Positions 1 through 64,000 of a stretch of 64,000 nucleotides of DNA are shown piece after piece. How positions within the stretch are numbered: position 1 is the stretch's first letter; each line of letters begins with the position of its first letter. The notes below the pieces were generated by a model, which was given only the letters and a program-made list of their open reading frames with translations, made no database searches and was not told the DNA's origin. This DNA is from Myxococcota bacterium (GTDB lineage: Bacteria > Myxococcota_A > UBA9160 > UBA4427), in the NCBI GenBank assembly GCA_041440805.1, contig JASDVF010000036.1, positions 75,179 through 139,178 on the forward strand. Direction: 5' to 3'. The position numbers and the translations under genes were made by a program.

Positions 1-69
1 TTGGTGGGGCGCGCGTGTTCGGCTCGGAAAGCTTGGCTCAGAATGAGTAAAGACGATCTCTCGATCGTG

Positions 70-1113
70 TCACCCGGCCGGAAGTTCCCATTGGCCAGTG
101 GCTATACGACGCCAGATCTGCTGGAACGGGTAGACAAACTGCAGGGCGTAAGTCTTGAGGATACCGAGGAACGTGCCATCCGTTTCCATTGGGAACATTG
201 GATCGTCGACGCCGGTCTGTGGATATTCGCCGACTGCGTCCATATGAGTGCCGAAGAGTCGATCCCAGATGCAGAAGATCACGCCGAAGTTCTTGTCCGC
301 ATGCTCGTGAGCCGTGGAGTGATGGACGCGGTGACTCTGGGGTGTGACGAAGAGGTATCGCAAGGGGCCGTAGTCTGTTCGTAGGTTGCCGTGATAGGTG
401 TGCGTGTAGAGCATCTGCCCCACGATCAGCCACGGTACGAGCGGAATGTCCAGCTGCAGGATCATCGTGGGGTAGAGAATGATCGGCATCGCGATGAGCT
501 TGTCGAAGGGATGGACTCGGTCGTCGGTGAAAATATTCATCTCGCGCTGTGAGTGGTGAACCGCGTGAAATACCCAGAAGGCGCGAACCTTGTGGCGCAC
601 CAGGTGGTGAAGCCAATTTAGGAAATCGGCGAGTACAAAGGCGAGTACGAAGCGCACGGTTTGCGGGAGTTGGTCAACACCTGGGACTTTGAGGAAGGCG
701 AAATGATCGTTGTAGAGCGCAACTGCGGCGGAGTACGAGAAGATAGAGGCGACGAGTAGACCAAAGCCCAACTTGTCGATGAGCAGCCACGCGACGATGT
801 CGTGTGCAGCACCCGTGCTGAGCGTCTTCTGGCTCCCTCGCGCCGGTCGAAATCGCTCAGTGATTCCGACGCCGATCATGAGAATCCACAGCCAGGGGGA
901 CAATACGAACTGCACGAGTCCCCGAAGTGCCCTGCGCACCCAATCCGGGAAGTAGCCGCGCCAAATTTCCTTGGCTCCTTCGACGCACCCTGCCTCCGCG
1001 CTACAGGCCTCGTTACCGACCAGGAGTGCCAGGCCGAGTGCGAGCACTGCGAGGACCGGCAATGCGTACCCGAGTCGCAGCGTCGTGGGGGGAGTGAAGG
1101 TTTCGTTCGTCAT
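70..1113 (-). CDS. Fatty acid hydroxylase / sterol desaturase-superfamily membrane di-iron oxygenase
   Basis: 347-aa ORF with a hydrophobic N-terminal half. Three histidine boxes (WLHHLVRH, HAVHHS, HRVHHS) are typical of the FA_hydroxylase family. Confidence 0.8.
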   Translation of the reverse strand: MTNETFTPPTTLRLGYALPVLAVLALGLALLVGNEACSAEAGCVEGAKEIWRGYFPDWVRRALRGLVQFVLSPWLWILMIGVGITERFRPARGSQKTLSTGAAHDIVAWLLIDKLGFGLLVASIFSYSAAVALYNDHFAFLKVPGVDQLPQTVRFVLAFVLADFLNWLHHLVRHKVRAFWVFHAVHHSQREMNIFTDDRVHPFDKLIAMPIILYPTMILQLDIPLVPWLIVGQMLYTHTYHGNLRTDYGPLRYLFVTPQSHRVHHSTAHEHADKNFGVIFCIWDRLFGTHMDAVGEYPQTGVDDPMFPMETDGTFLGILKTYALQFVYPFQQIWRRIATGQWELPAG

Positions 1114-1348
1114 GAATGGCGTTGTTCCGACAAAAGTGGGACCAGGGTGGGACGAGGAGTTTCGAGGCTCTTGAACACGTTCTCATCGACGTCTCGTAGA
1201 CGCGACTGTACCGCTCGATTGCGCTCGGGCGCCCGTGTGTGAGAGACCGGTCGCAGCAAATTGGGGACATGGTGAGGGGGATGAACTACGAGCTTGAACT
1301 GTGCCGCTGGCTTGCGCTTGGACCCCGGGATAGGCACTTCTCGATCTC

Positions 1349-2545
1349 CTAATTCCGGTCGCCTGATGGATCCCTGATCAGTTCACCGACGCGTCTTGAG
1401 AGCGCATCCCAGGTGGAGTTTTTCACGAAGGCACGTCGTTGGTGAACCGCCTCAGGGTCGCGCTCGGCGAGCGCGCAATCCACGCCCGCAAGGAACTCGC
1501 CTTGATCGGTCGCCACGTACACACCTTCGGCAAAGGGCGCCAACTCGGGGAATTGGGTGGTCACGATCGGGAACCCGACGGCGAGATATTCTCTCAGCTT
1601 GATCGGATTACTGCTTTCAATCCACTCATTCATCAACCAAGGCATGAGAGCGACATCGAAGCAGCCCGCGTAGCGTGGCACGTCATCGTACGGGATCTGG
1701 CCGATGTACCGCACGTTAGGCTCCGCCTCGATCGAGGTCGTGTCCATAGCCTTAGGTCCGATGATTAACAGCGTGGCAGGGTGGATGTGCCGAGCGGTTG
1801 CGATCAGGAGTTCCTTGTCGATGGTGTAGTCGTCGAGCGCGCCGTAGAAGCCGACGATCGGGCGCGGGAGGCCTGCGATCTCATCCGGCAGGGGCCCGGG
1901 TTCTGCGACCGTCCGAGATGTGCTGAAGCGGTCGTAGTCGACGCCATGTCCCAGATACTCGTAGGAATTGCAGAGATGAGCCTCGCGCTCCATGAGGGCA
2001 TGACTCGTGTAGAAGACATGATCGCTGCGTTTGAGGACGCGTTTTTCCAGGGACTCGATGAAGGCGGTATCCGCTTCGGGGAAGCGCGAGAATTCGTCAG
2101 AGCGATTGAAGACGACCTGGCTCCAGCGCATTCGTTCGACGGCTTCGATGGCCGTCGGTGGCGTGACCCAAGCGGTCGGGTTGCACATGCCTAACAGCAT
2201 TCGGATGAGTCGGATTTGTAGCGATAGAAACCAGCCGTTGAAGCGCAGCCAGGGCAGGGTGTAGCGCGGCACGAAGATCGGACTGTAGATCCACATCCCG
2301 GATTCAGGATCTTTGCGCAGTCCCTTGAGCGTGCTCTTGAGCTTGCGGATGTAGCGGTTCATGGGGAGTTCGGTCTTACCGGGCGAGGGCGCGCGCATGC
2401 CGATGCTGTTGATCCAGAGGACGGGCATCTCGTCGGCCAACCGTTTCAGGATTTGGCACTCGCTATGGCCACGATTGTGATACCACCAATCTATGCCTCC
2501 GAAGGCGACGATACTGTCGCTGGGCTCGTTTGCAGTCGCGCTCAT
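1349..2545 (-). CDS. Glycosyltransferase (GT-B fold, GT1/GT4-like, TuaH-like)
   Basis: 398-aa ORF. Its start overlaps the stop of the upstream GT (TAATG at 2543-2547). The C-terminal half resembles a nucleotide-sugar binding lobe (GFYGALDDYT, ESSNPIKLREYLAVGFPIV). Family call is by recollection only. Confidence 0.6.
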   Translation of the reverse strand: MSATANEPSDSIVAFGGIDWWYHNRGHSECQILKRLADEMPVLWINSIGMRAPSPGKTELPMNRYIRKLKSTLKGLRKDPESGMWIYSPIFVPRYTLPWLRFNGWFLSLQIRLIRMLLGMCNPTAWVTPPTAIEAVERMRWSQVVFNRSDEFSRFPEADTAFIESLEKRVLKRSDHVFYTSHALMEREAHLCNSYEYLGHGVDYDRFSTSRTVAEPGPLPDEIAGLPRPIVGFYGALDDYTIDKELLIATARHIHPATLLIIGPKAMDTTSIEAEPNVRYIGQIPYDDVPRYAGCFDVALMPWLMNEWIESSNPIKLREYLAVGFPIVTTQFPELAPFAEGVYVATDQGEFLAGVDCALAERDPEAVHQRRAFVKNSTWDALSRRVGELIRDPSGDRN

Positions 2546-3738
2546 TATTTGGCGAATTCCTGGAAGAGCTTCTCGAGTTTTGAGACTTCCGTCGGGAGGT
2601 GATGGCGATCGCGAACTGCTGCAGCACCCGCAGTACCCATGGCATCAAGCTCTGGGATCGGCGTGTCTAGAATTTTGTGAATCGCCTGGCGGAGCGCTTC
2701 AACGCTACCGGCGGGCACGAGCCAGCCGTTTTCGCCGGGGACTACGAGTTCTGGGATGCCCGCGATATAGGTGCTCAGTACGGGGCGCTTCATGGCGAAG
2801 GCTTCCATGATGACGACGGGAAGTCCCTCGGCGAAGCTTGGGAGGATCATGGTTCGTGAGGATGCAAGTCTTCGAGCGACTTCGTCGGCACCGATCCAGC
2901 CGGTGATCTCGACATGATCTTGGAGGTCGTAGGCCGCGATGCGTTCTTCGATTTCCGGTCGCATCTCTCCGTCTCCGGCCAGGACGAGACGAAGTTGGCC
3001 ACCGTCCTCTATGACCTGGCGAACGGCTTCGAGGAGGAGGAGTTGTCCCTTTTGTGCGGAGAGTCGACCGACGCAAACCAGTGTATGGCTTTCGGGGTCG
3101 ATCGGGGTGGCTCGCTTGAACAGGGCATCTTCGACCGCGCAATGCACGACGCGGATCTTGTGCCAATGGTCGTGATGGACCCAGCGGCGGAGCTGAGCGC
3201 CGCAGTAATCGGTGATCGCGACGACGAACTCGGCCTCTTCGATTTTGGGGCCGAGAGCGAAGCCAATCGCGGAGTCGAGTTCGGCAGGGCCGTGGATGGT
3301 CATGCTGAAGTTCGGACCGCCTAGGCGCTTAACCAATCGAGCTACGGAAGCCGCGTTCGTCCCGAAGTGAACGTGGACGTGCTTGATGTCGCGGTCCCGC
3401 AGCCTTTTGGCCAAGGGGATGGCTTCAAGCAGATAGGCCAGGTTGACTACGATTCCGCGATGACTCACGCGACCCATTTGAAGGGTCATCCATAGGGCAC
3501 GCAGCAGCTGAATCGGATTGATGAAGAGCGCCGGCAGCAGGTCGCTGCGCAGCTCCGCCAAGGAATAATAGGTGTGTTCGACTTCGGCGAGGTCGTCTGG
3601 GTCGACGAGCACGCTCTCCGGCTCGCGGATCGAGAGTCGCTCCACTTCGTATCCGAGGCGTTCGAGCTCAAGGATCTCACGCCGAATAAACGTATGGCTG
3701 ACTTCGGGATAGCTGGTCGTCAGATAGGCGATGCGCAT
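2545..3738 (-). CDS. Glycosyltransferase family 4 (WcaL-like)
   Basis: ORF 2545-3765. Preferred start is MRIAYLTTSYP at 3738, preceded by purine-rich GAAGAAGG. Contains an EX7E motif (EGLPVVIME) and a GRLSAQKG mid motif. Confidence 0.8.
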   Translation of the reverse strand: MRIAYLTTSYPEVSHTFIRREILELERLGYEVERLSIREPESVLVDPDDLAEVEHTYYSLAELRSDLLPALFINPIQLLRALWMTLQMGRVSHRGIVVNLAYLLEAIPLAKRLRDRDIKHVHVHFGTNAASVARLVKRLGGPNFSMTIHGPAELDSAIGFALGPKIEEAEFVVAITDYCGAQLRRWVHHDHWHKIRVVHCAVEDALFKRATPIDPESHTLVCVGRLSAQKGQLLLLEAVRQVIEDGGQLRLVLAGDGEMRPEIEERIAAYDLQDHVEITGWIGADEVARRLASSRTMILPSFAEGLPVVIMEAFAMKRPVLSTYIAGIPELVVPGENGWLVPAGSVEALRQAIHKILDTPIPELDAMGTAGAAAVRDRHHLPTEVSKLEKLFQEFAK

Positions 3739-3777
3739 GGAGCGACCTTCTTCGTTGCGCATCACTGCGCTGCGAAA

Positions 3778-5439
3778 CTAAGCGGGGTTGGAGAGCAAAG
3801 CGGTCAGTGCGTTGCGATCAACTTTGCCATTCGAATTCAGGGGAAAAGTATCTATGTGGCGGATTTCGCGAGGCGCCATATACGCGGGAAGACGAGCCTT
3901 TCCGAGCTTCTGGACGGAAGAAAGATCCGCAGCTGCATCGGAGATAAAGACCACGATCGAATCCGCGCCGGCGGCGGTGATAGGCCACCCGAGAGCGATC
4001 GCGACATCGACTTCGGCGACCTCGCACATCGCGGCTTCGACCTCGCCGAGTTCGACGCGATAGCCCTGAATCTTGATCTGGTTGTCCATTCGACCCAAGT
4101 AGACCATGGGAGATTTGCCCTGGCTACTTCGCACTCGATCTCCGGTGCGGTAGAAGATTCGGTCTTCGCCGGGAGGAGTCGTATATGCGGTGGCGGTTCG
4201 TTCAGCATCGCGCCAATAACCGGGCGTGAGTTGGGGTCCAGTCATCAGCAATTCGCCGGTCTCGCCGTCCGCGACGGCTTGCAGATCTTCGTCGACGACG
4301 AGGACTTCCATTCCAGGGTAGGGATCCCCAATAGGCACGAGCCCCAATTCGCAGTCGCCCGCGGATCGTGCCGGATCCCATCGGTAGAGCGTGCAGGCGA
4401 TGGTGAGTTCAGTCGGGCCGTAGAGGTTCTCGAGGGTTGAGGCGGGTGCAGCTTCCACCCACCTCTCAACGATTTCTTGGGGAAGTGCCTCGCCGCAGAA
4501 CAGACTCCACCGGAGCGAGGGATATGCGTCGGGCTTGAGCATGCGAAGTTTGCTCATCATGACCGCGGTCGAGGGCACGGCAAACCAGATCGTGATGCCC
4601 GAATCCTGGATATACTTAGCCGGAAGCATTTTCTGCGCCTGTGTCGGGATGCAGACGCGCGCACCACATTCCCAGGCCAGGAAAAGGTCGAAGACGGAGA
4701 GGTCGAAGGTCAACTCGAAGGTCTGAGACAGGCGGTCTTCGGGCTGGACCGCATAGCGTTCTGACATCGCGTCGAGGAAGGCGTTTACGTTTGAGTGGGC
4801 GACCATTACGCCCTTCGGCACACCCGTACTGCCCGAAGTGAAGAGCAGGTAAGCAATGCCTTCGGGATCTACGGGCACCGGTATCCAATCACTTGCGGGC
4901 GCGAGATCCTGCTGGCCTAGCACGCGATGTGCGGGGAGGGCGGAAGCAAATTCGCTGACATCGTCCCGATCCGGGAAAATTAGAAGGAGCGGGATCTCGA
5001 CCCCTTCAAGAACCTCGACGATCTGTTTCTCGCCGTGTTCGTCGACCACTATGGCGCGACATCCGGAGCGCTCAAGCATGCTCCGCGTGCGGTCCGTCGG
5101 GAAGGTCGGGTTCAGCGGGACGTAACCATCGCCCCGGAACAGAGCAGCGAGAATGCCGGTCATGACGGATTTGGAGCGCTGACCAAAGACAGCGGTGAGC
5201 TGAGGATGGCTTTCGCGGGTGGCGTCGACCGGCCTTGCTTCGCGTGGGTCGAGCTCGCTAAGGGAAGCGGCCACGCGAGCAGCGGCGTCATGGAGTGCAA
5301 AGTAGCTGAGGCTTTCGCCGGCAACTTCAGCCGCGATCGCTTCGGGCGTGCGCGCGAAGGATCGAAGAAAGCCGGTGCGAAGAGATCGCACGCCACCTCG
5401 AGCTTCCGTTGCCGTGCTCGGGGTCTTGTCCACGGGCAT
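3778..5439 (-). CDS. AMP-dependent adenylating enzyme (DltA-like / exosortase-locus-type acyl or aminoacyl-carrier-protein ligase)
   Basis: 553 aa. Adenylation core motifs are LFTSGSTGVPKGV, NLYGPTE, YRTGDRV, KIQGYRVELGEVE and NSNGKVDR. Its start overlaps the stop of the upstream ACP gene (TAATG at 5437-5441). Confidence 0.85.
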   Translation of the reverse strand: MPVDKTPSTATEARGGVRSLRTGFLRSFARTPEAIAAEVAGESLSYFALHDAAARVAASLSELDPREARPVDATRESHPQLTAVFGQRSKSVMTGILAALFRGDGYVPLNPTFPTDRTRSMLERSGCRAIVVDEHGEKQIVEVLEGVEIPLLLIFPDRDDVSEFASALPAHRVLGQQDLAPASDWIPVPVDPEGIAYLLFTSGSTGVPKGVMVAHSNVNAFLDAMSERYAVQPEDRLSQTFELTFDLSVFDLFLAWECGARVCIPTQAQKMLPAKYIQDSGITIWFAVPSTAVMMSKLRMLKPDAYPSLRWSLFCGEALPQEIVERWVEAAPASTLENLYGPTELTIACTLYRWDPARSAGDCELGLVPIGDPYPGMEVLVVDEDLQAVADGETGELLMTGPQLTPGYWRDAERTATAYTTPPGEDRIFYRTGDRVRSSQGKSPMVYLGRMDNQIKIQGYRVELGEVEAAMCEVAEVDVAIALGWPITAAGADSIVVFISDAAADLSSVQKLGKARLPAYMAPREIRHIDTFPLNSNGKVDRNALTALLSNPA

Positions 5440-5711
5440 TAGGCCTGGGGCTCGCTCGCAGACGGGGCATCGGGGAAGAAGGCCTCGACTAAGGTGTCGA
5501 TGCAGTTGAAGACTTCGGGCTCGATGGCTTCGATATCTACTTCTTCTTCTCGCAGGCTCTCGATGAACAAGATGAATTCGACGATATCGAGTGACGACAA
5601 CAGTCCGTTGTCGAGGATCGTCTGATCATCGCTGGATAGCCTGTCCGAGGCGGCGCCGGCTCGGTCCAGAATCCAGAGGCGTAGCTCTTCGCGAATTATT
5701 TTTTCGTCCAT
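5439..5711 (-). CDS. Stand-alone acyl/peptidyl carrier protein
   Basis: 90 aa and acidic. Carrier motif GLLSSLDIVEF with a candidate phosphopantetheinyl Ser. Translationally coupled on both sides (TGATG at 5709-5713, TAATG at 5437-5441). Confidence 0.8.
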   Translation of the reverse strand: MDEKIIREELRLWILDRAGAASDRLSSDDQTILDNGLLSSLDIVEFILFIESLREEEVDIEAIEPEVFNCIDTLVEAFFPDAPSASEPQA

Positions 5712-6577
5712 CAGAAGAGGGGGCGCTCGTCGAGAAGTTCGGTTTCGAGGAAATAGTCGACCAGCTTGGCCGACGCGGTGGCGCGGAAATTGGCGCAGGT
5801 CTCATGGGCCATTGCCGCCTTTCGCACCTTGTACCCATCCGGGATTCCGGCGTCCTTGTAGACCGCCGGATTGTAGAAATCTCCCCAGGAGGAGACTAAG
5901 TACTGAACGAGCCATGTTTTGAATCGTTCATTTTCTTCCTTGGTCCAGAGCGGGCGATACTCGTCGGCGATTTCGCGCAGAATTCCGCGGCCGAACGCGA
6001 GATGCCGGGCTTCGTCGACATGGTGTGTCTTGTTAATCTTGGCCACCAAGGGATCGATCGACTGATCGCTCATCATCTTGAGATTGTAGAAGTCACCGAG
6101 TTCTTCGACGATGAGCACCTTGCAGAAGAAAGCGATTTCTTCTTCGCCCTTCGCGTACTCTCGCGGAAGCACGATCTTCTTTTCCGGGTAGATCTTGCCG
6201 GCGTACCGGTTGCAGAATTCCCCGAACATGATCATGTGCTTGTTTTCTTCATCGATGAAATGATGAAGGTACTCAGTGATCGGGCCCATCGTGTTCTTGC
6301 GGTACATCCGGTTCATTAGGCCCGAGATCAAAGGGCGCTCACCGTAGAGTACGAAGCTAAAGAAGTTAACGATCTCATAGAAGCTGAGTCGTTTTTGCTG
6401 CGTTTCGTCAAGCGCTTCGTACGCGTCCGTGCCATAGATCGAAATCAGCTCGGGGCTCATGTACCAGTCAGCGTCCGGCACGAGCGCTTCGGGCCAATCG
6501 AACGCCGTATGGACATCCCAAATTTTGCGACGTGACGCCTCTGTCAGCCTGGGGGCAAGCTTGATTGTTTTCCACAT
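5711..6577 (-). CDS. Ferritin-like di-iron oxygenase (AurF-like family)
   Basis: ORF 5711-6739. Preferred start is MWKTIKL at 6577, because the upstream 54 aa are Arg/Ser-rich junk. Two E-x-x-H motifs (DEENKH, DEARH) sit in helical context. Confidence 0.7.
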   Translation of the reverse strand: MWKTIKLAPRLTEASRRKIWDVHTAFDWPEALVPDADWYMSPELISIYGTDAYEALDETQQKRLSFYEIVNFFSFVLYGERPLISGLMNRMYRKNTMGPITEYLHHFIDEENKHMIMFGEFCNRYAGKIYPEKKIVLPREYAKGEEEIAFFCKVLIVEELGDFYNLKMMSDQSIDPLVAKINKTHHVDEARHLAFGRGILREIADEYRPLWTKEENERFKTWLVQYLVSSWGDFYNPAVYKDAGIPDGYKVRKAAMAHETCANFRATASAKLVDYFLETELLDERPLF

Positions 6578-6986
6578 GCTCTGTAATTCTCCAGGCTGTC
6601 GCAGCGGGGGCGGGCGTCCGGCGGTTTGGAAGTGATCGGATGAACGACCTGTTTCAGATCCGGATGAGATGCGACATTCTGAGTATAGCTTTTGGGATCG
6701 GGCCGTTTTCTCATCTCGCTGAGATCCGCTTCTGCGCATATAGAAACGAGCTGATCCGACTTATTGAGTACCCGACGTGCCGGCGTGGGTGACGCAGGCG
6801 GCCGGCATTTGCCGGTTGAGCCTTTCAGAGTCCGACAATCGCAGCCCGTCGTACGGTTTCACCCCCACTATGGGAGTGGTCTACGATTCTCATCGGGCCG
6901 CCTGCAGGGTGCCTTGAGACGCGTCTTAGGGTCTATGCCGTGGCATTTTGACAAGATGGGGAAGAGTTGAAGGCTGCAGGCAATGG

Positions 6987-7022
6987 GCGTGCAGCTCGCA
7001 CGCACGACGGGTCGGACCCGTC
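6987..7022 (-). terminator. Two adjacent GC-rich hairpins directly after the acyltransferase stop codon
   Basis: GACGGGT-CGG-ACCCGTC (7006-7022) abuts the TAG at 7023-7025. GCGTGC-AGCTC-GCACGC (6987-7003) follows. There is no U-tract, so function is uncertain. Confidence 0.25.
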
Positions 7023-8147
7023 CTAGAAACCGCTCGGGCCGTGGCCATCCATGTTCGTGAGGTGAAGACCTTGGCGGGTCTCATCGAAGGGTTCCAGGAT
7101 CTTCTGAAAAGCCGGGGCCACAGCAAAGCAACGCCGACCTTCGAGCACGACGTAACCCTCTGCCGCGAAAGCTCCGACCCACTCTGGATGGCTCTGATTC
7201 GAACCGATCAGATCGACGCCTCGCTTTTCTAGAAAGCGTGTTGCCGCGGCGATGACAGAGCCCGCGTCTTCCGGGCGAGCCAAACAATCGGCGATGCAGC
7301 CGACGCGTAGATCTCCGAAGCGAGGATCGTCCGTGAGTGGGTTGTCGAGCACGACTGCCCAGCCGATGTCCTGGCCGTCACGCGTGATCCGCAGCCGAAT
7401 CCCTTTGGGCCACCGACCGTCCTCGGGGATGAGATCATTCATGGTGGCAGCATCGCGTCGCGCGAGTGCGTGGTAGTCGTCCTTGCAACTGTCCCAGATC
7501 GTGTCGGCCCAGCTGTCGAATCGCGGAACGACTTCGGCTTCAGCTCTTGTGTGTCGCCGGCCGCGCATTTTGAGCGCTAAATGGAGCAGCTTCAGGCCGA
7601 TCCAGCCAGCGCCCGTGAATGCCAGTAGGTCGAGAGCGAGCCGCTTTGGTGGCGACTGGCGCAGGTAGGTGTTGCGGCGCAGAAAGCGGAAGGGATGCAG
7701 GACCTTCAAGCAGAAAGGCGTTTCGTGCACGAGCCACTTGAGCGACCTGATCATCTGTAGAAGACGCGACTCGTTCCCGCCGTGCCCCCAGCTGTACAAG
7801 ACCGGGTAGCGCTTCAACATCTCTCGAAGCAGCCGAAGGCCTAGGGTGGCGAAGCGTGGTTCAAGCAGACCTTCCGAAACGGGTCCCTGCCAATCGGCAA
7901 CGGGGACATCTTCGCCGCGGATCCGCCATTCATGGCATTTGTGCGCATACGCTCCACGAACTTCGCCATCATCATCGAGGGCGAGGTAATGCTCTCGCCA
8001 GGTCTTCTTCCCCTCACGTTCGGGGAGCCAGGCATCCACGCTCTTCCCGTACCAACCCCACCCCGTCTTTCCTTCGAGCATTCTTTGATTGAATGCATCG
8101 ACCGCGGACTCATGCTCGGCTTTGTAGGGAACTACTTTGATAGCCAT
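7023..8147 (-). CDS. Two-lobed GNAT/FemAB-like acyltransferase
   Basis: 374 aa. Its size and context (exosortase-type EPS loci often carry a FemAB-like protein) support the call. The C-terminal lobe has GNAT-like strands (IGWAVVLD, RVGCIADC, AAATRFLEKRG). No HMM was run. Confidence 0.45.
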   Translation of the reverse strand: MAIKVVPYKAEHESAVDAFNQRMLEGKTGWGWYGKSVDAWLPEREGKKTWREHYLALDDDGEVRGAYAHKCHEWRIRGEDVPVADWQGPVSEGLLEPRFATLGLRLLREMLKRYPVLYSWGHGGNESRLLQMIRSLKWLVHETPFCLKVLHPFRFLRRNTYLRQSPPKRLALDLLAFTGAGWIGLKLLHLALKMRGRRHTRAEAEVVPRFDSWADTIWDSCKDDYHALARRDAATMNDLIPEDGRWPKGIRLRITRDGQDIGWAVVLDNPLTDDPRFGDLRVGCIADCLARPEDAGSVIAAATRFLEKRGVDLIGSNQSHPEWVGAFAAEGYVVLEGRRCFAVAPAFQKILEPFDETRQGLHLTNMDGHGPSGF

Positions 8148-8530
8148 GGGACGAGTGGGCTCTCCGTGTGGGGGCGCGGCATCAGTCGCTATTTTTTCTG
8201 GACGAGGAGTCGAGGTCGAAAGGGAGATAAGGGCTGACCTAAACGCTCAAATGGCACAGGATCCGAAGCGTGTCGGGTCGGCGGTCGCATCTCCTGCGCG
8301 AAAAGTGGGCTCGCACGCTGCATGATGAAGCCGTCTCAACGAGCGAGTATACGCAATAATGATCAGGGTCCGTTCGAATTGGGCCGATGAATGCCGTGGG
8401 TCGGTTTGCCGCCGGAGTCGCTCCGCCGCGAACCCTTACGCGGCGGGGGCGGATCCGGGACAGCCAAACTTTGAATGCTATTTGCAGGGCTACGTGTGTG
8501 GCCATTGCGCAAGGGAGACGTTGAGTCGCA

Positions 8531-9340
8531 ATGGGGGAAACGATCGTATTCTTTCGAGACGACGACGTCGGTGAAATGACCGATCCGCTGCGCTTCCACC
8601 TCGACGTGCTTCTTGAGCGAGACATTCCCTGTCACTACCAAGTCGTTCCCGACTACCTCGACGCCGAATGTGCGGGGGCGCTTCGGCAACTCAAGCAGAC
8701 CCACCGCGATTTGCTGCACTTTAATCAGCATGGACTTCATCATGAGCAGACGCTGAACGGCGAGCAAGTTTATAGTGAGTTCGCTGGCGGGCGGCCCTTC
8801 GAGGATCAGCTCGGCGATATCCGCCTTGGCCGCGAGCGGCTCGAGCAAGCACTTGGAGACGCATTCGAAGGAGACGTCTTTACGCCGCCCTGTCACAAAT
8901 ATGATCGTGAGACGCTCCGCGCGTTAGGCGAACTTGGATTCAAGACGCTGTCCGCAGGGGTTCGCACGGACCCCGCTTCGCGGTTCTATTATTTCGTGGG
9001 CCATTTGCTTGGCAGAGTTGAGCTGCTCGGGAAGCGTGTGTCCTATCATCAGCGAGTGACTCCCGAAAAGCGTCTGACCGAAGTCTCCGTCGTGATCGAT
9101 GTACATGAAGATCAAGACGACGCGGGCAACAGGATCGATAAAGACGTCGATACGCTTTGGGGTGAGTTCTGCGCAGCGCGTGAAGTACTCAAAGCCGTCG
9201 GCGTCATGACGCATCACCAAGTTTGTGACACGCCAGCACGACAGGCTGTGCTGGCGGAGTTCGTCTCTCGGATCGCAGCCGAGCCCGGCGTTCGTTTCGA
9301 GAGCCTGCGGGACCTAGCGCCACAATCGGTGGCCTCATGA
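8531..9340 (+). CDS. Putative polysaccharide deacetylase / NodB-fold hydrolase
   Basis: 269 aa. N-terminal FFRDDDVGE resembles the TFDDG-type metal motif, followed by a His-rich NQHGLHHE. The stop overlaps the next GT2 start (ATGA at 9337-9340). Confidence 0.4.
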   Translation: MGETIVFFRDDDVGEMTDPLRFHLDVLLERDIPCHYQVVPDYLDAECAGALRQLKQTHRDLLHFNQHGLHHEQTLNGEQVYSEFAGGRPFEDQLGDIRLGRERLEQALGDAFEGDVFTPPCHKYDRETLRALGELGFKTLSAGVRTDPASRFYYFVGHLLGRVELLGKRVSYHQRVTPEKRLTEVSVVIDVHEDQDDAGNRIDKDVDTLWGEFCAAREVLKAVGVMTHHQVCDTPARQAVLAEFVSRIAAEPGVRFESLRDLAPQSVAS

Positions 9341-10338
9341 TTGAAGTCACACGAGAAGTCGGCGTCGTTGCCATTGGGCGAAATGAAGGGGAGCGCCTGC
9401 GAGCGTGTCTCACTTCTGCTCGCGAGGCCGTCACGGCCCTGGTCTACGTCGACTCGGGGTCGACGGACGGAAGCGTGGCTTGTGCTCGAGAGCTGGGAGC
9501 GTCCATCGTCGAACTCGATTCGGATGTGCCGTTTACGGCCGCACGAGCCCGGAATGCGGGCCTTGCGCAGCTCGTGAATGATTGGCCCGCCGTGGGCTAT
9601 GTCCAATTCGTGGATGGCGATTGTGAATTCGAATCCGGTTGGATCGAAGCCGCGGCGAGTAGCCTCGACGAAGGAGACTGGACCGTCGTCTGCGGCCGGC
9701 GTAGAGAACGATTCCCGGAAAGCTCCGTTTACAATCTATTATGCGACATGGAGTGGGATACGCCGCCGGGTCCCGCTGCGGCGTGCGGAGGCGATGCGCT
9801 CATGCGCGTGGCGGCGCTCCAAGCGGTCGGCGGCTACTCGGACGATCTGATTGCGGGAGAGGAGCCTGAGCTTTGCGTTCGTCTCGCGGAGCAGGGTGGC
9901 CGAGTGCTGCGACTCGATGCACCCATGACGATTCACGATGCGCAAATGTTTCGCTTCTCGCAGTGGTGGCAACGTGCAAAGCGTGCAGGGCACGCGGTGG
10001 CTGAGGCCGCCGATCGTCATCCCGGTTTCGCCGATGGGCATGCGGAGCGGGAAGTGAGGAGTGCTTGGGTTTGGGCACTTGTCATCCCCCTGAGCATGCT
10101 CGTTCTTGCATGGCCCACGAATGGGGCGTCGTTTCTTATGTTAGGCGTATATCCCGTGCAGGCGCTGCGAATCGGCCTGCGTCGCCCACGTCCGAACTTT
10201 TCCGTCCGAGACAATCTTTGGTACGGGGCGTCCTGTGTCGCCAGCAAGTTTCCTCATTGGCAGGGCGCGGTTCGATTCGCGTTCGGCCGTTTTACCGGTC
10301 GACGCAGTCGCTTGATCGAATATAAGGGCACTTCCTGA
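9337..10338 (+). CDS. Glycosyltransferase family 2 with C-terminal membrane segments
   Basis: 333 aa. GT-A signature VAIGRNEGERL...YVDSGSTDGS...AARARNAG, an acidic FVDGDCEF (DXD-like), and a hydrophobic tail. Confidence 0.8.
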   Translation: MIEVTREVGVVAIGRNEGERLRACLTSAREAVTALVYVDSGSTDGSVACARELGASIVELDSDVPFTAARARNAGLAQLVNDWPAVGYVQFVDGDCEFESGWIEAAASSLDEGDWTVVCGRRRERFPESSVYNLLCDMEWDTPPGPAAACGGDALMRVAALQAVGGYSDDLIAGEEPELCVRLAEQGGRVLRLDAPMTIHDAQMFRFSQWWQRAKRAGHAVAEAADRHPGFADGHAEREVRSAWVWALVIPLSMLVLAWPTNGASFLMLGVYPVQALRIGLRRPRPNFSVRDNLWYGASCVASKFPHWQGAVRFAFGRFTGRRSRLIEYKGTS

Positions 10339-10389
10339 TCCGACTCTCCGTCGCCAAGCGATGGGGATCTGAGAAGCAGAGGTCGAACC

Positions 10390-12249
10390 ATGTGTGGAAT
10401 CGTAGGCATGCGCCGTTTCGACGGACGAGAAGTGGATCCAGCGCTCCTGCGCCGGATGACAGACCAACTCGTCCATCGCGGTCCCGACGATGATGGCTAT
10501 TGGCAGAAGCCCGGCATAGGCTTTGGCCACAGACGTTTATCGATCATTGATCTTTCAGGCTCGCGGCAGCCCATGCAGGCTGGCGACCAAACGATCTGTT
10601 TCAACGGCGAGATCTTCAACTATCAAGATCTGCGGAAATCTCTGCAAGCCGGCGGCTATGTATTCGAGACGAACGGCGATACCGAGGTTCTTCTCGCGCT
10701 CTACCGGACCGAGGGTATCGAAGGCGTTCGCCGAACGAACGGTCAATTTGCGTACGCGATTTGGGATGCGACGAAGAACGAACTCATTCTCCACAGGGAT
10801 CGACTTGGCGTCTCCCCGCTCTACTACTACTGGGACGGAAAAGTCTTTCTGTTTGCCTCGGAGATTAAGGCGCTGCTGCCGGCGATTGAAGGCGGTGGGC
10901 AAGTCGATGAGGGAAGTCTAAAAGAATATTTAGCCTACCGATCCGTTCCGGCTCCTTACACGCTCTTCGAGGGCATTCGCAAACTCGAAGCAGGGTGCCG
11001 GCTTCGTCTCGACGATAAGGGCACGGTTCGGATCGAGCCGTGGTGGTCGTTGCCAACGGGAGCGGCTTCGCAGGACATAACGCCGGAGCAAGCCGTTCGC
11101 GATGTTGAATCCGAATTGCGCGACGCGGTTTCCAGGCGCCTGGTTGCAGACGTGCCGGTCGGCGCCTTCTTGAGTGGCGGCGTGGATAGTAGTTTGATCA
11201 CGGCAATGACTTCCCAGCTGATGGGTGGCGGGCGCGTTGAAACTTTCTCGGCTGGGTTCGGCGACCCGCGCTACGACGAACTCCCATATGCGCGGGAGGT
11301 GAGTCAGGCTCTTGGCACCGAGCACCACGAACTCTTGATTGAGCCCGGCAAATTTCAAGATCTCTGGCCGAAACTCACCTGGCATAGAGACGCCCCAATT
11401 TCGGAGCCTGCGGATATCGCGATCTTCCAGCTTGCGAGTATGGCGCGTGAGCACGTGAAGGTGCTCCTATCCGGGGAGGGCGCCGACGAACTCTTTGCGG
11501 GCTATCCGAAATATGGTTGGGCCGAGCGTGTCGCTATCGTCGACCGACTTCCGGCAGGGCTTCGCGAGAAGGGCTTTCGGCTGCTCGAGCGGATGATGCC
11601 CCAGAGTGCGGGCAAGGCGCGTATCGCACTCCGAGCGATGGCGGCACGTAGTGAATCGGATCGCTTTCAATCTTGGTTTGCACCCTTTACCGCTTACGAG
11701 CGGGATGCCTTAATGCCCGGCGAAGAAAGGGCACAGCATCGCGTAATCACGGGCAGAGCCGAAGGCGATGTTATTCAGCGCATGCTCTATAACGACTGCC
11801 ACGCGTGGCTGACGGATAACCTTTTGGAGCGAGGTGATCGAATGGCGATGGCGGCCTCGGTTGAATCGCGGCCACCTTTCTTGGATCACAAGCTCGTCGA
11901 GCTGGCTTCGCGGCTGCCTTCGAATGTGAAGGTCCGCGATGGCGTGACGAAGTGGGTCGTGAAGGAGGTCGCTCGCAAGCACCTTCCCGCTGGCATCGTC
12001 GACCGCCGCAAGGTCGGCTTCCGCGTTCCCCTGGATTCATGGTTCCGCGGCGAACTCCGCGACATGGCGGGGGACATGCTTCTAGGTCCGAATTCCTTTG
12101 TCGGAAGTCGAATGAATCGCGGTGTCATCGAATCGATGCTGCGTGACCATCAGCGAGAGCGACGGGACGAGGAGATCCGGATCTGGACACTTCTCTGCCT
12201 TGAGGTCTGGCATGAAGTCTTTTTCCGCGGCGGCGCACCCACGAGCTGA
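10390..12249 (+). CDS. asnB: Asparagine synthase (glutamine-hydrolysing) family amidotransferase
   Basis: 619 aa. N-terminal nucleophile MCGIVG, a GATase-II domain, and the synthetase PP-loop FLSGGVDSS. This enzyme is a typical member of exosortase-type EPS loci. Confidence 0.9.
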   Translation: MCGIVGMRRFDGREVDPALLRRMTDQLVHRGPDDDGYWQKPGIGFGHRRLSIIDLSGSRQPMQAGDQTICFNGEIFNYQDLRKSLQAGGYVFETNGDTEVLLALYRTEGIEGVRRTNGQFAYAIWDATKNELILHRDRLGVSPLYYYWDGKVFLFASEIKALLPAIEGGGQVDEGSLKEYLAYRSVPAPYTLFEGIRKLEAGCRLRLDDKGTVRIEPWWSLPTGAASQDITPEQAVRDVESELRDAVSRRLVADVPVGAFLSGGVDSSLITAMTSQLMGGGRVETFSAGFGDPRYDELPYAREVSQALGTEHHELLIEPGKFQDLWPKLTWHRDAPISEPADIAIFQLASMAREHVKVLLSGEGADELFAGYPKYGWAERVAIVDRLPAGLREKGFRLLERMMPQSAGKARIALRAMAARSESDRFQSWFAPFTAYERDALMPGEERAQHRVITGRAEGDVIQRMLYNDCHAWLTDNLLERGDRMAMAASVESRPPFLDHKLVELASRLPSNVKVRDGVTKWVVKEVARKHLPAGIVDRRKVGFRVPLDSWFRGELRDMAGDMLLGPNSFVGSRMNRGVIESMLRDHQRERRDEEIRIWTLLCLEVWHEVFFRGGAPTS

Positions 12250-12316
12250 ATCTTGGCCGTGGGGTGGGTAAGGGCTTGCGAGCGCGGGAGCTGATGCCTG
12301 GTCCAGGAGCGTGTGC

Positions 12317-13852
12317 CTAGCGCCGCTTGCGCGTTTCGTGCTTCGGCTGTGCATCGTGGAGGTTTGCGGCGAGTGACGCTGAGCGCGGGGGCGCGGCGCT
12401 TGCGTCGGGATCGGCTTCGGTATCGGCTCCGGCCGAGCGCTGCGGATCGCGATTTCGGCGCGATGAGGGAGCAGTTTTACGGGGTGATGTTTGTTGAGAA
12501 GTCCGTTTACGCTTGGACTCCGCCGCGGCCAGGCCGCACGCCGCGCCGCCTATGAACGTTAGGTAGGGATCGACCGTCGAGTTCGGGAGGAGGTCGAAAG
12601 TGCGTAGTGTGACGATCCATACGAGCGTCGCGAGCACGGTTAGGGCGGCAGGCGAACGGATGCGGCCGGCTCGGCGATACACGTAGAAGACGGGATAGAG
12701 CAAGAAGGCAAAGAGCGCGACGAATCGGAAGAGTCCGCCTGCGCCGAACTGGAACACCCAGAAGCCATCGATCGTGGATAGAGGCATCCCGGTGACTTCG
12801 TCGTAGACCATGTAGCGCGCGTTTCCGCCCCAGCCGAAGAAGTAGCGCTCCGCCGTTCGGTTCAGAATTTCATCCTCGCTCTTAGTTCGCGCGAGGAATG
12901 AATCAGCTGTTCGGAATCCGACCATCTGCTCGGCGATTCCAGCCACGCCCTCGATCGGGATCATGTCGACGGATCGCAGCAAGGGGTAGGCGAGGACGAC
13001 GATGGCAATGCAGGCCGCGGCAAAGAGTTGAGCGCGCGGGCGAACCAGGAAGAGCGTCGGGATCACCAGTATCGCGTAGAGCCAGACCCCGACTGATTTG
13101 CAGGCCGCAATCACGAAGGCTAAGCCGCCGACCATCGGCTTCGGAGCAATCAAGTTGAATGGCATGGTCTTAAGCTTGGCGAGGCAAGCCCAGGCCATCG
13201 TTCCGTAGAGGACGAATACGGATAGGGTGAGGCCGTGATTCATCAGGACGACAGGGCGGTAGCCGCCGAACTTCATGGCCTGCATAAATGTAGTGGGTGA
13301 CGGCGTCGTGCCATAGACCATCGAATGAAAGAGCGGCCCGGTCTGGAGTTCGACGAGGATGAATGGCAGGTACACGAGTAGGGCGATGGCGAGGACCATC
13401 AGCACTTCGACTGCTTCCTGAACGGTTCGTACCAGGATTCGGCCGAACAAGAAGGGGAGTGCCCAGCGGATAATCATGCGCAGGGAATCGTTGATCGTGT
13501 CCGTGATCTTCATGGGCGGAAGGACGTTCGCCCCGAAGGACTGAGGGTCCATGTTGGTCAGATTCGTGACCAGCGCGCCCGCACACATCGCCAAAATGAG
13601 CGCTTCCCCCCCTGTTCCGGGCCGCGCCGCCATCACGCGCCGCGGGAAGCGAAGCATCATCATGATAAAACAGCCGAGTACCGGGACCGTATACTGGTCG
13701 AGGTCGGGCATGACCGGCATCGGAATCGAGCGCAGCGAAGGAAGCATTGCGACGCCGAAGATAAGGGAGGCTGCGGTCGCGACGTGAGGCCGCAGGACTA
13801 CGAATAGCAGTGCCGTCAACGGAAGCCAGGCGACGAGGGCGACCTGGATCAT
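12317..13852 (-). CDS. Polytopic membrane protein, Wzy polymerase / O-antigen-ligase-like candidate
   Basis: 511 aa with at least 10 hydrophobic segments. Located in the GT operon. Has an approximately 70-aa basic, disordered C-terminal tail. Confidence 0.5.
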   Translation of the reverse strand: MIQVALVAWLPLTALLFVVLRPHVATAASLIFGVAMLPSLRSIPMPVMPDLDQYTVPVLGCFIMMMLRFPRRVMAARPGTGGEALILAMCAGALVTNLTNMDPQSFGANVLPPMKITDTINDSLRMIIRWALPFLFGRILVRTVQEAVEVLMVLAIALLVYLPFILVELQTGPLFHSMVYGTTPSPTTFMQAMKFGGYRPVVLMNHGLTLSVFVLYGTMAWACLAKLKTMPFNLIAPKPMVGGLAFVIAACKSVGVWLYAILVIPTLFLVRPRAQLFAAACIAIVVLAYPLLRSVDMIPIEGVAGIAEQMVGFRTADSFLARTKSEDEILNRTAERYFFGWGGNARYMVYDEVTGMPLSTIDGFWVFQFGAGGLFRFVALFAFLLYPVFYVYRRAGRIRSPAALTVLATLVWIVTLRTFDLLPNSTVDPYLTFIGGAACGLAAAESKRKRTSQQTSPRKTAPSSRRNRDPQRSAGADTEADPDASAAPPRSASLAANLHDAQPKHETRKRR

Positions 13853-13927
13853 CCAATGGCCTCCCTTAGTGACGCGGCAGGTAGTGACGCATCAGGTGAC
13901 ACGAGTAAACGGCTCGTCATCGCGCGA

Positions 13928-14761
13928 CTAATCACGCCGCTGCAGCTTAGCGCGAAACTCACGAATCTTCGCCCGGCCCTGGGCAAATGCCTGTTCGGCG
14001 GGGATCACTACATAACGCCGAAGTCGTTCATCCGGCCGTGCGCGAAAGATTGTGTTGTGATGCGTACCATTCCAATCGGCGGGTGCGTCCTTCGTGTAAT
14101 AGTAGGCCGCGAAAGAGTGGCGAGGCGTCGGAGCCGCCTCAGCCACCGGCCTAACTCCGTGGAAGCTCGTCTGGCTGGTTTCGAAAAGAACGCATCGATT
14201 GAGGCTTGGATCGACGCGTTGATGGCAGGTGCGTACGTCTTTATCCCAGAGCTCGATCTGTCCGCCCCATTTCGGATCCCACGTGGGGTTGAGGTAGATC
14301 AGGATGTTGAGCCGCCTGTGGACTTTCATGTCTTCGTTGAAGTTGAAATCGACATGCACATCGAGCCGCCCACCTGATCCCGTGACGTGCATTCCGCCAC
14401 CCGAGAGCTCCGGGTCGGGCAGCAAACCAGAGATGCCCGTGATGAATTCGAGATCTGAAAGGAACTTGTCCGAGGCCAGAGCATCGTTGAGTCGAGTGAT
14501 CGGAGTCGGGAAATTGTGGCTGTCCGAGATCTGGATCTTGCGTCGCTCTCGGACGAAGTTGAATTCGAAGCCCTGTTCTTGCGCCTGCTCGAACGTTGGA
14601 AAAGCGCCAGCGGCTTCGAACGCGAACTCGGGTTCGAGGAATTCGTCGATGATGAAATGCGAATATGGCGCCGCTGATTCGAACTCGCCCTTGAGGCGTT
14701 CGCGGTCGAGAGGACGGATCGGCGAGGGCGATGCGTCGCCTAATTCCGTTCGTTCGTTCAT
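13928..14761 (-). CDS. 2-oxoglutarate/Fe(II)-dependent oxygenase (prolyl-hydroxylase-like)
   Basis: 277 aa. H-x-D in RLDVHVDFN, a distal His in SFHGVRPV, and the WGGQIELWD motif typical of the family. Confidence 0.75.
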   Translation of the reverse strand: MNERTELGDASPSPIRPLDRERLKGEFESAAPYSHFIIDEFLEPEFAFEAAGAFPTFEQAQEQGFEFNFVRERRKIQISDSHNFPTPITRLNDALASDKFLSDLEFITGISGLLPDPELSGGGMHVTGSGGRLDVHVDFNFNEDMKVHRRLNILIYLNPTWDPKWGGQIELWDKDVRTCHQRVDPSLNRCVLFETSQTSFHGVRPVAEAAPTPRHSFAAYYYTKDAPADWNGTHHNTIFRARPDERLRRYVVIPAEQAFAQGRAKIREFRAKLQRRD

Positions 14762-14764
14762 CGT

Positions 14765-15241
14765 TCAGCTCTCCGCGAAGTCGCGCAGTCGAGTGAGAAG
14801 AGAATCTTGCGCGTGCGCCCCGATTGGCTGCAGGGCACTTCGTCCTGCGAGAGCACGCATCTGTTCGGCGAGGCGTTCCGGGGTATCCGCTGTCAGCACG
14901 AGCCCCTCCTCCGAAAGACGTTTGGCAGTTCCGACCTGATGATCGTTTCGGGTTTCGCCAAGCCGACTGAGCCGGGGAATCACGACGATCGGTTTGGCGA
15001 GCTCAAGCGCGTTTAAAATTGAGCCCATACCCGCATGGGCAATGATCGCATCCGCACTTGCCATGCGCTCGCGGAACTCCGGAGGGGCCATAAAGGGCAG
15101 GACTTTGACCGCACGTGGTTCAAAATCAGAAGGACCGATCTGAGCCACGACATCGTTGCGACCTTCGGCGATCGCCCATTCGTCGACCCATTCGATCATG
15201 CGGTCGAAGGACATCTGTGCACCGACGGTGACGAAAATCAA
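14765..15241 (-). CDS. Alg13-like glycosyltransferase catalytic subunit (PssE/Cps14G-like)
   Basis: 158 aa. MIFVTVGAQMSFDRM and HAGMGSILNALELAKPIVVIPR match the GT28 C-terminal/Alg13 pattern. Overlaps the upstream partner gene by 4 nt. Confidence 0.8.
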   Translation of the reverse strand: MIFVTVGAQMSFDRMIEWVDEWAIAEGRNDVVAQIGPSDFEPRAVKVLPFMAPPEFRERMASADAIIAHAGMGSILNALELAKPIVVIPRLSRLGETRNDHQVGTAKRLSEEGLVLTADTPERLAEQMRALAGRSALQPIGAHAQDSLLTRLRDFAES

Positions 15242-15693
15242 AAGACTCTCCCCGCGTATTCCGGGCCGTCGTCAGTCGCGAGATGGGGCCATTGCGTCAA
15301 CCAAAGCACCGCCCAGCGGCGCACCATTCGTCCGGACATCGAGACTTCCTCGACGTTTGCAATACTGTCGAGCCAGACCGTCTTGGCACCTAGCAATCGA
15401 CCGAGCACGATGGCCATGAAGCCGGGTGCCGCGCCTGTGGAAACGACGACGTGGGGCCGAATTCGAATGAGGCTCCAAAGAATCTGAAAGCCTAGAACGA
15501 TGAGTCCCAATTTATTCCAGCGTGTCGAGTCGCGCACGATCAGTACGCGCTCACCCGGCACGTCGGCCTTGTACGTAGGATTGATGGTTACGAAGGTCAC
15601 GTCGTGATCTTCGAAGGCAGGCATCACGCGCTGGAGTTGAACCCAATGTCCCCCGCCGCTTGCGACGGCCATGATGCGGCGTCTAGTGGCCAT
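15238..15693 (-). CDS. Alg14-like membrane-anchoring glycosyltransferase subunit (PssD/Cps14F-like)
   Basis: 151 aa. ASGGGHWVQL and VVSTGAAPGFMA motifs plus a TM segment. Forms a 4-nt start/stop overlap (15238-15241) with the Alg13-like gene. Confidence 0.75.
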   Translation of the reverse strand: MATRRRIMAVASGGGHWVQLQRVMPAFEDHDVTFVTINPTYKADVPGERVLIVRDSTRWNKLGLIVLGFQILWSLIRIRPHVVVSTGAAPGFMAIVLGRLLGAKTVWLDSIANVEEVSMSGRMVRRWAVLWLTQWPHLATDDGPEYAGRVF

Positions 15694-15696
15694 GTG

Positions 15697-16713
15697 TTAG
15701 TTGTTCTCCGCGTTCTGGGTCTGCTTCTTTGGTTGTGAAGGCGGATTGGGATGTGCACTTCCGCGAAGCCAAGGGAGCAGGTTGTAGCGAAGAAATCCGC
15801 GCATATGGCCAAGGGGCTCGTGGCTGGGGCGCTGCAGCAGTGTCGTTCTGGCTCGGCGAAGCGTGCCGCAGACGATGTAAATCAGGTTCGCTGCCCAGAG
15901 TGCGGCTCGTCCGTGGTTCTTCGTGAAGTAGCGGTGTCTGGACGCGTACCAGTAGGTGGGCGTCGGGCTCGAGACATCCTGCATGCCCGTCGAAGCGCTC
16001 CCTACGTGGGCGACTGAGCTTTCTACGACATAGGTCGTGGGCCAGCCGTTGCGAGCGGCTCGCAAGCAAAAGTCAGTCTCTTCGAAATAGAGGAAATAGC
16101 CTTCGTCCATCAGGCCGATCGAGCCGAAGACCTCACGGCGGATCAGCATGCTTGCGCCAGCGAGCCAGTCGACAGGGGTGGTTTCTTCAGGCAGTGCGGG
16201 CGCGATGACCCATCGCTCCAGAAGCCTTGTGACGCCGCTAATCCCGAGTGCGCCTTCTATCTCACCAAGCAGGCTCGGGAATCGGAAGGCGGTTTTATGC
16301 GGAGTACGCGCGGCATCGGTTCCGTGGATATAGCTTCCAGCGAGTCCGACGTCGGCGTGCGTTTCTAGGTAATCAACAAGTCGGTCGATTGCACCGGCAT
16401 CCGGGAAAGCGTCTGAATTCAAGAGGTAGACGTATTCAGGCGCATCATCGCCGGCGAGAGCAGGGCGGATCGCCTGATTGCATCCCGAAGCGAAGCCGCC
16501 ATTTCGAGAGGAGCGAATCAGGCTTACGCGATCGGCCCATGACTTGGCCGTGATGCCCGACTCGATTCGGTCCACGGAGCCATCGCCGGAAGCGTTATCG
16601 ACGATCGTGATACGCGCATCCGGGTAGCTCCGAAGTTCGGTCAAAGCGGTGCCGACGGCGTCGAGCGTCATCTCGGCGGTGCGGTAATTGACGATGACGA
16701 CGAGAAGTTTCAA
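15697..16713 (-). CDS. Glycosyltransferase family 2
   Basis: 338 aa. VVIVNYRTAEMT...IVDNASGDGS, then LLNSDAF (DXD-like) and FLYFEETDFCLRA. Confidence 0.85.
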   Translation of the reverse strand: MKLLVVIVNYRTAEMTLDAVGTALTELRSYPDARITIVDNASGDGSVDRIESGITAKSWADRVSLIRSSRNGGFASGCNQAIRPALAGDDAPEYVYLLNSDAFPDAGAIDRLVDYLETHADVGLAGSYIHGTDAARTPHKTAFRFPSLLGEIEGALGISGVTRLLERWVIAPALPEETTPVDWLAGASMLIRREVFGSIGLMDEGYFLYFEETDFCLRAARNGWPTTYVVESSVAHVGSASTGMQDVSSPTPTYWYASRHRYFTKNHGRAALWAANLIYIVCGTLRRARTTLLQRPSHEPLGHMRGFLRYNLLPWLRGSAHPNPPSQPKKQTQNAENN

Positions 16714-17337
16714 GACGTTCTCTCTGGATCAGGGATACGATCCTTGAGGTGTGTTCGCCGCGCCGAGGTAGCCGCCAAGGCGTCGGCTACCAACGTATTC
16801 GGTTGCTGTATTCGCCGGAGCTAATCGACGCCAACGATCAGCATGCCGAATCGGGTGTTCGCGTTTCGCTCTTGAGCGATACCAGGGTAGCTCCGTACCT
16901 TCGTGGGTTCCCGGCGGAGTCTTATTAGGGTCCCCCCGATTTTATGAGCGACCTCGGTTAAACTCCACTGCAAGTTGCGTGTGCGTTCCCGTTCGCATGC
17001 CGATTTAGATTTCCAACTCCAGCTCGACGGAAAGAACGGGCGAGAGGGCGTCGAGGGCACGTCGATCGCGAGACGTCTGGCCTCAATGGACGAGATGCTT
17101 TTGTCGCGGCTCGAATCAGCCGCAGTGCGGGGAAGCTGCCACGGTTTTACCGAAAAATGGGGTCGGGCAGAGACAACCCATTCCTTGTTTTACGGTCACT
17201 AGGTATATGGTTTCCCTTCGCCCCCAAGGGTGATTTTCAGTTAAGGGGAACACTGGGGCATTCGATAAGTAGAGACTCCATGTACGCGTTTTCGTTGCGA
17301 TTCCCCCATCGAACCCAGTCCAGAGATAGGCCCGAGA

Positions 17338-18270
17338 TTGCGCACCGAGACCTCCGCTTCCTCTGCCACTCCCTCCTGCGTTCTCGCCGGCTCCGAATCA
17401 TTGCTTCTGCAGTGCGGCGCTTTGCTGATCGAGAAGGGGTGGGCCATTCAGCGCGTCGTTTCAAAGAACGACGAAATCCTCGACTGGGCTCGGGAAGCAG
17501 GCATAGAAGTCTGTGCTCCTGGTCGCACGTTGGCGGAGGCACTCGGTTCAGTCGACTTCGACTACTTCTTCAGCATCACGAATCTGTCGATCATCTCAGA
17601 TGAGGTGCTGGCTCTCCCGAAGCGTTCTGCAATCAACTTCCATGACGGACCGCTGCCGGCCTACGCCGGGATGCACACGCCGGCCTGGGCGATTCTGAAT
17701 GGCGAGTCCGAGTACGGCGTCACGTTTCATGAAATGACCGGCGGCGTCGATGAAGGACGCATCCTCGTTCAGAAGCGCTTCGAGCTCGGAGGAGACGAAA
17801 CTTCCCTCGGCATCAATACCAGTTGTTATGCGGCGGCCATCGAAGGCTTCGAAGATCTGATCGGTCAGCTCGCGACCGGGCAAACGAATCCGACGGAACA
17901 AGACTTTTCCCAGCGCAGCTATTACGGGCGCCATCAGCGACCGGAAGGCGCCGGCCTGATCGACTTCTCTGCTTCTGCGGAAGTTCTCTCGCGATGGGTT
18001 CGCGCGATGGATTTCGGGGAGCGCTATGCGAATCCCTTCTGCGCTGCGAAGATTGCCCACGGAGGGGAGCTGCTGCTCGTTCGTTCGGCGACGCTCGCTG
18101 ACGCGGAGAGCACGTCTGCGGGCGCGCTCGTGGCGATTGGTGATGATGGGTGGACAGTAGGAACCGGCGACGGTGCGATTCGTCTGAGTGGCTTTAGGTG
18201 CCCTCGCGGCATTGCGCTCACGCCGCAGGAGGCCGCCGCACGGGTGGGGCTCTCGATAGGGCAGTCGATC
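17338..18270 (+). other. Formyltransferase domain (FMT-like N and C subdomains) of the NRPS
   Basis: A candidate catalytic trio of Asn, His and Asp lies in SITN, NFHDG and VDEGRI. A C-terminal beta-barrel-like segment follows (GELLLVRSATL...GAIRLSGFR). Boundaries are approximate. Confidence 0.75.
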
Positions 18271-21200
18271 GGCGCGACCGATGCGCTTGATCGCACGGCG
18301 ATCTCGACGCTAAACGAAACGTTTGCGCCCTCGGAAGCTTTCTGGGTCCGTCGGCTCGCGAGTCTCGATGCGGTCGAAGCGCCGTATCGGAGTGCCGGCA
18401 GTTCTAACAGTGCCGACGGTTCTAAGAGTACCGACGGTTCCAAGAGTGCCGACGGTTCTAATAGTTCCGCTCCGGTGGATTCGGAAGAGCGCCAGGTTGA
18501 ACGATTCGCTTTGGATCCCGCGGCACTGCTACCCGGACTCTCCGGTAGCGAACGACCCGAGGCCTTGATCGCTGGCTTCGCAGTCTATCTATCGCGCCTT
18601 CAGGGCGTTTCGGATTTTGATCTGACCTGGAGCGAAGACGCTCTACACCAGCGAATTGAGGAAGGGGGCCCCCTCTACTCGAAGCGTGTTCCGATGCGAC
18701 TCGCTGTTGCTGCGGATGCGACGGTCTCGGATGTCATGACGGCAGTGCGCACCGAAATCGGAAAGGTGCGCGACAAGGGCACGTTCCTGATCGATGCGGT
18801 CGCGCGCGATCCACGGCTATCCGCTCATCCGATTCTTTCCCGGGCACGTTGGACTTCTGTCACCGTCGGACTTCATGCGGACTCCGAGAGAACGGCCTTG
18901 CCGAAGGGGTCGGATCTTGGACTCTTTGTGAGTCCGTCTGGCGATGCGGCGCATCTTGCTTTTGATCGTGATGCGATCGATGTGACAGATGCTCGCCGAA
19001 TTCTTGATCAGTTGAGCGTGTTGCTTCGGGCGAGTTCTGATGATTCGCTTGCGATTGCGAAGCTGCCCTTGCTTGCGGACGATGAGCGAAGTCGAATTCT
19101 CTACGAATGGAATCAGACCGCCGCGGACTTTGATCGCACGGCCACTGTGGCTTCCCTGTTCGCTGCTCAGGTCGAGCGAACTCCGGACGCGACGGCCCTC
19201 GTCTTTGAGTCCGAAGAACTGAGCTACCGCGAACTCGATGAGCGGGCGACGAGGCTTGCACATCATCTCGTCGGTCTTGGAATCGGCCCCGATCGCTTGG
19301 TTGGACTCCATCTAGCACGGTCCGCCGACATGCTTGTGGGCGTGTTAGGCGTGCTCAAGGCGGGGGGGGCGTATGTGCCCCTTGATCCGGTCTATCCAGG
19401 AGATCGTATCGCCTACATGATCGAGGACTCGAAAGCCTCGGTTGTGGTGACGCATGCCGCAGCTTCGCCGGCACTTCCGTCCTGTGCGGCGGAAATCGTT
19501 GATCTTGACCGAGAGTCGCGCACGATCGCCACGCGGCCTACGTCGCCTTGCGAGACCCAAAGCGGCGCCGAGAACCTTGCATACGTCATATACACCTCGG
19601 GCTCGACGGGTAAGCCCAAGGGCGTGATGGTCGAACATCGCAACGCGGTCAACTTCTTCGTAGGTATGGATGAGCGCGTCCCTCACGATTCGCCGGGCAA
19701 CTGGCTCGCCGTGACGAGTCTTTCATTCGATATTTCAGTGTTGGAGTTGCTATGGACTCTGACGCGTGGCTTCAAGGTCGTCGTCTTTGCGGATCATGAT
19801 CGGGCTATGGGCGAGTCATCTGCTGCGCCTTGGCGCCCGATCGACATGGGTCTTGCGCTTTGGGGCAGCGATGCGGGCCCGGGGCCGCGCAAATATGAGC
19901 TGATGCTCGAGAGCGCAAAGTTCGCCGACGAACGCGGCTTCTGTGCGGTGCATACGCCGGAACGACATTTTGGTGCCTTTGGCGGGCCCTTCCCTAATCC
20001 GTCGGTGACAGGGGCTGCGATCGCTGCAGTGACCAAGCGGGTTCAGATTCGGGCAAGTAGTTGTGTACTGCCGCTGCATCATCCGATCCGCGTCGCGGAA
20101 GAATGGGCGGTTGTCGATAATATTTCGAATGGTCGAGTAGGGATTTCCTTCGCCTCTGGATGGCAGCCTAACGACTTCGTGATTCGTCCGAGTGCCTTCG
20201 CTAATGCGAAGACTTCTATGTTCGAAAGCGCTGAAATCGTTAGGCGTCTCTGGCGCGGAGATGCAGTCGAATTCGAAAATCCGAATGGCACTATGGTGCC
20301 GACTGCGACACTTCCCCGGCCTGTACAAGAAGAGCTGCCGGTTTGGATTACGACGGCCGGCAACGTAGAAACGTTTCGTGCGGCGGGCGCTGCAGGCGTG
20401 AACGTGCTGACGCATCTCCTGGGGCAGCCCCTCGAAGACCTCGAAGAGAAGATCGTTGCCTATCGCCAAGCGGCGGCGGATGCTGGGCACGACCCCAAGA
20501 AGGGCGTTGTCACCTGCATGCTCCACACCTTTGTTGGCGCGGACGATGCAGAGATTCGGCGCATCGTGCGCGAGCCGATGAAGGAATATCTCGGAAGTGC
20601 GATGGCCCTCGTCGTGGACTTCGCTTGGTCCTTCCCGGCGTTTGAACGGCCTGGGGGGCCAGACTCCAAGCCTGAAGATGTCGATCTTAGGTCGCTCTCC
20701 GGAGACGAAATAGACGCGATTCTCGAATTCGCCTTTGAACGTTATTACGAGACGAGTGGACTCTTTGGTACACCAGAAGTCTGCGAGCGGATGCTGCAGC
20801 GCTGCAAGGATGCCGACATCGACGAAATCGCTTGTCTGATCGACTTCGGGGTTGATACGGACGTCGTGCTAGGCGCACTCGAAGCGCTTGATGATGTGCG
20901 AAAGCTTGTGAACGAACGGCCGGTTGATGCCGTCGAGGCGAGTTCCTCGGATGTGCCGACCGCTGATCATTCCTTCGCGTCGCAGGTCGAACAACATTCC
21001 ATCACTCATCTCCAGTGCACGCCGTCCCACGCGACTATGCTGCTCACGAATCCGCAAACACGGGGAGCTTTCGGGCGAATTCCGCATTTGATGATCGGCG
21101 GCGAAGCATTCCCTGTCTCGCTTGCGGCGGAGCTCGATGGCGTCGCAGCTGGAAACGTAACGAATATGTACGGGCCGACGGAGACGACGATTTGGTCGTC

Positions 21201-22143
21201 GACGCAGCCTGTAGCCGGCAGTCCCGAGACGATCTCGATTGGGACACCGATTGCGAATACCCAGCTCTATATTCTCGACGCACATAACGAGCCGCTGCCT
21301 GTTGGAGTGGCCGGTGAGTTGTGGATTGCGGGGGAGGGTGTCGTTCGTGGCTATCACGAGCGTTCGGATCTGACCGATGAGCGATTCGTTCCGGATCCGT
21401 TTAGTGATCGCGATGGCGCGCGCATGTACCGGACAGGTGACCTTGCGCGATGGACCGAAGAAGGGCGCATCGACTTCCTGGGACGTCTCGATCACCAGGT
21501 GAAGATCCGCGGCTACCGGATTGAACTCGGCGAGATCGAAGCTCGGCTGGCTGGCCTGCCGGGTGTTCGCGAAGCGGTCGTGATCGCGCGCGAAGATGTG
21601 TCGGGAGATGTTCGGTTGGTGGGTTATGTGCTCGCCGAAGGCAATAAGATCGACGAGGGCGCGCTTCGTGACGGATTGCGTGAGCACCTACCGGAGTTCA
21701 TGGTTCCGTCGAATCTCGTTCGACTCGATCGCTATCCGCAGACGCCGAACGGCAAAGTGGACCGGAAAGCCTTGCCGGCGCCGAACGAAGTCGGACAGGT
21801 CTCGCAGGCCGTGTTCGTCGCACCCGAGAGTGATCTCGAGGCGCAGATCGCAATGGTCTGGCGCGAGGTGCTCTATCTCGAGCAGGTCGGCGTGAACGAC
21901 AACTTCTTTGACTTGGGCGGGCATTCGCTGCTCGTCGTTCAGGCACATCGCAAGCTAGCGGGAGTGCTGGAAGTTCCGATTACGCTCACAGATCTCTACC
22001 GCTTCCCGACAATCGCTGGCCTTGCGGAACGTCTCTCCAAGGGAGATCGCTCAGCAGAGGTCGCTGCGGCGAGTCGGGGGCGCGGCGACAAGCGACGTCA
22101 GGCGCTGGAGCGTCGACGTCGTCGGGGCGGCAAAAAGGATTGA
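17338..22143 (+). CDS. NRPS loading-type module: formyltransferase - partial condensation-like region - A domain interrupted by a luciferase-like monooxygenase - PCP
   Basis: 1601 aa with a TTG start at 17338 (no in-frame ATG nearby). INFHDGPLPAYAG begins at 17632. A3 YTSGSTGKPKG at 19591, A4 FDISV at 19726, A5 NMYGPTE at 21163. Also YRTGDLARW, GRLDHQVKIRGYRIELGEIE and PNGKVDR. PCP motif FFDLGGHSL with Ser at 21925-21927. Confidence 0.9.
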   Translation: MRTETSASSATPSCVLAGSESLLLQCGALLIEKGWAIQRVVSKNDEILDWAREAGIEVCAPGRTLAEALGSVDFDYFFSITNLSIISDEVLALPKRSAINFHDGPLPAYAGMHTPAWAILNGESEYGVTFHEMTGGVDEGRILVQKRFELGGDETSLGINTSCYAAAIEGFEDLIGQLATGQTNPTEQDFSQRSYYGRHQRPEGAGLIDFSASAEVLSRWVRAMDFGERYANPFCAAKIAHGGELLLVRSATLADAESTSAGALVAIGDDGWTVGTGDGAIRLSGFRCPRGIALTPQEAAARVGLSIGQSIGATDALDRTAISTLNETFAPSEAFWVRRLASLDAVEAPYRSAGSSNSADGSKSTDGSKSADGSNSSAPVDSEERQVERFALDPAALLPGLSGSERPEALIAGFAVYLSRLQGVSDFDLTWSEDALHQRIEEGGPLYSKRVPMRLAVAADATVSDVMTAVRTEIGKVRDKGTFLIDAVARDPRLSAHPILSRARWTSVTVGLHADSERTALPKGSDLGLFVSPSGDAAHLAFDRDAIDVTDARRILDQLSVLLRASSDDSLAIAKLPLLADDERSRILYEWNQTAADFDRTATVASLFAAQVERTPDATALVFESEELSYRELDERATRLAHHLVGLGIGPDRLVGLHLARSADMLVGVLGVLKAGGAYVPLDPVYPGDRIAYMIEDSKASVVVTHAAASPALPSCAAEIVDLDRESRTIATRPTSPCETQSGAENLAYVIYTSGSTGKPKGVMVEHRNAVNFFVGMDERVPHDSPGNWLAVTSLSFDISVLELLWTLTRGFKVVVFADHDRAMGESSAAPWRPIDMGLALWGSDAGPGPRKYELMLESAKFADERGFCAVHTPERHFGAFGGPFPNPSVTGAAIAAVTKRVQIRASSCVLPLHHPIRVAEEWAVVDNISNGRVGISFASGWQPNDFVIRPSAFANAKTSMFESAEIVRRLWRGDAVEFENPNGTMVPTATLPRPVQEELPVWITTAGNVETFRAAGAAGVNVLTHLLGQPLEDLEEKIVAYRQAAADAGHDPKKGVVTCMLHTFVGADDAEIRRIVREPMKEYLGSAMALVVDFAWSFPAFERPGGPDSKPEDVDLRSLSGDEIDAILEFAFERYYETSGLFGTPEVCERMLQRCKDADIDEIACLIDFGVDTDVVLGALEALDDVRKLVNERPVDAVEASSSDVPTADHSFASQVEQHSITHLQCTPSHATMLLTNPQTRGAFGRIPHLMIGGEAFPVSLAAELDGVAAGNVTNMYGPTETTIWSSTQPVAGSPETISIGTPIANTQLYILDAHNEPLPVGVAGELWIAGEGVVRGYHERSDLTDERFVPDPFSDRDGARMYRTGDLARWTEEGRIDFLGRLDHQVKIRGYRIELGEIEARLAGLPGVREAVVIAREDVSGDVRLVGYVLAEGNKIDEGALRDGLREHLPEFMVPSNLVRLDRYPQTPNGKVDRKALPAPNEVGQVSQAVFVAPESDLEAQIAMVWREVLYLEQVGVNDNFFDLGGHSLLVVQAHRKLAGVLEVPITLTDLYRFPTIAGLAERLSKGDRSAEVAAASRGRGDKRRQALERRRRRGGKKD
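18391..18462 (+). repeat. Four tandem 18-bp units encoding S-A/T-D/G-G/S-S-K/N in the NRPS interdomain linker
   Basis: The four units are agtgccggcagttctaac, agtgccgacggttctaag, agtaccgacggttccaag and agtgccgacggttctaat. They translate to SAGSSN SADGSK STDGSK SADGSN. Confidence 0.9.
19789..20960 (+). other. Luciferase-like (FMN-dependent) monooxygenase domain inserted between A4 and A5 of the adenylation domain
   Basis: About 480 aa separate FDISV (19726) from NMYGPTE (21163), against about 80-90 aa in ordinary A domains. The insert carries LLM-type stretches (ESAKFADERGFCAVHTPERHF, NGRVGISFASGW, ACLIDFG). Boundaries are approximate. Confidence 0.75.
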
Positions 22144-22186
22144 ACGTTTTGAATGGTGAACGTCGCATGCAGACGGGGGCGAGCCG

Positions 22187-25100
22187 ATGAGTGATGAGGA
22201 GATCGGCGAGAATGATATCGCGATCGTGGGCATGGCTTTGCGCGTGCCCGGCGCGAATTCGCCGACAGAGTTCTGGGACAATCTTCAGAACAAGCGTGAG
22301 TCTATCGTCGATTACGATGAGGCGACGATGCTTGCTTCGGGTGAGTCCAAAGAAGTGCTCCGCAATCCGGCTTATGTAAGTCGGGGCGGCGCCCTTGAAA
22401 ACATGAAGCTATTCGATCGTGACTTCTTCGGCTTTAGCCCGAAAGAAGCGGCGATCCTTGATCCCCAGCATCGCCACTTCATGGAGCTGTCCTGGGAAGC
22501 GCTGGAGGATGCCGGCCATACGCCGACTAACTTCGACGGACAGATCGGCGTCTTCGCTGGCTGCGGTATGGGCAGCTACTTCTATTTCAACGTATGCAGT
22601 AACCGTGACCTCGTCGATTCGGTCGGGATGTTCCTGCTTCGACATACGGGCAACGACAAAGACTTTCTCGCGACCAGGGTGTCCTACGTCCTCGACCTCA
22701 AGGGGCCGAGTGTCAATGTACAGACGGCGTGTTCGACGTCCCTCGTCGCAACCCATCTCGCTTGCCAGAGTCTGCTCACCGGCGAGTGTGACCTCGCGCT
22801 GGCAGGCGGTGTCACGATCCAGTTCCCGACGGAAGTCGGCTACGTCTACCGGGACGGCGAGATTCTCGCGCCGGACGGCCATTGTCACTCCTTCGACCAT
22901 CGCGCCCAAGGAACCGTGCTTACGAGCGGCGGTGGCGTTGTTTCGTTGCGTCGGCTCGATGACGCGATTAACGATGGCGACAATATTTATGCTGTCATTA
23001 AGGGCTCTGCTGTTAACAACGACGGTGGCAACAAGGTCGGATACCTAGCACCCAGCGTGGATGGTCAGGCTGCGGCCATGACCGAGGCGTACACGCTCGC
23101 AGAAATCGACCCATCGACGATTGGAATGATCGAGTGTCATGGCACAGGCACTTATATGGGAGATCCGATCGAGGTCGCAGCACTCACCCAAGCTTTCCGC
23201 GCAGCGAATGAAGACAGTGACCAGGGCGACCAGTTTTGCCGTATCGGCTCGGTGAAGTCGAATATCGGTCACCTGGACACGGCGGCTGGTGTTGTTGGGC
23301 TGATGAAGGCCGCGCTCTCCCTTAAGCATCATACAATTCCGGCTTCGCTGAATTTCGAGCGACCGAATCCGGAGATCCGATTCACCGATTCTCCCTTCGT
23401 AGTGAATGATGACACGTACCCTTGGGCGGCGAGCAAGACGCCTAGGCGTGCGGCGGTGAACTCTCTTGGAGTCGGTGGCACGAATGCACATGTCGTCCTT
23501 GAAGAGCACGCATCGGCGGTGACGGCGAACGAAGATGTTTCGCGCGCGCGATTGCTGCAGATATCGGCCAAGAATAAGCGATCGCTCGATGGCGCATGTG
23601 CCCGTCTTAAGACGCACCTAGAGGCGAATCCCGACCTTTCGCTTGGGGATGTCGCCTGGTCTCTGCGTGAGACGCGAGAGAACTTCGAGACACGACGCGT
23701 GTTAGTGGCGAAGGATCGCGAACAGGCTCTTGAGTTGCTCGCGGGACTCGATCCGAGGCGTGTCTTTACGCATAGCGCGGCGGACATCCGAGCCTCGATC
23801 GTGTTCATGTTCTCGGGTGGCGGGAGCCAGTATCCCGGCATGGGCCGAGGCCTTTACGAGAGCGAGCCGATTTTCCGGCAGCATGTTGATCGTGGGTTAG
23901 AACTCTATCGCGAGCGCACGGGATTTGACCTGCGCAGCCTCGTGTTCTGTGATCCGAATCGCGTTGAGCAGGCAGATGGACCTTTGACCGATATGAGTCG
24001 CCAGCTTCCGGCGATCTTCATCGTCGAGTACGCGATGGTGGAGCTTTGGAAGAGCCGCGGTATTGAGCCCTCTCTTCTGATCGGCCACAGCATGGGCGAG
24101 AACGCCGCCGCGTGTATCGCAGGCGTCGTGACCTTCGAGGAATGTCTAGACTGGCTCATTCTGCGAGGACAGCTTTTTGAGAAGACGCCGACGGGTGGCA
24201 TGATCGCGGTTTCGCTCCCGGCGGATGATCTCGTTCCGTACTTGGAAGATTCCTGCGACCTCGCGGCGAGCAATGCGCCTGGCCTAAGTGTGGCTTCTGG
24301 CGGTGTCGCCGAGATCGATGCGCTGGAGAAGCGTCTCGAAGAAGCGGAAATTGACTTTCAGAGAGTCTCGATCGAACGTGCGGCGCATTCGCGACTGCTC
24401 GATCCGATCCTCGATGAGTTCCGGTCATTCGTTGAGAAACTCGATCTCAAAGCGCCGTCGATTCCTTTTATCTCGAATCGAACCGGAGAGCGTATTAGCG
24501 ATAAAGATGCGATAAGCCCCGAGTATTGGGTTCAGCATCTGCGCAACGAAGTGCGCTTTTCGGAAGGGCTCCGCACTATTCTCGCGACGCCCGGACAGAT
24601 TCTTCTCGAAGTGGGACCCGGCCAAGCGCTTTGCAGTTATGCGCGTCAGCAAACCGCACAAGGCGCCTCGACGAACGTGATTCCGTCGCTTCGTCATAAA
24701 GCAGATTCTATCTCCGACGCCGAGTATCTACTCTCGACGATCGGACGGCTCTGGGCTTCGGGGGCGGATGTCGAGCTCGATTCGCTCTACGAGGGCGAGA
24801 CGCGGCGTCGCGTTAGGCTGCCTACCTACACATGGGATCATCAGAGTTATTTCATTGAGCGCGTTGAGGCGGATCTTACCGAGAAGGACTCGGGGCTACC
24901 GGAGCATCTCGAAGATGTGACCGATTGGGGCTTCGCTCCAACCTGGCCGGTGACAGCGCTCGATCCTCGCCAGATTGAGGTTCCCCAGACCTGGCTCATT
25001 TTCATGGACCAAGTCGGAATCGGCCGGCGCTTAAAGACGCGACTAGAAGACGCGGGACATTCGGTCGTCAGCGTCTTTGTCGCCGATAGCTATCGCAAAC

Positions 25101-28100
25101 GTTCTGCCGATGAATATTCGCTTTCGCCCGAGTTAGGCGCGGAAGGGTATTCGGCCCTGATGCGGGATCTCGCCGCCGAAGGTCGGATGCCGACACAGAT
25201 CGTGCATCTTTGGCTGACCTCCGATGTTGAACGCTTTCGTCCCGGATCGAGCTTCTTCCACGAAAACCTCCAGAATGGCTTTTATAGTCTCTACTTCCTG
25301 GCGCGGGCGCTCGCGAACGAGAGCCTGCCCGGCGATGTACACCTAACGGTCGTCTCGAATGGGTTGCAGTCGATTCTTGAGGGCGATGGTCCGCTCTATC
25401 CTGCGAAGGCGACCGTGCTTGGTCCCGTCGAGGTGATTCCGCGCGAGTTGCCTGGTGTGACCTGCAAGAGCGTTGACATCACGCTGCCGCTCAAGGGGCA
25501 AGCGGCTTTGCGCGAACGCTTCTTGGGTCGGCGGAAGAGCGTTGGCGCTCGTCCCGCGAATCTTGATGACGTGACAGATCAACTCGAGCGCGAAGTGCTC
25601 GCCGCCTCAGAATGCGACATCGTCGCGCACCGCGGGGGTGAGCGTTATGCACGGCGCTTCGAAGCTCGCCCACTGCCCGAGCGCACAGGGGATTCGAACG
25701 CATCCCTCGTTGATGAGGGCACCTACCTCATCACGGGCGGTCTAGGCGGCCTTGGATTCACCCTGGCGGATCGACTCGCACGAGAAGTTCGTGGCGCGAA
25801 GCTCGTCTTGGTGGGGCGTACGGCATTACCCGATCCGTCGGAATGGGAGGCCCTGGAGCGAAACGGCGGAGCATCGTCTCGCGATCTAGGCTGCATTCGT
25901 CGTATACGAGGACTCGAAGCGGCCGGTGCAGAGGTAATGACCTTGGCCGCGGACGTGACGAATTTCGATGAGATGCGTCGCGGTATCGATGCCGTGCGTG
26001 AGCGCTTCGGCAAAGTTCACGGCGTGTTCCATGCGGCAGGTGTTGTTGCAGACGAACTCATTCAGTTGAAGACCGATGCCGCTATCGAGCGCGTCTTCGG
26101 GCCGAAGGTGCACGGCACGCAGGTGCTTGCCAGTTTGCTCGAAGAAGCGGGCGCGGAACTTCTCGTTCTTTATTCCTCGACGAGTGCGATTACGGCGCCG
26201 CCTGGACAGGTGGACTACGCCGCAGCGAATTCTTTCCTGGATGCCTTCGCTCAGAGCCGCAAGGACCATCCTATTCGAACGCTCGCGGTGAACTGGGGCA
26301 TTTGGAATGAAGTCGGGCTCGCTGCCGCTTCCCTCGATCGGAACAAGGAGACGCACGGAGCCGAACAGGCCTACGCCGTCCAGCATCCCCTCTTTGATAC
26401 TCGGGAACAAGACTCCCACGGTCGTACAGCCTTCTTCAAGAGCTTTTCCCCGCAACGGGATTGGGTACTCGAAGAACATCGAACAGCGAACGGCGAAGCC
26501 CTCTACCCGGGAGCGGGTTACCCGGAGCTCGCGCGAGCAGCTCTAGCTGAATACGGCGAAACGGGTCCTTTCGAGATTCAGGATCTCTACTTCCTTAGGC
26601 CGCTCTATGTGCCGGACGGAGAAGTTCGTGATGTGCGAGTGCTGCTCGAACCGAACGATCTCGGCTACCGCTTCAGCGTCCGAACACGTCATAGAGTAGA
26701 GGGCCGGCCGGCGTGGATGCTGACCGCCGAAGCAACGCTCATATTAGGCGAAGGGGCACCCTCGCGTACTGTCGACCTTGATGAGATTGACGCGCGATGT
26801 GGAGCCCAGCGCTCCCACGTAAATCCCCTCGGACATGCGTCCGGTCAGGAGAACCATGTTCGCTTCGGGCCGCGGTGGCGCGTGTTGCGGCAGGTTTTGT
26901 ATGGGGAAGCTGAAGCGCTCGCATATCTCGAGGTGCCCGATGAGTTCGAAGGAGATCTAGAGGACTTTCAATTTCATCCGGCTCTGCTCGACTACGCGAC
27001 CGGATACGCGATGGGGCTCATCCCCGGCTATGACCCGAATGGCGCACTCTGGATTCCTGTTTCTTACGGAAGCATCAAGCTCGAAGCACCTCTCGAAAAG
27101 AAGATCAGTAGTTGGGTCCGCTTGCGAAATGGTGACGAGGCCGGCGGCTTCGCGTCTTTCGATATCGTGATCACGTCTGACGACGGTCGCGTGCTCTTCG
27201 AAGCCGAAGACTTCACGATTAAGCGCGTCGAAGGCGAAGTGGACTTCTCCGAGCCCGTCGACGGAAACGCTAGCGACATAGAGTTCGAAGCTTCGAATCA
27301 AGCGAAGGGCGACGATGATCTCTCTCCGGCGGAGCTGCACCTGCGGCGAAACTACGAGGTAGGGATTGGCCCAGAGGAAGGCACCGAGGCTCTCATGCGC
27401 GTCCTTGCTACCGACTCGGGGCCGCAAATGGTCGTGACGTCGATCAATCTTGACTATCTGATTCGTCAGGCAGACACGGTCGTCGCAGAGTCATCGAATA
27501 GCGGCGCGCGCTTCGAACGTCCCGCCCTCGACAGCGAATACGAAGCGCCGCGTGATGAGATCGAAAAAACGCTCGGGGCTTTATGGGAAGACTTGCTAGG
27601 TGTTGATGGTCTCGGGATTTACGACAACTTTTTTGATCTAGGCGGACATTCGCTGATTGCGGTTCGTTTCTTTACGAAGATTAAGAAGGCCTACCGGGTC
27701 GACTTCCCGATCTCGATTCTCTTCGAGGCGCCTACCATTGAGGGCTGCGCGGAACTGATTCGGGAGACGATCGGCGATGACTCTTCCCGCGCAGTTGGGG
27801 CGAGCGAAGAGGATGGCACGGCAGCGACGCGTCGAACTCGCTTCAAGCATCTTGTTGCGATGGATGCGGGAGGCGGCGCAGGTGGCCCAAATAAACCTTT
27901 CTTTCTGGTCGCGGGCATGTTTGGCAACGTTTTGAATCTGCGTCATCTCGCAGCGCTCGTGGGCACGGATCGACCGTTCTACGGCCTACAAGCGCGTGGG
28001 CTCTATGGGGATGAAAAGCCTCACGAGACGTTCGAAGAGATGGCCTCGACGTACATCGAAGAGATTCGACAGGTGCAGCCGGAAGGCCCCTACACGATTG

Positions 28101-28690
28101 GCGGGTTCTCGGGCGGCGGCATCACTGCTTTCGAGATGGCGCATCAGCTTCAGGCGGCTGGTGAGACTGTGCAGAGTGTCGTCCTATTGGACTCGATTCT
28201 GCCACAGCTTCCGCCGCTTACCGCGATGGACCGGATTCGTGTGCAGGCTATGCGGCTTAAGCAGCGCGGTGCTGGCTATTTGTGGGAATGGGTACGCAAC
28301 CGCGCGAAGTGGCAGATGGAACAACTCGAGGCGCGCTTTAGTGACGGCTCCGAAGATGTGCGTGCAGAGGATGAGTTCCATGATGTTCAGATCGAGCGAG
28401 CATTCCGAGCGGCGCTGCCGATTTACCCCATGCAGCGCTACGAAGGGCATGTGCATCTCTTTCGACCTAAGCTTGACCGTGCCTATGTACTCGGTCCCGA
28501 TCGTATTCTTAACAGCGACAAACAATGGATCTACGCGGACAACGGTTGGGGACAATGGGTCGAGTCAATCGAGACTTATGAGATGCCCGGTAATCACGAC
28601 AGCATGGTGCTCGAACCGAACGTTCGTGTGATGGCTTCGCGCTTGCGAGAACTGCTCGAAGCGAAGCCAGGCGATGTGAAAGACCGGTAG
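22187..28690 (+). CDS. Type I polyketide synthase, KS-AT-KR-DH-carrier-TE
   Basis: 2167 aa.
- KS: Cys in TACSTS at 22730, plus ECHGTGT and GHLDTAAG.
- AT: GHSMGE with Ser at 24089; second motif is AAHS.
- KR: GTYLITGGLGGLG at 25718, with YSSTS...YAAAN.
- DH: HRTANGEALYPGAGY with His at 26477, plus HPALLDYATGY.
- Carrier: FFDLGGHSL with Ser at 27650.
- TE: GFSGGG, with a distal GNHDS. Confidence 0.9.
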   Translation: MSDEEIGENDIAIVGMALRVPGANSPTEFWDNLQNKRESIVDYDEATMLASGESKEVLRNPAYVSRGGALENMKLFDRDFFGFSPKEAAILDPQHRHFMELSWEALEDAGHTPTNFDGQIGVFAGCGMGSYFYFNVCSNRDLVDSVGMFLLRHTGNDKDFLATRVSYVLDLKGPSVNVQTACSTSLVATHLACQSLLTGECDLALAGGVTIQFPTEVGYVYRDGEILAPDGHCHSFDHRAQGTVLTSGGGVVSLRRLDDAINDGDNIYAVIKGSAVNNDGGNKVGYLAPSVDGQAAAMTEAYTLAEIDPSTIGMIECHGTGTYMGDPIEVAALTQAFRAANEDSDQGDQFCRIGSVKSNIGHLDTAAGVVGLMKAALSLKHHTIPASLNFERPNPEIRFTDSPFVVNDDTYPWAASKTPRRAAVNSLGVGGTNAHVVLEEHASAVTANEDVSRARLLQISAKNKRSLDGACARLKTHLEANPDLSLGDVAWSLRETRENFETRRVLVAKDREQALELLAGLDPRRVFTHSAADIRASIVFMFSGGGSQYPGMGRGLYESEPIFRQHVDRGLELYRERTGFDLRSLVFCDPNRVEQADGPLTDMSRQLPAIFIVEYAMVELWKSRGIEPSLLIGHSMGENAAACIAGVVTFEECLDWLILRGQLFEKTPTGGMIAVSLPADDLVPYLEDSCDLAASNAPGLSVASGGVAEIDALEKRLEEAEIDFQRVSIERAAHSRLLDPILDEFRSFVEKLDLKAPSIPFISNRTGERISDKDAISPEYWVQHLRNEVRFSEGLRTILATPGQILLEVGPGQALCSYARQQTAQGASTNVIPSLRHKADSISDAEYLLSTIGRLWASGADVELDSLYEGETRRRVRLPTYTWDHQSYFIERVEADLTEKDSGLPEHLEDVTDWGFAPTWPVTALDPRQIEVPQTWLIFMDQVGIGRRLKTRLEDAGHSVVSVFVADSYRKRSADEYSLSPELGAEGYSALMRDLAAEGRMPTQIVHLWLTSDVERFRPGSSFFHENLQNGFYSLYFLARALANESLPGDVHLTVVSNGLQSILEGDGPLYPAKATVLGPVEVIPRELPGVTCKSVDITLPLKGQAALRERFLGRRKSVGARPANLDDVTDQLEREVLAASECDIVAHRGGERYARRFEARPLPERTGDSNASLVDEGTYLITGGLGGLGFTLADRLAREVRGAKLVLVGRTALPDPSEWEALERNGGASSRDLGCIRRIRGLEAAGAEVMTLAADVTNFDEMRRGIDAVRERFGKVHGVFHAAGVVADELIQLKTDAAIERVFGPKVHGTQVLASLLEEAGAELLVLYSSTSAITAPPGQVDYAAANSFLDAFAQSRKDHPIRTLAVNWGIWNEVGLAAASLDRNKETHGAEQAYAVQHPLFDTREQDSHGRTAFFKSFSPQRDWVLEEHRTANGEALYPGAGYPELARAALAEYGETGPFEIQDLYFLRPLYVPDGEVRDVRVLLEPNDLGYRFSVRTRHRVEGRPAWMLTAEATLILGEGAPSRTVDLDEIDARCGAQRSHVNPLGHASGQENHVRFGPRWRVLRQVLYGEAEALAYLEVPDEFEGDLEDFQFHPALLDYATGYAMGLIPGYDPNGALWIPVSYGSIKLEAPLEKKISSWVRLRNGDEAGGFASFDIVITSDDGRVLFEAEDFTIKRVEGEVDFSEPVDGNASDIEFEASNQAKGDDDLSPAELHLRRNYEVGIGPEEGTEALMRVLATDSGPQMVVTSINLDYLIRQADTVVAESSNSGARFERPALDSEYEAPRDEIEKTLGALWEDLLGVDGLGIYDNFFDLGGHSLIAVRFFTKIKKAYRVDFPISILFEAPTIEGCAELIRETIGDDSSRAVGASEEDGTAATRRTRFKHLVAMDAGGGAGGPNKPFFLVAGMFGNVLNLRHLAALVGTDRPFYGLQARGLYGDEKPHETFEEMASTYIEEIRQVQPEGPYTIGGFSGGGITAFEMAHQLQAAGETVQSVVLLDSILPQLPPLTAMDRIRVQAMRLKQRGAGYLWEWVRNRAKWQMEQLEARFSDGSEDVRAEDEFHDVQIERAFRAALPIYPMQRYEGHVHLFRPKLDRAYVLGPDRILNSDKQWIYADNGWGQWVESIETYEMPGNHDSMVLEPNVRVMASRLRELLEAKPGDVKDR

Positions 28691-28828
28691 GAGCAGTAGG
28701 GAACTAGAGTAGGTCGCCGAGAGGCGCTGTGAGTACAGACTGATTGAGCGGAGCGATTGCTCTAGTTCGATCGAACTGAAGATGCCGGAGTGGGTGTAAC
28801 CCTCCGACTCGAATTGGGAACGGAGACC

Positions 28829-29965
28829 ATGGGCGAGATTTCGGATGCCCTTGCTAGGGCGCAAGAGGCCGAAAAAACAAAGCGTCCCGTTGAGCCGCGT
28901 GAAACACCGCCGCTCGCCGAGGAACGCGAACGCCCGCATTCCGCTTTGATGCGGGAAGCGGCGGATGCACCTCCAGCATCTCCGCCTCCAGTCTCGAAGA
29001 GATCCGCGCCTCCTTCAGAGGGCTGCGTTTCGACATCTTCATCACCGTCTTCATCATCCCGGTCGTCGACCGCGCGCGCGGATGAGACCGAGAGAACGAA
29101 TGAAGTTGGCCCGTCCGAAGCGGTGGTTGAAGCCGATCCTGTGGTCCCTGCGCCCGGCGTAGCTTCTTCGCTTAGCCACGGATTGGAGCAGGCCGATGAC
29201 CGCACGAAAAAGCGACATCAGATCTCAACGCCCCGTGCCGACGGGTGGATCGGCCGGATCTGCGCGGTTGAGCCTGAGGCCGATGCGTCCGTACGCTTCC
29301 GCCATCTGGCTGTGCGTATGCGTTCGATGTTGGACGGCCGCCGGCAGCCTTCAGTCCTGGTAACGAGCTCGTTTTCTGGGGAAGGCAAGACGACGGTATC
29401 CTGCAATCTCGCGATTGCGCTCGCTTCGATTTCGCCGGAATGCCGGATCGCGCTAGTCGATATGGATCTTCATAGAGGCTGTGTTTCTCGGACGATGAAT
29501 TATTCAGGGCAGGTCGGGATCGAGGACGTGATGCGAGGCGATGCTTCGCTCAGTGACGCGTGCGTCGAAACCGAGATGCCGGCACTCGATTTCTATCCGG
29601 TCTGCAATCCGGTCCAAGATGCGCATGGACTGTTAGGCGGTGCCGCAGGACGGACCTTGGAAAATTTTCACGCGCGTTACGACTACGTGATTTGTGACGG
29701 TCCGCCCGTACTTCCGGTGCCCGACGTGCCTTTGATCGCGCCGCACGTGGGTGGTTGTTTGGTCGTCGCTGCGTCGGGACGCTCACGACATAGAGCCTTC
29801 AGAGAGACACTTAGTCTGATCCCACGTGGGATGACGCTTGGGGTGTTCCTGAACGAGAATCCCGGCGCGCTTCGCTCGCGGAGCTACAAATACTATTCCG
29901 GTTCGCGGCCGGAGGACTCTGATTCCGGCGTCGACGCGGACGGCGTCGAGGAGGCGAATCGATGA
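28829..29965 (+). CDS. Polysaccharide-locus tyrosine autokinase (BY-kinase, EpsG-like)
   Basis: ORF 28790-29965. Preferred ATG is at 28829 (MGEISDALARA). Walker A is SGEGKTT, Walker A' is LVDMDLHRG, Walker B is YVICDGPPV. C-terminal Tyr cluster SYKYYSG. The N-terminal region of about 150 aa is Pro/Ser-rich. Confidence 0.8.
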   Translation: MGEISDALARAQEAEKTKRPVEPRETPPLAEERERPHSALMREAADAPPASPPPVSKRSAPPSEGCVSTSSSPSSSSRSSTARADETERTNEVGPSEAVVEADPVVPAPGVASSLSHGLEQADDRTKKRHQISTPRADGWIGRICAVEPEADASVRFRHLAVRMRSMLDGRRQPSVLVTSSFSGEGKTTVSCNLAIALASISPECRIALVDMDLHRGCVSRTMNYSGQVGIEDVMRGDASLSDACVETEMPALDFYPVCNPVQDAHGLLGGAAGRTLENFHARYDYVICDGPPVLPVPDVPLIAPHVGGCLVVAASGRSRHRAFRETLSLIPRGMTLGVFLNENPGALRSRSYKYYSGSRPEDSDSGVDADGVEEANR

Positions 29966-31419
29966 GTCGGTCGGCCGACTTCGACGACTTCGGGGATAGC
30001 GGCGATGCGGAGGAATCCGGCGCATTGCCCGGATTCGTAACCGATCCCGTCGGTGTCCTTAAGCGACGCTGGATGTGGATGGTGCCAGTTCTGCTGATTG
30101 GCGCTGTGTTGAGTGGCTACTATTTGTATCAGCGGAGTCCCGAGTTCGCGGCGCGTGCGACGATTCTCGTTTCGAGTCAGAAAATCTCGCAGCAGTTCTT
30201 TATTTCGACGATCGAATCCGATCAGCTCGAGAAGGTCAGCGCGATTCTCGGCGAGTTGCTGTCCCGCAAGAACCTCGCGAAACTCGTAGCTCAGCACGAT
30301 CCGTACTCTGTGGTTGGCGACGTCGAAGTCCTTACGCTCGAAGATAAAATCGGAATCATGCGCAGTCGGATCGTGATCGGACCCGACCGCAGGAACGCTG
30401 CGAACTTCGACGAAAACAGTTCCGCAACGGTATTTGAAGTGCGCTTTGCCTCCGGTGATGCGCAGAAGACTGCCGACATCGTGAATGCCCTAGCGACCGG
30501 ATTCACTGATATCCACCTTCGCATGCGGAGTCGGCAAGCGCGCCTAACGACTGATTTCCTTCGAGCCGAGCAAGAGCAGGCTGAAGAAGACCTCTCTCGC
30601 CAAGAGCGCAAAATTACGGAATTCAAGAAGAGGTATCGCGGTGAGCTTCCGAGCGAACTCGCGACGAGTTTGGGTCGGCTCGATCGGTTGCAGAGCCAGA
30701 GGCAGTCCCTCGCTTTGCAGATCGCGGAAACAGAAAGCCGCCTGGCTTCGCTGGCTGCGAGCGGGAATGACGTCGAGCTGGACTCTCCTGAGGCGCTGCT
30801 CCGATCCCTCAGGACCCGGTATAAGTCACAGCGTTCGCTGTATACGGAAGAACATCCGAATCTGGTGGCTATTCGGCGTCAGATAGAGAACCTAAAGGCG
30901 CAGATTGCCGAGGATGGGATCGAGGTTCCGCTTGAGGCGGAGCAGGCGACGACGCTTGCCGGCGCGGCGCGATTTACTCTGACCGAGTTGCGACGACAAC
31001 TCGCCCAGACCGAGACTGAATTCGAAGTTCTCGATCGCCGTGTGGCTCTGGTTCCGGAGCGCCAAGAAGAGTTGGCGGGCCTTGAACAGCGCGCCGAATT
31101 TCTGCGAGAGAATCATAGAGAGCTCCTGCGTAAGGTGGGTCAAGCAGAGCTTGCGCAGGCGGTTGAGTCGGCGCAGCAGGGCGAGCGTGCGACTGTGATC
31201 GACAGAGCAGTGACGCCGATGCGACCCGATTCGTCTCCGCTTAAGATGTTAGTGGTGCTGATTGTCGGAACTTTCGGTGCCGCGATCGCATTGGCGATCC
31301 TGCTTGAGTTGGTTGATCCAGTGATCGTGAGTGCGAGCGAGATCGAGGCGAATTACCGAGTTCCTGTGATCGGGTCGATTCCGCGACTGGATGATACCGG
31401 GAGCGGGCAGCGCGGCTGA
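29962..31419 (+). CDS. Chain-length determinant (Wzz/GumC/EpsF-like)
   Basis: 485 aa. N-terminal TM followed by a Wzz-type segment (FAARATILVSSQ), a long coiled-coil periplasmic region, and a C-terminal TM. The start overlaps the kinase stop by 4 nt. Confidence 0.8.
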   Translation: MSRSADFDDFGDSGDAEESGALPGFVTDPVGVLKRRWMWMVPVLLIGAVLSGYYLYQRSPEFAARATILVSSQKISQQFFISTIESDQLEKVSAILGELLSRKNLAKLVAQHDPYSVVGDVEVLTLEDKIGIMRSRIVIGPDRRNAANFDENSSATVFEVRFASGDAQKTADIVNALATGFTDIHLRMRSRQARLTTDFLRAEQEQAEEDLSRQERKITEFKKRYRGELPSELATSLGRLDRLQSQRQSLALQIAETESRLASLAASGNDVELDSPEALLRSLRTRYKSQRSLYTEEHPNLVAIRRQIENLKAQIAEDGIEVPLEAEQATTLAGAARFTLTELRRQLAQTETEFEVLDRRVALVPERQEELAGLEQRAEFLRENHRELLRKVGQAELAQAVESAQQGERATVIDRAVTPMRPDSSPLKMLVVLIVGTFGAAIALAILLELVDPVIVSASEIEANYRVPVIGSIPRLDDTGSGQRG

Positions 31420-32229
31420 TGGCTGAGGTCGCGAGCGATCCCCTCGCTCCGAAGAGCGAATCACCGCTTTGGCTAGCCGCGATCGCGTTTGGACTGATGG
31501 CCGCTTTCTGGCCGGTCGTGTCCGATCTAGGGCGCCATGTTGTGGTCCATCCATGGGCGCGCGGTGCAATTGTCTTTCCCTTGCTCGTCTGGATAGCGGT
31601 TCGTGCTGAGGCGGCAAAGGCGGGGCCGGAGCGCCGCTGGGTCTTATGGTTGGCTTTGCCGATAGCGTTGGCCATCGAGTTAGTCGCAGTCGCCGGTGAC
31701 GTAGTGCGCCTCGGGCGAGTGGCTCTGGTTCTTGCGGCTGCAGCAAGCCTCTTCGCAACGGGTAGAGCGGGGTTATTGACCCTTGCGCTCACGCTCTGGC
31801 TGATTCCCTTGCCTTCCGCCATTGCAGGAATTCTGAGTCCGAGCCTCGAATCAACATGGGCACAGATCGCCGCATCTCTGATAGTAGGAGTTTCTTTCGC
31901 GGCGGGTCCGGAGGGTCCCATGCTATCGACGGAGGCGGGCGGGCGTGTGTTGCTGGTGCCGGCCGATGGCGGGCTTGGCCTGGTTTCAGGAGCTGATGCG
32001 GAGACTCCCCATGCATAGGCTTATGGGTCGCTCTGTAATGGCCGCGCTCTTTTCGCTCCCAATTCATCTAGGAGTGATTGGGCTCGCTACGATTGTGTTG
32101 TCGTTATCGCCCATGGGTTTGGTCGCGCAAAGGCTCCTCGATCAGGGGCCGTGGCTGATCGTGGTCTTGGCAGGGCTCGTGCTCGCCGTGCGTGATCGCG
32201 TGCCCAATACTGCAGGAGAGACGAGTTGA
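31419..32229 (+). pseudogene. Exosortase (EpsH/Xrt)-like polytopic membrane protein, split over two overlapping frames (31419-32018 and 31945-32229)
   Basis: Sits directly upstream of the EpsI gene and is coupled to it. The N-terminus has an exosortase-like shape (WPVVSDLGRHVVVHPWARGAIVFPLLVWIAVR). Combined length is about 270 aa. The 199-aa ORF contains no Cys. The second frame continues with TM helices. Confidence 0.5.
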
Positions 32230-32897
32230 ACCGACGTGTCGAGTTAGGCGTAGCGATCGGGTTGATGCTCCTCACGGGCATCGCCTCGTGGTGGCTTTTG
32301 CTTCGTCCCATCGTTGAGCATGACGCAGCGGTATTTGATGCTTTGCCCACCGAATTGAACGGATGGCGATCTGTTGATCTCACGATCGATCAGGCCGTCT
32401 CGGATATGTTGGCGGCGGATCACAACGTGCAGCGCGCCTACCTTCATCCCCTTGGCTACCTAATTTTCGTTTACGTAGGCTACTACGGCACCGAACGCGG
32501 AGGGACCCCGGAGCACACTCCTGACATTTGCTATCCGGCACAAGGATGGCAGATCGTAGAGTCAATGATTCAGAGGGCCGGCGGGCAGGGCGGCTTCGAT
32601 CTCCGCGAGTTCGTTGTGGAGCAGGCAGGGGAGCGCCGGCTGGTGCATTACTGGTATCGGACCGGAAGCGAGAGCGGGTTGACCTCTGTGGTTGGACTTA
32701 GACTCCGTCACGTTCTCGATCGCATGACCGAAAAACGGGGGGACGGGGCGCTCGTTCGACTCAGTACGCCGCTTGGCAGCTCAGATATCGCAAGTGCCCG
32801 AACTCGGCTCTTTTCGATGGGTCGCGTCGTTGAAGAAGCGCTTGTGGGTCTCTGGCCTAACGACAGTCAATCTGTCGCCGTATTGTCAGGGCACTGA
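32226..32897 (+). CDS. epsI: EpsI-family exosortase-associated protein
   Basis: 223 aa with a TTG start overlapping the upstream stop (TTGA). N-terminal TM, then LPTELNGW...VYVGYYGTERGG..EHTPDICYPAQGWQI...LVHYWY, which matches the EpsI pattern. Confidence 0.8.
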   Translation: MNRRVELGVAIGLMLLTGIASWWLLLRPIVEHDAAVFDALPTELNGWRSVDLTIDQAVSDMLAADHNVQRAYLHPLGYLIFVYVGYYGTERGGTPEHTPDICYPAQGWQIVESMIQRAGGQGGFDLREFVVEQAGERRLVHYWYRTGSESGLTSVVGLRLRHVLDRMTEKRGDGALVRLSTPLGSSDIASARTRLFSMGRVVEEALVGLWPNDSQSVAVLSGH

Positions 32898-32901
32898 CTC
32901 G

Positions 32902-33579
32902 ATGTCTACAAAGAGCGGGGCGGAGAGCGAATTTTCGAAGCTGACTCACGGCTTCGTCGATCCTGAATTCTGGGTAGAGGCCTCGTCGCTTCGATACGGG
33001 ATTGGGGATCTCGCGCCCGCCGAACGACCTTTAGCAGAGAAGGCAATCGCCTCGCGACAGCGCGAATTCGCGACGGGCCGCGTGCTCGCACACCGTTTGC
33101 TCGATCAAGCGGGGCACGAGGCCTCAGCGTTGTTGCGAGACGAGGACCGCGTGCCCGAGTGGCCGTCTGGGATCGTAGGATCGATCACGCATTGCGATTC
33201 TCTTTGCGTGGTGGCAGTAGGGAGCAACGAGACCCATGCTGGGGTAGGGCTCGATGTTGAGCCGGATGAGCCGGTCTCTTCGGGTGTCGAACGCGTGGTG
33301 TGTCGGCCTGAGGAAGGCCCGTGGCTCGATGGCGCGTCCGATGATGAGGACCGCGCTCGACGGGTTCGACTCATCTTCAGCGTGAAAGAAGCGACCTACA
33401 AGGCATTCTATCCCGAGCTTCGAACGTTCTGGAGTTTTCAGGACGTTCATGTCGCAGTCGACGAATCAGCCGAGCGATTTATTGCCCATTTGCCGGACGG
33501 GCCAGACGTGCGCGAAATTGAGGGTCGCGTACTGCGGCGGCGTGGCTGGATTCTCTCAAGCGTTTGCCGCCGAAGGTAG
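32902..33579 (+). CDS. 4'-phosphopantetheinyl transferase (EntD/Sfp type)
   Basis: ORF 32773-33579. The ATG at 32902 lies 4 nt after the EpsI stop. Motifs are REFATGR, GSITHCDSLCVVAV, GLDVEP and FSVKEATYKAF. Confidence 0.85.
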   Translation: MSTKSGAESEFSKLTHGFVDPEFWVEASSLRYGIGDLAPAERPLAEKAIASRQREFATGRVLAHRLLDQAGHEASALLRDEDRVPEWPSGIVGSITHCDSLCVVAVGSNETHAGVGLDVEPDEPVSSGVERVVCRPEEGPWLDGASDDEDRARRVRLIFSVKEATYKAFYPELRTFWSFQDVHVAVDESAERFIAHLPDGPDVREIEGRVLRRRGWILSSVCRRR

Positions 33580-33638
33580 CCGGCACGAATCAGCCGACTC
33601 GAATTCGCTCGTTAGGTATTGGGACTAGTTGAGACGTG

Positions 33639-35057
33639 TTAAGCCGTGCGTCCCAGGCGTAGTGCCGTGTCCCGGGTCAGATCCGGAAGCGCGAGCCCCG
33701 AGGAACACGCAGTTGCGCAGGGCTCGCCTGAACAACCAAGGCAAGCGCTTGCGTCGGTATCGAGTCCTGCGTATTCGCGCGCAGCAATGGTCGGCTGGCC
33801 GTAGTCGAGATCGTACATACGCATTCGCATGACGTCGGCGATCGGGACACTGGCCGGGCAAGAATCGAGACAGTCCCCACAGCCGATCAAACAGCTCGTT
33901 CCCGCATTGATTGCCGCATAACGAGCGAGAAGGGCGAGGTCTTGGCCGTCGGGAGCGCCGCTGCCTGAAGCCGCAACGTACTCGTCGATCATTTCGGGAC
34001 TCGTCATGGTCACGACCAATCCGTCGACCGAAGGCTCGGATAGAACCCATCGAAACGCCGATTGCGCGAAGGTTCGACCGGGGCCTTCGAAGGGGCGCAT
34101 GTCGTTCATACGAGCGCCCTTGAGTGTCTTCATGGCCATTACGCCAACACCTTGGCCATGCGCGCGCTCGAGGATTTCTGGCAGACGCTGATTGCTAGAA
34201 ACGATATCGAGGGACGGCACCCATTCGTTCAGGTACTGCTTAACACTGTCTTTGAAGCTTGGCTGTTGGGCGAAGCTGTATGCGACGAGGACGACATCGA
34301 CGAGATCGTGATCCAGCACGTATTCGAGGCAGTCGCCCAGTCGAGCCGCATGGCCAGACATGCCGACGTTGCGGATTTTGCCCTGCTGCTTAGCCTTGTC
34401 CGTGAAGCGCTGCCATTCTTCGCTGGCGACCCGCGCGACATCGTTGACGGCGTGATTCATATAGAGATCGATGTAGTCGGTCTGGAGCGCGCGGAGGCTG
34501 CGCTCAAGAATGCGCATCTGATGATCTGCGTCGTGCTCGGGAGTGGCCCAGAACTTGGAGGTGATCGTGGCTTTGTCGCGCTGCCCGCGGAGGGCATTGC
34601 CGATCACTTTTTCGGCGCGGCCTTCGTTGTAGCCCTCGGCCGTATCGAAGTGTGTGATCCCCTGGTCGAACGCGTAACGAACGAGGTCCTCTTCGTGTTC
34701 GTGCTCAAGCGCGAAGGACCCAAAGCTGATGTCGGGGACCTCGAGGCCGGATTTTCCGAGGACGACGCGACGCTGAATTCCGGAGCCCGAAGACTGACTG
34801 GTAGCCGCGGTTTGGGTCGTGTTCTGAATGAACTGCGAGGAGGAGGCCGTGGGGCGCGAGGATTCAGATTCCCCGTCGCCGCATCCTGTTGCGAGGGAGA
34901 CGCTCGTGACGCCGGCGGCAAGCCCGCCTAAGGCGCTCGTTCGGAGGAAGGATCGACGCGTGAGTTCGTTCGCGGGGATGTCTATCGCGCGATTGGTCCG
35001 CACCGTGACGGTCTTCGGTTCGGCCGGTTTTTTGTTAGGCCCAGGTCGATCGGTCAT
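33639..35057 (-). CDS. Aldo/keto reductase with TAT signal and a C-terminal Cys-rich (4Fe-4S-like) extension
   Basis: ORF runs to 35183; preferred start is MTDRPG at 35057. Twin-arginine motif TRRSFLRTSALGG. AKR core GITHFDTAEGYNEGRAEKVIG. C-terminal CLIGCGDCLDSCP and CLGCSGEPCATAC. Confidence 0.8.
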   Translation of the reverse strand: MTDRPGPNKKPAEPKTVTVRTNRAIDIPANELTRRSFLRTSALGGLAAGVTSVSLATGCGDGESESSRPTASSSQFIQNTTQTAATSQSSGSGIQRRVVLGKSGLEVPDISFGSFALEHEHEEDLVRYAFDQGITHFDTAEGYNEGRAEKVIGNALRGQRDKATITSKFWATPEHDADHQMRILERSLRALQTDYIDLYMNHAVNDVARVASEEWQRFTDKAKQQGKIRNVGMSGHAARLGDCLEYVLDHDLVDVVLVAYSFAQQPSFKDSVKQYLNEWVPSLDIVSSNQRLPEILERAHGQGVGVMAMKTLKGARMNDMRPFEGPGRTFAQSAFRWVLSEPSVDGLVVTMTSPEMIDEYVAASGSGAPDGQDLALLARYAAINAGTSCLIGCGDCLDSCPASVPIADVMRMRMYDLDYGQPTIAAREYAGLDTDASACLGCSGEPCATACSSGLALPDLTRDTALRLGRTA

Positions 35058-35215
35058 GAATTTCCCCGAATGATCTCTTGGTTGCCTGCGTGTGTGCCCT
35101 AATCGGAACCTAAATGAAACGTGCCGACCCGACGGAGTGTATCCGTCTTGGATCGGCGCGTCATTTTGCCGAGGTATCGCCACCCTAGCGAGACACGCTC
35201 TAGCCCCAAGTCGAG

Positions 35216-36289
35216 CTACTGAACGGGAATAATTTGGAGCAGTGTCGGCGGAGCCGGGGGCGAGGTCGGGAGGTTCCCTACGCCCTGGAAGACCTCGAGG
35301 TCGTCCCAGAACTTGTTGCCGTCGCCGCCGGACCAGACTCCGATCGTTCCGTTTCGCGGACGACTTGCGGAGTTGTCGGTGCAGTCGATCTGCGGCGAGG
35401 CGGGCTTGGATCCGGGTTCGTCAGCGAACCAGACCTTCGCGCGGATTCGGTTATTCGCGGCGTTCTCTTCGACATCGAGCTCGAATCGGATCCAGCGCCC
35501 GGCGATGCTGCCACCGAAGCCCGTGTTGTTACTCGAGCAGGCGAGTCTAGGACGTCCCTCTAGGCGGAAGCTCTCGCCTCCACTTCGACCCAGCCGATAG
35601 TAGGCGTCTGTAGCGGGGTAGCCGCTGTAAGTCGTGATACCGATCGAGGCATCGTTGTCATCGGTCGCCATGCGTCCGCGAACTTCGATATTCGCCCAGG
35701 GGTTGCCGCCGCCGCTTACGTGGGCGTGGATGTCCAAGTCGGTCGAGTTCGTATGCAGCATGCGATTGCCGCCAAGGGTGATCGTCGAGAAGAGCGAATC
35801 ATCCTGGGAGAGAGAGAAGTCACGCTGTGTATCAAGCCAGCCGTCTACGAACGGACCGCCAGCAGATGTGCCGAAGTCCATTCGTGCGACAGCGCCAGCA
35901 GTTGGCGTAATCGAGACACCCGCGCCGACCGGAATCGTCGAAGGCGTCTCACGGGGAGGCCCCTCGAAAAGACGCGGTGCGCTCCAGTGACTGGTATCGC
36001 TTGGTCCAGTCGCACTCAGCGAGACGAGCACATCGCCCTCGACGTCGATCTCGGCGAAGTACGTCCCCGAGCCATCTTGGCTCGGAAGGCCGAGGTTCAC
36101 GGAGCGCTCTGTCGCGTTGCCAGTGGCATCCTGGACTCGGGCATCGAAGGATTGGACATCCGATCGCGAATGGGAAAAGCGAAGGACTTCTGACCGAGCC
36201 TGCGCCTCACTCGCGAGCAGGCCGAACGCGAGCAGCGCGCAGGCCGTGAAGGCACCGCGGGAAGCGAAGGAAGGGGGCGGAAGGGACAT
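35216..36289 (-). CDS. Secreted hypothetical protein with an FN3-like N-terminal module
   Basis: ORF runs to 36490; preferred start is MSLPPPSFASRGAFTACALLAFGLLASEAQA (signal peptide) at 36289. No recognised catalytic motif. Confidence 0.5.
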   Translation of the reverse strand: MSLPPPSFASRGAFTACALLAFGLLASEAQARSEVLRFSHSRSDVQSFDARVQDATGNATERSVNLGLPSQDGSGTYFAEIDVEGDVLVSLSATGPSDTSHWSAPRLFEGPPRETPSTIPVGAGVSITPTAGAVARMDFGTSAGGPFVDGWLDTQRDFSLSQDDSLFSTITLGGNRMLHTNSTDLDIHAHVSGGGNPWANIEVRGRMATDDNDASIGITTYSGYPATDAYYRLGRSGGESFRLEGRPRLACSSNNTGFGGSIAGRWIRFELDVEENAANNRIRAKVWFADEPGSKPASPQIDCTDNSASRPRNGTIGVWSGGDGNKFWDDLEVFQGVGNLPTSPPAPPTLLQIIPVQ

Positions 36290-36753
36290 GCATGGATCCT
36301 CTCGAGCGTCTTTGAGACGAGATCGGATAGAAGAATGGAGTTCACCCGCAGTGGCTCGTGTGATCAATAAAACAGTTTCGGACCGATCTTGCGAAGGCCG
36401 AGTGACTGTGGTCACAAACCCATGCCCCAGCAAAATGAATCCCGCTTTGAAGCGCGTAAAAACCGGCGATCCGCCGGAGTTTTGGTTCAAACCTCAACCA
36501 CGCTGAGCGCGTCGTGACCCTAGGCTTCTTCCGTGCGGAGATGGACGGTAGCATCTGCGCGCTTTCGCTAGCTCGGCCGGCACGCTTGCTACGTGCCTGC
36601 TGTCTTCTTGCTGCGTGCCGCTGAATCGCGGGCCTTCGTCGCCATCAGTGGTACGATCCGGCGCCCTGCGAGCCCCGTCTGGAGCACGCGGCTTCGAGCG
36701 GTGCCAGGGGCGCCGCTTTCCCCCTAATTGCTTCATGAAGGATCTTTCAAGCG

Positions 36754-37794
36754 ATGAGCCAAAAGGTCGCGGTTATTTCCGGTATCACGGGCCAAGATGG
36801 CTCGTACCTCGCCGAGCTTCTCATCGAGAAGGGCTACGACGTTCACGGCATTGCTCGCCGAACCTCTATGTTCAATCGGGGTCGGATCGAAGACGCGCGT
36901 GACGAAGCCGTCGCTGCGGGCAAGGTCTATGAGCTGCACTACGGCGACATGGGCGACTCGAGCAGCCTGAACCGCATTCTTGCCGAGACGCGACCGACAG
37001 AGGTCTATAACCTCGCGGCCCAGTCCCATGTGGCGGTCTCTTTTCAGCAACCGGAGTACACGGGCGACGTCGATGCGACGGGCGTCCTACGCCTGCTCGA
37101 AAGCATCCGCGTGAATGCCCTCGACGCGCGCTTCTATCAGGCCTCGACGTCGGAGCTCTACGGCGAAGTCGTCGAAACTCCGCAGACCGAGACGACGCCA
37201 TTCCATCCACGTTCGCCCTACGCCGTTGCGAAACTCTATGGCTACTGGATCGTCCGCAACTACCGCGAGTCCTACGGGATGCACGCGAGCAACGGCATCC
37301 TTTTTAACCACGAATCCGAGCGCCGCGGTGAGAACTTCGTCACGCGAAAAATCACGTTAGGCCTAGCAGCCGTGAAGCATGGAACGAGGGATCGGCTCTC
37401 TCTCGGCAACCTCGACGCGAAACGCGATTGGGGACATGCGCGGGATTATGTCGAGGCTATGTGGCTCATGATGCAGCAGGACGAGCCGGATGACTATGTG
37501 ATCGCGACCGGGGAAACCCATTCCGTACGTGAATTCGTTGTTGCAGCGGCTGCGGCGGCTGGAATCGAAATCGAATGGAGCGGCGAAGGCACGGACGAAG
37601 TCGGGCGCGATAGGGCGACGGGCCAAGTCGTGGTCGATGTCGATCCGCGCTTTTACCGGCCCGCCGAAGTGGAGCTTCTGCTTGGGGATCCCAGCAAGGC
37701 GAAGGTGAAGCTCGGCTGGGAGCCGAAGATCAGCTTCGAGGCGCTCGCTGAGATCATGATGAACGCCGATCTCGCTTTGATCGAGGGTCGCTAG
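36754..37794 (+). CDS. gmd: GDP-mannose 4,6-dehydratase
   Basis: 346 aa. [25 protein letters not shown] Rossmann start, [10 protein letters not shown] (YxxxK), and [17 protein letters not shown]. Confidence 0.92.
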
Positions 37795-37890
37795 GCCCGT
37801 CCAGTTCAGTCGATTCGGCTAACGCAGGGGACAGTGGTCGCTGGCACTTCGCATTGATTCGTTTTCCGGAAGCGACGTCTTCAGGACGTC

Positions 37891-39211
37891 TTGCGCGAAG
37901 CGTGCGCTCGCGAGCGGCCATTCTGCAGGGATGCGAACTGCTCCTCGTTCTATCACGCGCCGCACTTCATCGAGCCCTTCGCGCGTCCGGGCCTAGATGA
38001 CATCACCGGAGACGGCGTCGCCGAATTGATTCTGGCGCGCCAAAATTTGACTCCGGATCCGTCGAAAAATGGTGCTGGCGCCGTCACGATTGTTATCGGT
38101 GGTGCAGCTGTCGCGACTCAGGCGGCTTCGCTTTTGCGGATCGCTCCCGCGAATCTCTTGATCGGCACGGATCAGGAGAACTCGGGTGGCGAAGGGCATA
38201 GCGGCGCGGTCTCTCTAGTTCGTGGCGACGTGCATCTGCTGTCCGGTGGATTGGTAGATTTATGAGATATTTTGGAAGCTTTGCCCGGAAACCTCGCCCA
38301 AGTTCTACCGCCCACATCGGGCTCAGTTGAGTTTTCTCTCGGGGGTACGTGCCAGCTCGCGGATCTCGACGGGAATGGCCGTGCGGAAGTGATTACCGCC
38401 GCGACGCTCGAGCGCGCCGGAGCGTCCTTGCGAGCGAAAGGTGCACCGACGGGGGGCGGCGCATAGCGCGAGTGGCGCCCAAGATGGCCGCGTCTACATC
38501 GCTTGGGGCGATAACTTTGCTGGCGTCTGGCCTGCCGGCGTCAGCTTCGCTTTGGATGTGGTGCCCGGGGCGACCAGCGAAAATCAGGGCGCGGCGGCCG
38601 ATATCGCTTTCGGTGAAGAACTCTTAGGCGGGACGGACTTCGATGATGATGGGAGTGCCGATCTCTTTATCGGCGACATTATCGCCGACCTAACAGGCAC
38701 GGGTTTTCACGCCGGCAGTGGTCACGTGATCTACAACGCCGCATCGATCCGGAACGCGCCGGCCTTCACAATTGACGCGCCGCCGATGGGACTCGTGACC
38801 ACGACGTTCCTGGGTTCTTGGCGCGGCGATATTGCTTCAGATACCGGGCTACTAGGCTACTTAGATGGCGACGGATTACCCAATCTCGCATTCAGCTCGC
38901 CGCATGGCAGTCCCCATAACCGCGTTGAAGCGGGGCGAATCCATATTATTCACGGGCAGTCGGGGCCGTGGTCTTCGACGATCAACTTGCGCTGGGGATT
39001 GCAGCCGGACGCGATGGACGTTCGGATCTCCGAGGTGCACGGCGTGAAGGCCCTCGACGTGCTCTGTTACAGCGCAGGCGCGGGGGACTACGACGGCGAC
39101 GGGATTGACGATCTGATCGTGAACGAGATGCTCGGAGACGGGGTGTCACCAGAGACCGCAAATACGGGCAACGTGATCTTGATTAGTGGGGCGCTGATTC
39201 AGGCGCTCTGA
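37891..39211 (+). pseudogene. FG-GAP/VCBS-repeat protein gene broken into three ORFs
   Basis: ORFs 37891-38265 and 38272-38466 are in the same frame, separated by a TGA at 38263-38265. ORF 38441-39211 is in another frame. All three carry D-x-D/N-G-D/N-G repeats (DITGDGVAELI, DLDGNGRAEVI, DFDDDGSADLFIGD, YLDGDGLPNLAF, DYDGDGIDDLIV). No signal peptide at the 5' end. Confidence 0.55.
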
Positions 39212-39273
39212 CGAATCCCAGGTTCGGTTGCATGCCGGATGTGCGGGCTTAGGAACTGCGGCTCAGTCCGAAT

Positions 39274-40536
39274 TCACGCGTAACGCGTGGGAGCCTCTCC
39301 GTCTGCCGCTCCACCTGTCTTGGCGCCACCGCGCGCCTTCGTGACGGCTTCTGTTAGGTCCGATAGATAGTCGTCTGCGACTTCTTCGTGGGAGGGCGAG
39401 AGCATGAGGTGGATGCCATTAGGTTCGGCCACGACGCCACTGAACCAGCCACGGCTATGCAGATGGGCCCAGACTCCGTAGATCGGAAGGTCATCTCCGT
39501 CGGCGGCACCGAAGGCGATGAGTCCGAGATGGGGGTCACCGAAGACCTGCAGGCCTAACGCTTCGACACCGGCTGCGATCTTCGTGCGTGCATTGATAAT
39601 GCTGCGGGTCTTTGCGCGGTATCCGTCGACGCCCAGGTAGTGCATGACGGCCCAGGCTGAGGCGATTGCACCGCCCGGGCGGGTGCCTGCCACAGTCGGC
39701 GTCGTCATGGCTCCAGCGGGCCAGTTGTCCGCCGAGAAGCTCTGGTGCGCGTACTGCTCTTGCGTACGGTGAAGGACCGTAGAGGCACCTTTGGCCGCGT
39801 AGCCGTATTTGTGGAGATCGGCGGAGATTGTGCGGACGCCTTCGATGCGGAAATCCCAGGGCGGGAGCTCGACGCCTTCCAGTTCGGCAAAGGGGTTCAG
39901 GTAACCACCGACGCAGGCGTCTACGTGGAGCCAAGTGTCCGTTTCCACCGCGAGGTCGCCGAGCGCCGGGATTGGATCGACGAGGCCGTAGGGGAAGCAG
40001 GGCGCAGAGCCGACGAGCATGATTGTCCGTTCGTCCATGGCCTCCCGCATAGCGGAGACGTCCGCCGTGAAGTCCTTGTCGACGGGGACGCGGCGGATCT
40101 CGAGGCCGAGATAATGGGTGGCCTTGTCGAAGGCCAAATGCGCGGTGCGCGGGACGACGATATTCGCGCCATGGACATCCATGCCACGCGAAGCGGCTTC
40201 ATCGCGGCAGGATTTCACGGCGAGCATGATGCTCTCCGTGCCGCCGGAGGTCATGTTCCCCGTGCCGGACTCGGGGCCATTCATGAGGTCGATCGCCATG
40301 GCGATGACCTCGGTTTCCATTTTCCTAAGGCTTGGGAAGGCCGCGAGGCCTAACGCGTTCTCTGATTGGTAGAGAGCGTAAGCATCCTTGGCGACCTTCA
40401 GAACATCATCGCCGGGGTGAAAGACATAGACGGCGCTCTTCTTATTGCGCCAATCAATGTCATTCGCCCCGAGCCCGACCAGGCGCTCGCGGAGCGCATC
40501 CCAAGGTTCTCCAGCTTTAGGGAGTTGCTTGCTCAT
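39274..40536 (-). CDS. PLP-dependent group II decarboxylase-fold enzyme, sphingosine-1-phosphate-lyase-like
   Basis: 420 aa. Motifs are GGTESIMLAVKSCRD, HVDACVGGYLNPF and the PLP-lysine motif SADLHKYGYAAKG. Confidence 0.7.
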   Translation of the reverse strand: MSKQLPKAGEPWDALRERLVGLGANDIDWRNKKSAVYVFHPGDDVLKVAKDAYALYQSENALGLAAFPSLRKMETEVIAMAIDLMNGPESGTGNMTSGGTESIMLAVKSCRDEAASRGMDVHGANIVVPRTAHLAFDKATHYLGLEIRRVPVDKDFTADVSAMREAMDERTIMLVGSAPCFPYGLVDPIPALGDLAVETDTWLHVDACVGGYLNPFAELEGVELPPWDFRIEGVRTISADLHKYGYAAKGASTVLHRTQEQYAHQSFSADNWPAGAMTTPTVAGTRPGGAIASAWAVMHYLGVDGYRAKTRSIINARTKIAAGVEALGLQVFGDPHLGLIAFGAADGDDLPIYGVWAHLHSRGWFSGVVAEPNGIHLMLSPSHEEVADDYLSDLTEAVTKARGGAKTGGAADGEAPTRYA

Positions 40537-40616
40537 GCCCGTGGCCTCAGTGAGTAGGGTGAAGGTGCTTATTGTGGAGCTAACGCTTCGACTAACACAA
40601 TGCCTGAAGCAGGAGC

Positions 40617-41777
40617 CTACGGGATCAGGCTCTTGACCGACGCCGGCATGTCCTGGGCGACCCGAACGATCGGGATCCCCGTCTGAACAGCCTGATCCAT
40701 CTCGACGACGGCCCGCGGCAGATCTTCGAAGGCGTAGATCTCGTGATGGATCGTCGGTTTGAAGACGCTGCCGTAGAGCTCGGTTGCCGCTTCGATGCCT
40801 GTGGGCGTTTCGTAGTGCGTGTGGTCAAGCGTGATCTGCTTGGCCGAAGCGCCCGCCGAGTTGTACGTAACGTGGGTGCCGAGCTGCCAGCCGGCGGACA
40901 CGTTCACGCCCATGCGTGCAGCCGCCATGATGCCGGCGTCGAAGCAGGGCCCGCGGAGCAGGTCGCATACGATGTGCATGCCAGTTCCGCCGGTCAGCTT
41001 CTTTACTTCTCGGCCGAAGCCCTTCATGTCATCTCGGGTCGCGAAGCGGTTGTAGGCCTTCTGGTCGATGCCGATGATGCCCTGCTTTTCAAGAGCGGCG
41101 CGGCGTTCTGGCGAACCGGAGCAGAAGAACGCGTTATGTCCGCGATGCTTGGCGAGCATGAGGAAGAGTTCGCTCACGCCGCCGCCGAACGCGAGTACGT
41201 TCAAGGTGGAGAGTTTTTCGTTCGGTAGCTTGACGCGCAAGATGCCTTCGGCACGTCGCCACATGTGATAGGCGGTCGGCGCGCGCAGGGGCAGCGCCGC
41301 GATTTCCCAGAGATTCAGGCCGCAGTCGAGGGGCGCCTGCACGAGTTGCCAATCGCCTACGACGCATTCCTCGGCGTACCAGCCGACCGAGTCGGGCTGG
41401 TCGTATGCCCAGATGCGGAGCGGGTAGCCGTATTCGTCGGGCTCGCCGTTGCAGTGGGTGATGACGATGTCGCCGACCTTGAACTTGGTGACTTCGCCAC
41501 CGACTTCCGTCACTTCGCCTACGGCGGAGTTTCCGGGATAGATCTTGCCACCGCGGAGGTCCGCGATGTTGACCGTATCCGCCGTCGCGGCATGGGTCAG
41601 GTTGTGTTCCGCGGAGACGGCGAGGGTGCGGAACTTTACGTCCCGGGGGCCGACGTCTGGGAGGGTAAGTTCGTCGAGTGAGATCACGTTGGCGATATTG
41701 ATGGAGTGGACATCATCGTTTACGCGAGCGCGTTCGGTCGCGATGGCGTCGGCGGTGATGGCAAAAGCGCGGGTCAT
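40617..41777 (-). CDS. Medium-chain dehydrogenase/reductase (MDR) family oxidoreductase
   Basis: 386 aa. GroES-like N-domain (GNSAVGEVTEVGGEVTKFKVGDIV) and a Rossmann segment VLAFGGGVSELF. No obvious structural-zinc Cys cluster. Confidence 0.65.
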   Translation of the reverse strand: MTRAFAITADAIATERARVNDDVHSINIANVISLDELTLPDVGPRDVKFRTLAVSAEHNLTHAATADTVNIADLRGGKIYPGNSAVGEVTEVGGEVTKFKVGDIVITHCNGEPDEYGYPLRIWAYDQPDSVGWYAEECVVGDWQLVQAPLDCGLNLWEIAALPLRAPTAYHMWRRAEGILRVKLPNEKLSTLNVLAFGGGVSELFLMLAKHRGHNAFFCSGSPERRAALEKQGIIGIDQKAYNRFATRDDMKGFGREVKKLTGGTGMHIVCDLLRGPCFDAGIMAAARMGVNVSAGWQLGTHVTYNSAGASAKQITLDHTHYETPTGIEAATELYGSVFKPTIHHEIYAFEDLPRAVVEMDQAVQTGIPIVRVAQDMPASVKSLIP

Positions 41778-42129
41778 CTGGTCTTCCTCTTCTGCAGCTC
41801 AACTGAGCGGTGGCAAGCTGGACAGTGTTCTGTGCTGATCGTGAACCCGCACAAGCGAGCGTCGCGTCGCAGACCCAACCCGGCGTGGCCGGTGGGCGCG
41901 CGAGGATAGCTGGCGGCTCTTGAATGCGCCGCGGCACGGGAATCGGCAGCGATGACGCAGGTTCAGCCAGCTTTTTACCCATGATGGGCGAATCCTTGCC
42001 GTCGCGATCGTGACCATGATCTGTTGGGCCACACGTTCGAGCTGTGGCGTGGCTCGGGCTGGTACCGCGCTTGCAATAGATAAGAGTGGGAATGGGGGTG
42101 TTGTTTTGAAGCCGAGGGATTGGCGGAAA

Positions 42130-42900
42130 ATGATGCTCAAGCGAATTACAAACGGACTCTTCAGCATCGCCTTGGGACTGGGACTCTTGGGAGTCGTCCC
42201 GGTGAGCGCCGAGCCGCTAGACGTAAATGACCCTACGCCGAGATGGATCGAAGTTCGCTTCGAGATCTCGCCCGAGGAAGAGCCTGGCAGCCTGGACCGG
42301 CACTGGAGCGCGCCCCGACGCGCCCGGGTCGAACTCGGCTCCTCGGCCGCCGTCCTGCGCATCGAAATCCCCGCCGTCGAAATCGAAGCCCAGTTCCGGT
42401 CCACGGGGGCTGACACGATCCCCGGCAGCTTTACCAAGTTCATTTGGGTGTTGGACCCCGTCACGGGCCATGTCCTCGCGGCGGAGGTGAGCGGCGAAGT
42501 GCGCGAAGAACTCAGCCTGGGACCGTTTCGTGCCTACGCCCAGGTGGAAATCTCCGTCGAAATGAACACCGCTCGAGTCGTCGGGTACCTACCGAACCAA
42601 GGAATCTTTGGGGTGAAGACCAATCGACTCTGTAAACCCGGAATTGATGAGGGCCAATGCGTGGCCGTAGCCCCGATTCGCTTCGATCCGACCCGCGGAT
42701 ACGTGAATGCGGTCGGAATGGTGCGTGCGGCGAGTCCCTTGGCAGAAATTCGGGCATTTTCGCCCCTCGGCGAGGTCGAATTCAGCGAGCGACCCAATTG
42801 GATCCCGGACGAAGTTGTTTCAGGCCCTTCGCGACGTGAAGCGTTATGCTCCCAGACGTTCGAACGGTCGTGTCCGGCCGATCTCGGGGGGGAATTATGA
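42130..42900 (+). CDS. Secreted hypothetical protein
   Basis: ORF starts at 42010; preferred start is MMLKRITNGLFSIALGLGLLGVVPVSA (signal peptide) at 42130. The stop overlaps the next start (ATGA at 42897-42900). Confidence 0.5.
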   Translation: MMLKRITNGLFSIALGLGLLGVVPVSAEPLDVNDPTPRWIEVRFEISPEEEPGSLDRHWSAPRRARVELGSSAAVLRIEIPAVEIEAQFRSTGADTIPGSFTKFIWVLDPVTGHVLAAEVSGEVREELSLGPFRAYAQVEISVEMNTARVVGYLPNQGIFGVKTNRLCKPGIDEGQCVAVAPIRFDPTRGYVNAVGMVRAASPLAEIRAFSPLGEVEFSERPNWIPDEVVSGPSRREALCSQTFERSCPADLGGEL

Positions 42901-43304
42901 ACATCGACCTAGGCCAGTCCACGTCGCGCCGAATCGCGCACTCGGGCCGCGTCCTTGTTTCTATCTGTGCAGTCCTGCTCTTCTTGGCGGCGAGCGTCGT
43001 CCAAGCCCAAGAGCGCGCACACCAAATCACGTGGTCGCATGCGTTTCCGTCTGATGTGCGGAACTTCGTTGTGCTGATTTCGCCGGAAGAGGGCAACGCC
43101 AGCCTCGCGCGCGAAGTAGACGTCGGAAAGCCGACCGGAACGGATGTTGGGGCGAGCAGCCTCTACACTGCGCTCGTAGGCTTCAGCCCCAACGAATTTC
43201 TCGCCGTGGCTGCTGTCGGGCATGACGAGCAGATGAGCTTGCCCTCGGGCTGGGGTGCGATGCCGCCGACGCGTCCTGGGCAGCCTAACTTGATCGGGCA
43301 ATAA
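42897..43304 (+). CDS. Small secreted FN3-like protein
   Basis: 135 aa counted from MNIDLG. Signal/TM segment VLVSICAVLLFLAASVVQA. The pattern ITWSH..PSDVRNF...VDVG...LYTALVGFSPNEFLAVAAVGHDEQMSLPS resembles bacterial FN3 modules. Confidence 0.5.
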   Translation: MNIDLGQSTSRRIAHSGRVLVSICAVLLFLAASVVQAQERAHQITWSHAFPSDVRNFVVLISPEEGNASLAREVDVGKPTGTDVGASSLYTALVGFSPNEFLAVAAVGHDEQMSLPSGWGAMPPTRPGQPNLIGQ

Positions 43305-43339
43305 CATCCGCGTTTCGCGGATGAGCGCCTAAGCGCAGG

Positions 43340-44218
43340 ATGTCCATCAATACGCCTAGCATGGCTGCTGCGAAAGCGTCGGTACGAGAGGAATCGCCTA
43401 TCGGTTCCTCTGTGGTTTCTCTTATCGCTTCTCTCGTCGCTTCTCTCGTCTTTTGTTTGCCGGGTTTTCAGTCACGTAATCGATCCGTTAGGCGGAGGCG
43501 TTGGCTTACACTTGCGCTTGCGCTCGTCTTGATTGCCGTTCTGCCGAGTTGTGGAGGGCGACGTCCGGGGGGGCCCGGCGTCATTCATCATGTAGAGAAG
43601 GGCGAAAATCTCTACCGCATAGGTCTTCGCTACAAGGTGCCCGCGAAAGAGATCGCAAAGGCGAACGGCATCCGGGACGTTACGCAGCTTCGCCCCGGCC
43701 AACGGCTATATATCCCCGGCGCCCGCAAGCGGCTTCAGGCGAGCGCACGCGCTGCAATCCGTGGCGACTCGCCGGGCCGTCCGAGCGGCGATAGCAAAGA
43801 GGCTCGGCGCCGCGCCCGCGAGACCGCGCGCATCCAAACCTCCCTCCGATTCGCATGGCCCGTGCGCGGACGTTTGAGCTCGCGCTTTGGCATGCGTGGA
43901 GGTAAGCCGCATGAAGGGTTGGACATTGCGGCCAAGCGAGGCACGCCGATCTTCGCGGCGGAGTCAGGCCGGGTGATTCAGAGCGGCCGCATGAGCGGCT
44001 ACGGCAAGGTTGTCGTGGTTAAGCATTCGGGCCGCTTCCGAACGCTTTACGCTCACGCGAGCAAGCTGCTCGTGCGGAAGGGCGAGTTCGTGGAGCGTGG
44101 GCAGAAGATTGCCGAGGTGGGCACGACCGGGCGATCGACGGGGCCGCATCTGCACTTCGAAATCCGGCGGGCAGAGACGCCGCAGAACCCGATTTCGTAT
44201 TTGCCTAAGCGTGGGTAG
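43340..44218 (+). CDS. LysM-domain M23 family metallopeptidase lipoprotein (NlpD-like)
   Basis: Lipobox LPSCGG. LysM motif HHVEKGENLYRIGLRYKVPAKEIAKANGI. M23 motifs HEGLDIAA and GPHLHFEIR. The true start is uncertain because the first M leaves a long leader. Confidence 0.85.
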   Translation: MSINTPSMAAAKASVREESPIGSSVVSLIASLVASLVFCLPGFQSRNRSVRRRRWLTLALALVLIAVLPSCGGRRPGGPGVIHHVEKGENLYRIGLRYKVPAKEIAKANGIRDVTQLRPGQRLYIPGARKRLQASARAAIRGDSPGRPSGDSKEARRRARETARIQTSLRFAWPVRGRLSSRFGMRGGKPHEGLDIAAKRGTPIFAAESGRVIQSGRMSGYGKVVVVKHSGRFRTLYAHASKLLVRKGEFVERGQKIAEVGTTGRSTGPHLHFEIRRAETPQNPISYLPKRG

Positions 44219-44468
44219 GTAAGGCTTGTTGCTCGATGGATCGGTGGTTGACTGGTTGATGGCTCGATCAGAGAAGATTTAGCGGGCACTGGCGTCGAGT
44301 GGGACCGCTGGGCGTTAGCGCTGGGCGAGTCTGCCAGGCGGTTGGCGAACCAAGGCTCGCGATTAGGGTGGCCGTCGAGGGAGCACGCCGGCGTGCTCTG
44401 CTACTGTTACATCCGTGTTGATTTTGCGCGGCCTTTACGGCCAGCGCGACAACCGCAGCCCATCCCGC

Positions 44469-44544
44469 GCCCCCGTAGCTCAGAGGATAGAGCATCGGTT
44501 TCCTAAACCGTGTGTCGCAGGTTCGAGTCCTGCCGGGGGCGCCA
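44469..44544 (+). tRNA. tRNA-Arg (anticodon CCT)
   Basis: Manual cloverleaf. Acceptor GCCCCCG/CGGGGGC, D arm GCTC-AGAGGATA-GAGC, anticodon loop TTCCTAA, T arm GCAGG-TTCGAGT-CCTGC, discriminator G, encoded CCA. One T-T mismatch at the top of the anticodon stem. Confidence 0.9.
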
Positions 44545-44738
44545 GGAAGGTCCGTGGAATCAGGGGCTTGGGACGGAGCGGTCGATCGCCCGCGAGGCTC
44601 AGGGGCTTCGTCGGTGCTTCCTAAAGCGGGTTCCGCTCGCCGGTTGGTACTCGAATCTGGTGTTGTCGCCGATTTAACGGGAGCTCACTCTAAGCCGGAG
44701 CGGACGCAACCCGAGCTGACAAGGTCTTGTGGCTCATA

Positions 44739-45614
44739 TTAGGTGTGTGAGCGTGTCTCGCCGGACTCTGGCGCGGCCTCGTTGAGAAATGAAGGCACGT
44801 CGAGGAGCCCGAGTTCCTCGGCCATTGCCGGACCGCGCATACACGGCTGTGCCTTCCATTTGTCGCTCGGGTCGTTGTCTGCGAGCCAGGCGATAACTGC
44901 AGCGATGCTCGATGCCGGCGTCGGTGTGAATTTCCCGAGAACCTTCTCGTCGATGCCGTTCGCCTTCATCAACTCCGTCAAGACCATGCCGGGCTCGATG
45001 TTGAGGACGCGAAGACCTGAATCGGGATACTCCACGCGCAATGCGCCCGCCATGCGTTGGAGGGCGGCCTTCGAGGCGGGATAGGCGAAGCCCCACCCGC
45101 CCTGGTCGGCAGGCGCCGGCGGATCGATGAAAGCCGTCCCGGAAAGCATGTTAAGGATGGTTCCGCTGCTCTGCTCGAGCATCGTCGGGAGGAAACGCTG
45201 GACCAGCGCGAGCGGTGTCAGAACATTGCCCTGGTAGATCGCGCGCAGTTGGTCTGGCGTCACCTCAAGCACGCGTTCCTGAACACCCGCGCCCTGATAG
45301 ATGGCGTTGTTGAATAGCAGGTCAATTCGACCGAACTCATCGAGTGCGGACTGGGCAGCCTTGTCGATGGCCTCGGGATCCAATATGTCCGCCTGAAGAC
45401 AAAGTGCCTTGCCGCCCTCGGCCTCGACCGCCGCAGCGGTTGCACGCAGGCTGCCGGGTAGCGGCGCGACTTTGCCCACGTGGTCGTACGCCTCACCGGC
45501 GCCGAGGGTCCGCGCGGTGATCGCGACGTCGAATCCGGCTCGAGCGAGAGCGACGGCGGATTCGGCCCCGATCCCTCGACTTGCACCACTTACGAAAGCA
45601 ACCCTGCGGTCCAT
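44739..45614 (-). CDS. Short-chain dehydrogenase/reductase (SDR)
   Basis: Start is MDRRVAFVSGASRGIG at 45614; the 473-aa track ORF has a spurious Arg-rich extension. Contains TGxxxGIG, NNA and YPASKAAL (YxxxK). Confidence 0.85.
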   Translation of the reverse strand: MDRRVAFVSGASRGIGAESAVALARAGFDVAITARTLGAGEAYDHVGKVAPLPGSLRATAAAVEAEGGKALCLQADILDPEAIDKAAQSALDEFGRIDLLFNNAIYQGAGVQERVLEVTPDQLRAIYQGNVLTPLALVQRFLPTMLEQSSGTILNMLSGTAFIDPPAPADQGGWGFAYPASKAALQRMAGALRVEYPDSGLRVLNIEPGMVLTELMKANGIDEKVLGKFTPTPASSIAAVIAWLADNDPSDKWKAQPCMRGPAMAEELGLLDVPSFLNEAAPESGETRSHT

Positions 45615-45658
45615 GGGATCTCCTTTGGATGTGCGGCATCCACGCGAGGCGTGTAGCG

Positions 45659-46741
45659 CTAGATGTTCGGAACGTAGTGGCCGGTGATGAGCGGTAGATC
45701 CGCGTAGGTCCGGATTCCTGCGGCGGCTTCGCAGACGGTCGGAATCGCCGACACGAGCGGCATGGACGTCACCGTATTCGACATGTCGATGTAATCCTCG
45801 ATGCGCTCTGCATTCTGGGGACTGAAGGTGACCCGTGTCTGCACGTTCGGATTGCCCTCGACCTTCATCGTGTAGCCGTGATGAATCGGCCACTCGGGCT
45901 CGAGGCCCTTTCCGGCGACCCAGCACACGTCGAGCTCGAGCACCGCGTCCTCTTGGCCGGCGGTGAAAGCTTGCCACGTGTTCTTCTGACCCGCGATCGT
46001 GCCCGCCTTCATCTCGAACCCGTAGAATTCTCGATCTTCGGGCGTGATCGCCCATTCGAGGCTGGATCGACGTTCCGAGATCGGCACCCTGAGCATGGCC
46101 GCCATTACGTCGAGGCATTCCTCGTAGAAGCCGAGGACCTCGCGGCTTGTCTGCTCCCACTTCGGGTCAGGCTTCTGTCCCCAACCTAGATTCTCATAGT
46201 TGCTGATTGCGTGATAGCTGGAGAGATCGACGGACTCGAGGAACTGCACGCGCCGAAAATTCTGGCTGACGCTCGCCATATTGGCCGCAATGTAGTTTGC
46301 GAAGCCGGGAAAGATCCCGGAGCCGAAGAGGCTCGCTCCCCCGGCCTGTGCGGCGGCTTCTACTCGCGCGCGGGCAGTTTCGCCCGCCGCGCGCATGTTA
46401 GTGAGGTTGCTCGATACGACGTTGACTCCTCCTTCGAGAAGGCGACAGAGCACGTCGACGCTCGCGAGTTGATGCGGCGTGTAGCAGACGCAATCGGCGC
46501 CGAGAGCAAGCAGGGCGTCGATGTCGTTCGTGGCCTGGATCCCGAGCCGGCCGATTCCGCATAGCTCGCCAACGTCTTGTCCGTCCTTCTCGGGACTCCA
46601 CGCATAGGCGCCCACCAATTCTAGTTCGGGATGGCTTAGAATTCCCTTCACGGCCTCGCGACCCACGAAGCCCGTCGTCCATTGAATGACTTTGTACGTC
46701 AAGTTAGCTCTCCTTTGATTCGCAATTTTGCGATCCGCCAC
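45659..46741 (-). CDS. NAD(P)-binding DapB-N-like oxidoreductase (amine-dehydrogenase-like family)
   Basis: 360 aa. N-terminal YKVIQWTTGFVGREAVKGI Rossmann-like segment. Family call is by recollection. Confidence 0.55.
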   Translation of the reverse strand: MADRKIANQRRANLTYKVIQWTTGFVGREAVKGILSHPELELVGAYAWSPEKDGQDVGELCGIGRLGIQATNDIDALLALGADCVCYTPHQLASVDVLCRLLEGGVNVVSSNLTNMRAAGETARARVEAAAQAGGASLFGSGIFPGFANYIAANMASVSQNFRRVQFLESVDLSSYHAISNYENLGWGQKPDPKWEQTSREVLGFYEECLDVMAAMLRVPISERRSSLEWAITPEDREFYGFEMKAGTIAGQKNTWQAFTAGQEDAVLELDVCWVAGKGLEPEWPIHHGYTMKVEGNPNVQTRVTFSPQNAERIEDYIDMSNTVTSMPLVSAIPTVCEAAAGIRTYADLPLITGHYVPNI

Positions 46742-46861
46742 GACTGGGTGAGGGCGACCTCCCCGCAGCAGCTCATCGCGTTCGCTTCAGAACAATATCC
46801 ACAACTATGACATAGTAAATACGATGGTTTGAGTCGTGGCTTCGACAGGAATTGAGAAAGT

Positions 46862-47308
46862 ATGCCCATAGCGATCCGAGCCCTCTCTCACATCGTACTG
46901 CCCGTCGCCGATCTCGATGCGGCACTCGCCTTTTACCACGATCTACTGGGCCTCGAGGTGGTGGTACGGCTCGATCCCGACGACTCGGGCCCCGATGGAA
47001 GTATCGCGGCGGGGCTCAATATCGCCGGCATGCTGTTACCCGGCGGCACGATGCTCGAGCTCGTTGAGGGGATGCATGAGCCCCGTGCTGGCTCGACGGT
47101 TGTCGCGCTCAATGTGGCTGACGTGAAGGCCGCACATCTTGAAGTGGAGGCCGCCGGCGTGACCCCGACCATGCCACCCACCGAAGTCACACCGGGCATC
47201 ACGATGATGTTCCTGACGGATCCGGACGGGCGAACCGTCGAGCTCGTCGAGTTCGCGAGCGGTGCCAGCAGCAACTACGCAAACCTCAACGCAGCGTCCG
47301 CGAGCTAG
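46862..47308 (+). CDS. VOC/glyoxalase-family protein
   Basis: 148 aa. LSHIVLPVADLDAALAFYHDLLGLEV start and a paired beta-alpha-beta-beta-beta pattern. Confidence 0.8.
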   Translation: MPIAIRALSHIVLPVADLDAALAFYHDLLGLEVVVRLDPDDSGPDGSIAAGLNIAGMLLPGGTMLELVEGMHEPRAGSTVVALNVADVKAAHLEVEAAGVTPTMPPTEVTPGITMMFLTDPDGRTVELVEFASGASSNYANLNAASAS

Positions 47309-47603
47309 GAATCGGAGATCCCCAAGGACGAACTGCGACGGACAACCGAACGCCTAGCAATTCAGCGCTTGATCGACGTTTACGCCCAGCTTCTCCACTA
47401 AGGAGGGGACCCTACTACTCTCGGTCACGATCGGTGGAGCCGCACAGGACAAAGACTGGATGTCCGTTTCAGCAGAGGCGACGATGCTGGTTTCCGTGAG
47501 TCATTCTCGGACTGGAAGCAGACGCGCCCTTCTACGTTTATGCTGGAGCGCCTCACTCGACCACCTCGACGACCGCTCAGTGTCGACCCGCGGAACAACC
47601 TGC

Positions 47604-48656
47604 TCACGTGTGGCCTGAGCTGAGAAGCGGCGCAAGGCAATCGCGAGCTTCGAGAATCGGATCGACGTGGCTGCGAGCGGCCTCGGAGAGTGCCGCGTAT
47701 CCGGCCCGTAGTCCCTCTAGGCAGCGGCGCTGGTACTTGAAGGGGGCGCCCTCGTAGGCGAGTCCGTGTGCCTCGATCCGAACGCGCTCGGCGCCCGACT
47801 CGAGCGCGGCTTCGTTGGCCAGGAGAAACGGCAGATAGGCCTCGCCGGCGAGCCCGAGCAGCGCATCCACCGCGGGGCTCATCGGCGTGTCTTCGCGGCG
47901 CCACTCGCCCACGTGTCCCGAAAGGTCATGCACGTGGTGACACCATCTCATGGTGTACGGCGCTCGGTCCTGGCAGGGGCCGATTGCCGCGAGGTCGAGC
48001 GTGAACTGACAGAGCTGTCCGAAGAGCGCAAAGTCGGCGTTCGATGGCCGAGTTCCGAACAGGAACGGTTGTTCAGGGATGCTCGGCTCAAGAGCGTCGA
48101 GCACGCGATTCGCGATCTCTATCAACATGGGCATGTTGGCTTCTGTACAACCGACGAGTGCGTTGCGCCCGACCTGACGTGTCTCGAACTCGTGCCCGAA
48201 TCGCTCGATGTTTTCGCGTCCTCCACCAAAGTGCTGATCGAAAGCGATCAGCCTTCCCGTCCACTTAGTATGCTCCGGGAACGCCCAGCGATAGGCGTAC
48301 ATAGCCTTCGACAACCACTCGTCGGCGAGATCTTCGATCAAAGCGGCGAGAAACGCATCGGCCTCTCGCTCCGGGATCACGGAGCGCTCTGTTTGATGCT
48401 TTTCGAGATCGAGGATCAGAGGCGTAGAGTCGTTCTGAAAGGTCCCATCGGGATACTCGAGCACGGGCATCACGGGAACGCGCACTTGTTTGAACGCCTT
48501 CGCCCAGTCGGCCATGCGGCCAGCGACGACGTGCGGGATGCGTCGGTAGCGCAGCACGGCGCGCATCTTCATCGAGTAGGGCGAGCCGATATGAGCGTAG
48601 AGGCGGTAGGGGGATCGTTCGTTCGTGGCCATGGATGGGGAGTGATCTTCCTTCAT
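47604..48656 (-). CDS. Glutathione S-transferase-family protein
   Basis: 350 aa. Thioredoxin-like N-domain (YRLYAHIGSPYSMKMRAVLRYRRIPH...VPVLEYPDG) plus a helical C-domain. Confidence 0.7.
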   Translation of the reverse strand: MKEDHSPSMATNERSPYRLYAHIGSPYSMKMRAVLRYRRIPHVVAGRMADWAKAFKQVRVPVMPVLEYPDGTFQNDSTPLILDLEKHQTERSVIPEREADAFLAALIEDLADEWLSKAMYAYRWAFPEHTKWTGRLIAFDQHFGGGRENIERFGHEFETRQVGRNALVGCTEANMPMLIEIANRVLDALEPSIPEQPFLFGTRPSNADFALFGQLCQFTLDLAAIGPCQDRAPYTMRWCHHVHDLSGHVGEWRREDTPMSPAVDALLGLAGEAYLPFLLANEAALESGAERVRIEAHGLAYEGAPFKYQRRCLEGLRAGYAALSEAARSHVDPILEARDCLAPLLSSGHT

Positions 48657-48662
48657 TTTGCT

Positions 48663-49079
48663 TCACCTTCCGTCATTGAAACGCTTCAAGGCAGCCGGTT
48701 TCGTCGAGTTGCTGTTCACGAGCCGGTCCGCTTCATGCCGCCAGCGCTGCACGAACATCGGCAGCAATAGCCATTCGTCGACGTAGTCTTCGATCAGGCA
48801 GGCGAGGAACGCATCCGCCTCATCCTCCGGGTCACTGCGCCGTTCGAGAACGAGCGTTTCCAGTTCGTCGATCAGGAATGTCGAATCGTTCTTGAACACG
48901 CCCTGCGCGTTTTCGAGGACTGGCACCATGTCGGTGTCGACCTTGGTCATGGCGACTTCGTTTGCGCGCGCGCCCGAGACCCATTCAAAAGGGATGCGGC
49001 GATAGCGCAGGTAGGAGCGCATCTTCATCGAGAATGGCGACATGGTGTAGCCATAGAGCCTGTAGGACGGAGTGCTCAT
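48663..49079 (-). pseudogene. Truncated paralog (N-terminal domain only) of the adjacent GST-family gene
   Basis: 138 aa counted from MSTPSYRLYGYTMSPFSMKMRSYLRYRRIPF. Aligns to residues of about 15-140 of the 350-aa neighbour, then diverges and stops. The start overlaps the upstream stop (ATGA). Confidence 0.55.
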
Positions 49080-50212
49080 TCCCAGACCTCGACGTTGTCC
49101 TGGAACCGAATCCCCCGCGAGAGCCGTGCGTCGAGGACGGGGCGGAGCCCGCACTGGTCTAGCTTCTGCTCAACCCGCGATCGATCGGCGGACGGCAACG
49201 CGTCGAACGCGGCTTGTGCCCGACCGAGAAGATAGAAGCGGTGGGGCTGTGCGAGGCCGTGCAGTCCTTCGCCCTCGACCTCGAAGTGGGCGAGGCCGAC
49301 GCCGCGCTCGACCTTTGTACCCGCGGCGAGGTCGGGGCGCTCATCCAGCCAAGTATTGATGTGATCGGCAGCCGCGAGTGTCTCGGGGACAAAGTCCACC
49401 GCCATCTGCTGCAACGCCGCAACTAACGTTTCTGGAATCTCATCGTTCGGGAGAAAATCATCGCCGAACTGCTCTTCGCCCTCCTCGACGTATTCACCTC
49501 GGTCGGGCTCGGGACGATTCATCCGCTCGACCCAGCGAAATACGTGAATCGCCTTCGCCTGCAAGAGGGAGAGCGGCTTCGGGTCGCGCCCCAGGTGGCC
49601 GTACATCGGGGCGATCAGCCCGAAGTCTCCGAGGCACGGGCGGCCTCCGAGAAGGTACGGGTACTCCGAAAAGTGTCGGTCGAGCGCGAAAAGCAACGCC
49701 AAGTAGCGTGCCTCGATGCCATCGATGCTGTCCGGAACGACGCCGAACGCCATCGCTGCCTGACGCATCTTCTCCATGTTCTTTCCCGCGACCTCGGTGG
49801 GATCGAGGCCGGGGGGCGTGAGCGACGCGAAGTGAGAGAAGAGAAAGTCGTGGTTCTCTTCGGGAAAGCTCCACCGGTAGTGCATGGCCGGGCGCAAGAG
49901 CCCTTCCAGGCCAATCACGTCCAGCAGTGCGCTCACGATTCGCTGCCGTGGTCCCGGAGGCGTGCCCCGGTGGCCCGTGCGCGACTCCAAGTACTCGACG
50001 ATCTCCGTGCCGTCTCGGACGACGACACCATCCGCCGCCTCGATCGTCGGCATCGAGATCCCGCCCGCGCGCGGCACAACGTACTGGAGGAACTTAGATG
50101 TCGTTGGCGTGACCTCGCGATACGCCAGCCCATTCTTGATCAGGTAGCTGCGCGCCTTGCCGGTATACAGCGACAACGGCGTGCCGTAGAGCGTGATCGG
50201 TTCCTTGTTCAT
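49076..50212 (-). CDS. Glutathione S-transferase-family protein
   Basis: Preferred start is MNKEPITLYGTPLSLYTGKARSYLIKNGL at 50212. Has a GST N-terminal fold and a long C-terminal helical domain. Confidence 0.7.
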   Translation of the reverse strand: MNKEPITLYGTPLSLYTGKARSYLIKNGLAYREVTPTTSKFLQYVVPRAGGISMPTIEAADGVVVRDGTEIVEYLESRTGHRGTPPGPRQRIVSALLDVIGLEGLLRPAMHYRWSFPEENHDFLFSHFASLTPPGLDPTEVAGKNMEKMRQAAMAFGVVPDSIDGIEARYLALLFALDRHFSEYPYLLGGRPCLGDFGLIAPMYGHLGRDPKPLSLLQAKAIHVFRWVERMNRPEPDRGEYVEEGEEQFGDDFLPNDEIPETLVAALQQMAVDFVPETLAAADHINTWLDERPDLAAGTKVERGVGLAHFEVEGEGLHGLAQPHRFYLLGRAQAAFDALPSADRSRVEQKLDQCGLRPVLDARLSRGIRFQDNVEVWE

Positions 50213-50420
50213 CAGAACTCCCCCAGATCGATGGGCTGCGGCTTCACGGTCTTCCGAGAGGTCGCGAGGCGAGGTGGAGAAATCGACATAAGGTGTGCCA
50301 TATCGAGTGATGTCCTTAAAGGCGGTAGGGGGTGCCGGTCGTCCGGGGGGCTTCAAGCAAATGCTCCGCTGCAGCTGAACGAGACACTGACCGTTGCAAC
50401 TTAGGATAACCGTCCTATCT

Positions 50421-50438
50421 TTAGGATATTGATCCTAA
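50421..50438. promoter_or_regulatory. Candidate TetR operator: TTAGGAT-ATTG-ATCCTAA inverted repeat
   Basis: Perfect 7-bp arms, 48 nt upstream of the TetR ATG, in the GST/TetR divergent region. The half-site TTAGGATA is also present 20 bp upstream (50401-50408). Confidence 0.4.
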
Positions 50439-50485
50439 TTCGTCAATTCGACCGCGTTTCATCCTCGCCGGAGAGACACCCGCCC

Positions 50486-51163
50486 ATGCCCAATCACACG
50501 ACGACCCGCGAACGCATCCTTGAAGCCAGCCTCAAACTCTTCAACGAGAAGGGCTATGCCGCGACGCCCGTCTCCGAGATCGCGAAAGCCGCCGGAATCG
50601 CCACCGGGAATCTCACCTATCACTTCGCCACGAAGCGAGAACTCGCCGAAGCGCTGGAGAAGAAAACCCGGCGACGGCATCGTGAGTATCGTTCGAGTCT
50701 CGAGACAGGTGCCATCGCGAACGATTACGTCGAGGTCCTGAGATTCTCAATGATCATGAGTTGGGAGAATCGATTTCTCCTTCGAGATCACGCTCAATTT
50801 CGAGGCGACAAGCAAGCTCGCCTTCCCGATCGAGACATGGTCGAGGATGTTCATATGCTCGAGGATTTTCTCAAGCGGATGCGCAAGGAAGGCATGCTTC
50901 GAAAGGATCTCCAAGTCGAGCTGAAGGTCCTCGCGCGGTCCCTCTTTGTCCTGACCCGCTTCTGGATGGATCATCTCCGTGAGATCGAAGGCCTCGAACA
51001 GGTGTCCTGGGAAGATCAGGAGCGCGGCATTCAGCATCACTTCGCGGTCCTCTCTCCGTGCCTAACGGCGGCTGCGAGGAGGGAGTTTGAATCCGCGCTG
51101 ATACGTCTCGCGAGTCGCCAAGCCATCCAAGATGACGAAGAAAGGAATGACAATGAACGTTGA
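50486..51163 (+). CDS. TetR/AcrR-family transcriptional regulator
   Basis: Start is MPNHTTTRERILEASLKLFNEKGYAATPVSEIAKAAGIATGNLTYHF, which carries the HTH. Confidence 0.9.
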   Translation: MPNHTTTRERILEASLKLFNEKGYAATPVSEIAKAAGIATGNLTYHFATKRELAEALEKKTRRRHREYRSSLETGAIANDYVEVLRFSMIMSWENRFLLRDHAQFRGDKQARLPDRDMVEDVHMLEDFLKRMRKEGMLRKDLQVELKVLARSLFVLTRFWMDHLREIEGLEQVSWEDQERGIQHHFAVLSPCLTAAARREFESALIRLASRQAIQDDEERNDNER

Positions 51164-51566
51164 AAACGCGGTCAACCCGACGCCGGATCAGATCAAGGAA
51201 CTCACCGAAAACGGCCACGACCGCCCGATCTACATGGTGAATCTCCTCAAGTTCAAGAAGAACGCCGAGTACGAAGACGGACGAGAGACCGAGCTGACAG
51301 GACAAGCAGCCTTCGGAATCTATGCCACCCAGGTCGAAGCGCACCTGAATAAAGTTGGCGGCAAACCTGTGATCGGCGGCGACGTGACCGGCCTCCGCTT
51401 GGGTTCGGTCGAGGATCTCTGGGACATGGTCGCGATCGCGATGTATCCGAATCGCAAGGCGATGTTCGCCATGGTGATGGACCCCGACTATCGCAAGAGC
51501 GCTGAACATCGGACCGCGGGTCTCGTTGGGCAGCTCAACATCGAGATGATGCTGCCAGAGGACTGA
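51132..51566 (+). CDS. DUF1330-family protein
   Basis: The IYMVNLLKFK and MVAIAMYPNRKAMFAMVMDPDY pattern matches the family. The start is ambiguous (51132, 51147 or 51153) and overlaps the TetR 3' end. Confidence 0.6.
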   Translation: MTKKGMTMNVENAVNPTPDQIKELTENGHDRPIYMVNLLKFKKNAEYEDGRETELTGQAAFGIYATQVEAHLNKVGGKPVIGGDVTGLRLGSVEDLWDMVAIAMYPNRKAMFAMVMDPDYRKSAEHRTAGLVGQLNIEMMLPED

Positions 51567-51644
51567 GCGTCGGTCGCTCGACCTCGCGAAGGAGGATCGA
51601 GCGAGTCCAGAAACAACTCGACATCGCAACAGGGCATTCGCTCG

Positions 51645-52649
51645 TTGCAAAATGGAGATACCGCTCGGATGATCGCCCTTCCTGAGTCGCGCCGAATCAA
51701 ACTGCCCGACATAACGCTCTCCGTCCACGAAGCCGGGTCCGGGACGCCGGTCGTGATGTGTCACGGCTTTCCCGAGCTCGCCTTCTCTTGGAGCCGACAG
51801 ATCCACGATCTCGCCGCCGCCGGATTCCGTGCGATCGCGCCTGACCAGCGCGGCTATGGCGAGAGCGACGCTCCGCCCGAAGTCACTGACTACGACTTGG
51901 CACACTTGACCGACGACATGGCGCACTTGCTCGATGCCCTAGAGATCGATCGTGCGGTGTTCGTCGGCCATGACTGGGGCGGCTTCGTCGCCTGGGGCAT
52001 GCCCGTGCGTCACCCGGATCGCTGTCTCGGAGTAATCGGCGTAAATACGCCTAACATTTCGTTCCCGACGACGGCTGAGGTCAAAGCCGCATTCGGGCAA
52101 GACTCGGACCACTACATGCTCTGGATGCAAGAACCCTCCGTCGCGGAGGCGGCCCTCGAAGTCGATCTTCGGCGCGCCTTCTCCAACTGGATGCTGCCAG
52201 GTGTTCCCCTCGACCCCGATACGCCTCCACCACCCCTGACCGGTGCATCCATCGCCGAACTCGCACACACGGAACCGAGCGAGACCCCGCTCCTTGGCAC
52301 AGAGGAGGTCGAGTTCTTCGTGCGCGCCTTCGAGCGCTCAGGCTTTCGGGGACCCGTGAATTGGTACCGCAACATGGACCGGAATCGGGAACTCTGCCCG
52401 GGGTTCGGAACCACCAAGCTCGACTTGCCTTGCCTACAAGTCGTCGCGGAAAGGGATCCCTGGATCCCGGCGGCCGCTGCGGCCGCGACCGAAATGACCT
52501 GTAGCGACGTCGAGATACACCGCATCGAGGATGCGGGCCATTGGACGCTGCACGAACAGCCCACGGCGCTTTCTCGGATCATGATTGACTGGCTGAGCCG
52601 CCGATTCGCAGATGGCGATGCGGAGACTCAGCCTCCACTTCAACCTTAA
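51645..52649 (+). CDS. Alpha/beta hydrolase, epoxide-hydrolase-like
   Basis: HGFPELAFSW (HGXP oxyanion motif) and nucleophile GHDWGG, with a lid region. The catalytic His is probably in the C-terminal GHW segment (EDAGHWT). Confidence 0.8.
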   Translation: MQNGDTARMIALPESRRIKLPDITLSVHEAGSGTPVVMCHGFPELAFSWSRQIHDLAAAGFRAIAPDQRGYGESDAPPEVTDYDLAHLTDDMAHLLDALEIDRAVFVGHDWGGFVAWGMPVRHPDRCLGVIGVNTPNISFPTTAEVKAAFGQDSDHYMLWMQEPSVAEAALEVDLRRAFSNWMLPGVPLDPDTPPPPLTGASIAELAHTEPSETPLLGTEEVEFFVRAFERSGFRGPVNWYRNMDRNRELCPGFGTTKLDLPCLQVVAERDPWIPAAAAAATEMTCSDVEIHRIEDAGHWTLHEQPTALSRIMIDWLSRRFADGDAETQPPLQP

Positions 52650-52666
52650 CTAGGACAACCCAAATC

Positions 52667-53533
52667 GTGAAAATGAAACTCCTGACCGCGCTCGGCGCCA
52701 CAGCCGCCCTCGTTGCGATTCTCGGCCTCGCACTCCCAACCATCGTCCACTCCCTTGGACTCCATCCAACCTACGAGGGCGAGACCCACGAACTAACGGG
52801 TAAGCGCGCGCTTGTGATCACCACGAGCCACGCCGTCTTGAACGCCCCGGGCGAGACCGAGGGCGACCCCACGGGCGTGATGGCCTCGGAGTTCACCCAT
52901 CCCTACTACGGGTTCCTCGACGCCGGTATGGAAGTGGACATGGCGAGCGTGAGAGGCGGACCGATTCCCATCGATCCGCAGACCCTCAACTTCGTGATCC
53001 GTACCCCGGAAGACGAGCGCTTCCTCGACGACCCGACTCTTCTCGCCAAAGTGAAGAACTCACTGCCTATCGACGACGTCGACTTCACACAGTACGACGC
53101 GATCTTTATCTCCGGAGGCTGGGGGGCCGCGTACGACCTCGGCTACTCCGACGTGCTCGGCCGGAAAGTGAGCGAGGCCTACTACGCAGGGAACGCCGAA
53201 CCACCGATCCTCGGATCCGTTTGTCATGGTGCGCTCGGCTTCATTCGAGCCAAGGACCGGGACGGGAACCTCTTGATTACTGGCCGCAAGATGACCGGTG
53301 TGAGCGACAAGCAGGTTCGCGAACTCGGCATCGACCTCACGCCTCAGCATCCTGAGACGGAGCTGCGGAAGGCGGGCGCCCTTTACGAGAGCGCGACAGC
53401 ATTTCGTGACCTATTCGCCACGCACGTAGTCATCGACGACGAGCAACGGTTCGTGACCGGTCAGAACCAGAACTCCGGAGCCGAGACCGCGCAAGAGATG
53501 ATGCGCCTAATCGCGCAGCGGTATGAGCCGTGA
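52667..53533 (+). CDS. Secreted DJ-1/PfpI (type 1 glutamine amidotransferase-like) protein
   Basis: Signal peptide MKMKLLTALGATAALVAILG. Also DAIFISGGWGAAYDL and nucleophile-elbow SVCHGALG. Confidence 0.75.
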   Translation: MKMKLLTALGATAALVAILGLALPTIVHSLGLHPTYEGETHELTGKRALVITTSHAVLNAPGETEGDPTGVMASEFTHPYYGFLDAGMEVDMASVRGGPIPIDPQTLNFVIRTPEDERFLDDPTLLAKVKNSLPIDDVDFTQYDAIFISGGWGAAYDLGYSDVLGRKVSEAYYAGNAEPPILGSVCHGALGFIRAKDRDGNLLITGRKMTGVSDKQVRELGIDLTPQHPETELRKAGALYESATAFRDLFATHVVIDDEQRFVTGQNQNSGAETAQEMMRLIAQRYEP

Positions 53534-53928
53534 GCAGCGTTCTCGCGAGAGCGCTGCGCATTTTTCTTGTCCTTCCGGCGGTTGGCTTCCTCGTGACGGG
53601 CCTGCGTTTCGCCGTCGCGCCCGCCGGAGCCGCGAAGGGTCTCGCGATGCCTCTCCTCGATGGAGCGGCTCGAAGCTCTCAAATCGGTGACGTGGGCGCG
53701 CTGTTCCTAGGAATGGGGCTGATGATCCTCATCGCGCTCGTAACGCTCGGGCGCACCTGGTTCATCGCGCCAGCGATGCTGCTGCTTCTCGTCGCCGTCT
53801 TGCGAATCCTGGCCTGGCTCTTCCACGGTGCTGCGCTCATGATTCCGATGATCGTTCTCGAGTTCGTGATCGGCGGGCTCCTCCTGCTCGCATCGAGGAA
53901 GCTCGCTGAAGTAGAACGGGTCGGATGA
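53530..53928 (+). CDS. Small four-helix membrane protein, function unknown
   Basis: 132 aa and almost entirely hydrophobic. Coupled by 4-nt overlaps to both neighbours. Confidence 0.5.
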   Translation: MSSVLARALRIFLVLPAVGFLVTGLRFAVAPAGAAKGLAMPLLDGAARSSQIGDVGALFLGMGLMILIALVTLGRTWFIAPAMLLLLVAVLRILAWLFHGAALMIPMIVLEFVIGGLLLLASRKLAEVERVG

Positions 53929-55763
53929 GGCGCGGTTCTGAGAGGGTCTCGATTCGGAGGGTTCGTCTCGCAGCGATGCTGGCATCGGCTTGCGTCGCGT
54001 TAAGCGCGCCGGCTGCCTTCGCAGAGCCCGAGCGGCCTAACATCGTCCTCGTCCTCGCCGACGACCTGGGCTTCAGCGATGTCGCGCCCTACGGCAGCGA
54101 GATCGCCACGCCCACGATCGCAGCACTCGCCGAAGAGGGTGTGCTCTTCGCCAACTACCACACCTCCGCGAGCTGCGCGCCATCGCGCGCGATGCTGCTG
54201 ACCGGAGTAGACAGCCATCGCGCGGGTGTACCGAACATCCCCGAGATGCTCCCGCCTGAACACAGTCAACGTCCCGGCAATCAGGGCACACTCGGGCGCA
54301 ACGTCGTCACCGTGGCGACGCTCCTGCAGGACGCCGAGTATCACACCTACATCGCCGGAAAGTGGCATCTGGGCATGACACCGGATCTACTTCCGAGCCA
54401 GAGGGGATTCGAGCGGACGTTCGTCCTCGCCGACAGTGGCGCCGATAATTGGGAGCAGAAGCCCTACCTCCCGATCTACGACAAGGCCAATTGGTTTGCG
54501 GACGGTGAAGAGGCCGAGCTCCCTGACGACTTCTACTCGTCGCGCTTCCTCGTCGACAAGACGATCGAGTTCATCGACAGCGACGCGCAGGACGGCCGTC
54601 CCTTCTTTGCATACGTCCCATTCCAAGCGGTTCACCTTCCGGTCCAGGCTCCGCAGGAGTTCACCGACCGCTACATGGGCGTCTACGACGAGGGCTGGGA
54701 CCGTCTGCGTTACGAGCGCCGTCGCCGCGCCGCCGAGCTCGGAATTGTGCCCCGGAGCGCAGGCATGGTCGCTATGTCGACCACCGATGATTTCTTCGCT
54801 TTGTCTCCAGAGCAGAAGCGTTACCAGGCGAAGCGCATGGCCGTGTATGCCGGAATGGTCGAAGCCATGGACTTCCACGTGGGTCGCCTGGTTGCGCACT
54901 TGAAGGAGATCGGGGAGTACGAGAACACGATCTTCATATTCACCTCCGACAACGGCAGCGAGGCTGCGGGTCCAGGAAACCCGGAGTCCCCGATCACTCG
55001 CTTTGGCCTCGGGCGCCAGGGGTACTCGACCGACTACGAGACCCTCGGGTTGAAGGGGAGCTTCAATTCAATCGGTCCGTCTTTCGCGAGTGCCGCGGCC
55101 TCTCCGCTCGCCTACTACAAGTTTTATCTGGGCGAGGGCGGGCTTCGCGTGCCGCTGATCATCGCTGGGGCGCGCCTTCAGAGTGACAGCCGAGCCGGGC
55201 GGATCGAGCACGCATTCACCTGGGTCACGGACATCGCTCCGACCCTTCTGGCGCTGACGGGTACTTCGGCGCCCGGTGAACGCCATGGCGGTCGGGTCGT
55301 CGAGCCCATGGTCGGGCGAAGCCTCCTTCCGCTCATCGAAGGTCGGGTGAATCGCGTATACGACGAGACCGACGCCGTTGGGACCGAACTCGGGGGCCAT
55401 GCCGCGCTGTTCCAGGGCGACTACAAGATTGTGAGGAACCGGGGGGCGGTCGGTGATGGGGAGTGGCGCCTCTACGACATCGCCCTCGATCCCGGCGAGA
55501 CCACCGATCTCGCAGCAGCGCATCCCGCGCGGCTGCAACGCATGCTCTCGCAGTATCACGAGTATGCGAAACGCAACGGCGTCCTGCCTGTGCCACTGGG
55601 ATACGACGCGCAGCGACAGGTCGCGATCAACGGCCTGCGCAACCGGGCCCGACCGGGAATCCTGGTGGGCATCCTATTGGTGCTGACTTTGCTTCCCTTC
55701 TATCTCTTCCATCGAGCCTCGCGCCGAATGGGAGACCGAGAAACCGCGGAGAAAGTCGAATGA
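53925..55763 (+). CDS. Arylsulfatase (formylglycine-dependent) with C-terminal membrane anchor
   Basis: Signal peptide, then NIVLVLADDLGFSD, the C-x-P-x-R motif SCAPSRAML, FTSDNG, and a terminal TM segment ILVGILLVLTLLPFYLF. Confidence 0.9.
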   Translation: MRRGSERVSIRRVRLAAMLASACVALSAPAAFAEPERPNIVLVLADDLGFSDVAPYGSEIATPTIAALAEEGVLFANYHTSASCAPSRAMLLTGVDSHRAGVPNIPEMLPPEHSQRPGNQGTLGRNVVTVATLLQDAEYHTYIAGKWHLGMTPDLLPSQRGFERTFVLADSGADNWEQKPYLPIYDKANWFADGEEAELPDDFYSSRFLVDKTIEFIDSDAQDGRPFFAYVPFQAVHLPVQAPQEFTDRYMGVYDEGWDRLRYERRRRAAELGIVPRSAGMVAMSTTDDFFALSPEQKRYQAKRMAVYAGMVEAMDFHVGRLVAHLKEIGEYENTIFIFTSDNGSEAAGPGNPESPITRFGLGRQGYSTDYETLGLKGSFNSIGPSFASAAASPLAYYKFYLGEGGLRVPLIIAGARLQSDSRAGRIEHAFTWVTDIAPTLLALTGTSAPGERHGGRVVEPMVGRSLLPLIEGRVNRVYDETDAVGTELGGHAALFQGDYKIVRNRGAVGDGEWRLYDIALDPGETTDLAAAHPARLQRMLSQYHEYAKRNGVLPVPLGYDAQRQVAINGLRNRARPGILVGILLVLTLLPFYLFHRASRRMGDRETAEKVE

Positions 55764-56038
55764 AGAAATGATTCGTGCACATCGTCGCGAGCATCGGTCT
55801 CTTGTTCATGGCCATCTTCTTCAAACATCTTGCCCCTTTGCCTTCCGGGTACGAGGCCCATGCGTTCTGCAGCAATCTCTTCATCGCCCGCCGCTCCCCC
55901 TCAGGTTCGAGGGCTGATGCCCGGACAGCCAGGGCTCCGTCGAGTGCTTCTTCACGGCCTTCTGGGCGACCACGCTTTGCCATCTTCCGAGTGCCTAGAA
56001 GCGTCTGAGAGCGCTTTTAGACCCCATCACCGTGCTTG

Positions 56039-56081
56039 CTAAACCGTGTGTCGCAAGTTCGAGTCTTGCCGGGGGCGCCAG
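56039..56081 (+). repeat. Direct repeat of the tRNA-Arg(CCT) 3' half (anticodon loop to CCA plus 1 nt)
   Basis: Sequence is ctaaaccgtgtgtcgcaAgttcgagtcTtgccgggggcgccag, compared with 44503-44545. 41/43 positions are identical. The two differences fall on the paired T-stem positions 52 and 62 (G-C becomes A-T). Confidence 0.9.
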
Positions 56082-56116
56082 CGAAGCTCGCGACTGCTCC
56101 GTCACGCGGGCGTCGA

Positions 56117-56353
56117 AAGCTCTATAAGGACGGCACGGCGAAGGGGCTGAATTCCGATCACGTTCGGAAGCTCCGGTCGGTTCTGACCGCGCTCGACGGG
56201 GCAGAAGCGCCGGGCGACATGGACATCGCTGGATGGCGACTGAAGAATCCGACGCGTCCGGGAGAGGTCGTTCGGGATGCGATCAAAAATGGCCTGGGGC
56301 TCACGGTGACGGCTGCGGCCGAGGGGGCTAGGCGTGTCGCGCAAGACGCTCTC
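56117..56353 (+). pseudogene. higB-higA toxin-antitoxin remnant fused by an internal deletion
   Basis: KLYKDGTAKGLNSDHVRKLRSVLTALDGAEAPGDMDIAGWRL matches the HigB (killer protein) N-half. It runs straight into PGEVVRDAIKNGLGLTVTAAAEGA, which resembles the start of the HigA HTH, and then degenerates. Confidence 0.45.
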
Positions 56354-56413
56354 TGCGGAGGGCAGTTCCGGTCCGCAGCGCTCGTACCTTGGACGTGTTA
56401 TTCGGGCCTGTTG

Positions 56414-56972
56414 TTAAGGCCTGTTCTTAAGGTCGATAGTGGATCGGCGAGGTGTAGACGCGTTCTTGAATCGATGAGGGATGGCCCGTTTCCTTTGGGT
56501 ATCCTCCTCCGCCCAGATCGCAGCGAGCCCCGATGCCGACATTGACCAGCCGTTCGGATCGCCCGGTGCGCCGCCGAGCCCGCCCTTGTTCTCGGGAATC
56601 GAACTCCACTCCCAGCCAATCAGTGCTGTGAACTCACCCGGCCGATCGAAGGTATCAGCACTTTCGATCGCTTCATCCCAGATCGTCTTCCGTTTTCGGA
56701 TGCGAGACGCCCAGAGATGATTCCGACTCACTGAACAAGGGATTGGTCGATGGCGTCTCGAGATCCCGCAGGTCGAGATGGGCTTTGTAAACCAAGACCT
56801 CTTGTTCGGATCGAAGTGTCGAGACTGTTTTACTGAGTCTCTTGGAGTGATGCTCGAGGTCGACGATCGAAGCGTCTACGCTCGCCAGCAGGCGGGCAGT
56901 CGCACCTCCGATTCCTGCGCCGGCGGCGCCGGTGGCCGTGCGCCCCGTGAAGCGTTGCTGCGATGCGGCCAT
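56414..56972 (-). pseudogene. DUF3604-like gene fragment (two frames)
   Basis: IWDEAIESADTFDRPGEFTALIGWEWSS resembles the conserved PG-FT-x-IGYEWTS core of DUF3604 proteins. Only about 180 aa remain, they are frame-shifted, and the downstream conserved parts are missing. Confidence 0.3.
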
Positions 56973-57356
56973 GTCTCCGGGTGTCCTGGATAGGTCGAGT
57001 CTGTGGACATTGAGGCTCCTGCTCGTTGATGATTTAGAGTGAGCTTAAGGATAGGCAGAAGTCCAAGTCCCTGGTTTCGTCCGCCGCGTGCGCTCGCTCA
57101 CAGCGCGCAGTCAGCCGCAAGTAGGTGGCCTAACAGCTTGCTAAGCAGCGGTGGGCTCGAAATTGCGATTTTGCGCGACGAAATGGGTAGCAGCAGGTCC
57201 TGTCGAGCCGGGCTGGCCACGGCGGATAAAAAGTTCGTGCTCGGGCCAGGACGACCTCATGGCGTCTCGTCGTAAGGAGTAAATGATTCGGACGCTCGTA
57301 CCGGCTCGTCCTGTGCAGTAGCCTGCCGCCTTTCCACCTCCTGAAGCGAGCTCCTC

Positions 57357-59348
57357 ATGAAACAGTCAGACGGCGATCTCGAAGCCGCGCTCCATCAACA
57401 CTTCGGCTTCACCACCTTCAATGACGGGCAGAAGGAAGTGGTCGAACGCCTTATTGCGGGTCGATCGGCCGCGGCTGTCTTTCCAACAGGCGGCGGGAAA
57501 TCACTCTGTTACCAGCTGCCCGCACTCATGCTGGACGGCCTCACGCTGGTCGTGTCGCCTTTGATCGCGCTCATGAAGGATCAGATCGATGCCCTCGCAC
57601 AGCGCGGCATTGCCGCCCGCAGGCTCGACTCGAGTCTTGATGCTGAGGGACATCGCTCTCTCATGTCCGACCTGTCGGCCGGGCGGGTGCCACTGCTTTA
57701 TGTGGCTCCCGAGCGCTTCAATAATGAGCGTTTCCGCGCCTCAATGGAAGATTTAGACATCGCTCTGTTTGCGGTCGACGAGGCCCACTGCATCTCGGAA
57801 TGGGGCCACAATTTCCGGCCAGATTATTTGAAGCTCGGTGGGATTGCACGGACGATCGGCGCGCGCCGAGTTCTGGCGCTGACCGCTACGGCGACCGACC
57901 GCGTGCTGCTCGACATTCGAAAGGGCTTCGATATCGCGGAAGAAGACGCGATCCGTACGCGCTTCTACCGCCCGAACCTAACACTTCGTTTCACGCCGAC
58001 ATCCGCTGTGAGTCGGGACGAAACCCTAGTCGAGCGTCTCCGGTCCCGGCCCGTAGGCTCGACGATCGTGTACGTCACGCTTCAGCGCACGGCGGAACGC
58101 ATGGCGAAGGTTTTGAGTGAGGCCGGTTTTGATGCACAGCCTTATCACGCCGGGCTCGACCCCGATCGCCGTGGATCGATCCAGGATGCGTTTCTCGCCT
58201 CGGATCAGATGATCGTTGTCGCCACGATCGCGTTCGGAATGGGCATCGACAAAGCTAACATCCGATACGTCTATCACTACAACCCACCCAAGAGCCTCGA
58301 GCATCTTGCGCAGGAGATCGGGCGTGCGGGCCGTGACGGCGAGTCCTCGACTTGCGAGTTGCAGATTTGCCACGACGACGTGCCGCTCCTCGAGAACTTC
58401 GTGTACGGCGACACGCCGACACGAGCGGCCATCCGGAGCCTCGTAGGCGCGCTGCTGCACAATTCGAGCAGGGATGAAGGCGACAGCGGCGAAGCGCGCG
58501 ATAAGACGGAGACCGAGGCGGACACGATTGCTCTTGCGCTCACGTCCTTCGGCAATGCGCACGATGTACGGCCACTGGTCGTCCGCACGCTGCTCACTTA
58601 CCTGGAACTCGATGGCTTCCTCGAAGCGATGACCCCGGTCTACGATCGATTCCGGTACCGACTCATCGCGAGCGAAGAAGACATTCTGGCTCGTTTGCCA
58701 CAGAGCGAACCTCGCAAGCTGATGAAGGGGCTTTTTGCGGCCAGCAAGAAGGCTCGCATCTGGTTCACAGTGGAGGCCGAGAAGGTCGCCGCCAAGCTGA
58801 ATGTGCCTCGGGACCGAATCGTGAAGGCGCTCGATTGGCTAGCCAACCACGAGCTCGTCGAGCTTAAGGCCGAAGGCCTGCTGCATCGCTATCGCCGACT
58901 GCGCACGGCCGACGTCGAGGCGCTGACGGACGATCTCTACGAACGTGTGCTGGCGCGCGAACAAGCCGAGCTAGGCCGGTTGGCGGCGGTGATCGATCTC
59001 GCCGCGTCGAATAACTGCCAGGTGCAGGCATTGAGCCGGCACTTCTCGGACTCCGAGCCGGCCGACCCCTGCGGCCATTGCGAACACTGCTTGACCGGTC
59101 CAATCGCGCTCGAACGCATGGCGGAAGTCGAAATCGACGCGCCTAACTGGGAGCTCGCGCTGCGGCTTAAGGCCGAACAATCGGCGCTCGACGATCCGCG
59201 CATACTGGCCCGCTTTCTGTGTGGTGTCCGTTCGCCGCTTTTGACTCGGCTCAAACTCACGAAGCACGCACTCTTCGGCTGCTGCGAAGCCGTGCCGTTT
59301 GGACAGGTGATGCAAAAGGCGGTGGATTCGGTCACAGCGGGAGGGTGA
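57357..59348 (+). CDS. RecQ-family ATP-dependent DNA helicase
   Basis: 663 aa. Motifs are FPTGGGKSLCYQLPA, DEAHCISEWGHNFRPDY, LTATAT, ATIAFGMGID and QEIGRAGRDG. There is a late Cys cluster, CGHCEHC. Confidence 0.85.
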   Translation: MKQSDGDLEAALHQHFGFTTFNDGQKEVVERLIAGRSAAAVFPTGGGKSLCYQLPALMLDGLTLVVSPLIALMKDQIDALAQRGIAARRLDSSLDAEGHRSLMSDLSAGRVPLLYVAPERFNNERFRASMEDLDIALFAVDEAHCISEWGHNFRPDYLKLGGIARTIGARRVLALTATATDRVLLDIRKGFDIAEEDAIRTRFYRPNLTLRFTPTSAVSRDETLVERLRSRPVGSTIVYVTLQRTAERMAKVLSEAGFDAQPYHAGLDPDRRGSIQDAFLASDQMIVVATIAFGMGIDKANIRYVYHYNPPKSLEHLAQEIGRAGRDGESSTCELQICHDDVPLLENFVYGDTPTRAAIRSLVGALLHNSSRDEGDSGEARDKTETEADTIALALTSFGNAHDVRPLVVRTLLTYLELDGFLEAMTPVYDRFRYRLIASEEDILARLPQSEPRKLMKGLFAASKKARIWFTVEAEKVAAKLNVPRDRIVKALDWLANHELVELKAEGLLHRYRRLRTADVEALTDDLYERVLAREQAELGRLAAVIDLAASNNCQVQALSRHFSDSEPADPCGHCEHCLTGPIALERMAEVEIDAPNWELALRLKAEQSALDDPRILARFLCGVRSPLLTRLKLTKHALFGCCEAVPFGQVMQKAVDSVTAGG

Positions 59349-59410
59349 GGCTTGCTTTTGCCGCGATGGTTGTCGAGGGAGAGGGCTCCGCGCAGGTTCT
59401 CGCCGGGTGA

Positions 59411-59452
59411 GGTGGCCATTTCTTGAAAACGGCAACAAGTTCAATGACCACC
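59411..59452. terminator. Imperfect long hairpin between the convergent RecQ and P450 genes
   Basis: GGTGGCCATT..CTTG-loop-CAAG..AATGACCACC: a 10-bp outer stem with one mismatch plus a 4-bp inner stem. No clear U-tract. Confidence 0.3.
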
Positions 59453-59496
59453 TGACTTGGAAACGCCGCTCGCGGGTGATGGAATGTGTGTATGTG

Positions 59497-60750
59497 TTAG
59501 GCGACATCCCGGATCTTATACCGGACGGGGAGTGTCTTGCGGCCGACCACGAAGCTCGAGTGGATCTGCGTTGGCTCCGTTGCGAGTTCGAACTCCTCAA
59601 GTCGCGTGGCTAGCTCGTGCACGAGTGCTCGCATGCTGGCACGCGCGAGATGAGCACCGAGACAGAAATGTTCGCCGGTTCCAAAGCCAAGGTGGCGATT
59701 CGGCTTTCGAGTCACGTCGAAGCGGAAAGGATCGTCGAAGACGTCTTCATCGCGATTGGCCGAGGCATAGAAGAGAACTGCGGAGTCGCCTTCGCGAATC
59801 GTCTTGTCCCTAACTTGAACGTCGCGTGCCGCCGTGCGCTTCATATAGTTCACGGGGGTGGCCCAGCGAATAATCTCTTCGACGGCGCTCTTCACGAGTG
59901 AGGGGTCACGGCGTACGAGCTCCAGCTGATCGGGGTACCGCGCGAAGGCTTCGAGCCCAGCAGAAAGCGCGTTTCGGGTCGTGTCGTGCCCGGCCAAGAA
60001 CACGATCATGTAGTACCCGAAAGTCTCGATCGGTCCGAGCGCTTCACCGTTTTCGAGTTTTGCGTTCGCGATCAGACTCGCGAGGTCATCGGATGGGTTC
60101 GCCCGCCGATCCTGGATGATCCGATCGAAGAGCGTATAGAGATCTGCTGTGACTTGTCTCTGGGCATCGAAGGGATCGGCTCCGACTCTTTGTAAGTCGG
60201 GGTCATCCGCAGCAAAGATCTGCTGCGTCCAAAGGAGCAGGTCCTCTTCGTCTCGCTCGTCGATTCCGAGAATTGTGGCGAGCACGCGCAGGGGGTGGCG
60301 TTGGGCGACCACATCGATGAAATCACATTCGCCGGCGTCGCCTAACGAATCGATCAGTTGCCGTGCGCTGCCTTCGACGATATCGTCGAGGCGTGCGATG
60401 CCGCGCGGCGTGAAAAATCCGCTCGCTACTTTTCGAATCGCGCGGTGCTGTGGTGGGTCCATTTCGATGATTGTCTTCATATTGAACTCGCGCGGATTGG
60501 CCGCTTCGAAAGCGATCTGCGCGCGGCTTTGAATCAGGGTTCCCGGATCGTTCAGAAAGACTTCCGGTTTGCCCGAAATGTCTATGATGTCGGCATGTTT
60601 CGTGATGGCCCAGAAGTTCTCGAACTCGTCAGACTCGCACCACTGGACGGGCGATTCGTGTCGCAAGCGCGTCCAAACGTCGTGGGGTAATCCTTTTCGA
60701 CCGTAATGCTCGGGGGAGATCAGGTCGCGGGGATCAAAGTCTTGCGGCAT
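59497..60750 (-). CDS. Cytochrome P450
   Basis: 417 aa. Heme-binding loop FGTGEHFCLGAHLA, EIIRW (ExxR), and the I-helix motif FLAGHDTT. Confidence 0.9.
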   Translation of the reverse strand: MPQDFDPRDLISPEHYGRKGLPHDVWTRLRHESPVQWCESDEFENFWAITKHADIIDISGKPEVFLNDPGTLIQSRAQIAFEAANPREFNMKTIIEMDPPQHRAIRKVASGFFTPRGIARLDDIVEGSARQLIDSLGDAGECDFIDVVAQRHPLRVLATILGIDERDEEDLLLWTQQIFAADDPDLQRVGADPFDAQRQVTADLYTLFDRIIQDRRANPSDDLASLIANAKLENGEALGPIETFGYYMIVFLAGHDTTRNALSAGLEAFARYPDQLELVRRDPSLVKSAVEEIIRWATPVNYMKRTAARDVQVRDKTIREGDSAVLFYASANRDEDVFDDPFRFDVTRKPNRHLGFGTGEHFCLGAHLARASMRALVHELATRLEEFELATEPTQIHSSFVVGRKTLPVRYKIRDVA

Positions 60751-60857
60751 CGATTGGGGTCCTTTTATAGGGGCTCGTCTGAAAAGGAATCTTACACATT
60801 TGCGGCCTCCGTTCTCAACCTACGTTGGCTGGCCAACCTGGTGGAGGACTTTCGTCG

Positions 60858-62276
60858 ATGGGCTCGTTTCGCATGTTGGTTTTGATCGTGTGGCTTTCGC
60901 TGTTGGCGGGTTGCCATGGCTTTCCGATGTTGAGCGATGGCTCGGCGGATTGGGCGATCGAGTCCGTCACGCTTATCGAAGGCGAGGGGGAGGTCCGGCG
61001 GGACCACCGAGTCGTCGTTAAGGGAGACCGGATCGTTTGGGTGGGACCCATGTCGGCCGGCGGACCGCCAGCGGCGGAGACAATTGACGGTCGTAACCAA
61101 TTTCTGATCCCTGGGCTGTGGGACGCTCATATTCACTATCTCTACGAGGAAGAGCTGACCGAGGCGATGCCCGATCTATTCCTGGATCATGGCATCACCA
61201 GTGTGCGAGACACGGGAGGCGATCTCGAACGCTTGGTCGCATTGCGATCGGGTTGGACGACGGCCGGGCGCGCGATGCCGCGCTTCTATTTATCTGGGCC
61301 TCTACTCGACGGGCGCCTCGTTGTTTATGACGGGAAGGCCGCAGCGCAGCCCGCGTTGGGAACGAGCATCCCCGATATCGTCGCAGCGAAAATGGCCGTT
61401 GCGCACCTGAAGGATCGCGGCGCGGATTTTATCAAAATCTATGAGCTGGTCTCGCCGGAAGTATTCGAGGCATTAGTTGAGGCGGCGCGGGCCGAGGGGA
61501 TGCCAATCGCATCCCATGTTCCGCTGAGTTTGCCCGCGGATATCGCGGGTCCGCAGGTCGATTCGATGGAACATCTTCGTAACATCGATCTGGCATGTGC
61601 ACGGAACTGGCGCGCGATGCTCGAAGCTCGGCGGGCCCGCCTAACGGACTTCGACGGTCTCCGCGGCTACCCCTTGCGGCGAGAACTCCACGAAGCCCAG
61701 CGCTATCAATCGATCGCGGACTACGATCCGGCACGCTGCGCAGATGTGCTGGGAACACTCGGCGAAACGATGCAAGTGCCGACACTGCGCCTGAACGCGT
61801 TCTATCACAGCCGGCCCTTTGAAGACGAAGCCTTCGAGCACGCTTTGCTGGGCTTACCGGAGAGCGTGCGGGCGCGCTGGCGTTACGATGTTGAGGCGCT
61901 TCGTGAGCCGGGCCGGGAGTGGGATCTTCGTTTCGCGAATTGGAGTCTGGGTCTCGTCGGAGACATGCACGCGGTCGATATCCCAATCGCGGCGGGAACG
62001 GATACGCCGATTCGCCTCGCGATTCCCGGGGAGAGCCTGCATCGAGAGCTCGAACTCTTGGTCGAAAGCGGTTTATCGCCTCAAGACGCGATCTTTGCGG
62101 CCACGATCGCGCCGGCGCGGTTTTTTGGTCTGGACGCGCAGATGGGGCGCATCCTCGAAGGGCAAAGGGCTGATCTGGTTCTGCTCCGAGCGAATCCACT
62201 TGAGGCGATTCGGAATACTCGGGAGATCCAGGGCGTAGTCGCTGCGGGGGAATGGGTGCGGCGCGAGGCTCCCTGA
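60858..62276 (+). CDS. Amidohydrolase-family lipoprotein
   Basis: Preferred start is MGSFRMLVLIVWLSLLAGCHG (lipobox LAGC) at 60858. Metal motif LWDAHIHY, plus AGTD late in the sequence. Confidence 0.8.
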   Translation: MGSFRMLVLIVWLSLLAGCHGFPMLSDGSADWAIESVTLIEGEGEVRRDHRVVVKGDRIVWVGPMSAGGPPAAETIDGRNQFLIPGLWDAHIHYLYEEELTEAMPDLFLDHGITSVRDTGGDLERLVALRSGWTTAGRAMPRFYLSGPLLDGRLVVYDGKAAAQPALGTSIPDIVAAKMAVAHLKDRGADFIKIYELVSPEVFEALVEAARAEGMPIASHVPLSLPADIAGPQVDSMEHLRNIDLACARNWRAMLEARRARLTDFDGLRGYPLRRELHEAQRYQSIADYDPARCADVLGTLGETMQVPTLRLNAFYHSRPFEDEAFEHALLGLPESVRARWRYDVEALREPGREWDLRFANWSLGLVGDMHAVDIPIAAGTDTPIRLAIPGESLHRELELLVESGLSPQDAIFAATIAPARFFGLDAQMGRILEGQRADLVLLRANPLEAIRNTREIQGVVAAGEWVRREAP

Positions 62277-62459
62277 CCCTCGGAATGGGAAAAAGCGAGT
62301 GAATTCAAGGCGTTCTCGATTGATTCCCGCCGACGCTCGTGTCAATCTCCCGACCCATTCCAGACGATCGGCTACGGGCTCTAGTCCCGTCCGCGCGCCA
62401 CAGTGCTGCGCAAGTCTGATCCCTCTGATTCCGCACGCCATAGGAGCATCCACGGTCCG

Positions 62460-64000
62460 ATGATTTCGATCTCGAATCTCGCCAAATATTTCGGAGATCG
62501 CGTCCTCTTTGAGGACGTCTCGATGCAGTTCAATAAGGGTGAGCGCTACGGCATCGTCGGTGCGAACGGCTGCGGAAAATCCACGCTGCTCAAGATCCTG
62601 ACCGGCGAAGAAAGTCAAAGCGACGGCGATTTATCGATTCCAAAGCGCGCCGTGCTTGGCGTCTTGGAACAGGATCACTTCCAATTCGAGGAAGAGCGAA
62701 TCGTTGACGTCGTCATGATGGGGAACGCTCCGCTTTGGTCCGCGATGGTCGAGAAGGAAAAGATTCTCGCCAACGCTGAGAACGAGTTTGACGGCGACCG
62801 TTATGCGGAGCTCGAAGACATCATCATTCGGGGTGATGGCTACGGTCTTGAAGCGCGCGCTGGCGAGATTCTCGAGGGTCTCGGCATAGCGACGGTGGTC
62901 CACGAACAACCGCTTTCGACGCTTTCAGGTGGCTTCAAACTTCGAGTCTTGCTCGCGCAGGTCTTGGCAGCTGAACCCGACGCGCTTCTTCTTGATGAGC
63001 CCACGAACCATCTGGATATCTTGTCCATTAGGTGGCTCGAACAATTTCTTGAGAGCTACCGGGGCGTTGCGATTTTGATCTCCCATGATCATCACTTTCT
63101 CGACACGGTGGCCACGGCAATCGTGGATGTCGACTACCAGACGATCAAGAGTTACACGGGCAACTACGCGTTCTTCGTGAAGGCAAAGCGCGAAGAGCGA
63201 GAGCGGCGCGAAGCGGAGATTGTAAAGCGCGAGAGCACAATTGCAGACCATAAGGCCTTCGTTGAGCGCTTTCGTGCCAAGGCTTCTAAGGCACGGCAAG
63301 CGCAGAGCCGACTCAAGGCAATCGATAAGATCGACGTCGAATCGCTTCCTGAAAGTTCCCGCCGTTATCCCAAGTTCAACTTCAAGCAGACCCGCCCCAG
63401 TGGCAAACAGGTGATCGAGCTAAAGGGCGTTGGGAAGGCCTACGGTGATAAGGTCGTTCTCGAAGACATCGATCTCATCGTGCAGCGAGGCGAACGCGTC
63501 GCTGTGATTGGGCCGAATGGCATAGGGAAGTCGACTCTCCTCAAGATCATGATGGGCGACGTCACGGCCGATACCGGGGCCTCCGAGTGGGGTTACGAAG
63601 CCCACCCAGGCTACGTGGCCCAGGATCACAAGGAGCAGATTGGCTCGGATCGTATGAGTCTCGACGAATGGCTCGGGAATATCTGCCCGCAGCAGAGCAT
63701 CGGATTCGTGAAGGGCCACTTAGCAGCGGTGCTCTTCTCCGGGGACGAAAGCAAGAAGAAACTCGAAGCGCTTTCTGGAGGCGAGGCGGCGCGCATGTTA
63801 TTTGCGAAGCAGGCCGTCCTGAAGCCGAACGTGCTGATTCTTGATGAGCCGACAAACCATCTCGACCTCGAAGCCATCGAGGCACTGGTCCAAGCGGTTC
63901 AAGCCTACGATGGAACGGTGATTTTTGTTTCACATGATCGTTGGTTTGTGAATGAGCTGGCCACGCGCATCGTTGAGATCACGCCCGAAGGCGTCCAGGA
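62460..64000 (+). CDS. ABC-F family ATPase (two ABC cassettes, no TM domain), 3' end outside the window
   Basis: Not in the ORF track because it has no stop in the window. Manual translation from the ATG at 62460 gives MISISNLAKYFGDRVLF.. The first cassette has Walker A GANGCGKST, signature LSGGFKLR and LLLDEPTNHLD. An Arg/Lys-rich linker (AKREERERREAEI) follows. The second cassette has GPNGIGKST, LSGGEAAR and LILDEPTNHLD. Confidence 0.9.
   Translation, partial: MISISNLAKYFGDRVLFEDVSMQFNKGERYGIVGANGCGKSTLLKILTGEESQSDGDLSIPKRAVLGVLEQDHFQFEEERIVDVVMMGNAPLWSAMVEKEKILANAENEFDGDRYAELEDIIIRGDGYGLEARAGEILEGLGIATVVHEQPLSTLSGGFKLRVLLAQVLAAEPDALLLDEPTNHLDILSIRWLEQFLESYRGVAILISHDHHFLDTVATAIVDVDYQTIKSYTGNYAFFVKAKREERERREAEIVKRESTIADHKAFVERFRAKASKARQAQSRLKAIDKIDVESLPESSRRYPKFNFKQTRPSGKQVIELKGVGKAYGDKVVLEDIDLIVQRGERVAVIGPNGIGKSTLLKIMMGDVTADTGASEWGYEAHPGYVAQDHKEQIGSDRMSLDEWLGNICPQQSIGFVKGHLAAVLFSGDESKKKLEALSGGEAARMLFAKQAVLKPNVLILDEPTNHLDLEAIEALVQAVQAYDGTVIFVSHDRWFVNELATRIVEITPEGVQ

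Follow-up and report, generated by a model that had tools for sequence, protein, structure and literature searches.

An orphan cluster of four genes, encoding an NRPS, a PKS, a glycosyltransferase (GT) and a phosphopantetheinyl transferase (PPTase), is conserved in 28 of 57 Roseobacter genomes; it is attributed to Martens et al. and was described by Collins et al. 2015 (PMC4337385). The window analysed here, a stretch of 64,000 nt from a Myxococcota bacterium whose closest named relatives are Myxococcota MAGs (58–64% identity), encodes the same four gene families, likewise orphan, in a host of another lineage. Full-length homologues of its NRPS, PKS and family-2 GT (GT2) with the same domain order are found in Antarctobacter, Roseovarius, Nioella, Ruegeria and related genera, at 40–66% identity per domain. 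The arrangement differs: roseobacters have PKS-GT2-NRPS-PPTase, whereas in the window the NRPS gene precedes the PKS gene, GT2 is divergently oriented, and kinase, Wzz, exosortase-like and EpsI genes come before the PPTase gene. The published description covers the four genes only, embedding in a polysaccharide locus being unmentioned (PMC4337385), whereas the window cassette lies inside such a locus. By sequence comparison, NRPS, PKS, GT2 and Sfp-type PPTase form a conserved four-gene cassette that is the same as the Roseobacter-lineage cluster, and the initial annotation's view that the 3768-aa assembly line falls outside described gene sets no longer holds.

Cassette genes and their conservation

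The cassette and the genes within it are as follows.
15697..16713, minus strand: GT2b, soluble family-2 glycosyltransferase (Pfam Glycos_transf_2, Glyco_tranf_2_3)
17338..22143, plus strand: NRPS, 1601 aa (Pfam/NCBIfam domains)
22187..28690, plus strand: type I PKS, 2167 aa, KS-AT-(psiKR)KR-DH-ACP-TE (Pfam/NCBIfam and residues)
28829..29965, plus strand: BY-kinase-like P-loop protein (Pfam AAA_31, CbiA)
29962..31419, plus strand: Wzz-type chain-length determinant (PCP; Pfam Wzz, 25.3 bits)
31419..32018, plus strand: exosortase-like N-terminal fragment (Exosortase_EpsH, 30.5 bits)
32011..32229, plus strand: exosortase-like C-terminal fragment in the original frame, matching the C-terminus of the intact 278-aa P0121 and P0122
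32226..32897, plus strand: EpsI (DUF3485), exosortase-associated periplasmic protein, intact (PF11984, 135.7 bits)
32902..33579, plus strand: Sfp-type 4'-phosphopantetheinyl transferase (Pfam 4PPT_N, ACPS)

The seven co-directional genes from NRPS to PPTase have the coordinates and spacings first given for them (43, 138, −4, −1, −4 and +4 nt), and the domain calls were matched by Pfam and NCBIfam profiles; the exosortase-like gene, counted as one, is damaged and consists of two ORFs. A search of the 138-nt gap between the PKS and kinase genes for terminator-like or sigma-70-like sites found none, which is compatible with a single transcript across the gap and is no proof of it.

Our survey comprised 74 dereplicated homologous loci from several phyla, and counts were taken from the 48 loci of at least 18 kb (long loci). 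Gene absences in it are soft because it relied on home-made HMMs and on flanks of no more than 10 kb. Other NRPS/PKS loci served as controls, 61 for the GT2 count and 40 for the export-gene comparison. Orthologous NRPS-PKS pairs occur in Alpha-, Beta- and Gammaproteobacteria, Planctomycetota and the window's own clade, and all true NRPS orthologues found have the same PKS as partner. A GT2 orthologue was located nearby in 42 of the 48 long loci but in none of the 61 control loci. GT2b of the window, encoded divergently from the NRPS and without a predicted TM segment, has orthologues (37–60% identity) that in most loci directly adjoin one of the pair, PKS or NRPS, and that lie between the two in Rhodobacteraceae; in Antarctobacter, consecutive genes of the PKS-GT2-NRPS series share 4 nt. 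The PPTase gene is downstream of the NRPS gene in Rhodobacteraceae, Agrobacterium and Aminobacter loci.

Domain architecture of the NRPS and PKS

The NRPS matches Formyl_trans_N/C, AMP-binding and PP-binding profiles (Pfam/NCBIfam). By residue, it consists of an FT domain (1–300), a truncated C-like region (half-C, about 380–590), an A domain in two parts (600–823 and 1211–1473) enclosing a luciferase-like monooxygenase (849–1188), and a T domain (1503–1566) with its serine at S1530. The monooxygenase (TIGR04020, 474 bits) is inserted between motif A4 (FDIS, 797–800) and motif A5 (NMYGPTE, 1276–1282). Reading by hand gave the specificity code DILQMGMIWK, all ten positions being invariant or nearly so in the family; its likeness to the glycine code DILQLGLIWK suggests that the A domain is glycine-specific.

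With the loading modules of OzmO, CongA and rhizopodin and the F domain of LgrA (PMC4504003), the NRPS shares an N-terminal FT with an Asn-His-Asp triad, here N100/H102/D138 and invariant among 12 homologues. A glycine-type A domain and a carrier domain passing to a PKS KS are also common to the OzmO, CongA and rhizopodin modules, but the window protein differs from these in that its A domain is split by the monooxygenase, a half-C lies between FT and A, and one PKS module follows. No obvious cyclodehydratase of the CongE/OzmP type was present among the ORFs scanned; the sole PP-loop enzyme seen was AsnB, whose recurrence is confined to the clade of the window. By likeness to F-A(Gly)-PCP loading modules (PMC4504003), the FT would act on tethered glycine. 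However, its closer sequence match is ArnA, a sugar-nucleotide formyltransferase (78 bits, compared with 22 bits for the LgrA F domain), so its substrate could instead be an amino sugar.

A flavin monooxygenase between a4 and a5 of a glycine-activating A domain is shared with MtaG (myxothiazol), MelG (melithiazol) and SolF (solanimycin), the predicted reaction in common being glycine alpha-hydroxylation (PMC10204066), and by analogy with such inserts the NRPS monooxygenase probably alpha-hydroxylates. The MtaG/MelG module terminates the line, and its carbinolamide fragments to release an amide, whereas the window module starts the line and its hydroxylated unit would be extended. N-formylglycine, once alpha-hydroxylated, might fragment as in myxothiazol, which counts against the explanation that we prefer below.

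The PKS comprises one module, which lacks ER. Its catalytic residues are recognizable in KS (C181/H318/H362), AT (GHS634MG and R659), KR (Y1344, with a B-type-like VAD motif), DH (H1431/D1602), ACP (S1822) and TE (triad S1984/D2002/H2137). The nearest matches are modular cis-AT PKSs, CurL and DEBS among them, for KS-AT, and MlnE, PksJ and CurF/CurK for KR and DH; PfaA is a much weaker NCBIfam match. Because these domains are nearest to modular PKSs, a single extension round seems probable, and one glycine-type NRPS module with one modular-type PKS module lacking ER leads us to predict that the product is no lipid but a small C4 enoyl unit derived from N-formyl-(hydroxy)glycine. The earlier suggestion of a lipid-like product, made by the logic of heterocyst glycolipids, is not favoured by this single module, whose domains are not nearest to PUFA/Hgl-type synthases. 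The extender unit is uncertain, because the unusual AT motif RAAH matches neither the malonyl nor the methylmalonyl signature, and two distant loci have genes for methylmalonyl-CoA mutase and MeaB right beside the cassette.

Polysaccharide and exosortase-type genes

Genes for Wzz, BY-kinase, Wzx or Wza accompany the cassette in 32 of the 48 long loci and in 0 of 40 control loci (Fisher p = 3e-12). Export genes or extra GTs were found in 43 long loci, and five have no polysaccharide gene within 10 kb. Across lineages, the pair is recurrently flanked by GT2, further GTs, and Wzx, Wzz, BY-kinase or Wza, in varying gene order; on PGAP-annotated plasmids of Ruegeria, Parasedimentitalea and Aminobacter, the cassette lies amid sugar transferase, flippase, O-antigen-ligase-family, Wza and CpsD/CapB kinase genes. 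These recurrent flanks, and an enrichment missing from controls, bear out the proposal of a functional tie between the assembly line and polysaccharide biosynthesis, as against a chance location.

The upstream 17 kb, first read as entirely GT and sugar-modification genes, also holds an amino-acid adenylation enzyme, a carrier protein, oxygenases and a Wzy-like protein. It encodes an AurF-like di-iron oxygenase, a fatty-acid-hydroxylase-family protein, a 2OG oxygenase and the following.
2545..3765, minus strand: GT4 glycosyltransferase (GT1b), EpsE-like, 233 bits
3778–5439: stand-alone amino-acid adenylation enzyme (DltA-like A domain)
5439–5711: 90-aa carrier protein, next to the adenylation enzyme
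9337..10338, plus strand: GT2a glycosyltransferase, a recurrent cassette companion
10390..12249, plus strand: AsnB-type amidotransferase (Pfam Asn_synthase)
12317..13852, minus strand: 511-aa polytopic membrane protein, about 7 TM segments predicted, candidate Wzy-like polymerase

GT1b homologues (34–46% identity) recur with the cassette in Rhodobacteraceae and in loci L004, L006 and L009, and GT2a homologues (41–50%) in L004, L006, L007, L010–L012, L014 and L052. The 511-aa membrane protein had zero matches in Pfam and NCBIfam; its homologues were found in 13 dereplicated cassette loci and 0 control loci.

Set against XrtA/PEP-CTERM loci (Haft's TIGRFAM/NCBIfam set), the window Wzz, kinase, AsnB and GT4 match XrtA families best or near-best. 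EpsI is a true member (TIGR02914, 107 bits, above the 42.8 cut-off), with a dN/dS of 0.13 against L087, while all other window components fall below equivalog cut-offs. Of the classic exosortase-locus set reported in the initial annotation, Wzz (TIGR03007, 155 bits against 278.85), kinase (TIGR03018, 97.6 against 230.65) and AsnB (TIGR03108, the XrtA/PEP-CTERM amidotransferase, 504 against 816.9) all stay short of their XrtA equivalog cut-offs. A C-terminal TM segment is predicted in Wzz. The BY-kinase-like protein has a cytoplasmic catalytic domain, a long disordered N-terminus, Walker A, A' and B motifs and, at its C-terminus, a YKYY cluster.

The exosortase-like gene (31419–32229) measures 811 nt, no multiple of 3. 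Compared with a 93% relative whose 278-aa ORF is intact (L085), it has a 26-nt frameshifting deletion between 31971 and 31972; the truncated 199-aa allele is also found in other assemblies (P0124, 13 member sequences on 4 contigs). Its protein has DGG in place of the catalytic CSG, and its window-clade homologues, including intact ones, have [A/D/E]GG there and no conserved catalytic Cys or Arg, unlike XrtA exosortases. Judged by these residues, it is no transpeptidase, and its gene is disrupted in this genome. No PEP-CTERM-type sorting tails are encoded across the window, the whole-window marker search found no PrsT or system ATPase homologue, and a general scan of the window ORFs, with no dedicated profile, found no PrsK or PrsR. 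Since any exosortase or EpsI gene is carried by only 6 of the 48 long loci, against 32 with export genes, the polysaccharide link is general and the exosortase link minor and weak.

Proposed pathway and alternatives

We give a probability of about one half to the cassette working as a module of a Wzx/Wzy-type polysaccharide locus, its small unit being joined to a sugar or glycan. The PPTase would prime the T and ACP domains. Glycine would be loaded onto T by the A domain, N-formylated there by FT, after the pattern of the loading modules of OzmO, CongA and LgrA, and hydroxylated at the alpha-carbon by the A4/A5-embedded monooxygenase, as in MtaG and MelG. The PKS module would add one malonyl-type unit, with KR and DH yielding a 4-formamido-(4-hydroxy)but-2-enoyl thioester, and TE would release the product. 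The soluble GT2 would then couple this unit to a sugar, and the conjugate would go into, start or cap a glycan that the GTs nearby would build, with the Wzy-like protein, Wzz and BY-kinase handling it; from the sequences, we infer attachment of the unit to the glycan. In the window lineage, the kinase-Wzz-(exosortase-like)-EpsI block would have been inserted between PKS and PPTase. As in Dlt-type and XrtA-associated decoration by an A domain and carrier, carrier and amino-acid chemistry sits here inside an envelope-polymer locus, which also has the DltA-like A domain beside its 90-aa carrier. The enzyme families differ from those of Dlt-type systems and N-acyl amino acid synthases, and no DltB or DltD homologues were identified; passage of the thioester-bound product onto a glycan is here a conjecture.

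NRPS, PKS with a Ser-Asp-His TE, GT2 and PPTase are biosynthetically self-sufficient, and would be enough for a free, diffusible glycosylated small molecule (signal, antibiotic or chelator), the polysaccharide genes sharing only regulation or neighbourhood. The cluster's treatment as a secondary-metabolite cluster (PMC4337385) and the five long loci without nearby polysaccharide genes agree with this. We nevertheless consider it rather doubtful, given the presence of export genes in 32 of 48 long loci and in none of the 40 controls (43 of 48 long loci once extra GTs are counted), an association that outlasts several independent rearrangements across phyla, and the polysaccharide export genes sitting inside the window cassette, between PKS and PPTase; moreover, marker searches, general rather than exporter-specific, flagged no dedicated small-molecule exporter as conserved beside it.

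Attachment of the small unit to a glycan also has to be weighed against two readings with other products. The KR-before-DH order is like that of PfaA and enediyne-type iterative synthases, the cassette adjoins a GT (GT2 in 42 of 48 long loci), and the window ORF scans found no initiating sugar-phosphate transferase, as would suit an iterative PKS building a long unsaturated chain on an N-formylglycine starter, glycosylated by GT2 into a glycolipid anchor or primer for the glycan. The modular affinities of KS-AT, KR and DH with a much weaker PfaA match, the one ACP and absent ER, the initiating-type sugar transferase genes of other cassette loci and the solubility of GT2 make this improbable. 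Less credible still is a product serving as acceptor or anchor for exosortase-type attachment of PEP-CTERM or VPLPA-CTERM proteins, in the manner of N-acyl amino acid synthases, which Craig, Cherry and Brady reportedly linked to exosortase loci in 2011: an Xrt or EpsI gene of any kind turns up in just 6 of the 48 long loci, and the window, without sorting-signal tails, has a frameshifted homologue from a clade with [A/D/E]GG for CSG and no conserved Arg. In its favour, besides that precedent, EpsI is present in the window clade and L009, canonical XrtA-type genes adjoin the cassette in Agarilytica (L002) and L139, and a VPLPA-CTERM protein is encoded 2.3 kb from it on a Ruegeria plasmid; such links may be indirect, because exosortase systems accompany EPS loci in general.

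The gene run and its cassette

A six-frame ORF list of the run at 17338-33579 reproduced the coordinates and spacings of the initial annotation, except for the exosortase-like gene, which consists of two ORFs:

17338-22143, +, NRPS
22187-28690, +, PKS
28829-29965, +, kinase (ATG 28829 as in the gene call of a 93% relative; the longest ORF opens at GTG 28790)
29962-31419, +, Wzz
31419-32018 and 32011-32229, +, exosortase-like fragments
32226-32897, +, EpsI, a clear DUF3485/TIGR02914 member
32902-33579, +, Sfp-type PPTase (Pfam/NCBIfam)

The kinase translation contains the BY-kinase motifs Walker A (GEGKTT), A' (VDMDLHRG) and B (DYVICDGPP), together with a C-terminal YKYY cluster. A sequence scan of the 138-nt gap after the PKS gene found neither a terminator-like hairpin nor a sigma-70-like site, and the folding of the gap is unremarkable (z = -1.4). 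The promoter and terminator scan was uninformative, as counts did not exceed the shuffled expectation. One transcript across this gap is possible.

A cluster of NRPS, PKS, glycosyltransferase and PPTase genes, with an uncharacterised product, has been described in 28 of 57 Roseobacter genomes (PMC4337385). The cassette in the window is this four-gene cluster. Its NRPS has the formyltransferase (FT) domain, the A domain split by a luciferase-like monooxygenase, the carrier (T) domain and the length (~1550-1600 aa) of the Roseobacter type. The single-module PKS (KS-AT-KR-DH-ACP-TE) adjoins it, as in nearly every orthologous locus examined, and the PPTase is encoded at the end of the run. The remaining member, a GT2 (15697-16713, minus strand), is 37-60% identical to the cassette GT2 of other loci; it lies directly beside the NRPS-PKS pair in most of them, and between PKS and NRPS in Rhodobacteraceae. 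With window proteins as queries, the PPTase, a second GT2 (9337-10338) and a GT4 (2545-3765) were also found to recur at other cassette loci. The cassette itself had already been described, as an orphan; what is new is that it is present in the lineage of the window, probably Myxococcota, with nearest named homologues at 58-64% identity, and that export genes are inserted between PKS and PPTase.

The cassette is common: about half of the sequenced Roseobacter genomes have it, and its range covers at least five phyla or classes. With the DH-ACP-TE region as anchor, a metagenome scan retrieved 80 further loci and more than 429 relatives. Loci were surveyed with phmmer, home-built HMMs and six-frame ORFs and dereplicated at 85% TE identity into 74 clusters, of which the 48 of at least 18 kb were counted. 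An NRPS was encoded nearby in 45 of these 48 long loci, the orthologous GT2 in 42 and a PPTase, downstream of the NRPS, in 29. Wzz (27/48), kinase (20/48) and Wzx (19/48) genes were frequent neighbours; at least one of Wzz, kinase, Wzx and Wza was present in 32 loci, and 43 had either an export gene or an additional GT or Wzy-like gene of the conserved kinds. Any exosortase or EpsI gene was present in six.

Controls came from an earlier scan of genome contigs with the full NRPS alignment, which was swamped by generic NRPS matches, as one of its search patterns lay within the T domain. About 20 of its 79 loci were true orthologues, and the remainder were reused as 61 non-orthologous NRPS/PKS loci, 40 of them long. 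Wzz, kinase, Wzx and Wza were absent from all 40 long control loci (Fisher p = 3e-12), and the orthologous GT2 was found in none of the control NRPS/PKS loci. The cassette, including its specific GT2 and PPTase, is conserved, and across phyla it lies repeatedly and specifically within polysaccharide loci of the Wzx/Wzy type, although the gene order varies. The idea that such pairs belong with EPS and exosortase genes held in its first half only: homologous pairs usually accompany EPS genes and usually lack exosortase genes nearby. This quantified cross-phylum link is new, and we did not find it stated in the searchable literature. Literature searches also returned nothing relevant on NRPS/PKS genes in PEP-CTERM loci, and no relevant report that characterises the product of the cluster or the phenotype of a mutant. 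Myxoglucamide and hybrid PUFA-lipid clusters were considered and are unrelated to the cassette.

Individual neighbourhoods illustrate the variation. Synteny is as in the window in the homologous loci L001 (69% identity) and L085 (93%), while in L082 (59%) the pair lies among GT2, GT4, Alg13/14-like and flippase genes. In L083, from the planctomycete Aureliella, the pair is followed by a GT2 and by an export gene of the Wza type. The pair of Agarilytica (L002) has an XrtA-type block immediately upstream, with system ATPase (TIGR03015-like), Wzz, kinase, exosortase-EpsI fusion and TPR protein genes. The order in Antarctobacter heliothermus is GT4, GT2, flippase, PKS, GT2, NRPS, PPTase, Wzz, kinase-like, sugar epimerase/oxidoreductases, GT2 and GT4, with 4-nt overlaps at the PKS/GT2 and GT2/NRPS junctions. 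According to PGAP annotations, the cassette lies among GTs, a sugar transferase, a DegT aminotransferase and acyltransferases on a plasmid of Ruegeria sp. SCSIO 43209, with a CpsD/CapB kinase and a sugar transferase on Parasedimentitalea marina pW43C, and with O-antigen-ligase-family, Wza and flippase genes on Aminobacter niigataensis paAMD1. This regular place in Wzx/Wzz/BY-kinase polysaccharide loci turns an orphan cluster into a testable surface-glycan hypothesis in culturable, mutable organisms.

Predicted chemistry of the NRPS and PKS

Searching a collection of 5.8 billion protein clusters with the NRPS (E <= 1e-30) retrieved 579 proteins. Nearly all of the best 120 of these 579 are full-length (1500-1600 aa) with an identical Pfam set, and the named sources among the matches listed include Myxococcota, Cellvibrionaceae/Agarilytica and Planctomycetota (Aureliella), among others. 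Pfam and NCBIfam assign Formyl_trans_N/C, a two-piece AMP-binding domain, AMP-binding_C and PP-binding to the window NRPS. In an alignment of 12 sequences (46-70% identity), the FT triad N100/H102/D138, the A-domain core motifs and the carrier serine are invariant. The A-domain pocket, read by hand (D798, I799, L802, Q1226, M1252, G1254, M1277, I1285, W1286 and K1473), gives the specificity code DILQMGMIWK, whose ten positions are invariant or nearly so across the family. It is near-identical to DILQLGLIWK, which we take to be the glycine code.

The two AMP-binding pieces are separated by a luciferase-like monooxygenase of the MupA/Atu3671 type (TIGR04020, 474 bits), inserted between A4 (FDIS, 797-800) and A5 (NMYGPTE, 1276-1282). 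This insertion site is exactly shared with MtaG and MelG, in which the domain at the same A4/A5 site hydroxylates the alpha-carbon of glycine (PMC10204066). In oxazolomycin, conglobatin and rhizopodin biosynthesis, an N-terminal formyltransferase, a glycine A domain and a carrier form the loading module that feeds the PKS (PMC4504003). The window NRPS has the same fusion as these OzmO/CongA-type N-formylglycine loading modules: a formyltransferase with the Asn-His-Asp triad, a glycine-type A domain and a carrier. The FT domain scores 78 bits against the UDP-Ara4N formyltransferase ArnA and 22 bits against the F domain of LgrA; its sequence is nearer to ArnA and other sugar N-formyltransferases than to LgrA. 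Because of this ArnA-like affinity, its substrate may be an amino sugar instead of carrier-bound glycine.

Residues 380-590 of the NRPS are weakly similar to the C-terminal half only of a condensation domain, on the weak support of a Txo2 match (E = 8e-4) and of PF00668 recorded for a few homologues; reading of this region found no HHxxxDG motif. The linker that joins this region to the FT domain (residues 351-378, window 18388-18471) consists of a low-complexity Ser/Asp/Gly/Lys repeat, SADGSKSTDGSKSADGSNSS. At its C-terminus the NRPS has a strongly basic tail (RRRRRGGKKD), and the PKS starts with an acidic stretch (MSDEEIGEND); the two look like a putative electrostatic docking pair.

By Pfam and NCBIfam, the PKS is ordered KS, AT, KR-prefix and KR, DH, PP-binding and TE. 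The catalytic residues are all present (KS C181/H318/H362, AT S634 and R659, KR Y1344, DH H1431/D1602, ACP S1822 and TE S1984/D2002/H2137), and the AT carries an atypical RAAH motif. The closest relatives of the KS-AT region are modular cis-AT PKSs (CurL, DEBS), and those of the KR and DH are MlnE, PksJ and CurF/CurK. There is a single ACP in place of the tandem ACPs of PUFA or heterocyst-glycolipid-type synthases, and the match to TIGR02813 PfaA (391 bits) is far below its cut-off of 1010. A PUFA/enediyne-like iterative PKS, a candidate prompted by the KR-before-DH order, is not supported by its nearest solved relatives, which are modular PKSs. The parallel with heterocyst glycolipids drawn in the initial annotation is not favoured either, as neither a PfaA/HglE-like KS-AT nor tandem ACPs were found. 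Nothing in the PKS sequence points to a PUFA/Hgl-type iterative enzyme, despite the unusual KR-DH order. If N-formyl-(alpha-hydroxy)glycine is extended once and then ketoreduced and dehydrated, a C4 enoyl thioester would result; this, and not a lipid, is the simplest predicted product.

Methylmalonyl-CoA-mutase/B12-binding genes and MeaB lie directly upstream of the NRPS in Agarilytica (L002, 8390-9798) and Aureliella (L083, 6864-9930), and the homologous locus L116 starts with a MeaB homologue. Together with the RAAH motif, the mutase and MeaB neighbours hint at a methylmalonyl or otherwise branched extender unit. Two other loci have unusual PKS genes: L084 (14789-23743) encodes a variant of 2984 aa with extra domains, and in L009 (14654-21269) the PKS is split into two overlapping ORFs, which a frameshift or sequencing error may explain.

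The exosortase-like gene and its EpsI partner

The 811 nt at 31419-32229, initially annotated as one exosortase-like gene, hold two ORFs in different frames. Alignment with the DNA of L085, whose NRPS is 93% identical, shows that the window has lost 26 nt between 31971 and 31972; in L085 and related contigs the gene is intact and its protein is 278-284 aa long. A truncated 199-aa product forms a protein cluster of its own (P0124), two residues off the window's, with 13 member sequences on four contigs from two sources, and a 100%-identical contig (L086) has both fragments as in the window. An assembly error is ruled out by this slightly diverged truncated copy in other assemblies; since the truncated allele recurs there, the deletion is a real allele and not an assembly slip.

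The exosortase-like family comprises five 90% clusters only among 5.8 billion representative proteins, and precomputed Pfam annotation gave no match for any of the five. At the position of the catalytic cysteine, aligned with EACSGLRY of the Agarilytica exosortase-EpsI fusion, the window clade has AGG, DGG or EGG, and the conserved exosortase arginine has no counterpart in the alignment with Agarilytica XrtA. No cysteine occurs anywhere in the clusters P0121-P0123. The catalytic Cys (CSG/CAG motif) and Arg are missing independently of the deletion. Judged by its sequence, the gene in the window is dead twice over, with its active site lost and its frame shifted. The Cys-less gene is intact beside EpsI in L087, L088, L089 and L001, down to 61% PKS identity. 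Relative to L087, dN/dS of the exosortase fragments (0.35-0.43) is above that of PKS (0.08), EpsI (0.13) and Wzz (0.17) and near that of the kinase (0.40), a range that would fit pseudogenisation or its absence alike.

EpsI itself scores 107 bits with TIGR02914 (cut-off 42.8) and 135.7 bits with PF11984; its second-best NCBIfam match is the C-terminal part of XrtD (103 bits). The window shares this EpsI partner with the XrtA/PEP-CTERM system, but not the catalytic exosortase or the equivalog-level Wzz, kinase and amidotransferase. The scores against the XrtA equivalog cut-offs are 155 bits for Wzz (TIGR03007, 278.85), 97.6 bits for the kinase (TIGR03018, 230.65) and 504 bits for the AsnB-type amidotransferase (TIGR03108, 816.9). 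No PrsT or system ATPase homologue was found in the window, and two tail scans detected no window ORF with a PEP-CTERM-like or other signal of motif, TM segment and basic tail; the genome may hold genes for PEP-CTERM substrates outside the window. With Wzz, kinase and amidotransferase short of the equivalog cut-offs and the exosortase-like gene both dead and frameshifted, the XrtA-like components of the window are best regarded as a derived and in part vestigial relative of that system. The pairing of a Cys-less exosortase homologue with EpsI is new here, and its retention beside an intact EpsI is a small puzzle for the still-unsolved exosortase mechanism.

Other exosortase-related genes were observed near cassettes. 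In one clade of metagenomic loci (L105, L107, L113, L114, L117 and L127), a homologue of the XrtA/PEP-CTERM system-associated ATPase, searched for with the TIGR03015-like Agarilytica gene as seed, lies at ~4.7 kb in these loci, directly upstream of the PKS, and no exosortase was detected within 10 kb. On the short metagenomic contig L139, a canonical exosortase (5256-6140; EACAGLRY, Cys present) directly follows the cassette GT2; exosortase genes thus adjoin the cassette in a third, independent way. The Ruegeria sp. SCSIO 43209 plasmid (L166) encodes a VPLPA-CTERM protein, an XrtD-type substrate, 2.3 kb downstream of the cassette (22980-23666).

Proposed role of the cassette and other features of the window

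The cassette product would be a small glycine-derived, formylated and oxidised C4 unit, which the GT2 would join to a sugar, and the conjugate would end up in or on the glycan. We tentatively propose, with a probability of about 0.35, that surface polysaccharides of one cross-phylum, Wzx/Wzy-dependent class carry, or start on, an N-formylglycine-derived diketide made by an assembly line. If so, the orphan "Roseobacter NRPS/PKS cluster" would be a glycan-tailoring or glycan-priming module and not a secondary-metabolite cluster. In lineages that have exosortases, the EpsI/exosortase homologues could then recognise the decorated glycan or the unit alone.

The conserved GT2 also bears on a second reading, in which the cassette product is a free glycoside; set beside the specific association with polysaccharide loci, we consider this rather unlikely. 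An iterative lipid-like product is improbable, with the KR-before-DH order on one side and the modular relatives and lone ACP on the other. We give still less credence to a product that serves as an exosortase acceptor: EpsI is intact in the window, and the accompanying exosortase-like gene lacks its active site and exosortase or EpsI genes are scarce around the cassette elsewhere.

The window encodes a second carrier-protein pathway at 3778-6739, on the minus strand and translationally coupled:

5711-6739, -, AurF-like di-iron oxygenase
5439-5711, -, 90-aa carrier protein with an LLSSLD motif
3778-5439, -, stand-alone DltA-like amino-acid adenylation enzyme (TIGR01733, 329 bits, above cut-off)

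Two GT4 genes come after the adenylation enzyme. The set suggests that a tethered, oxidised amino acid may likewise be delivered to the glycan; it is not conserved in other cassette loci.

An Rfam scan aimed at riboswitches and other RNA elements around the operon gave a tRNA (44469-44541, +) as the sole match in the window. The tRNA lies just beyond the polysaccharide/NRPS-PKS region, and past it the GC content rises from ~0.59 to ~0.62 and the genes are unrelated (SDR, GST-like, TetR, sulfatase, RecQ-like helicase and P450). A genomic island may have its boundary at this tRNA. Two adjacent FG-GAP-repeat ORFs (37891-38265 and 38441-39211, +) lie downstream of a GDP-mannose 4,6-dehydratase gene. 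No C-terminal sorting signal was detected in either, and the two may be parts of a single, split gene that encodes a secreted repeat protein.

What the first reader, a model, noticed from the sequence alone, without database searches (positions are those of the whole stretch)
17338..22143. Unusual loading module: full formyltransferase + half C domain + A domain split by a luciferase-like monooxygenase
Seen in sequence:
- An FMT-like N and C subdomain pair (INFHDGPLPAYAG from 17632).
- About 230 aa that resemble only the C-terminal half of a condensation domain, ending LLADDERSRILYEWNQT. No HHxxxDG occurs anywhere upstream of the A domain.
- A3 at 19591 and A4 FDISV at 19726, then an LLM insert of about 390 aa, then A5 NMYGPTE at 21163, then the PCP Ser at 21925.

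Established knowledge (from memory): a monooxygenase inserted between A4 and A5 is known from the terminal amide-forming glycine modules MtaG/MelG of myxothiazol/melithiazol. N-terminal F domains are known from LgrA-type starters.

Inference:
- Combining both in a loading module that feeds a KS is an arrangement I do not recognise.
- The first three specificity-code positions read D-I-L (from FDISVLE), as in glycine codes. Positions 299/301 read I/S, so the substrate call is weak.
- Alpha-hydroxylation of an N-formyl-aminoacyl thioester would give unusual chemistry.
Basis: partly seen in the sequence, partly recalled or inferred. Interest (0 to 1): 0.72.

Follow-up and report, generated by a model that had tools for sequence, protein, structure and literature searches.

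The report
Formyl-glycine hydroxylating starter module, widespread
The gene really does encode a peptide-synthetase starter module built from a formyltransferase, half a condensation domain and a glycine-activating domain split by an oxygenase; it is not a one-off. It is one member of a large, uncharacterised two-gene family found in many bacterial phyla, often inside polysaccharide gene clusters.

Summary
ORF 17338-22143 (1601 aa) reads:
- a full formyltransferase (FT; both subdomains, Asn100/His102/Asp138 present);
- only the C-terminal lobe of a condensation (C) domain, with no HHxxxDG;
- adenylation (A) motifs A1-A4;
- a 340-aa luciferase-like monooxygenase (LLM) of the MupA/Atu3671 family;
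- A5-A10, then a carrier domain (PCP).

One detail was misread. The specificity code is DILQMGMIWK, a clear glycine code, not a weak call.

The module is not unique. At least 591 stretches in species-representative genomes encode the FT plus half-C unit. In the 80 best loci, spanning about ten phyla, the same FT-C*-A(LLM)-T protein is paired with the same KS-AT-KR-DH-T-TE polyketide synthase, in four different gene orders. Polysaccharide-assembly genes lie nearby in 36 of 57 loci with enough flank, and exosortase genes lie nearby in two distant lineages.

The most likely chemistry has four steps: glycine is loaded, N-formylated, alpha-hydroxylated on the carrier, then extended by one malonate, reduced and dehydrated. 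The fate of the product is inferred only.

No paper describing this architecture was found. I rate it a new variant of known kinds, of moderately high interest.

The parts
17338..22143 (+). Whole NRPS gene, 1601 aa: FT - C-terminal lobe of C - A(LLM) - PCP
   Evidence: ORF list; Pfam and NCBIfam domains; motif coordinates
17374..18273 (+). Formyltransferase domain, both subdomains (aa 13-312). Catalytic Asn100, His102 and Asp138 lie in NFHDGPLPAYAG ... VDEG.
   Evidence: Pfam Formyl_trans_N and _C. phmmer to the ArnA FT domain, 2e-21. AF2 model pLDDT 90.6; Foldseek TM 0.87 to 2bln. N/H/D invariant in 58 of 58 orthologues.
18370..18489 (+). Disordered Ser/Asp/Gly/Lys-rich linker (aa 345-384), specific to this window
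   Evidence: Gap in all aligned homologues; pLDDT below 50 for aa 356-383
18490..19137 (+). C* = C-terminal lobe of a condensation domain (aa 385-600). It ends in the C-A linker LLADDERSRILYEWNQT. The N-lobe and HHxxxDG are absent.
   Evidence: phmmer to Txo2 residues 255-472. Family profile against PDB hits only C-terminal halves of C domains, best 2e-20. No HHxxxDG. No Pfam Condensation hit.
19138..19842 (+). Adenylation domain, N-terminal piece (motifs A1-A4; code positions 235/236/239 = D798, I799, L802)
   Evidence: Pfam AMP-binding 608-823; code extraction
19882..20901 (+). Luciferase-like FMN monooxygenase domain inserted between A4 and A5 (aa 849-1188)
   Evidence: TIGR04020 474 bits, cutoff 244. 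PDB 6KET, the PuwE oxygenase domain, 6e-102. AF2 places it as a separate domain between two low-confidence linkers.
20950..21777 (+). Adenylation domain, C-terminal piece (A5-A10; code positions Q1226, M1252, G1254, M1277, I1285, W1286, K1473)
   Evidence: Pfam AMP-binding second stretch and AMP-binding_C; code DILQMGMIWK
21844..22035 (+). PCP domain; phosphopantetheine Ser1530 at nt 21925-21927
   Evidence: Pfam PP-binding 1503-1566. GGHSL at nt 21916. Ser present in all 53 of the 58 family ORFs that reach it; the other 5 are truncated there.
22060..22140 (+). Arg-rich C-terminal tail (DKRRQALERRRRRGGKKD), a probable docking element for the PKS
   Evidence: A basic tail with the same pattern occurs in nearly all family members; the PKS N-termini are acidic. 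The docking role is inferred.
22187..28690 (+). Partner PKS, 2167 aa: KS-AT-(psiKR)-KR-DH-T-TE. It starts 44 nt after the NRPS stop.
   Evidence: Pfam. Active-site motifs. Catalytic residues conserved in 34 orthologues, KR of B type. Co-occurs with the NRPS in 51 loci.
15697..16713 (-). Family-2 glycosyltransferase transcribed divergently from the NRPS. It is the most frequently co-located third gene.
   Evidence: Pfam. tblastn orthologues at 32-86% identity in about 25 of 80 loci. It sits between the PKS and NRPS in roseobacter loci.
32773..33579 (+). Sfp-type phosphopantetheinyl transferase, the likely activator of the two carrier domains
   Evidence: Pfam 4PPT_N and ACPS. NCBIfam Npt/PptT-like. 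A homologue lies directly after the NRPS in L002 and L068.

Best explanation
The gene encodes the initiation module of a two-protein NRPS-PKS line.

Proposed sequence of steps:
1. The interrupted A domain activates glycine and loads it on Ser1530 of the PCP.
2. The N-terminal ArnA/FMT-like formyltransferase transfers a formyl group from N10-formyl-tetrahydrofolate to the glycyl amine, giving N-formylglycyl-S-PCP.
3. The FMN-dependent LLM inserted between A4 and A5 hydroxylates the glycine alpha-carbon. The product is an N-formyl-alpha-hydroxyglycyl thioester, an N-acyl hemiaminal. The formyl group stands in for the upstream acyl chain that the LLM sees in MtaG, MelG and SolF.
4. The retained C-terminal lobe of a C domain has no catalytic histidines. 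It most likely serves as the structural platform that normally packs against the A core, with the FT replacing the lost N-lobe.
5. The starter passes, probably through an Arg-rich tail and acidic-head docking pair, to the KS of the downstream PKS.
6. The PKS adds one malonate, reduces the beta-keto group (B-type KR) and dehydrates.
7. The TE releases or transfers a C4 unit, 4-formamido-4-hydroxybut-2-enoyl or a derivative of it.

Because of the genomic company the cassette keeps, the acceptor is most likely a sugar or lipid-linked glycan of an exopolysaccharide pathway.

Shown: the domain identities, the intact catalytic residues, the Gly code, and the family-wide pairing with the PKS.
Inferred: the order of formylation and hydroxylation, a single (non-iterative) extension, and the fate of the product.
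For: Glycine:
- The code is DILQMGMIWK in the window and DILQ[MLFC]GM[IV]WK in the 58 orthologues (one reads DILQLGVIWK).

FT competence:
- Asn100, His102 and Asp138 are invariant in 58 of 58 orthologues.
- The domain folds like the ArnA FT, TM 0.87.

FT acts on the carrier-bound amino acid:
- The same FT-C* unit heads multimodular NRPSs whose first A domains carry Val-, Ser-, Tyr- and Thr-like codes.
- One example is a Bradyrhizobium megasynthetase.
- F-A(Gly)-PCP starters that feed a KS are documented (PMC5764310).

LLM as alpha-hydroxylase:
- TIGR04020 scores above its cutoff.
- 6e-102 to the PuwE oxygenase domain, PDB 6KET. That domain is credited with the 2-hydroxyl of a carrier-bound acyl chain (PMC4219810).
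- The same A4/A5 insertion is described in MtaG and MelG (PMC11411415). SolF is likewise a Gly module carrying a flavin monooxygenase domain, and alpha-hydroxyglycine survives in solanimycin B (PMC10204066).
- In the family, an LLM is found only with Gly codes.

C*:
-.

PKS:
- Active-site residues of KS, AT, KR, DH, T and TE are conserved in 34 orthologues.
- The NRPS and PKS stay together in four different gene orders across phyla.

Context:
- Glycosyltransferase, Wzx, Wzy, priming sugar transferase or tyrosine-kinase genes occur in 36 of 57 loci with at least 6 kb of flank.
- An annotated roseobacter plasmid locus shows the same company.
- Exosortase modules lie next to the cassette in the window and in Agarilytica.
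Against: - No biochemical datum exists for any member.
- The FT is far closer to sugar formyltransferases (ArnA 2e-21) than to the LgrA F domain (1e-4).
- Its folate-loop motif is unusual: HDGPLPxYAG instead of HxSLLPxxRG.
- An N-formyl-alpha-hydroxyglycyl thioester could collapse to formamide plus a glyoxylyl thioester, as in MtaG.
- The KR-then-DH order resembles iterative PUFA and enediyne synthases as I recall them, so more than one extension is possible.
- In 21 of 57 loci no polysaccharide gene was detected. Examples are the Anaerolineae locus L051 and the Myxococcus locus L062.
- Variants without an LLM but with the same PKS exist (L059), so hydroxylation is not obligatory for the line.
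Confidence: 0.55

Rival explanations
1. Glyoxylyl-starter generator. As in MtaG and MelG, alpha-hydroxylation is followed by C-N cleavage. N-formyl-alpha-hydroxyglycyl-S-PCP would break down to formamide plus glyoxylyl-S-PCP. The PKS would then extend an aldehyde-bearing two-carbon starter into a 4-oxobut-2-enoyl electrophile.
For: The MtaG/MelG C-A-MOX-A-T-TE modules use exactly this hydroxylation and dealkylation on glycine (PMC11411415). The LLM and the Gly code are the same kind here.
Against: In solanimycin B the alpha-hydroxyglycine made by the related SolF module is retained (PMC10204066). Formylating only to discard formamide is wasteful. LLM-less orthologues with the same PKS (L059) must hand over an N-formylglycyl starter, so the KS accepts the intact unit.
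Confidence: 0.15
2. The FT domain does not touch the carrier-bound glycine. Like ArnA, it formylates an amino sugar of the neighbouring polysaccharide pathway, and is fused to the NRPS only for co-expression.
For: The best sequence and structure matches are the ArnA and sugar N-formyltransferases WbkC, QdtF and FdtF. The loci are rich in sugar-modifying genes.
Against: The FT is always N-terminal and followed by the C-lobe that contacts the A core. The FT-C* model has pTM 0.85, meaning one rigid unit. The same unit starts multimodular NRPSs with diverse first amino acids; in the one such locus examined (Bradyrhizobium, L084) the few annotated flanking genes are transposases and an isopeptidase, with no glycan gene. 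From memory, the LgrA F domain is itself thought to derive from a sugar formyltransferase.
Confidence: 0.1
3. An ordinary diffusible secondary metabolite. The cassette makes a small free molecule, possibly a glycine-primed polyene if the KS-AT-KR-DH PKS iterates. Its position in polysaccharide loci would reflect co-regulation or chance, not chemistry.
For: The TE is a standard type-I thioesterase. The KR-DH order recalls iterative polyene-forming synthases (memory). In 21 of 57 loci no glycan gene was detected. Contexts such as L051 (ABC transporter, aldehyde dehydrogenase) are unrelated to glycans.
Against: A specific GT2 orthologue travels with the cassette in alpha-, beta- and gammaproteobacteria, Myxococcota, Planctomycetota and Spirochaetota. 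The 63% of loci with glycan genes within about 10 kb is, by my rough estimate rather than a computed background, well above chance.
Confidence: 0.3
4. The FT and C* regions are non-catalytic relics that only stabilise the A domain. The module would load plain (hydroxy)glycine.
For: C* is clearly a non-catalytic remnant. The FT folate-loop motif deviates from the canonical one.
Against: The Asn-His-Asp triad and the whole NFHDGPLPxYAG motif are invariant across phyla at only 30-40% overall identity. That degree of conservation indicates selection on catalysis.
Confidence: 0.05

Closest known systems
F-A(Gly)-PCP loading modules of oxazole polyketides (PtxE of phthoxazolin; also oxazolomycin, conglobatin, rhizopodin)
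   Same: An N-terminal formylation domain, a glycine-specific A domain and a PCP, handing N-formylglycyl to a KS that adds malonate (PMC5764310).
   Different: Those modules have no LLM in the A domain. I did not check whether they carry a half-C lobe. They work with an ATP-dependent cyclodehydratase (OzmP/CongE/PtxD) to make an oxazole. No such partner is conserved with this cassette: Asn-synthase-like hits occur in only 3 of the 82 loci.
MtaG / MelG (myxothiazol, melithiazol) and SolF (solanimycin) modules with an oxygenase-bearing glycine A domain
   Same: Glycine modules carrying a flavin monooxygenase domain, which in MtaG/MelG splits the A domain. The oxygenase acts on the alpha-carbon of an N-acylated glycyl thioester (PMC11411415, PMC10204066). 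Here the LLM sits between motifs A4 and A5.
   Different: Those are elongation or termination modules with a complete, active C domain that supplies the N-acyl group. Here the N-lobe of C is gone and a formyltransferase supplies the smallest possible acyl group. The module also starts a line rather than ending one.
LgrA initiation module of linear gramicidin (F-A-PCP)
   Same: A tailoring formyltransferase fused in front of a starter A-PCP; a module without a working C domain.
   Different: Only weak sequence similarity (E about 1e-4, aligned over about 110 residues). The FT here has both FMT/ArnA subdomains and is followed by a C-lobe. The substrate is Gly, not Val. The downstream partner is a PKS.
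PuwE oxygenase domain (PDB 6KET), puwainaphycin synthetase
   Same: The closest solved relative of the insert (6e-102). It is proposed to add the 2-hydroxyl to a carrier-bound acyl chain (PMC4219810).
   Different: In PuwE it sits between PKS and NRPS modules rather than inside an A domain. Its substrate is a beta-amino fatty acyl chain.
ArnA N-terminal formyltransferase domain
   Same: The best sequence and structure match of the FT, covering both subdomains and the Asn-His-Asp triad.
   Different: ArnA formylates UDP-Ara4N and is fused to a decarboxylase. Here the partner is an NRPS module and the motif is HDGPLPxYAG.
Small-molecule genes linked to PEP-CTERM/exosortase loci (N-acyl amino acid synthases; Craig, Cherry and Brady 2011, as cited in PMC12078418)
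   Same: Amino-acid-derived small-molecule biosynthesis genes sit next to exosortase and EPS genes.
   Different: The enzymology is entirely different (a single acyltransferase against an NRPS-PKS). Only the genomic association is comparable.

Membership tests
NRPS formylation-domain initiation module (LgrA / PtxE type) | N-terminal formyltransferase-fold domain with the Asn-His-Asp catalytic triad | tested here: met
   Pfam Formyl_trans_N and _C; N100/H102/D138 aligned to the ArnA triad and invariant in 58 of 58 orthologues; Foldseek TM 0.87
NRPS formylation-domain initiation module (LgrA / PtxE type) | Fused directly upstream of a starter A-PCP with no functional C domain | tested here: met
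   No HHxxxDG; only the C-terminal lobe of C is present; A and PCP follow
NRPS formylation-domain initiation module (LgrA / PtxE type) | Close sequence kinship with the LgrA F domain | tested here: not met
   LgrA chains match at E about 1e-4 over about 110 residues, against ArnA at 2e-21 over 260 residues
NRPS formylation-domain initiation module (LgrA / PtxE type) | Formyl transfer from N10-formyl-THF to the aminoacyl-S-PCP | not testable with these tools
   Needs an enzyme assay or mass spectrometry
Oxazole-forming N-formylglycine starter systems (Ozm / Cong / Ptx) | Partner ATP-dependent cyclodehydratase (OzmP/CongE/PtxD) encoded with the loading module | tested here: not met
   The only PP-loop enzyme nearby (10390-12249) resembles the XrtA/PEP-CTERM amidotransferase TIGR03108 (504 bits, below its 817-bit cutoff). 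Homologues occur in only 3 of the 82 loci.
A domains interrupted by a monooxygenase (MtaG / MelG / SolF type) | LLM of the natural-product family (TIGR04020) | tested here: met
   474 bits against a cutoff of 244; 6e-102 to PuwE
A domains interrupted by a monooxygenase (MtaG / MelG / SolF type) | Insertion between core motifs A4 and A5 of an otherwise complete A domain | tested here: met
   FDISV at aa 797 and NMYGPTE at aa 1276; both AMP-binding halves and AMP-binding_C present; AF2 shows two flexible linkers around a separate barrel
A domains interrupted by a monooxygenase (MtaG / MelG / SolF type) | Glycine specificity code | tested here: met
   DILQMGMIWK; the family is uniform; an LLM is found only with Gly codes
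A domains interrupted by a monooxygenase (MtaG / MelG / SolF type) | Preceded by a complete C domain (elongation or terminal module) | tested here: not met
   N-lobe and HHxxxDG absent
A domains interrupted by a monooxygenase (MtaG / MelG / SolF type) | Alpha-hydroxylation of the carrier-bound glycyl residue | not testable with these tools
   Needs biochemistry
NRPS condensation domain | Two-lobed chloramphenicol-acetyltransferase-like fold with HHxxxDG in the N-lobe | tested here: not met
   Only residues equivalent to about 245-455 of a C domain are present; no Pfam Condensation hit even at E 10
XrtA / PEP-CTERM exosortase EPS locus (context) | Exosortase, EpsI, chain-length determinant, tyrosine autokinase and amidotransferase encoded together | tested here: inconclusive
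   All five types hit, but only EpsI passes its curated cutoff. The exosortase ORF is short and split from EpsI. No PEP-CTERM protein was found in the window by a motif scan.

The most novel reading that the evidence does not exclude
The FT-C*-A(LLM)-T plus KS-AT-KR-DH-T-TE cassette would be a dedicated, phylum-spanning machine. It would build a small N-formyl hemiaminal (or derived aldehyde/enamide) C4 acyl unit. Its thioesterase would transfer that unit onto a sugar of an exopolysaccharide or glycolipid. This would be a previously unrecognised, NRPS-PKS-made class of glycan decoration or cross-linker, associated in some lineages with exosortase systems.
Probability: 0.25. Interest if true: 0.8.

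Novelty: new variant of a known kind. Interest (0 to 1): 0.6.

Why it matters
Each part is known on its own: the formylation domain, the oxygenase-interrupted glycine A domain, and the truncated C domain. Their fusion into one starter module has no characterised example that I could find. Databases name these proteins only generically, for example 'MupA/Atu3671 family LLM'.

The module and its partner PKS form a conserved cassette. It occurs in Myxococcota, Planctomycetota, Chloroflexota, Acidobacteriota, Bacteroidota, Actinomycetota, Verrucomicrobiota, Gemmatimonadota, Spirochaetota and three classes of Pseudomonadota. Cultured carriers include roseobacters, rhizobia and Myxococcus.

A pathway this widespread with no known product is a concrete target. 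If the product decorates polysaccharides, it would add a new kind of glycan chemistry and give a handle on what exosortase-type EPS loci make. If it is a free metabolite, it is still a very common unknown natural product.

The family also shows how an NRPS can replace the catalytic half of a C domain with a different acyl-transferring enzyme while keeping the structural half.

Tried and rejected
- **Pfam and NCBIfam on aa 341-608** gave nothing, even at E 10. The half-C assignment needed PDB phmmer and a family profile.
- **First homologue search** with the N-terminal 608 aa found only 25 proteins, because of the word filter. Family size became visible only through the genome scan and the A(LLM)T query.
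- **Representative-library search**: the counts (34,178 at E up to 1e-30) cannot be used as a family size. The profile includes the C-lobe and C-A linker and therefore collects every multimodular NRPS. The result was used only to show that FT-C* also heads other NRPSs.
- **Ten full-text literature searches** found no description of FT plus A(LLM) modules. Searches targeted that architecture; some searches looked for the roseobacter or exosortase NRPS-PKS cluster; one search was on solanimycin/SolG. The library lacks most subscription journals, so absence is not proof.
- **Moran et al. 2007** (PMC1932822): I recall that this paper mentions a conserved roseobacter NRPS-PKS-glycosyltransferase cluster, but it is not held.
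- **First random sample** of flanking ORFs exceeded the residue limit and was repeated with 123 ORFs.
- **PEP-CTERM motif scan** of the window found only an antisense artefact.
- **Model coordinates** are not exposed. I could not measure whether the FT active site faces the carrier-binding side of C*.
- **Oxazole-type pathway** was considered and rejected: no conserved cyclodehydratase.
- **Inactive FT** was considered and rejected: the triad is invariant.

Full report
**Observation**

The window carries an ORF at 17338-22143 on the + strand (TTG start, 1601 aa). A 2167-aa ORF at 22187-28690 follows after 44 nt.
- INFHDGPLPAYAG at nt 17632
- LLADDERSRILYEWNQT at aa 578
- A3 at nt 19591
- FDISV at nt 19726
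- NMYGPTE at nt 21163
- the carrier serine at nt 21925

No HHxxxDG-like motif occurs anywhere in the ORF.

Pfam finds Formyl_trans_N, Formyl_trans_C, AMP-binding in two pieces, Bac_luciferase (aa 850-1148), AMP-binding_C and PP-binding. NCBIfam places the insert in TIGR04020, the MupA/Atu3671 natural-product LLM family, at 474 bits against a cutoff of 244.

**The half condensation domain**

Residues 341-608 hit no Pfam or NCBIfam model. Two other searches assign them:
- Residues about 409-608 align to residues 255-472 of the Txo2 C domain (E 1e-5).
- A profile built from 46 family members for aa 385-600 hits only the C-terminal halves of solved C domains. Examples are McyB 2e-20, Txo2 2e-18, EntF 245-455 at 3e-11, and the second-module C domain of LgrA.

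An AlphaFold2 model of aa 1-608 is confident (pLDDT 90.6, pTM 0.85). It has one disordered stretch at aa 356-383, a Ser/Asp/Gly-rich linker that only this window has. The high pTM suggests that the FT and the C-lobe form one rigid unit. I could not inspect the interface because the coordinates are not exposed.

**The formyltransferase**

The domain contains both FMT/ArnA subdomains.
- Its best solved relatives are the ArnA formyltransferase domain (phmmer 2e-21; Foldseek TM 0.87 to 2bln) and the sugar N-formyltransferases.
- The LgrA F domain matches only at about 1e-4.
- Asn100, His102 and Asp138 align with the ArnA catalytic triad. They are invariant in every family alignment and in 58 of 58 full-length orthologues.
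- The motif around them, NFHDGPLPxYAG, is a family signature that differs from the canonical HxSLLPxxRG.

**The adenylation domain and its insert**

I anchored on the A4, A5 and A10 motifs and on the (I/V)T..Q.TPS and GGE motifs. The ten specificity positions read D798, I799, L802, Q1226, M1252, G1254, M1277, I1285, W1286 and K1473, that is DILQMGMIWK. All but one of the 58 orthologues read DILQ[MLFC]GM[IV]WK; the exception is DILQLGVIWK. To my knowledge this is the canonical glycine code.

The insert is 6e-102 to the oxygenase domain of PuwE (PDB 6KET). That domain is credited with introducing the 2-hydroxyl of the carrier-bound beta-amino fatty acyl chain of puwainaphycins (PMC4219810).

MtaG and MelG have the same interrupted layout, C-A-MOX-A-T-TE, in which glycine is alpha-hydroxylated and the product dealkylates (PMC11411415). 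SolF is likewise a glycine module with a flavin monooxygenase domain, and there the alpha-hydroxyglycine is kept in solanimycin B (PMC10204066).

An AF2 model of aa 600-1580 (pLDDT 80, pTM 0.54) shows the barrel as a separate domain between two low-confidence linkers.

**The partner PKS**

The downstream protein is KS-AT-(psiKR)-KR-DH-T-TE.
- Its motifs are the KS Cys-His-His triad, AT GHSMG, KR Lys/Ser/Tyr/Asn with the B-type Asp, DH His and Asp, a PCP-like GGHSL carrier, and TE GFSGG.
- Each catalytic residue is conserved in all or nearly all (31-34) of the 34 orthologues.
- The DH follows the KR. As I recall, that order is unusual for modular PKSs and typical of PUFA and enediyne synthases, so iteration cannot be excluded.
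- Nearly all NRPS orthologues end in an Arg-rich tail, and many PKS orthologues begin with an acidic stretch. This suggests a docking pair.

**How common it is**

Of these, 591 encode a relative. The 80 best cover almost the whole 608-aa FT-C* region. They come from:
- Myxococcota (the closest, at 89% identity, is 'Deltaproteobacteria bacterium UBA4427')
- Planctomycetota
- Anaerolineae
- Acidobacteriota
- Gemmatimonadota
- Verrucomicrobiota
- Bacteroidota and Rhodothermales
- Actinomycetota
- Spirochaetota
- alpha-, beta- and gammaproteobacteria

Clustering the ORFs of these loci gives one NRPS family in 77 loci (median 1555 aa) and one PKS family in 51 loci (median 2147 aa). The remaining loci are mostly cut by contig ends.

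The pair occurs in four gene orders:
- NRPS then PKS, as in the window
- PKS-GT2-NRPS-PPTase in roseobacters (Sulfitobacter albidus, Parasedimentitalea marina plasmid pW43C)
- divergent in Rhizobium and Neorhizobium
- PKS then NRPS in Myxococcus

The 120 best homologues of the A(LLM)-T portion, down to 56% identity, all belong to this FT-bearing family. Full-length members run to about 1,570 aa, and the few shorter or partial sequences lack part or all of the FT. They carry only generic names. Plasmid records call the protein 'MupA/Atu3671 family FMN-dependent luciferase-like monooxygenase'.

**Variants**

The FT-C* unit is not tied to the LLM.
- It heads multimodular NRPSs of 2,000-6,000 aa whose first A domains carry Val-, Ser-, Tyr-, Thr- and other codes.
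- One example is a Bradyrhizobium plasmid megasynthetase.
- Gly-coded members without an LLM exist, one of them with the same PKS (L059).
- An LLM is found only with the Gly code.

These facts argue that the FT formylates whatever amino acid the starter carrier holds. They also argue that the LLM is a glycine-specific add-on.

**Genomic company**

In the window the cassette lies between two groups of genes.
- Upstream, transcribed divergently: a GT2, a PssD/PssE-type glycosyltransferase pair, a 2OG oxygenase and a polytopic membrane protein.
- Downstream: a tyrosine autokinase, a chain-length determinant, an exosortase-like ORF, EpsI and an Sfp-type PPTase.
- Further upstream: an XrtA-type amidotransferase.

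Across phyla the recurrent neighbours are glycan genes:
- GT2 and GT4 glycosyltransferases
- the priming sugar transferase
- Wzx and a Wzy-like protein
- sugar 4,6-dehydratases
- a tyrosine kinase

With a BLAST panel of such genes, 36 of 57 loci with at least 6 kb of flank have at least one. One particular GT2 orthologue accompanies the cassette in about 25 loci from several phyla. In Agarilytica a complete exosortase-EpsI, a TPR protein, a chain-length determinant and a kinase lie directly upstream.

The association is not universal. Anaerolineae and Myxococcus loci show unrelated neighbours.

**Mechanism**

The best-supported reading runs as follows:
1. Glycine is loaded.
2. It is N-formylated, as in the documented F-A(Gly)-PCP starters that feed a KS (PMC5764310).
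3. The LLM hydroxylates the alpha-carbon of this N-acylglycyl thioester, as in SolF, MtaG and MelG.
4. The PKS extends once with malonate, reduces and dehydrates.
5. The TE releases or transfers the unit.

The C-lobe is best seen as the structural half of an ancestral C domain. The FT replaces the catalytic half and provides the N-acyl group that the LLM's substrate normally gets from the upstream chain. This is an inference.

The rivals are:
- MtaG-like collapse to a glyoxylyl starter
- an ArnA-like FT that acts on an amino sugar
- a free, possibly iteratively built, metabolite
- an inactive FT

**Novelty**

All the parts belong to known kinds, and F-A(Gly)-PCP feeding a KS is known. The fusion of FT, half-C and LLM-interrupted A domain, and the conserved cassette with its glycan association, are not described in anything I could search. 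Of the ten full-text searches, targeted this architecture. The library is incomplete, and I recall that the roseobacter NRPS-PKS-glycosyltransferase cluster was noticed in comparative genomics papers without a product.

I therefore class it as a new variant of a known kind. It is interesting mainly because it is so widespread and so uniformly uncharacterised.

Noticed in passing
window 31419-32018 and 32226-32897 (+): The exosortase-like ORF is only 199 aa. The EpsI/DUF3485 part is a separate ORF, with stop codons between them. In Agarilytica (L009:4138-5715) the two form one 526-aa protein. This may be a split or frameshifted exosortase.
   Followed up: partly
window 18370-18489 (+), NRPS aa 345-384: A Ser/Asp/Gly/Lys low-complexity repeat (SADGSKSTDGSKSADGSNSS) sits between the FT and C*. 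It is absent from the 12 homologues aligned and is predicted to be disordered.
   Followed up: partly
window 22187-28690 (+): The partner PKS has its DH after the KR (KS-AT-psiKR-KR-DH-T-TE) and a PCP-like GGHSL carrier. As I recall, that order is that of PUFA and enediyne synthases, so iteration is possible.
   Followed up: partly
window 22060-22140 (+) and 22187-22230 (+): The NRPS ends in an Arg-rich tail that is conserved across the family. The PKS begins with an acidic stretch. Together they are a probable docking pair.
   Followed up: partly
window 12317-13852 (-): A 511-aa membrane protein with at least eight predicted TM segments and no Pfam or NCBIfam hit. Homologues at 28% identity lie directly upstream of the PKS in roseobacter loci (L002:1065-2270, L083:5831-7153). 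It may be a further member of the system.
   Followed up: partly
window 13928-16713 (-): The block GT2, PssD-like, PssE-like (an Alg14/Alg13-type split glycosyltransferase) and a 2OG-Fe(II) oxygenase. The three glycosyltransferase genes are syntenic with the cassette in the related Myxococcota loci L001, L003, L005 and L007; the oxygenase was detected only in L001.
   Followed up: partly
L084 (Bradyrhizobium japonicum USDA 123 plasmid pUSDA123-1) 15061-31758: An FT-C*-A-T starter without an LLM begins a megasynthetase with at least five A-T repeats. It lies on a plasmid from a root-nodule isolate, next to IS elements.
   Followed up: no
L002 (Sulfitobacter albidus CP073581) 10001-14451: In this complete genome the FT part (522 aa) and the A(LLM)-T part (977 aa) are called as two overlapping genes. 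The C-terminus of the first diverges from the family, which points to a frameshift or pseudogene. The PKS upstream (about 2679-8976) has no called gene in the record used, and its tblastn hits are also split between frames.
   Followed up: partly
window 10390-12249 (+): An asparagine-synthase-like amidotransferase. Its best match is the XrtA/PEP-CTERM amidotransferase family, at 504 bits, below the 817-bit cutoff.
   Followed up: no

Follow-up and report, generated by a model that had tools for sequence, protein, structure and literature searches.

An intact hybrid-type polyketide synthase with its ketoreductase before its dehydratase in a Myxococcota copy of the conserved Roseobacter NRPS/PKS cluster

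The placing of the ketoreductase (KR) ahead of the dehydratase (DH) is a feature of the PUFA, enediyne and heterocyst-glycolipid synthases, which act iteratively. The same order follows an NRPS module in ClbB of Escherichia coli, which reads KS-AT-KR-DH-ER-ACP by Pfam. This NRPS-PKS has been characterised, and its PKS module is reported to add a single malonyl unit (PMC5490422). On the loading side, F-A-PCP modules that make N-formylglycine starters are described for oxazolomycin and conglobatin (PMC4504003), and a monooxygenase domain of the myxothiazol assembly line α-hydroxylates glycine (PMC9396620). A four-gene cluster of roseobacters has long been known (Martens et al. 2007; we follow the accounts of it in PMC4337385 and PMC5014874). 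In the searchable literature its product was reported as unidentified in 2015 and again in 2016, and genome mining published in 2023 gives a similarity to MIBiG entries that is low at most.

The window analysed here, a whole stretch of 64,000 nucleotides from a Myxococcota bacterium, carries an NRPS, a PKS, a GT2 glycosyltransferase and a phosphopantetheinyl transferase (PPTase) that match those four genes, and the set is the orphan, widespread "conserved Roseobacter NRPS/PKS cluster". The loading NRPS and the genes around the PKS are as follows.

3778-5711: stand-alone A domain and carrier pair
7023-8147: hypothetical gene
15697-16713, minus strand: GT2 glycosyltransferase, divergent from the NRPS and PKS genes, cassette member (Pfam)
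17338-22143, plus strand: loading NRPS, 1601 aa, with formyltransferase, C-lobe remnant, split A domain with monooxygenase, and PCP (Pfam and NCBIfam)
17548-18231, plus strand: formyltransferase domain, residues 71-298, N and C subdomains, catalytic N-x-H and Asp (Pfam)
18562-19137, plus strand: C-terminal lobe of a condensation domain, residues ~409-600, PDB matches to the C-lobes of Txo2, Txo1, TycB and PvdL
19159-21756, plus strand: adenylation (A) domain, residues 608-823 and 1211-1473, two AMP-binding stretches, interrupted between A4 and A5
19882-20901, plus strand: monooxygenase inserted in the A domain, residues 849-1188, MupA/Atu3671 family, FMN-dependent, luciferase-like
21844-22035, plus strand: PCP (Pfam); the C-terminal tail after it is basic and conserved
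28790-32897, plus strand: tyrosine-autokinase-like gene, Wzz-like chain-length determinant, exosortase and EpsI, between PKS and PPTase
32902-33579, plus strand: Sfp-type 4'-phosphopantetheinyl transferase, cassette member (Pfam and NCBIfam)

As here, the roseobacter NRPS combines a formyltransferase, a glycine A domain with a luciferase-like monooxygenase and a PCP. Roseobacter proteins match the KR-DH-carrier-TE segment of the PKS at 40-49% identity, with the KS, the AT and all NRPS domains present too and the domain order unchanged. The gene order differs, being PKS-GT2-NRPS-PPTase in roseobacters, whereas in this Myxococcota host the NRPS leads into the PKS, GT2 is divergent, and the exosortase, EpsI, Wzz-like and kinase-like genes separate the PKS from the PPTase (ORF opening at 32773, with the ATG at 32902 as its likely start). 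The gene order of this interval, in which the exosortase gene is frameshifted near 31966-31985, is repeated in three Myxococcota-type MAGs. In the window the cassette sits within an exosortase/EpsI operon. Polysaccharide genes flank it in Myxococcota, Planctomycetota, Ruegeria, Paracoccus and Sulfitobacter, and it is present in at least seven phyla, mostly within polysaccharide loci. Of 43 full loci from different phyla, 39 have an NRPS of the same architecture no more than 10 kb from the PKS; a GT2 orthologue (39-61% identity) adjoins the NRPS/PKS genes in 31 of 39 loci, and a PPTase is found in 30 of 39.

The specificity code of the interrupted A domain, DILQMGMIWK by hand reading of the translation, is close to that for glycine, and eight of its ten positions do not vary among 42 partner proteins (position 299 is variable and Lys517 reaches 97%). 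In the same 42 proteins the N, H and D of the formyltransferase are 100% conserved. Among solved structures this domain is nearest to ArnA (78 bits) and to sugar N-formyltransferases, with just 22 bits for the F domain of LgrA, and because of this closeness it could act on an amino sugar and not on glycyl-S-PCP. The inserted monooxygenase scores 474 bits with TIGR04020 (NCBIfam, cut-off 244) and also matches Bac_luciferase (Pfam). The HHxxxDG N-lobe is absent from the condensation remnant, and Pfam gives nothing for residues 301-611. The module resembles the OzmO and CongA loading modules, in which a formyltransferase, a glycine A domain and a PCP feed a KS (PMC4504003), but differs from them in the monooxygenase that splits the A domain and in the C-lobe remnant between F and A. 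A cyclodehydratase of the OzmP/CongE type is absent from the four recurrent cassette genes, and no oxazole formation is therefore predicted. Pfam gives the NRPS no release domain of its own. Its basic tail (motif RRRxMRARR in relatives) and the short acidic N-terminus of the PKS (MSDEEIGEND) form complementary charged ends that are conserved, and the intergenic gap is 43 nt. We judge correct the earlier note's view that the starter of the PKS is NRPS-derived.

The domains of the PKS, with residue ranges from Pfam, are listed below.

22187-28690, plus strand: PKS ORF, 2167 aa, KS-AT-KR-DH-carrier-TE
22211-23359, plus strand: ketosynthase (KS), residues 9-391, Cys182, His318 and His362 (Pfam and motifs)
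23801-24742, plus strand: acyltransferase (AT), residues 539-852, Ser635, Arg660 and His734, AAHS replacing HAFH
24923-25486, plus strand: structural (N-terminal) subdomain of the KR, PF21394 at residues 913-1100, NCBIfam "KR prefix" NF047870 at 913-995
25718-26311, plus strand: catalytic KR, residues 1178-1375, GGxGxxG loop, Lys1307, Tyr1344 and Asn1348
26384-27238, plus strand: double-hotdog DH, residues 1400-1684, built of PKS_DH_N and PS-DH, His1431 in Hx4Gx4P and Asp1602 in HPALLD
27572-27760, plus strand: carrier, PP-binding at residues 1796-1858, FFDLGGHSL, Ser1822 (Pfam)
27920-28597, plus strand: type I thioesterase (TE), residues 1912-2137, GFSGGG, Ser1975 and His2137

This is an intact hybrid-type polyketide synthase with KR before DH. 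The Pfam assignment bears out the KS-AT-KR-DH-T-TE order that the earlier note had read from motifs, and the motifs lie where it had placed them, with GTYLITGG of the KR beginning at nucleotide 25718 (residue 1178). That no DH stands between AT and KR, as had also been claimed, agrees with the alignment of this segment to the structural regions of solved KRs (MlnE, 5d2e; 6ulw); with PF21394 and NF047870 matching as well, a hidden DH at this place was rejected. The converse concern, that the "KR" might be a non-catalytic domain with the true KR after the DH, is not borne out: a Pfam domain scan of the ORF found no second KR downstream of the DH. A V-A-D motif points to a KR of the B type. For the DH, the histidine was correctly located (nucleotide 26477, residue 1431) but the reading of its motif was not: H-R-T-A-N-G-E-A-L-Y-P is Hx4Gx4P, with one residue more than the canonical Hx3Gx4P has, and the extra residue is a family trait, seen in 41 of 48 DH histidine motifs from the compared set. 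The FFDLGGHSL carrier is likewise present, but what had been taken as unusual is ordinary for this PKS lineage, as the ACPs of ClbI (FFEAGGHSL) and P0037 (FFDLGGNSL) illustrate; its best solved matches are NRPS PCPs (TycC PCP chains at ~70 bits), and the ClbI ACP scores 57 bits. Among 115 full-length homologues of 50-77% identity, the KS Cys/His/His, the AT GHSxG with Arg at +25 and His, the KR Lys/Ser/Tyr/Asn and NADPH loop, the DH His and HPALLD Asp, and the serines of carrier and TE are all conserved, and the TE His is invariant in a separate seven-sequence alignment.

The unusual AAHS of the AT is indeed there, at residue 732. It is common to the two best solved matches of this domain, the ZmaA AT (4qbu, 219 bits) and 5yda (210 bits), whereas CurL and ClbI have HAFHS. 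We take the substrates of these two ATs to be hydroxymalonyl-ACP and benzylmalonyl-CoA, respectively, and the shared motif is why the PKS may use an extender other than plain malonyl-CoA. The ZmaA active site reads GYS where the PKS has GHS and, in the comparison with ZmaA, no FkbH-type extender pathway was found to be conserved with the four-gene cassette.

From the order of KR and DH it had been proposed that this single module works iteratively in the manner of the PUFA, enediyne and heterocyst-glycolipid synthases, so that an unsaturated, conjugated chain would grow from the NRPS-derived starter until the TE releases it. PfaA, enediyne PKSE and HglE do share with the PKS a KR that precedes the DH and the lack of an ER in the same protein; one module with KR and DH ends in a TE, its DH histidine and AT motifs are non-canonical and family-specific, lone modules are able to iterate, and sequence has no power to count extensions. 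In ClbB, however, this order goes with a single extension (PMC5490422). ClbB aligns collinearly with residues 11-1660 of the PKS (~1650 residues, 31% identity), and the two proteins show the same pattern in their KS-AT profile scores, although ClbB has an ER, a fused NRPS module, no TE, the AT motif HAFHS and a canonical Hx3G in its DH, and the PKS is the reverse on each of these (AAHS and Hx4G in the motifs). The KR-to-DH order is also found inside collinear multimodular lines, in module 2 of P0037, in a Blastocatellia FAAL-ACP-C-A-T-KS-AT-KR-DH-ACP protein and in a Kitasatospora KS-AT-KR-DH-ACP protein, and Streptomyces and Planktothrix plasmid PKSs beside NRPS genes match the KR-DH segment in order (tblastn). 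The nearest matches of the KS-AT region are in modules that extend once, namely ClbI (699 bits and 41.5% identity), ClbC and CurL, and the KS also matches a trans-AT KS (7zma); ClbI, its best solved match, is annotated as a stand-alone PKS directly downstream of the NRPS gene clbH, but has no KR, DH or TE. With the PfaA profile, KS-AT scores 326 bits, at the level of ClbI (337) and ClbB (293), and the PKS at 326-391 bits falls far under the family cut-off of 1010. Pfam finds no ACP between AT and KR, and neither a fused PPTase domain nor KS/CLF, FabA-type DH, ER or pfaB-D-like partners occur in the ORFs scanned to ~50 kb. Similarity and profile scores thus leave the step from domain order to iteration unsupported, and we consider such iteration unlikely.

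The formyltransferase NRPS might also not prime the PKS, the two instead making separate substituents of one glycan, or the PKS receiving its starter from the lone pair of A domain and carrier at 3778-5711. The likeness of the formyltransferase domain to sugar formyltransferases would fit this, as would Sandaracinus amylolyticus (L001), where no formyltransferase NRPS lies closer than 10 kb to the PKS. The genes flanking that PKS are orthologues of the A-domain protein (60% identity), of an AurF-like gene (58%) and of the hypothetical gene (7023-8147), and an ORF of 86 aa separates the AurF-like gene from the A-domain gene; L023, a 12.7 kb locus with its PKS match from base 3, has the A-domain and AurF orthologues and no match to the formyltransferase or monooxygenase. 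The closeness of NRPS and PKS in 39 of the 43 loci over at least seven phyla, the 43-nt gap, the conserved basic and acidic termini and an NRPS that lacks its own release domain all argue for priming by the NRPS, and separate priming seems to us very improbable. The monooxygenase, for its part, might work as in myxothiazol, such that N-formylglycyl-S-PCP is α-hydroxylated and loses formamide to leave glyoxylyl-S-PCP, from which one extension with KR and DH action would give a 4-oxobut-2-enoyl unit, released or attached to polysaccharide; this unit, if true, would be a reactive aldehyde and Michael acceptor. The monooxygenase domain is inserted between A4 and A5 of a glycine-type A domain, as we take the luciferase-like domain of MtaG to be (the myxothiazol-type genes being presumably MtaG and MelG); in both cases a monooxygenase is built into the assembly line at a glycine residue, and the N-formyl group would furnish the N-acyl-glycine type of substrate for such chemistry. 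α-Hydroxyglycine amides are, however, fairly stable when no lyase is present. Moreover, the myxothiazol domain removes its glycine residue via α-hydroxylation at chain off-loading, forming a terminal amide (PMC9396620), whereas the domain here belongs to a starter module, and we find a glyoxylyl starter doubtful.

We lean, with modest confidence, toward a conventional, non-iterative NRPS-to-PKS pair of the orphan four-gene cassette that extends N-formylglycine once. In this scheme glycine would be activated by the NRPS and loaded onto its PCP, N-formylated while tethered by the N-terminal formyltransferase domain, and probably hydroxylated at the α-carbon by the embedded monooxygenase. With the basic NRPS tail docked to the acidic PKS N-terminus, the KS would accept the (hydroxy)formylglycyl unit. 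The AT would place a malonyl-type extender on the C-terminal carrier for a single decarboxylative condensation, after which the B-type KR would reduce the β-keto group and the DH, which comes after the KR in sequence, would dehydrate the product to a 2-enoyl thioester, a 4-formamido-but-2-enoyl species. The TE would then free the C4 enoyl acid by hydrolysis or transfer it to a glycan-linked acceptor from the neighbouring glycosyltransferases. Judged by sequence comparison, the PKS would be a conventional, non-iterative representative of a known type rather than an exceptional iterative enzyme.

The PKS is encoded by an open reading frame at 22187-28690 on the forward strand (2167 aa), with the following domains.

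Domains of the PKS, by residue of the 2167-aa protein
Residues 9-391, + strand: KS (Pfam)
Residues 393-519, + strand: KS-AT linker (Pfam)
Residues 539-852, + strand: AT (Pfam)
Residues 937-1100, + strand: KR structural region PF21394 (Pfam; a "KR prefix" at 913-995 by NCBIfam)
Residues 1178-1375, + strand: KR (Pfam)
Residues 1400-1501 and 1557-1684, + strand: DH (Pfam)
Residues 1796-1858, + strand: PP-binding carrier (Pfam)
Residues 1912-2137, + strand: thioesterase, TE (Pfam)

The motifs reported by the earlier note are in place: the KR motif GTYLITGG (nt 25718) lies upstream of the DH histidine (nt 26477, residue 1431), with both coordinates exact, AAHS is found at residue 732 of the AT, and the carrier reads FFDLGGHSL around Ser1822. 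The DH motif was likewise correctly located but not correctly spaced, as alignments to 7tzl and the PksJ DH give H-RTAN-G-EALY-P, i.e. Hx4Gx4P rather than Hx3Gx4P, one residue longer than canonical. That no DH lies between AT and KR also holds, since solved KRs (MlnE 5d2e and 6ulw) align here with their structural half; a DH hidden there is ruled out because the stretch is the KR structural subdomain. The possibility that the domain called KR is merely structural is ruled out too, as its catalytic residues are all present, and Pfam found no second KR downstream of the DH in the PKS.

In a database search, more than 100 full-length homologues (approximately 2150-2270 aa, 50-77% identity) were retrieved, whose Pfam domain content is essentially that of the window PKS; they belong to Myxococcota (Sandaracinus amylolyticus among them), Planctomycetota and Sulfidibacter corallicola. 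Across 115 aligned full-length homologues all catalytic positions are kept, namely Cys/His/His of the KS, GHSxG, Arg at +25 and His of the AT, the Rossmann loop and K/S/Y/N of the KR, the His and the HPALLD Asp of the DH, FFDLGGHSL of the carrier and GFSGGG of the TE. The Asp of the KR V-x-D motif is invariant in this alignment, pointing to a B-type KR. The family has two traits of its own: [IV]AAHS in the AT, where related PKSs have HAFHS, and HRTxxGxxLxPG in the DH. Judged from this conservation, the PKS is a real and intact feature, and its architecture appears to be selected and functional.

The order of KR and DH is common to the window PKS, PfaA, the enediyne PKSE and HglE, and from it the earlier note had proposed that the module may be iterative. 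When E. coli DNA was searched with the KS-AT region the sole match was 107 bp within clbI, following which we took the clb island of E. coli Nissle for comparison. By Pfam, ClbB is A-PCP-KS(591-961)-AT(1109-1382)-KR(1699-1870)-DH(1906-2158)-ER-ACP, physically the same KR-to-DH order as in the window, and BLASTP aligns the window PKS to it in a single collinear segment (residues 11-1660, 31% identity). The PKS module of ClbB is described as joining an alanine-derived intermediate to one malonyl unit, with beta-carbon processing (PMC5490422). Since this non-iterative protein has the same order, the order does not discriminate iterative synthases. It recurs by Pfam in the multimodular P0037 (KS-AT-KR-ACP-KS-AT-KR-DH, with at least one further carrier stretch not placed by Pfam), in a Blastocatellia protein (FAAL-ACP-C-A-T-KS-AT-KR-DH-ACP) and in a Kitasatospora protein (KS-AT-KR-DH-ACP), while in Streptomyces and Planktothrix plasmid PKSs adjoining NRPS genes the KR-DH segment is matched in order by tblastn only. 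Among ordinary hybrid modules this domain order recurs as a variant, ClbB being the characterized precedent.

The KS-AT region finds its best solved match in 8xjy/8xju (699 bits), whose sequence is ClbI (41.5% identity), followed by a trans-AT KS, CurL and DEBS modules, with ClbC also among the best matches; the Cys-His-His triad and in-cis AT (GHSxG, Arg and His) of modular cis-AT type I PKSs are present. In place of a KS tree we used the PfaA profile TIGR02813 (cut-off 1010 bits), with ClbI and ClbB as single-extension controls. The whole window PKS scores 391 bits and its KS-AT region 326, compared with 337 for ClbI and 293 for ClbB, all below the cut-off, so the window PKS is no nearer to PUFA synthases than known single-extension modules. 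By Pfam, the sole carrier follows the DH and none lies between AT and KR, as it would in PfaA and PKSE, nor is the PPTase domain of PKSE fused to the PKS protein; no KS/CLF, FabA-type DH, ER or enediyne cassette partners were found among the Pfam-scanned ORFs to about 50 kb. Given the ClbB precedent, the KS-AT affinities, the profile scores, the ACP arrangement and the lack of iterative-type partners among the ORFs scanned to about 50 kb, the step from KR-before-DH to iteration does not stand; iteration itself is unlikely, and nothing that we could read in the sequence points specifically to iterative action. The carrier had been described as NRPS-style, and NRPS PCPs (AB3403, PvdL, SrfA-C and TycC) are indeed its closest relatives, but its motif is not unusual: ClbI has FFEAGGHSL and the P0037 ACPs FFDLGGNSL, so a motif of the FFDLGGHSL type is normal for this PKS lineage.

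The unusual AT motif proved to be a real lead. Taken by itself, the AT finds its best solved matches in ZmaA (219 bits) and 5yda (210 bits), which like the window AT have AAHS at the motif position, whereas CurL and ClbI have HAFHS. We take the AT of ZmaA to accept hydroxymalonyl-ACP and that of 5yda to accept benzylmalonyl-CoA. By this likeness the extender may be other than plain malonyl-CoA; no pathway for an extender unit, however, shows conservation alongside the cassette, the set formed by the PKS, its partner NRPS, a GT2 glycosyltransferase and a PPTase.

The gene of the partner NRPS (17338-22143, + strand, 1601 aa) is followed after 43 nt by the PKS start. Its N- and C-terminal formyltransferase domains (residues 71-298) have as closest solved relatives ArnA (78 bits) and sugar N-formyltransferases, with only 22 bits for the LgrA F domain. 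Between these and the A domain lies a remnant of a condensation domain (residues ~409-600, window 18562-19137), whose only matches are C-lobes (those of Txo2, TycB and PvdL) and which lacks the HHxxxDG N-lobe. The A domain is split between motifs A4 and A5 by a luciferase-like monooxygenase of the MupA/Atu3671 family (TIGR04020, 474 bits against a cut-off of 244), for which the myxothiazol-type MtaG is presumably a parallel, and a PCP domain ends the protein. Read by hand from the anchors FDxS, GGE, NxYGPTETT and the A10 Lys, the specificity code is DILQMGMIWK, close to DILQLGLIWK, which we take to be the code for glycine. The formyltransferase N-x-H and Asp do not vary among 42 partner proteins from other genomes, nor do 8 of the 10 code positions; position 299 is variable and the A10 Lys is kept in 97%.

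Loading modules of the F-A(Gly)-PCP type deliver N-formylglycine to the PKS in oxazolomycin and conglobatin biosynthesis (PMC4504003), and the window shares with OzmO and CongA the N/H/D triad of the F domain, a glycine A domain and a PCP ahead of the KS. In the myxothiazol system an assembly-line monooxygenase domain alpha-hydroxylates glycine (PMC9396620); there it acts at chain off-loading, with carboxamide release, whereas the monooxygenase of the window sits in the first module with the PKS to follow. Glycine is almost certainly the starter, and it is probably N-formylated and possibly oxidized. The NRPS adjoins the PKS, has no release domain of its own and is predicted to deliver the starter to the PKS. 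Across phyla the NRPS keeps a basic C-terminal tail of the RRRxMRARR type (window 22036-22143) and the PKS a short acidic N terminus (MSDEEIGEND and relatives, window 22187-22216), consistent with a docking pair. At 15794-20385 of locus L090, on Paracoccus marcusii pCP157_02, the formyltransferase is annotated as a protein of its own (339 aa), which overlaps the A/LLM/PCP protein at its start; the cause is a natural split or else a frameshift.

All four genes are present in the window, and their orthologues cluster in roseobacter genomes and plasmids as the "conserved Roseobacter PKS/NRPS cluster" attributed to Martens et al. 2007 (PMC4337385, PMC5014874), which is reported from 28 of 57 roseobacter genomes, with its product described as uncharacterized (PMC4337385; also PMC5014874). 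The Roseibaca NRPS-like/T1PKS hybrid cluster from genome mining in 2023 had no match or low similarity to MIBiG entries (PMC10584327) and is taken to be the same cluster. On the product, the literature searched yielded only statements that it is unidentified (PMC4337385, PMC5014874) and this low MIBiG similarity (PMC10584327). Searching representative genomes with the aligned KR-DH-carrier-TE half of the PKS, we found full-length matches of 40-49% identity in many Rhodobacteraceae (Roseovarius, Sulfitobacter, Roseivivax, Tabrizicola, Paracoccus and others) as well as in Ilumatobacteraceae, Agarilytica, a Chloroflexota MAG and Sphingomonadaceae, with Ruegeria, Tateyamaria, Aminobacter, Shinella and Rhizobium added by plasmid records. 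A complete PKS is present at 43 of 86 loci and has the order AT<KR<DH at all but one of these (42/43). The formyltransferase/LLM NRPS lies within 10 kb of the complete PKS at 39 of the 43, accompanied by the same GT2 glycosyltransferase at 31 of these 39 loci and by the PPTase at 30; only these two genes recur with the NRPS and PKS across cassette loci. The ATP-dependent cyclodehydratase of OzmP/CongE type, which yields an oxazole, is not one of the recurrent genes. Beyond roseobacters the cassette was found in Rhizobiales plasmids, Myxococcota, Planctomycetota, Acidobacteriota, Actinomycetota, Chloroflexota and one gammaproteobacterium. The window cluster is a new member of a known, orphan cluster family.

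Elsewhere in the window, the minus strand at 3778-8147 encodes a stand-alone amino-acid adenylation protein (553 aa), a 90-aa ORF with, by eye, the look of a DltC-type carrier, an AurF-like di-iron oxygenase and a hypothetical gene. In Sandaracinus amylolyticus orthologues of all but the small ORF, whose position is taken by an 86-aa ORF, flank the PKS homologue, which has no formyltransferase NRPS within 10 kb, and at L023, a 12.7 kb locus, the A-domain and AurF orthologues also flank a PKS homologue. These genes may supply an alternative starter or extender.

A large polysaccharide locus surrounds the cassette in the window and encodes GT4, GT2 and Alg13/14-like transferases, a Wzy-like membrane protein, an XrtA/PEP-CTERM-type amidotransferase and a GDP-mannose dehydratase. 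The interval between PKS and PPTase encodes tyrosine-autokinase-like and Wzz-like proteins, an exosortase and EpsI, and the order PKS-kinase-Wzz-exosortase/EpsI-PPTase is repeated in three Myxococcota-type MAGs. An exosortase and EpsI with polysaccharide export and chain-length genes, as in a PEP-CTERM/VPLPA-CTERM-type sorting locus, are thus present. EpsI scores 107 bits on TIGR02914, its best model being generic EpsI and its second the C-terminal domain of the VPLPA-CTERM-specific exosortase XrtD; the XrtA-type kinase-like and chain-length matches fall below their respective cut-offs. Two crude regular-expression scans of the window for CTERM-sorting substrates gave nothing credible, the GT2 glycosyltransferase had no match among solved structures, and a promoter and terminator scan of 16.5-33.8 kb was uninformative, with counts at chance level and no terminator in the PKS-to-kinase gap.

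Glycan genes also neighbor the cassette in Planctomycetota (Wzx, Poly_export), Sulfitobacter (WecG, GT2 and a Wzy-like gene), Paracoccus marcusii pCP157_02 (a flippase, GMC oxidoreductase, SDR and EpsE, the GMC/SDR/flippase trio being found in one Myxococcota MAG too) and a Ruegeria plasmid (a DegT aminotransferase, a sugar transferase and a VPLPA-CTERM protein), in each case with no exosortase. They are absent at the Agarilytica and Ilumatobacteraceae loci, so the association is frequent, not universal. Exosortase linkage as a general rule was rejected: EpsI occurs only in three Myxococcota-type loci, two of which also have an exosortase match, whereas glycan genes are common near the cassette. 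The exosortase linkage is specific to this lineage. The VPLPA-CTERM sorting-domain protein of the Ruegeria sp. SCSIO 43209 plasmid (locus L088, 22894-23580) lies 2.3 kb downstream of the cassette NRPS.

Several genes around the cassette show irregularities or further conservation. The Pfam-recognized exosortase gene (window 31419-32228) has an apparent frameshift, with a 199-aa ORF followed by one of 68 aa; relatives of 279-286 aa align in one frame to ~31982 and in the next from ~31966 to ~32220, and the gene may be a pseudogene or an assembly error. The FG-GAP repeat gene at 37795-39211 is possibly a second broken gene of the locus, its open ORF being 256 aa against 586-587 aa in relatives, with upstream stops in every frame. 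The PPTase ORF as listed (32773-33579) overlaps the end of EpsI; from the in-frame ATG at 32902 it encodes 225 aa, which fits relatives of 216-232 aa. On the minus strand at 33639-36490, an aldo-keto-reductase/4Fe-4S fusion (with a weak, sub-threshold TAT-signal match) and an unannotated 424-aa ORF are both conserved beside the cassette in three Myxococcota-type MAGs. On the margin of the polysaccharide locus (70-1113, minus strand) is a fatty-acid hydroxylase that weakly resembles OlsE, an ornithine-lipid hydroxylase.

Most likely, an N-formylglycine starter, possibly alpha-hydroxylated, would be extended once by the PKS, then undergo ketoreduction and dehydration before release by the TE; the released product would plausibly enter a surface glycan. 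It is possible, though we hold it as doubtful, that the cassette is a non-antibiotic module shared across phyla, making a formylglycine-derived C4 acyl unit (perhaps from a non-malonyl extender, as the ZmaA-like AAHS hints) that is attached to or primes a Wzx/Wzy-type surface polysaccharide, and that is wired here into an operon with exosortase and EpsI. A practical caution is that KR-before-DH order alone is no sign of iterative synthesis. Together, the ordinary domain order with its ClbB precedent, the near-certain glycine starter and the habitual polysaccharide-locus setting make a search for the product of the cassette more concrete: they give predicted masses to seek, 129.04 Da for 4-formamidobut-2-enoate (C5H7NO3), 145.04 Da for its hydroxy form and 100.02 Da for 4-oxobut-2-enoate, and suggest that cell-surface glycans are worth examining alongside culture extracts.
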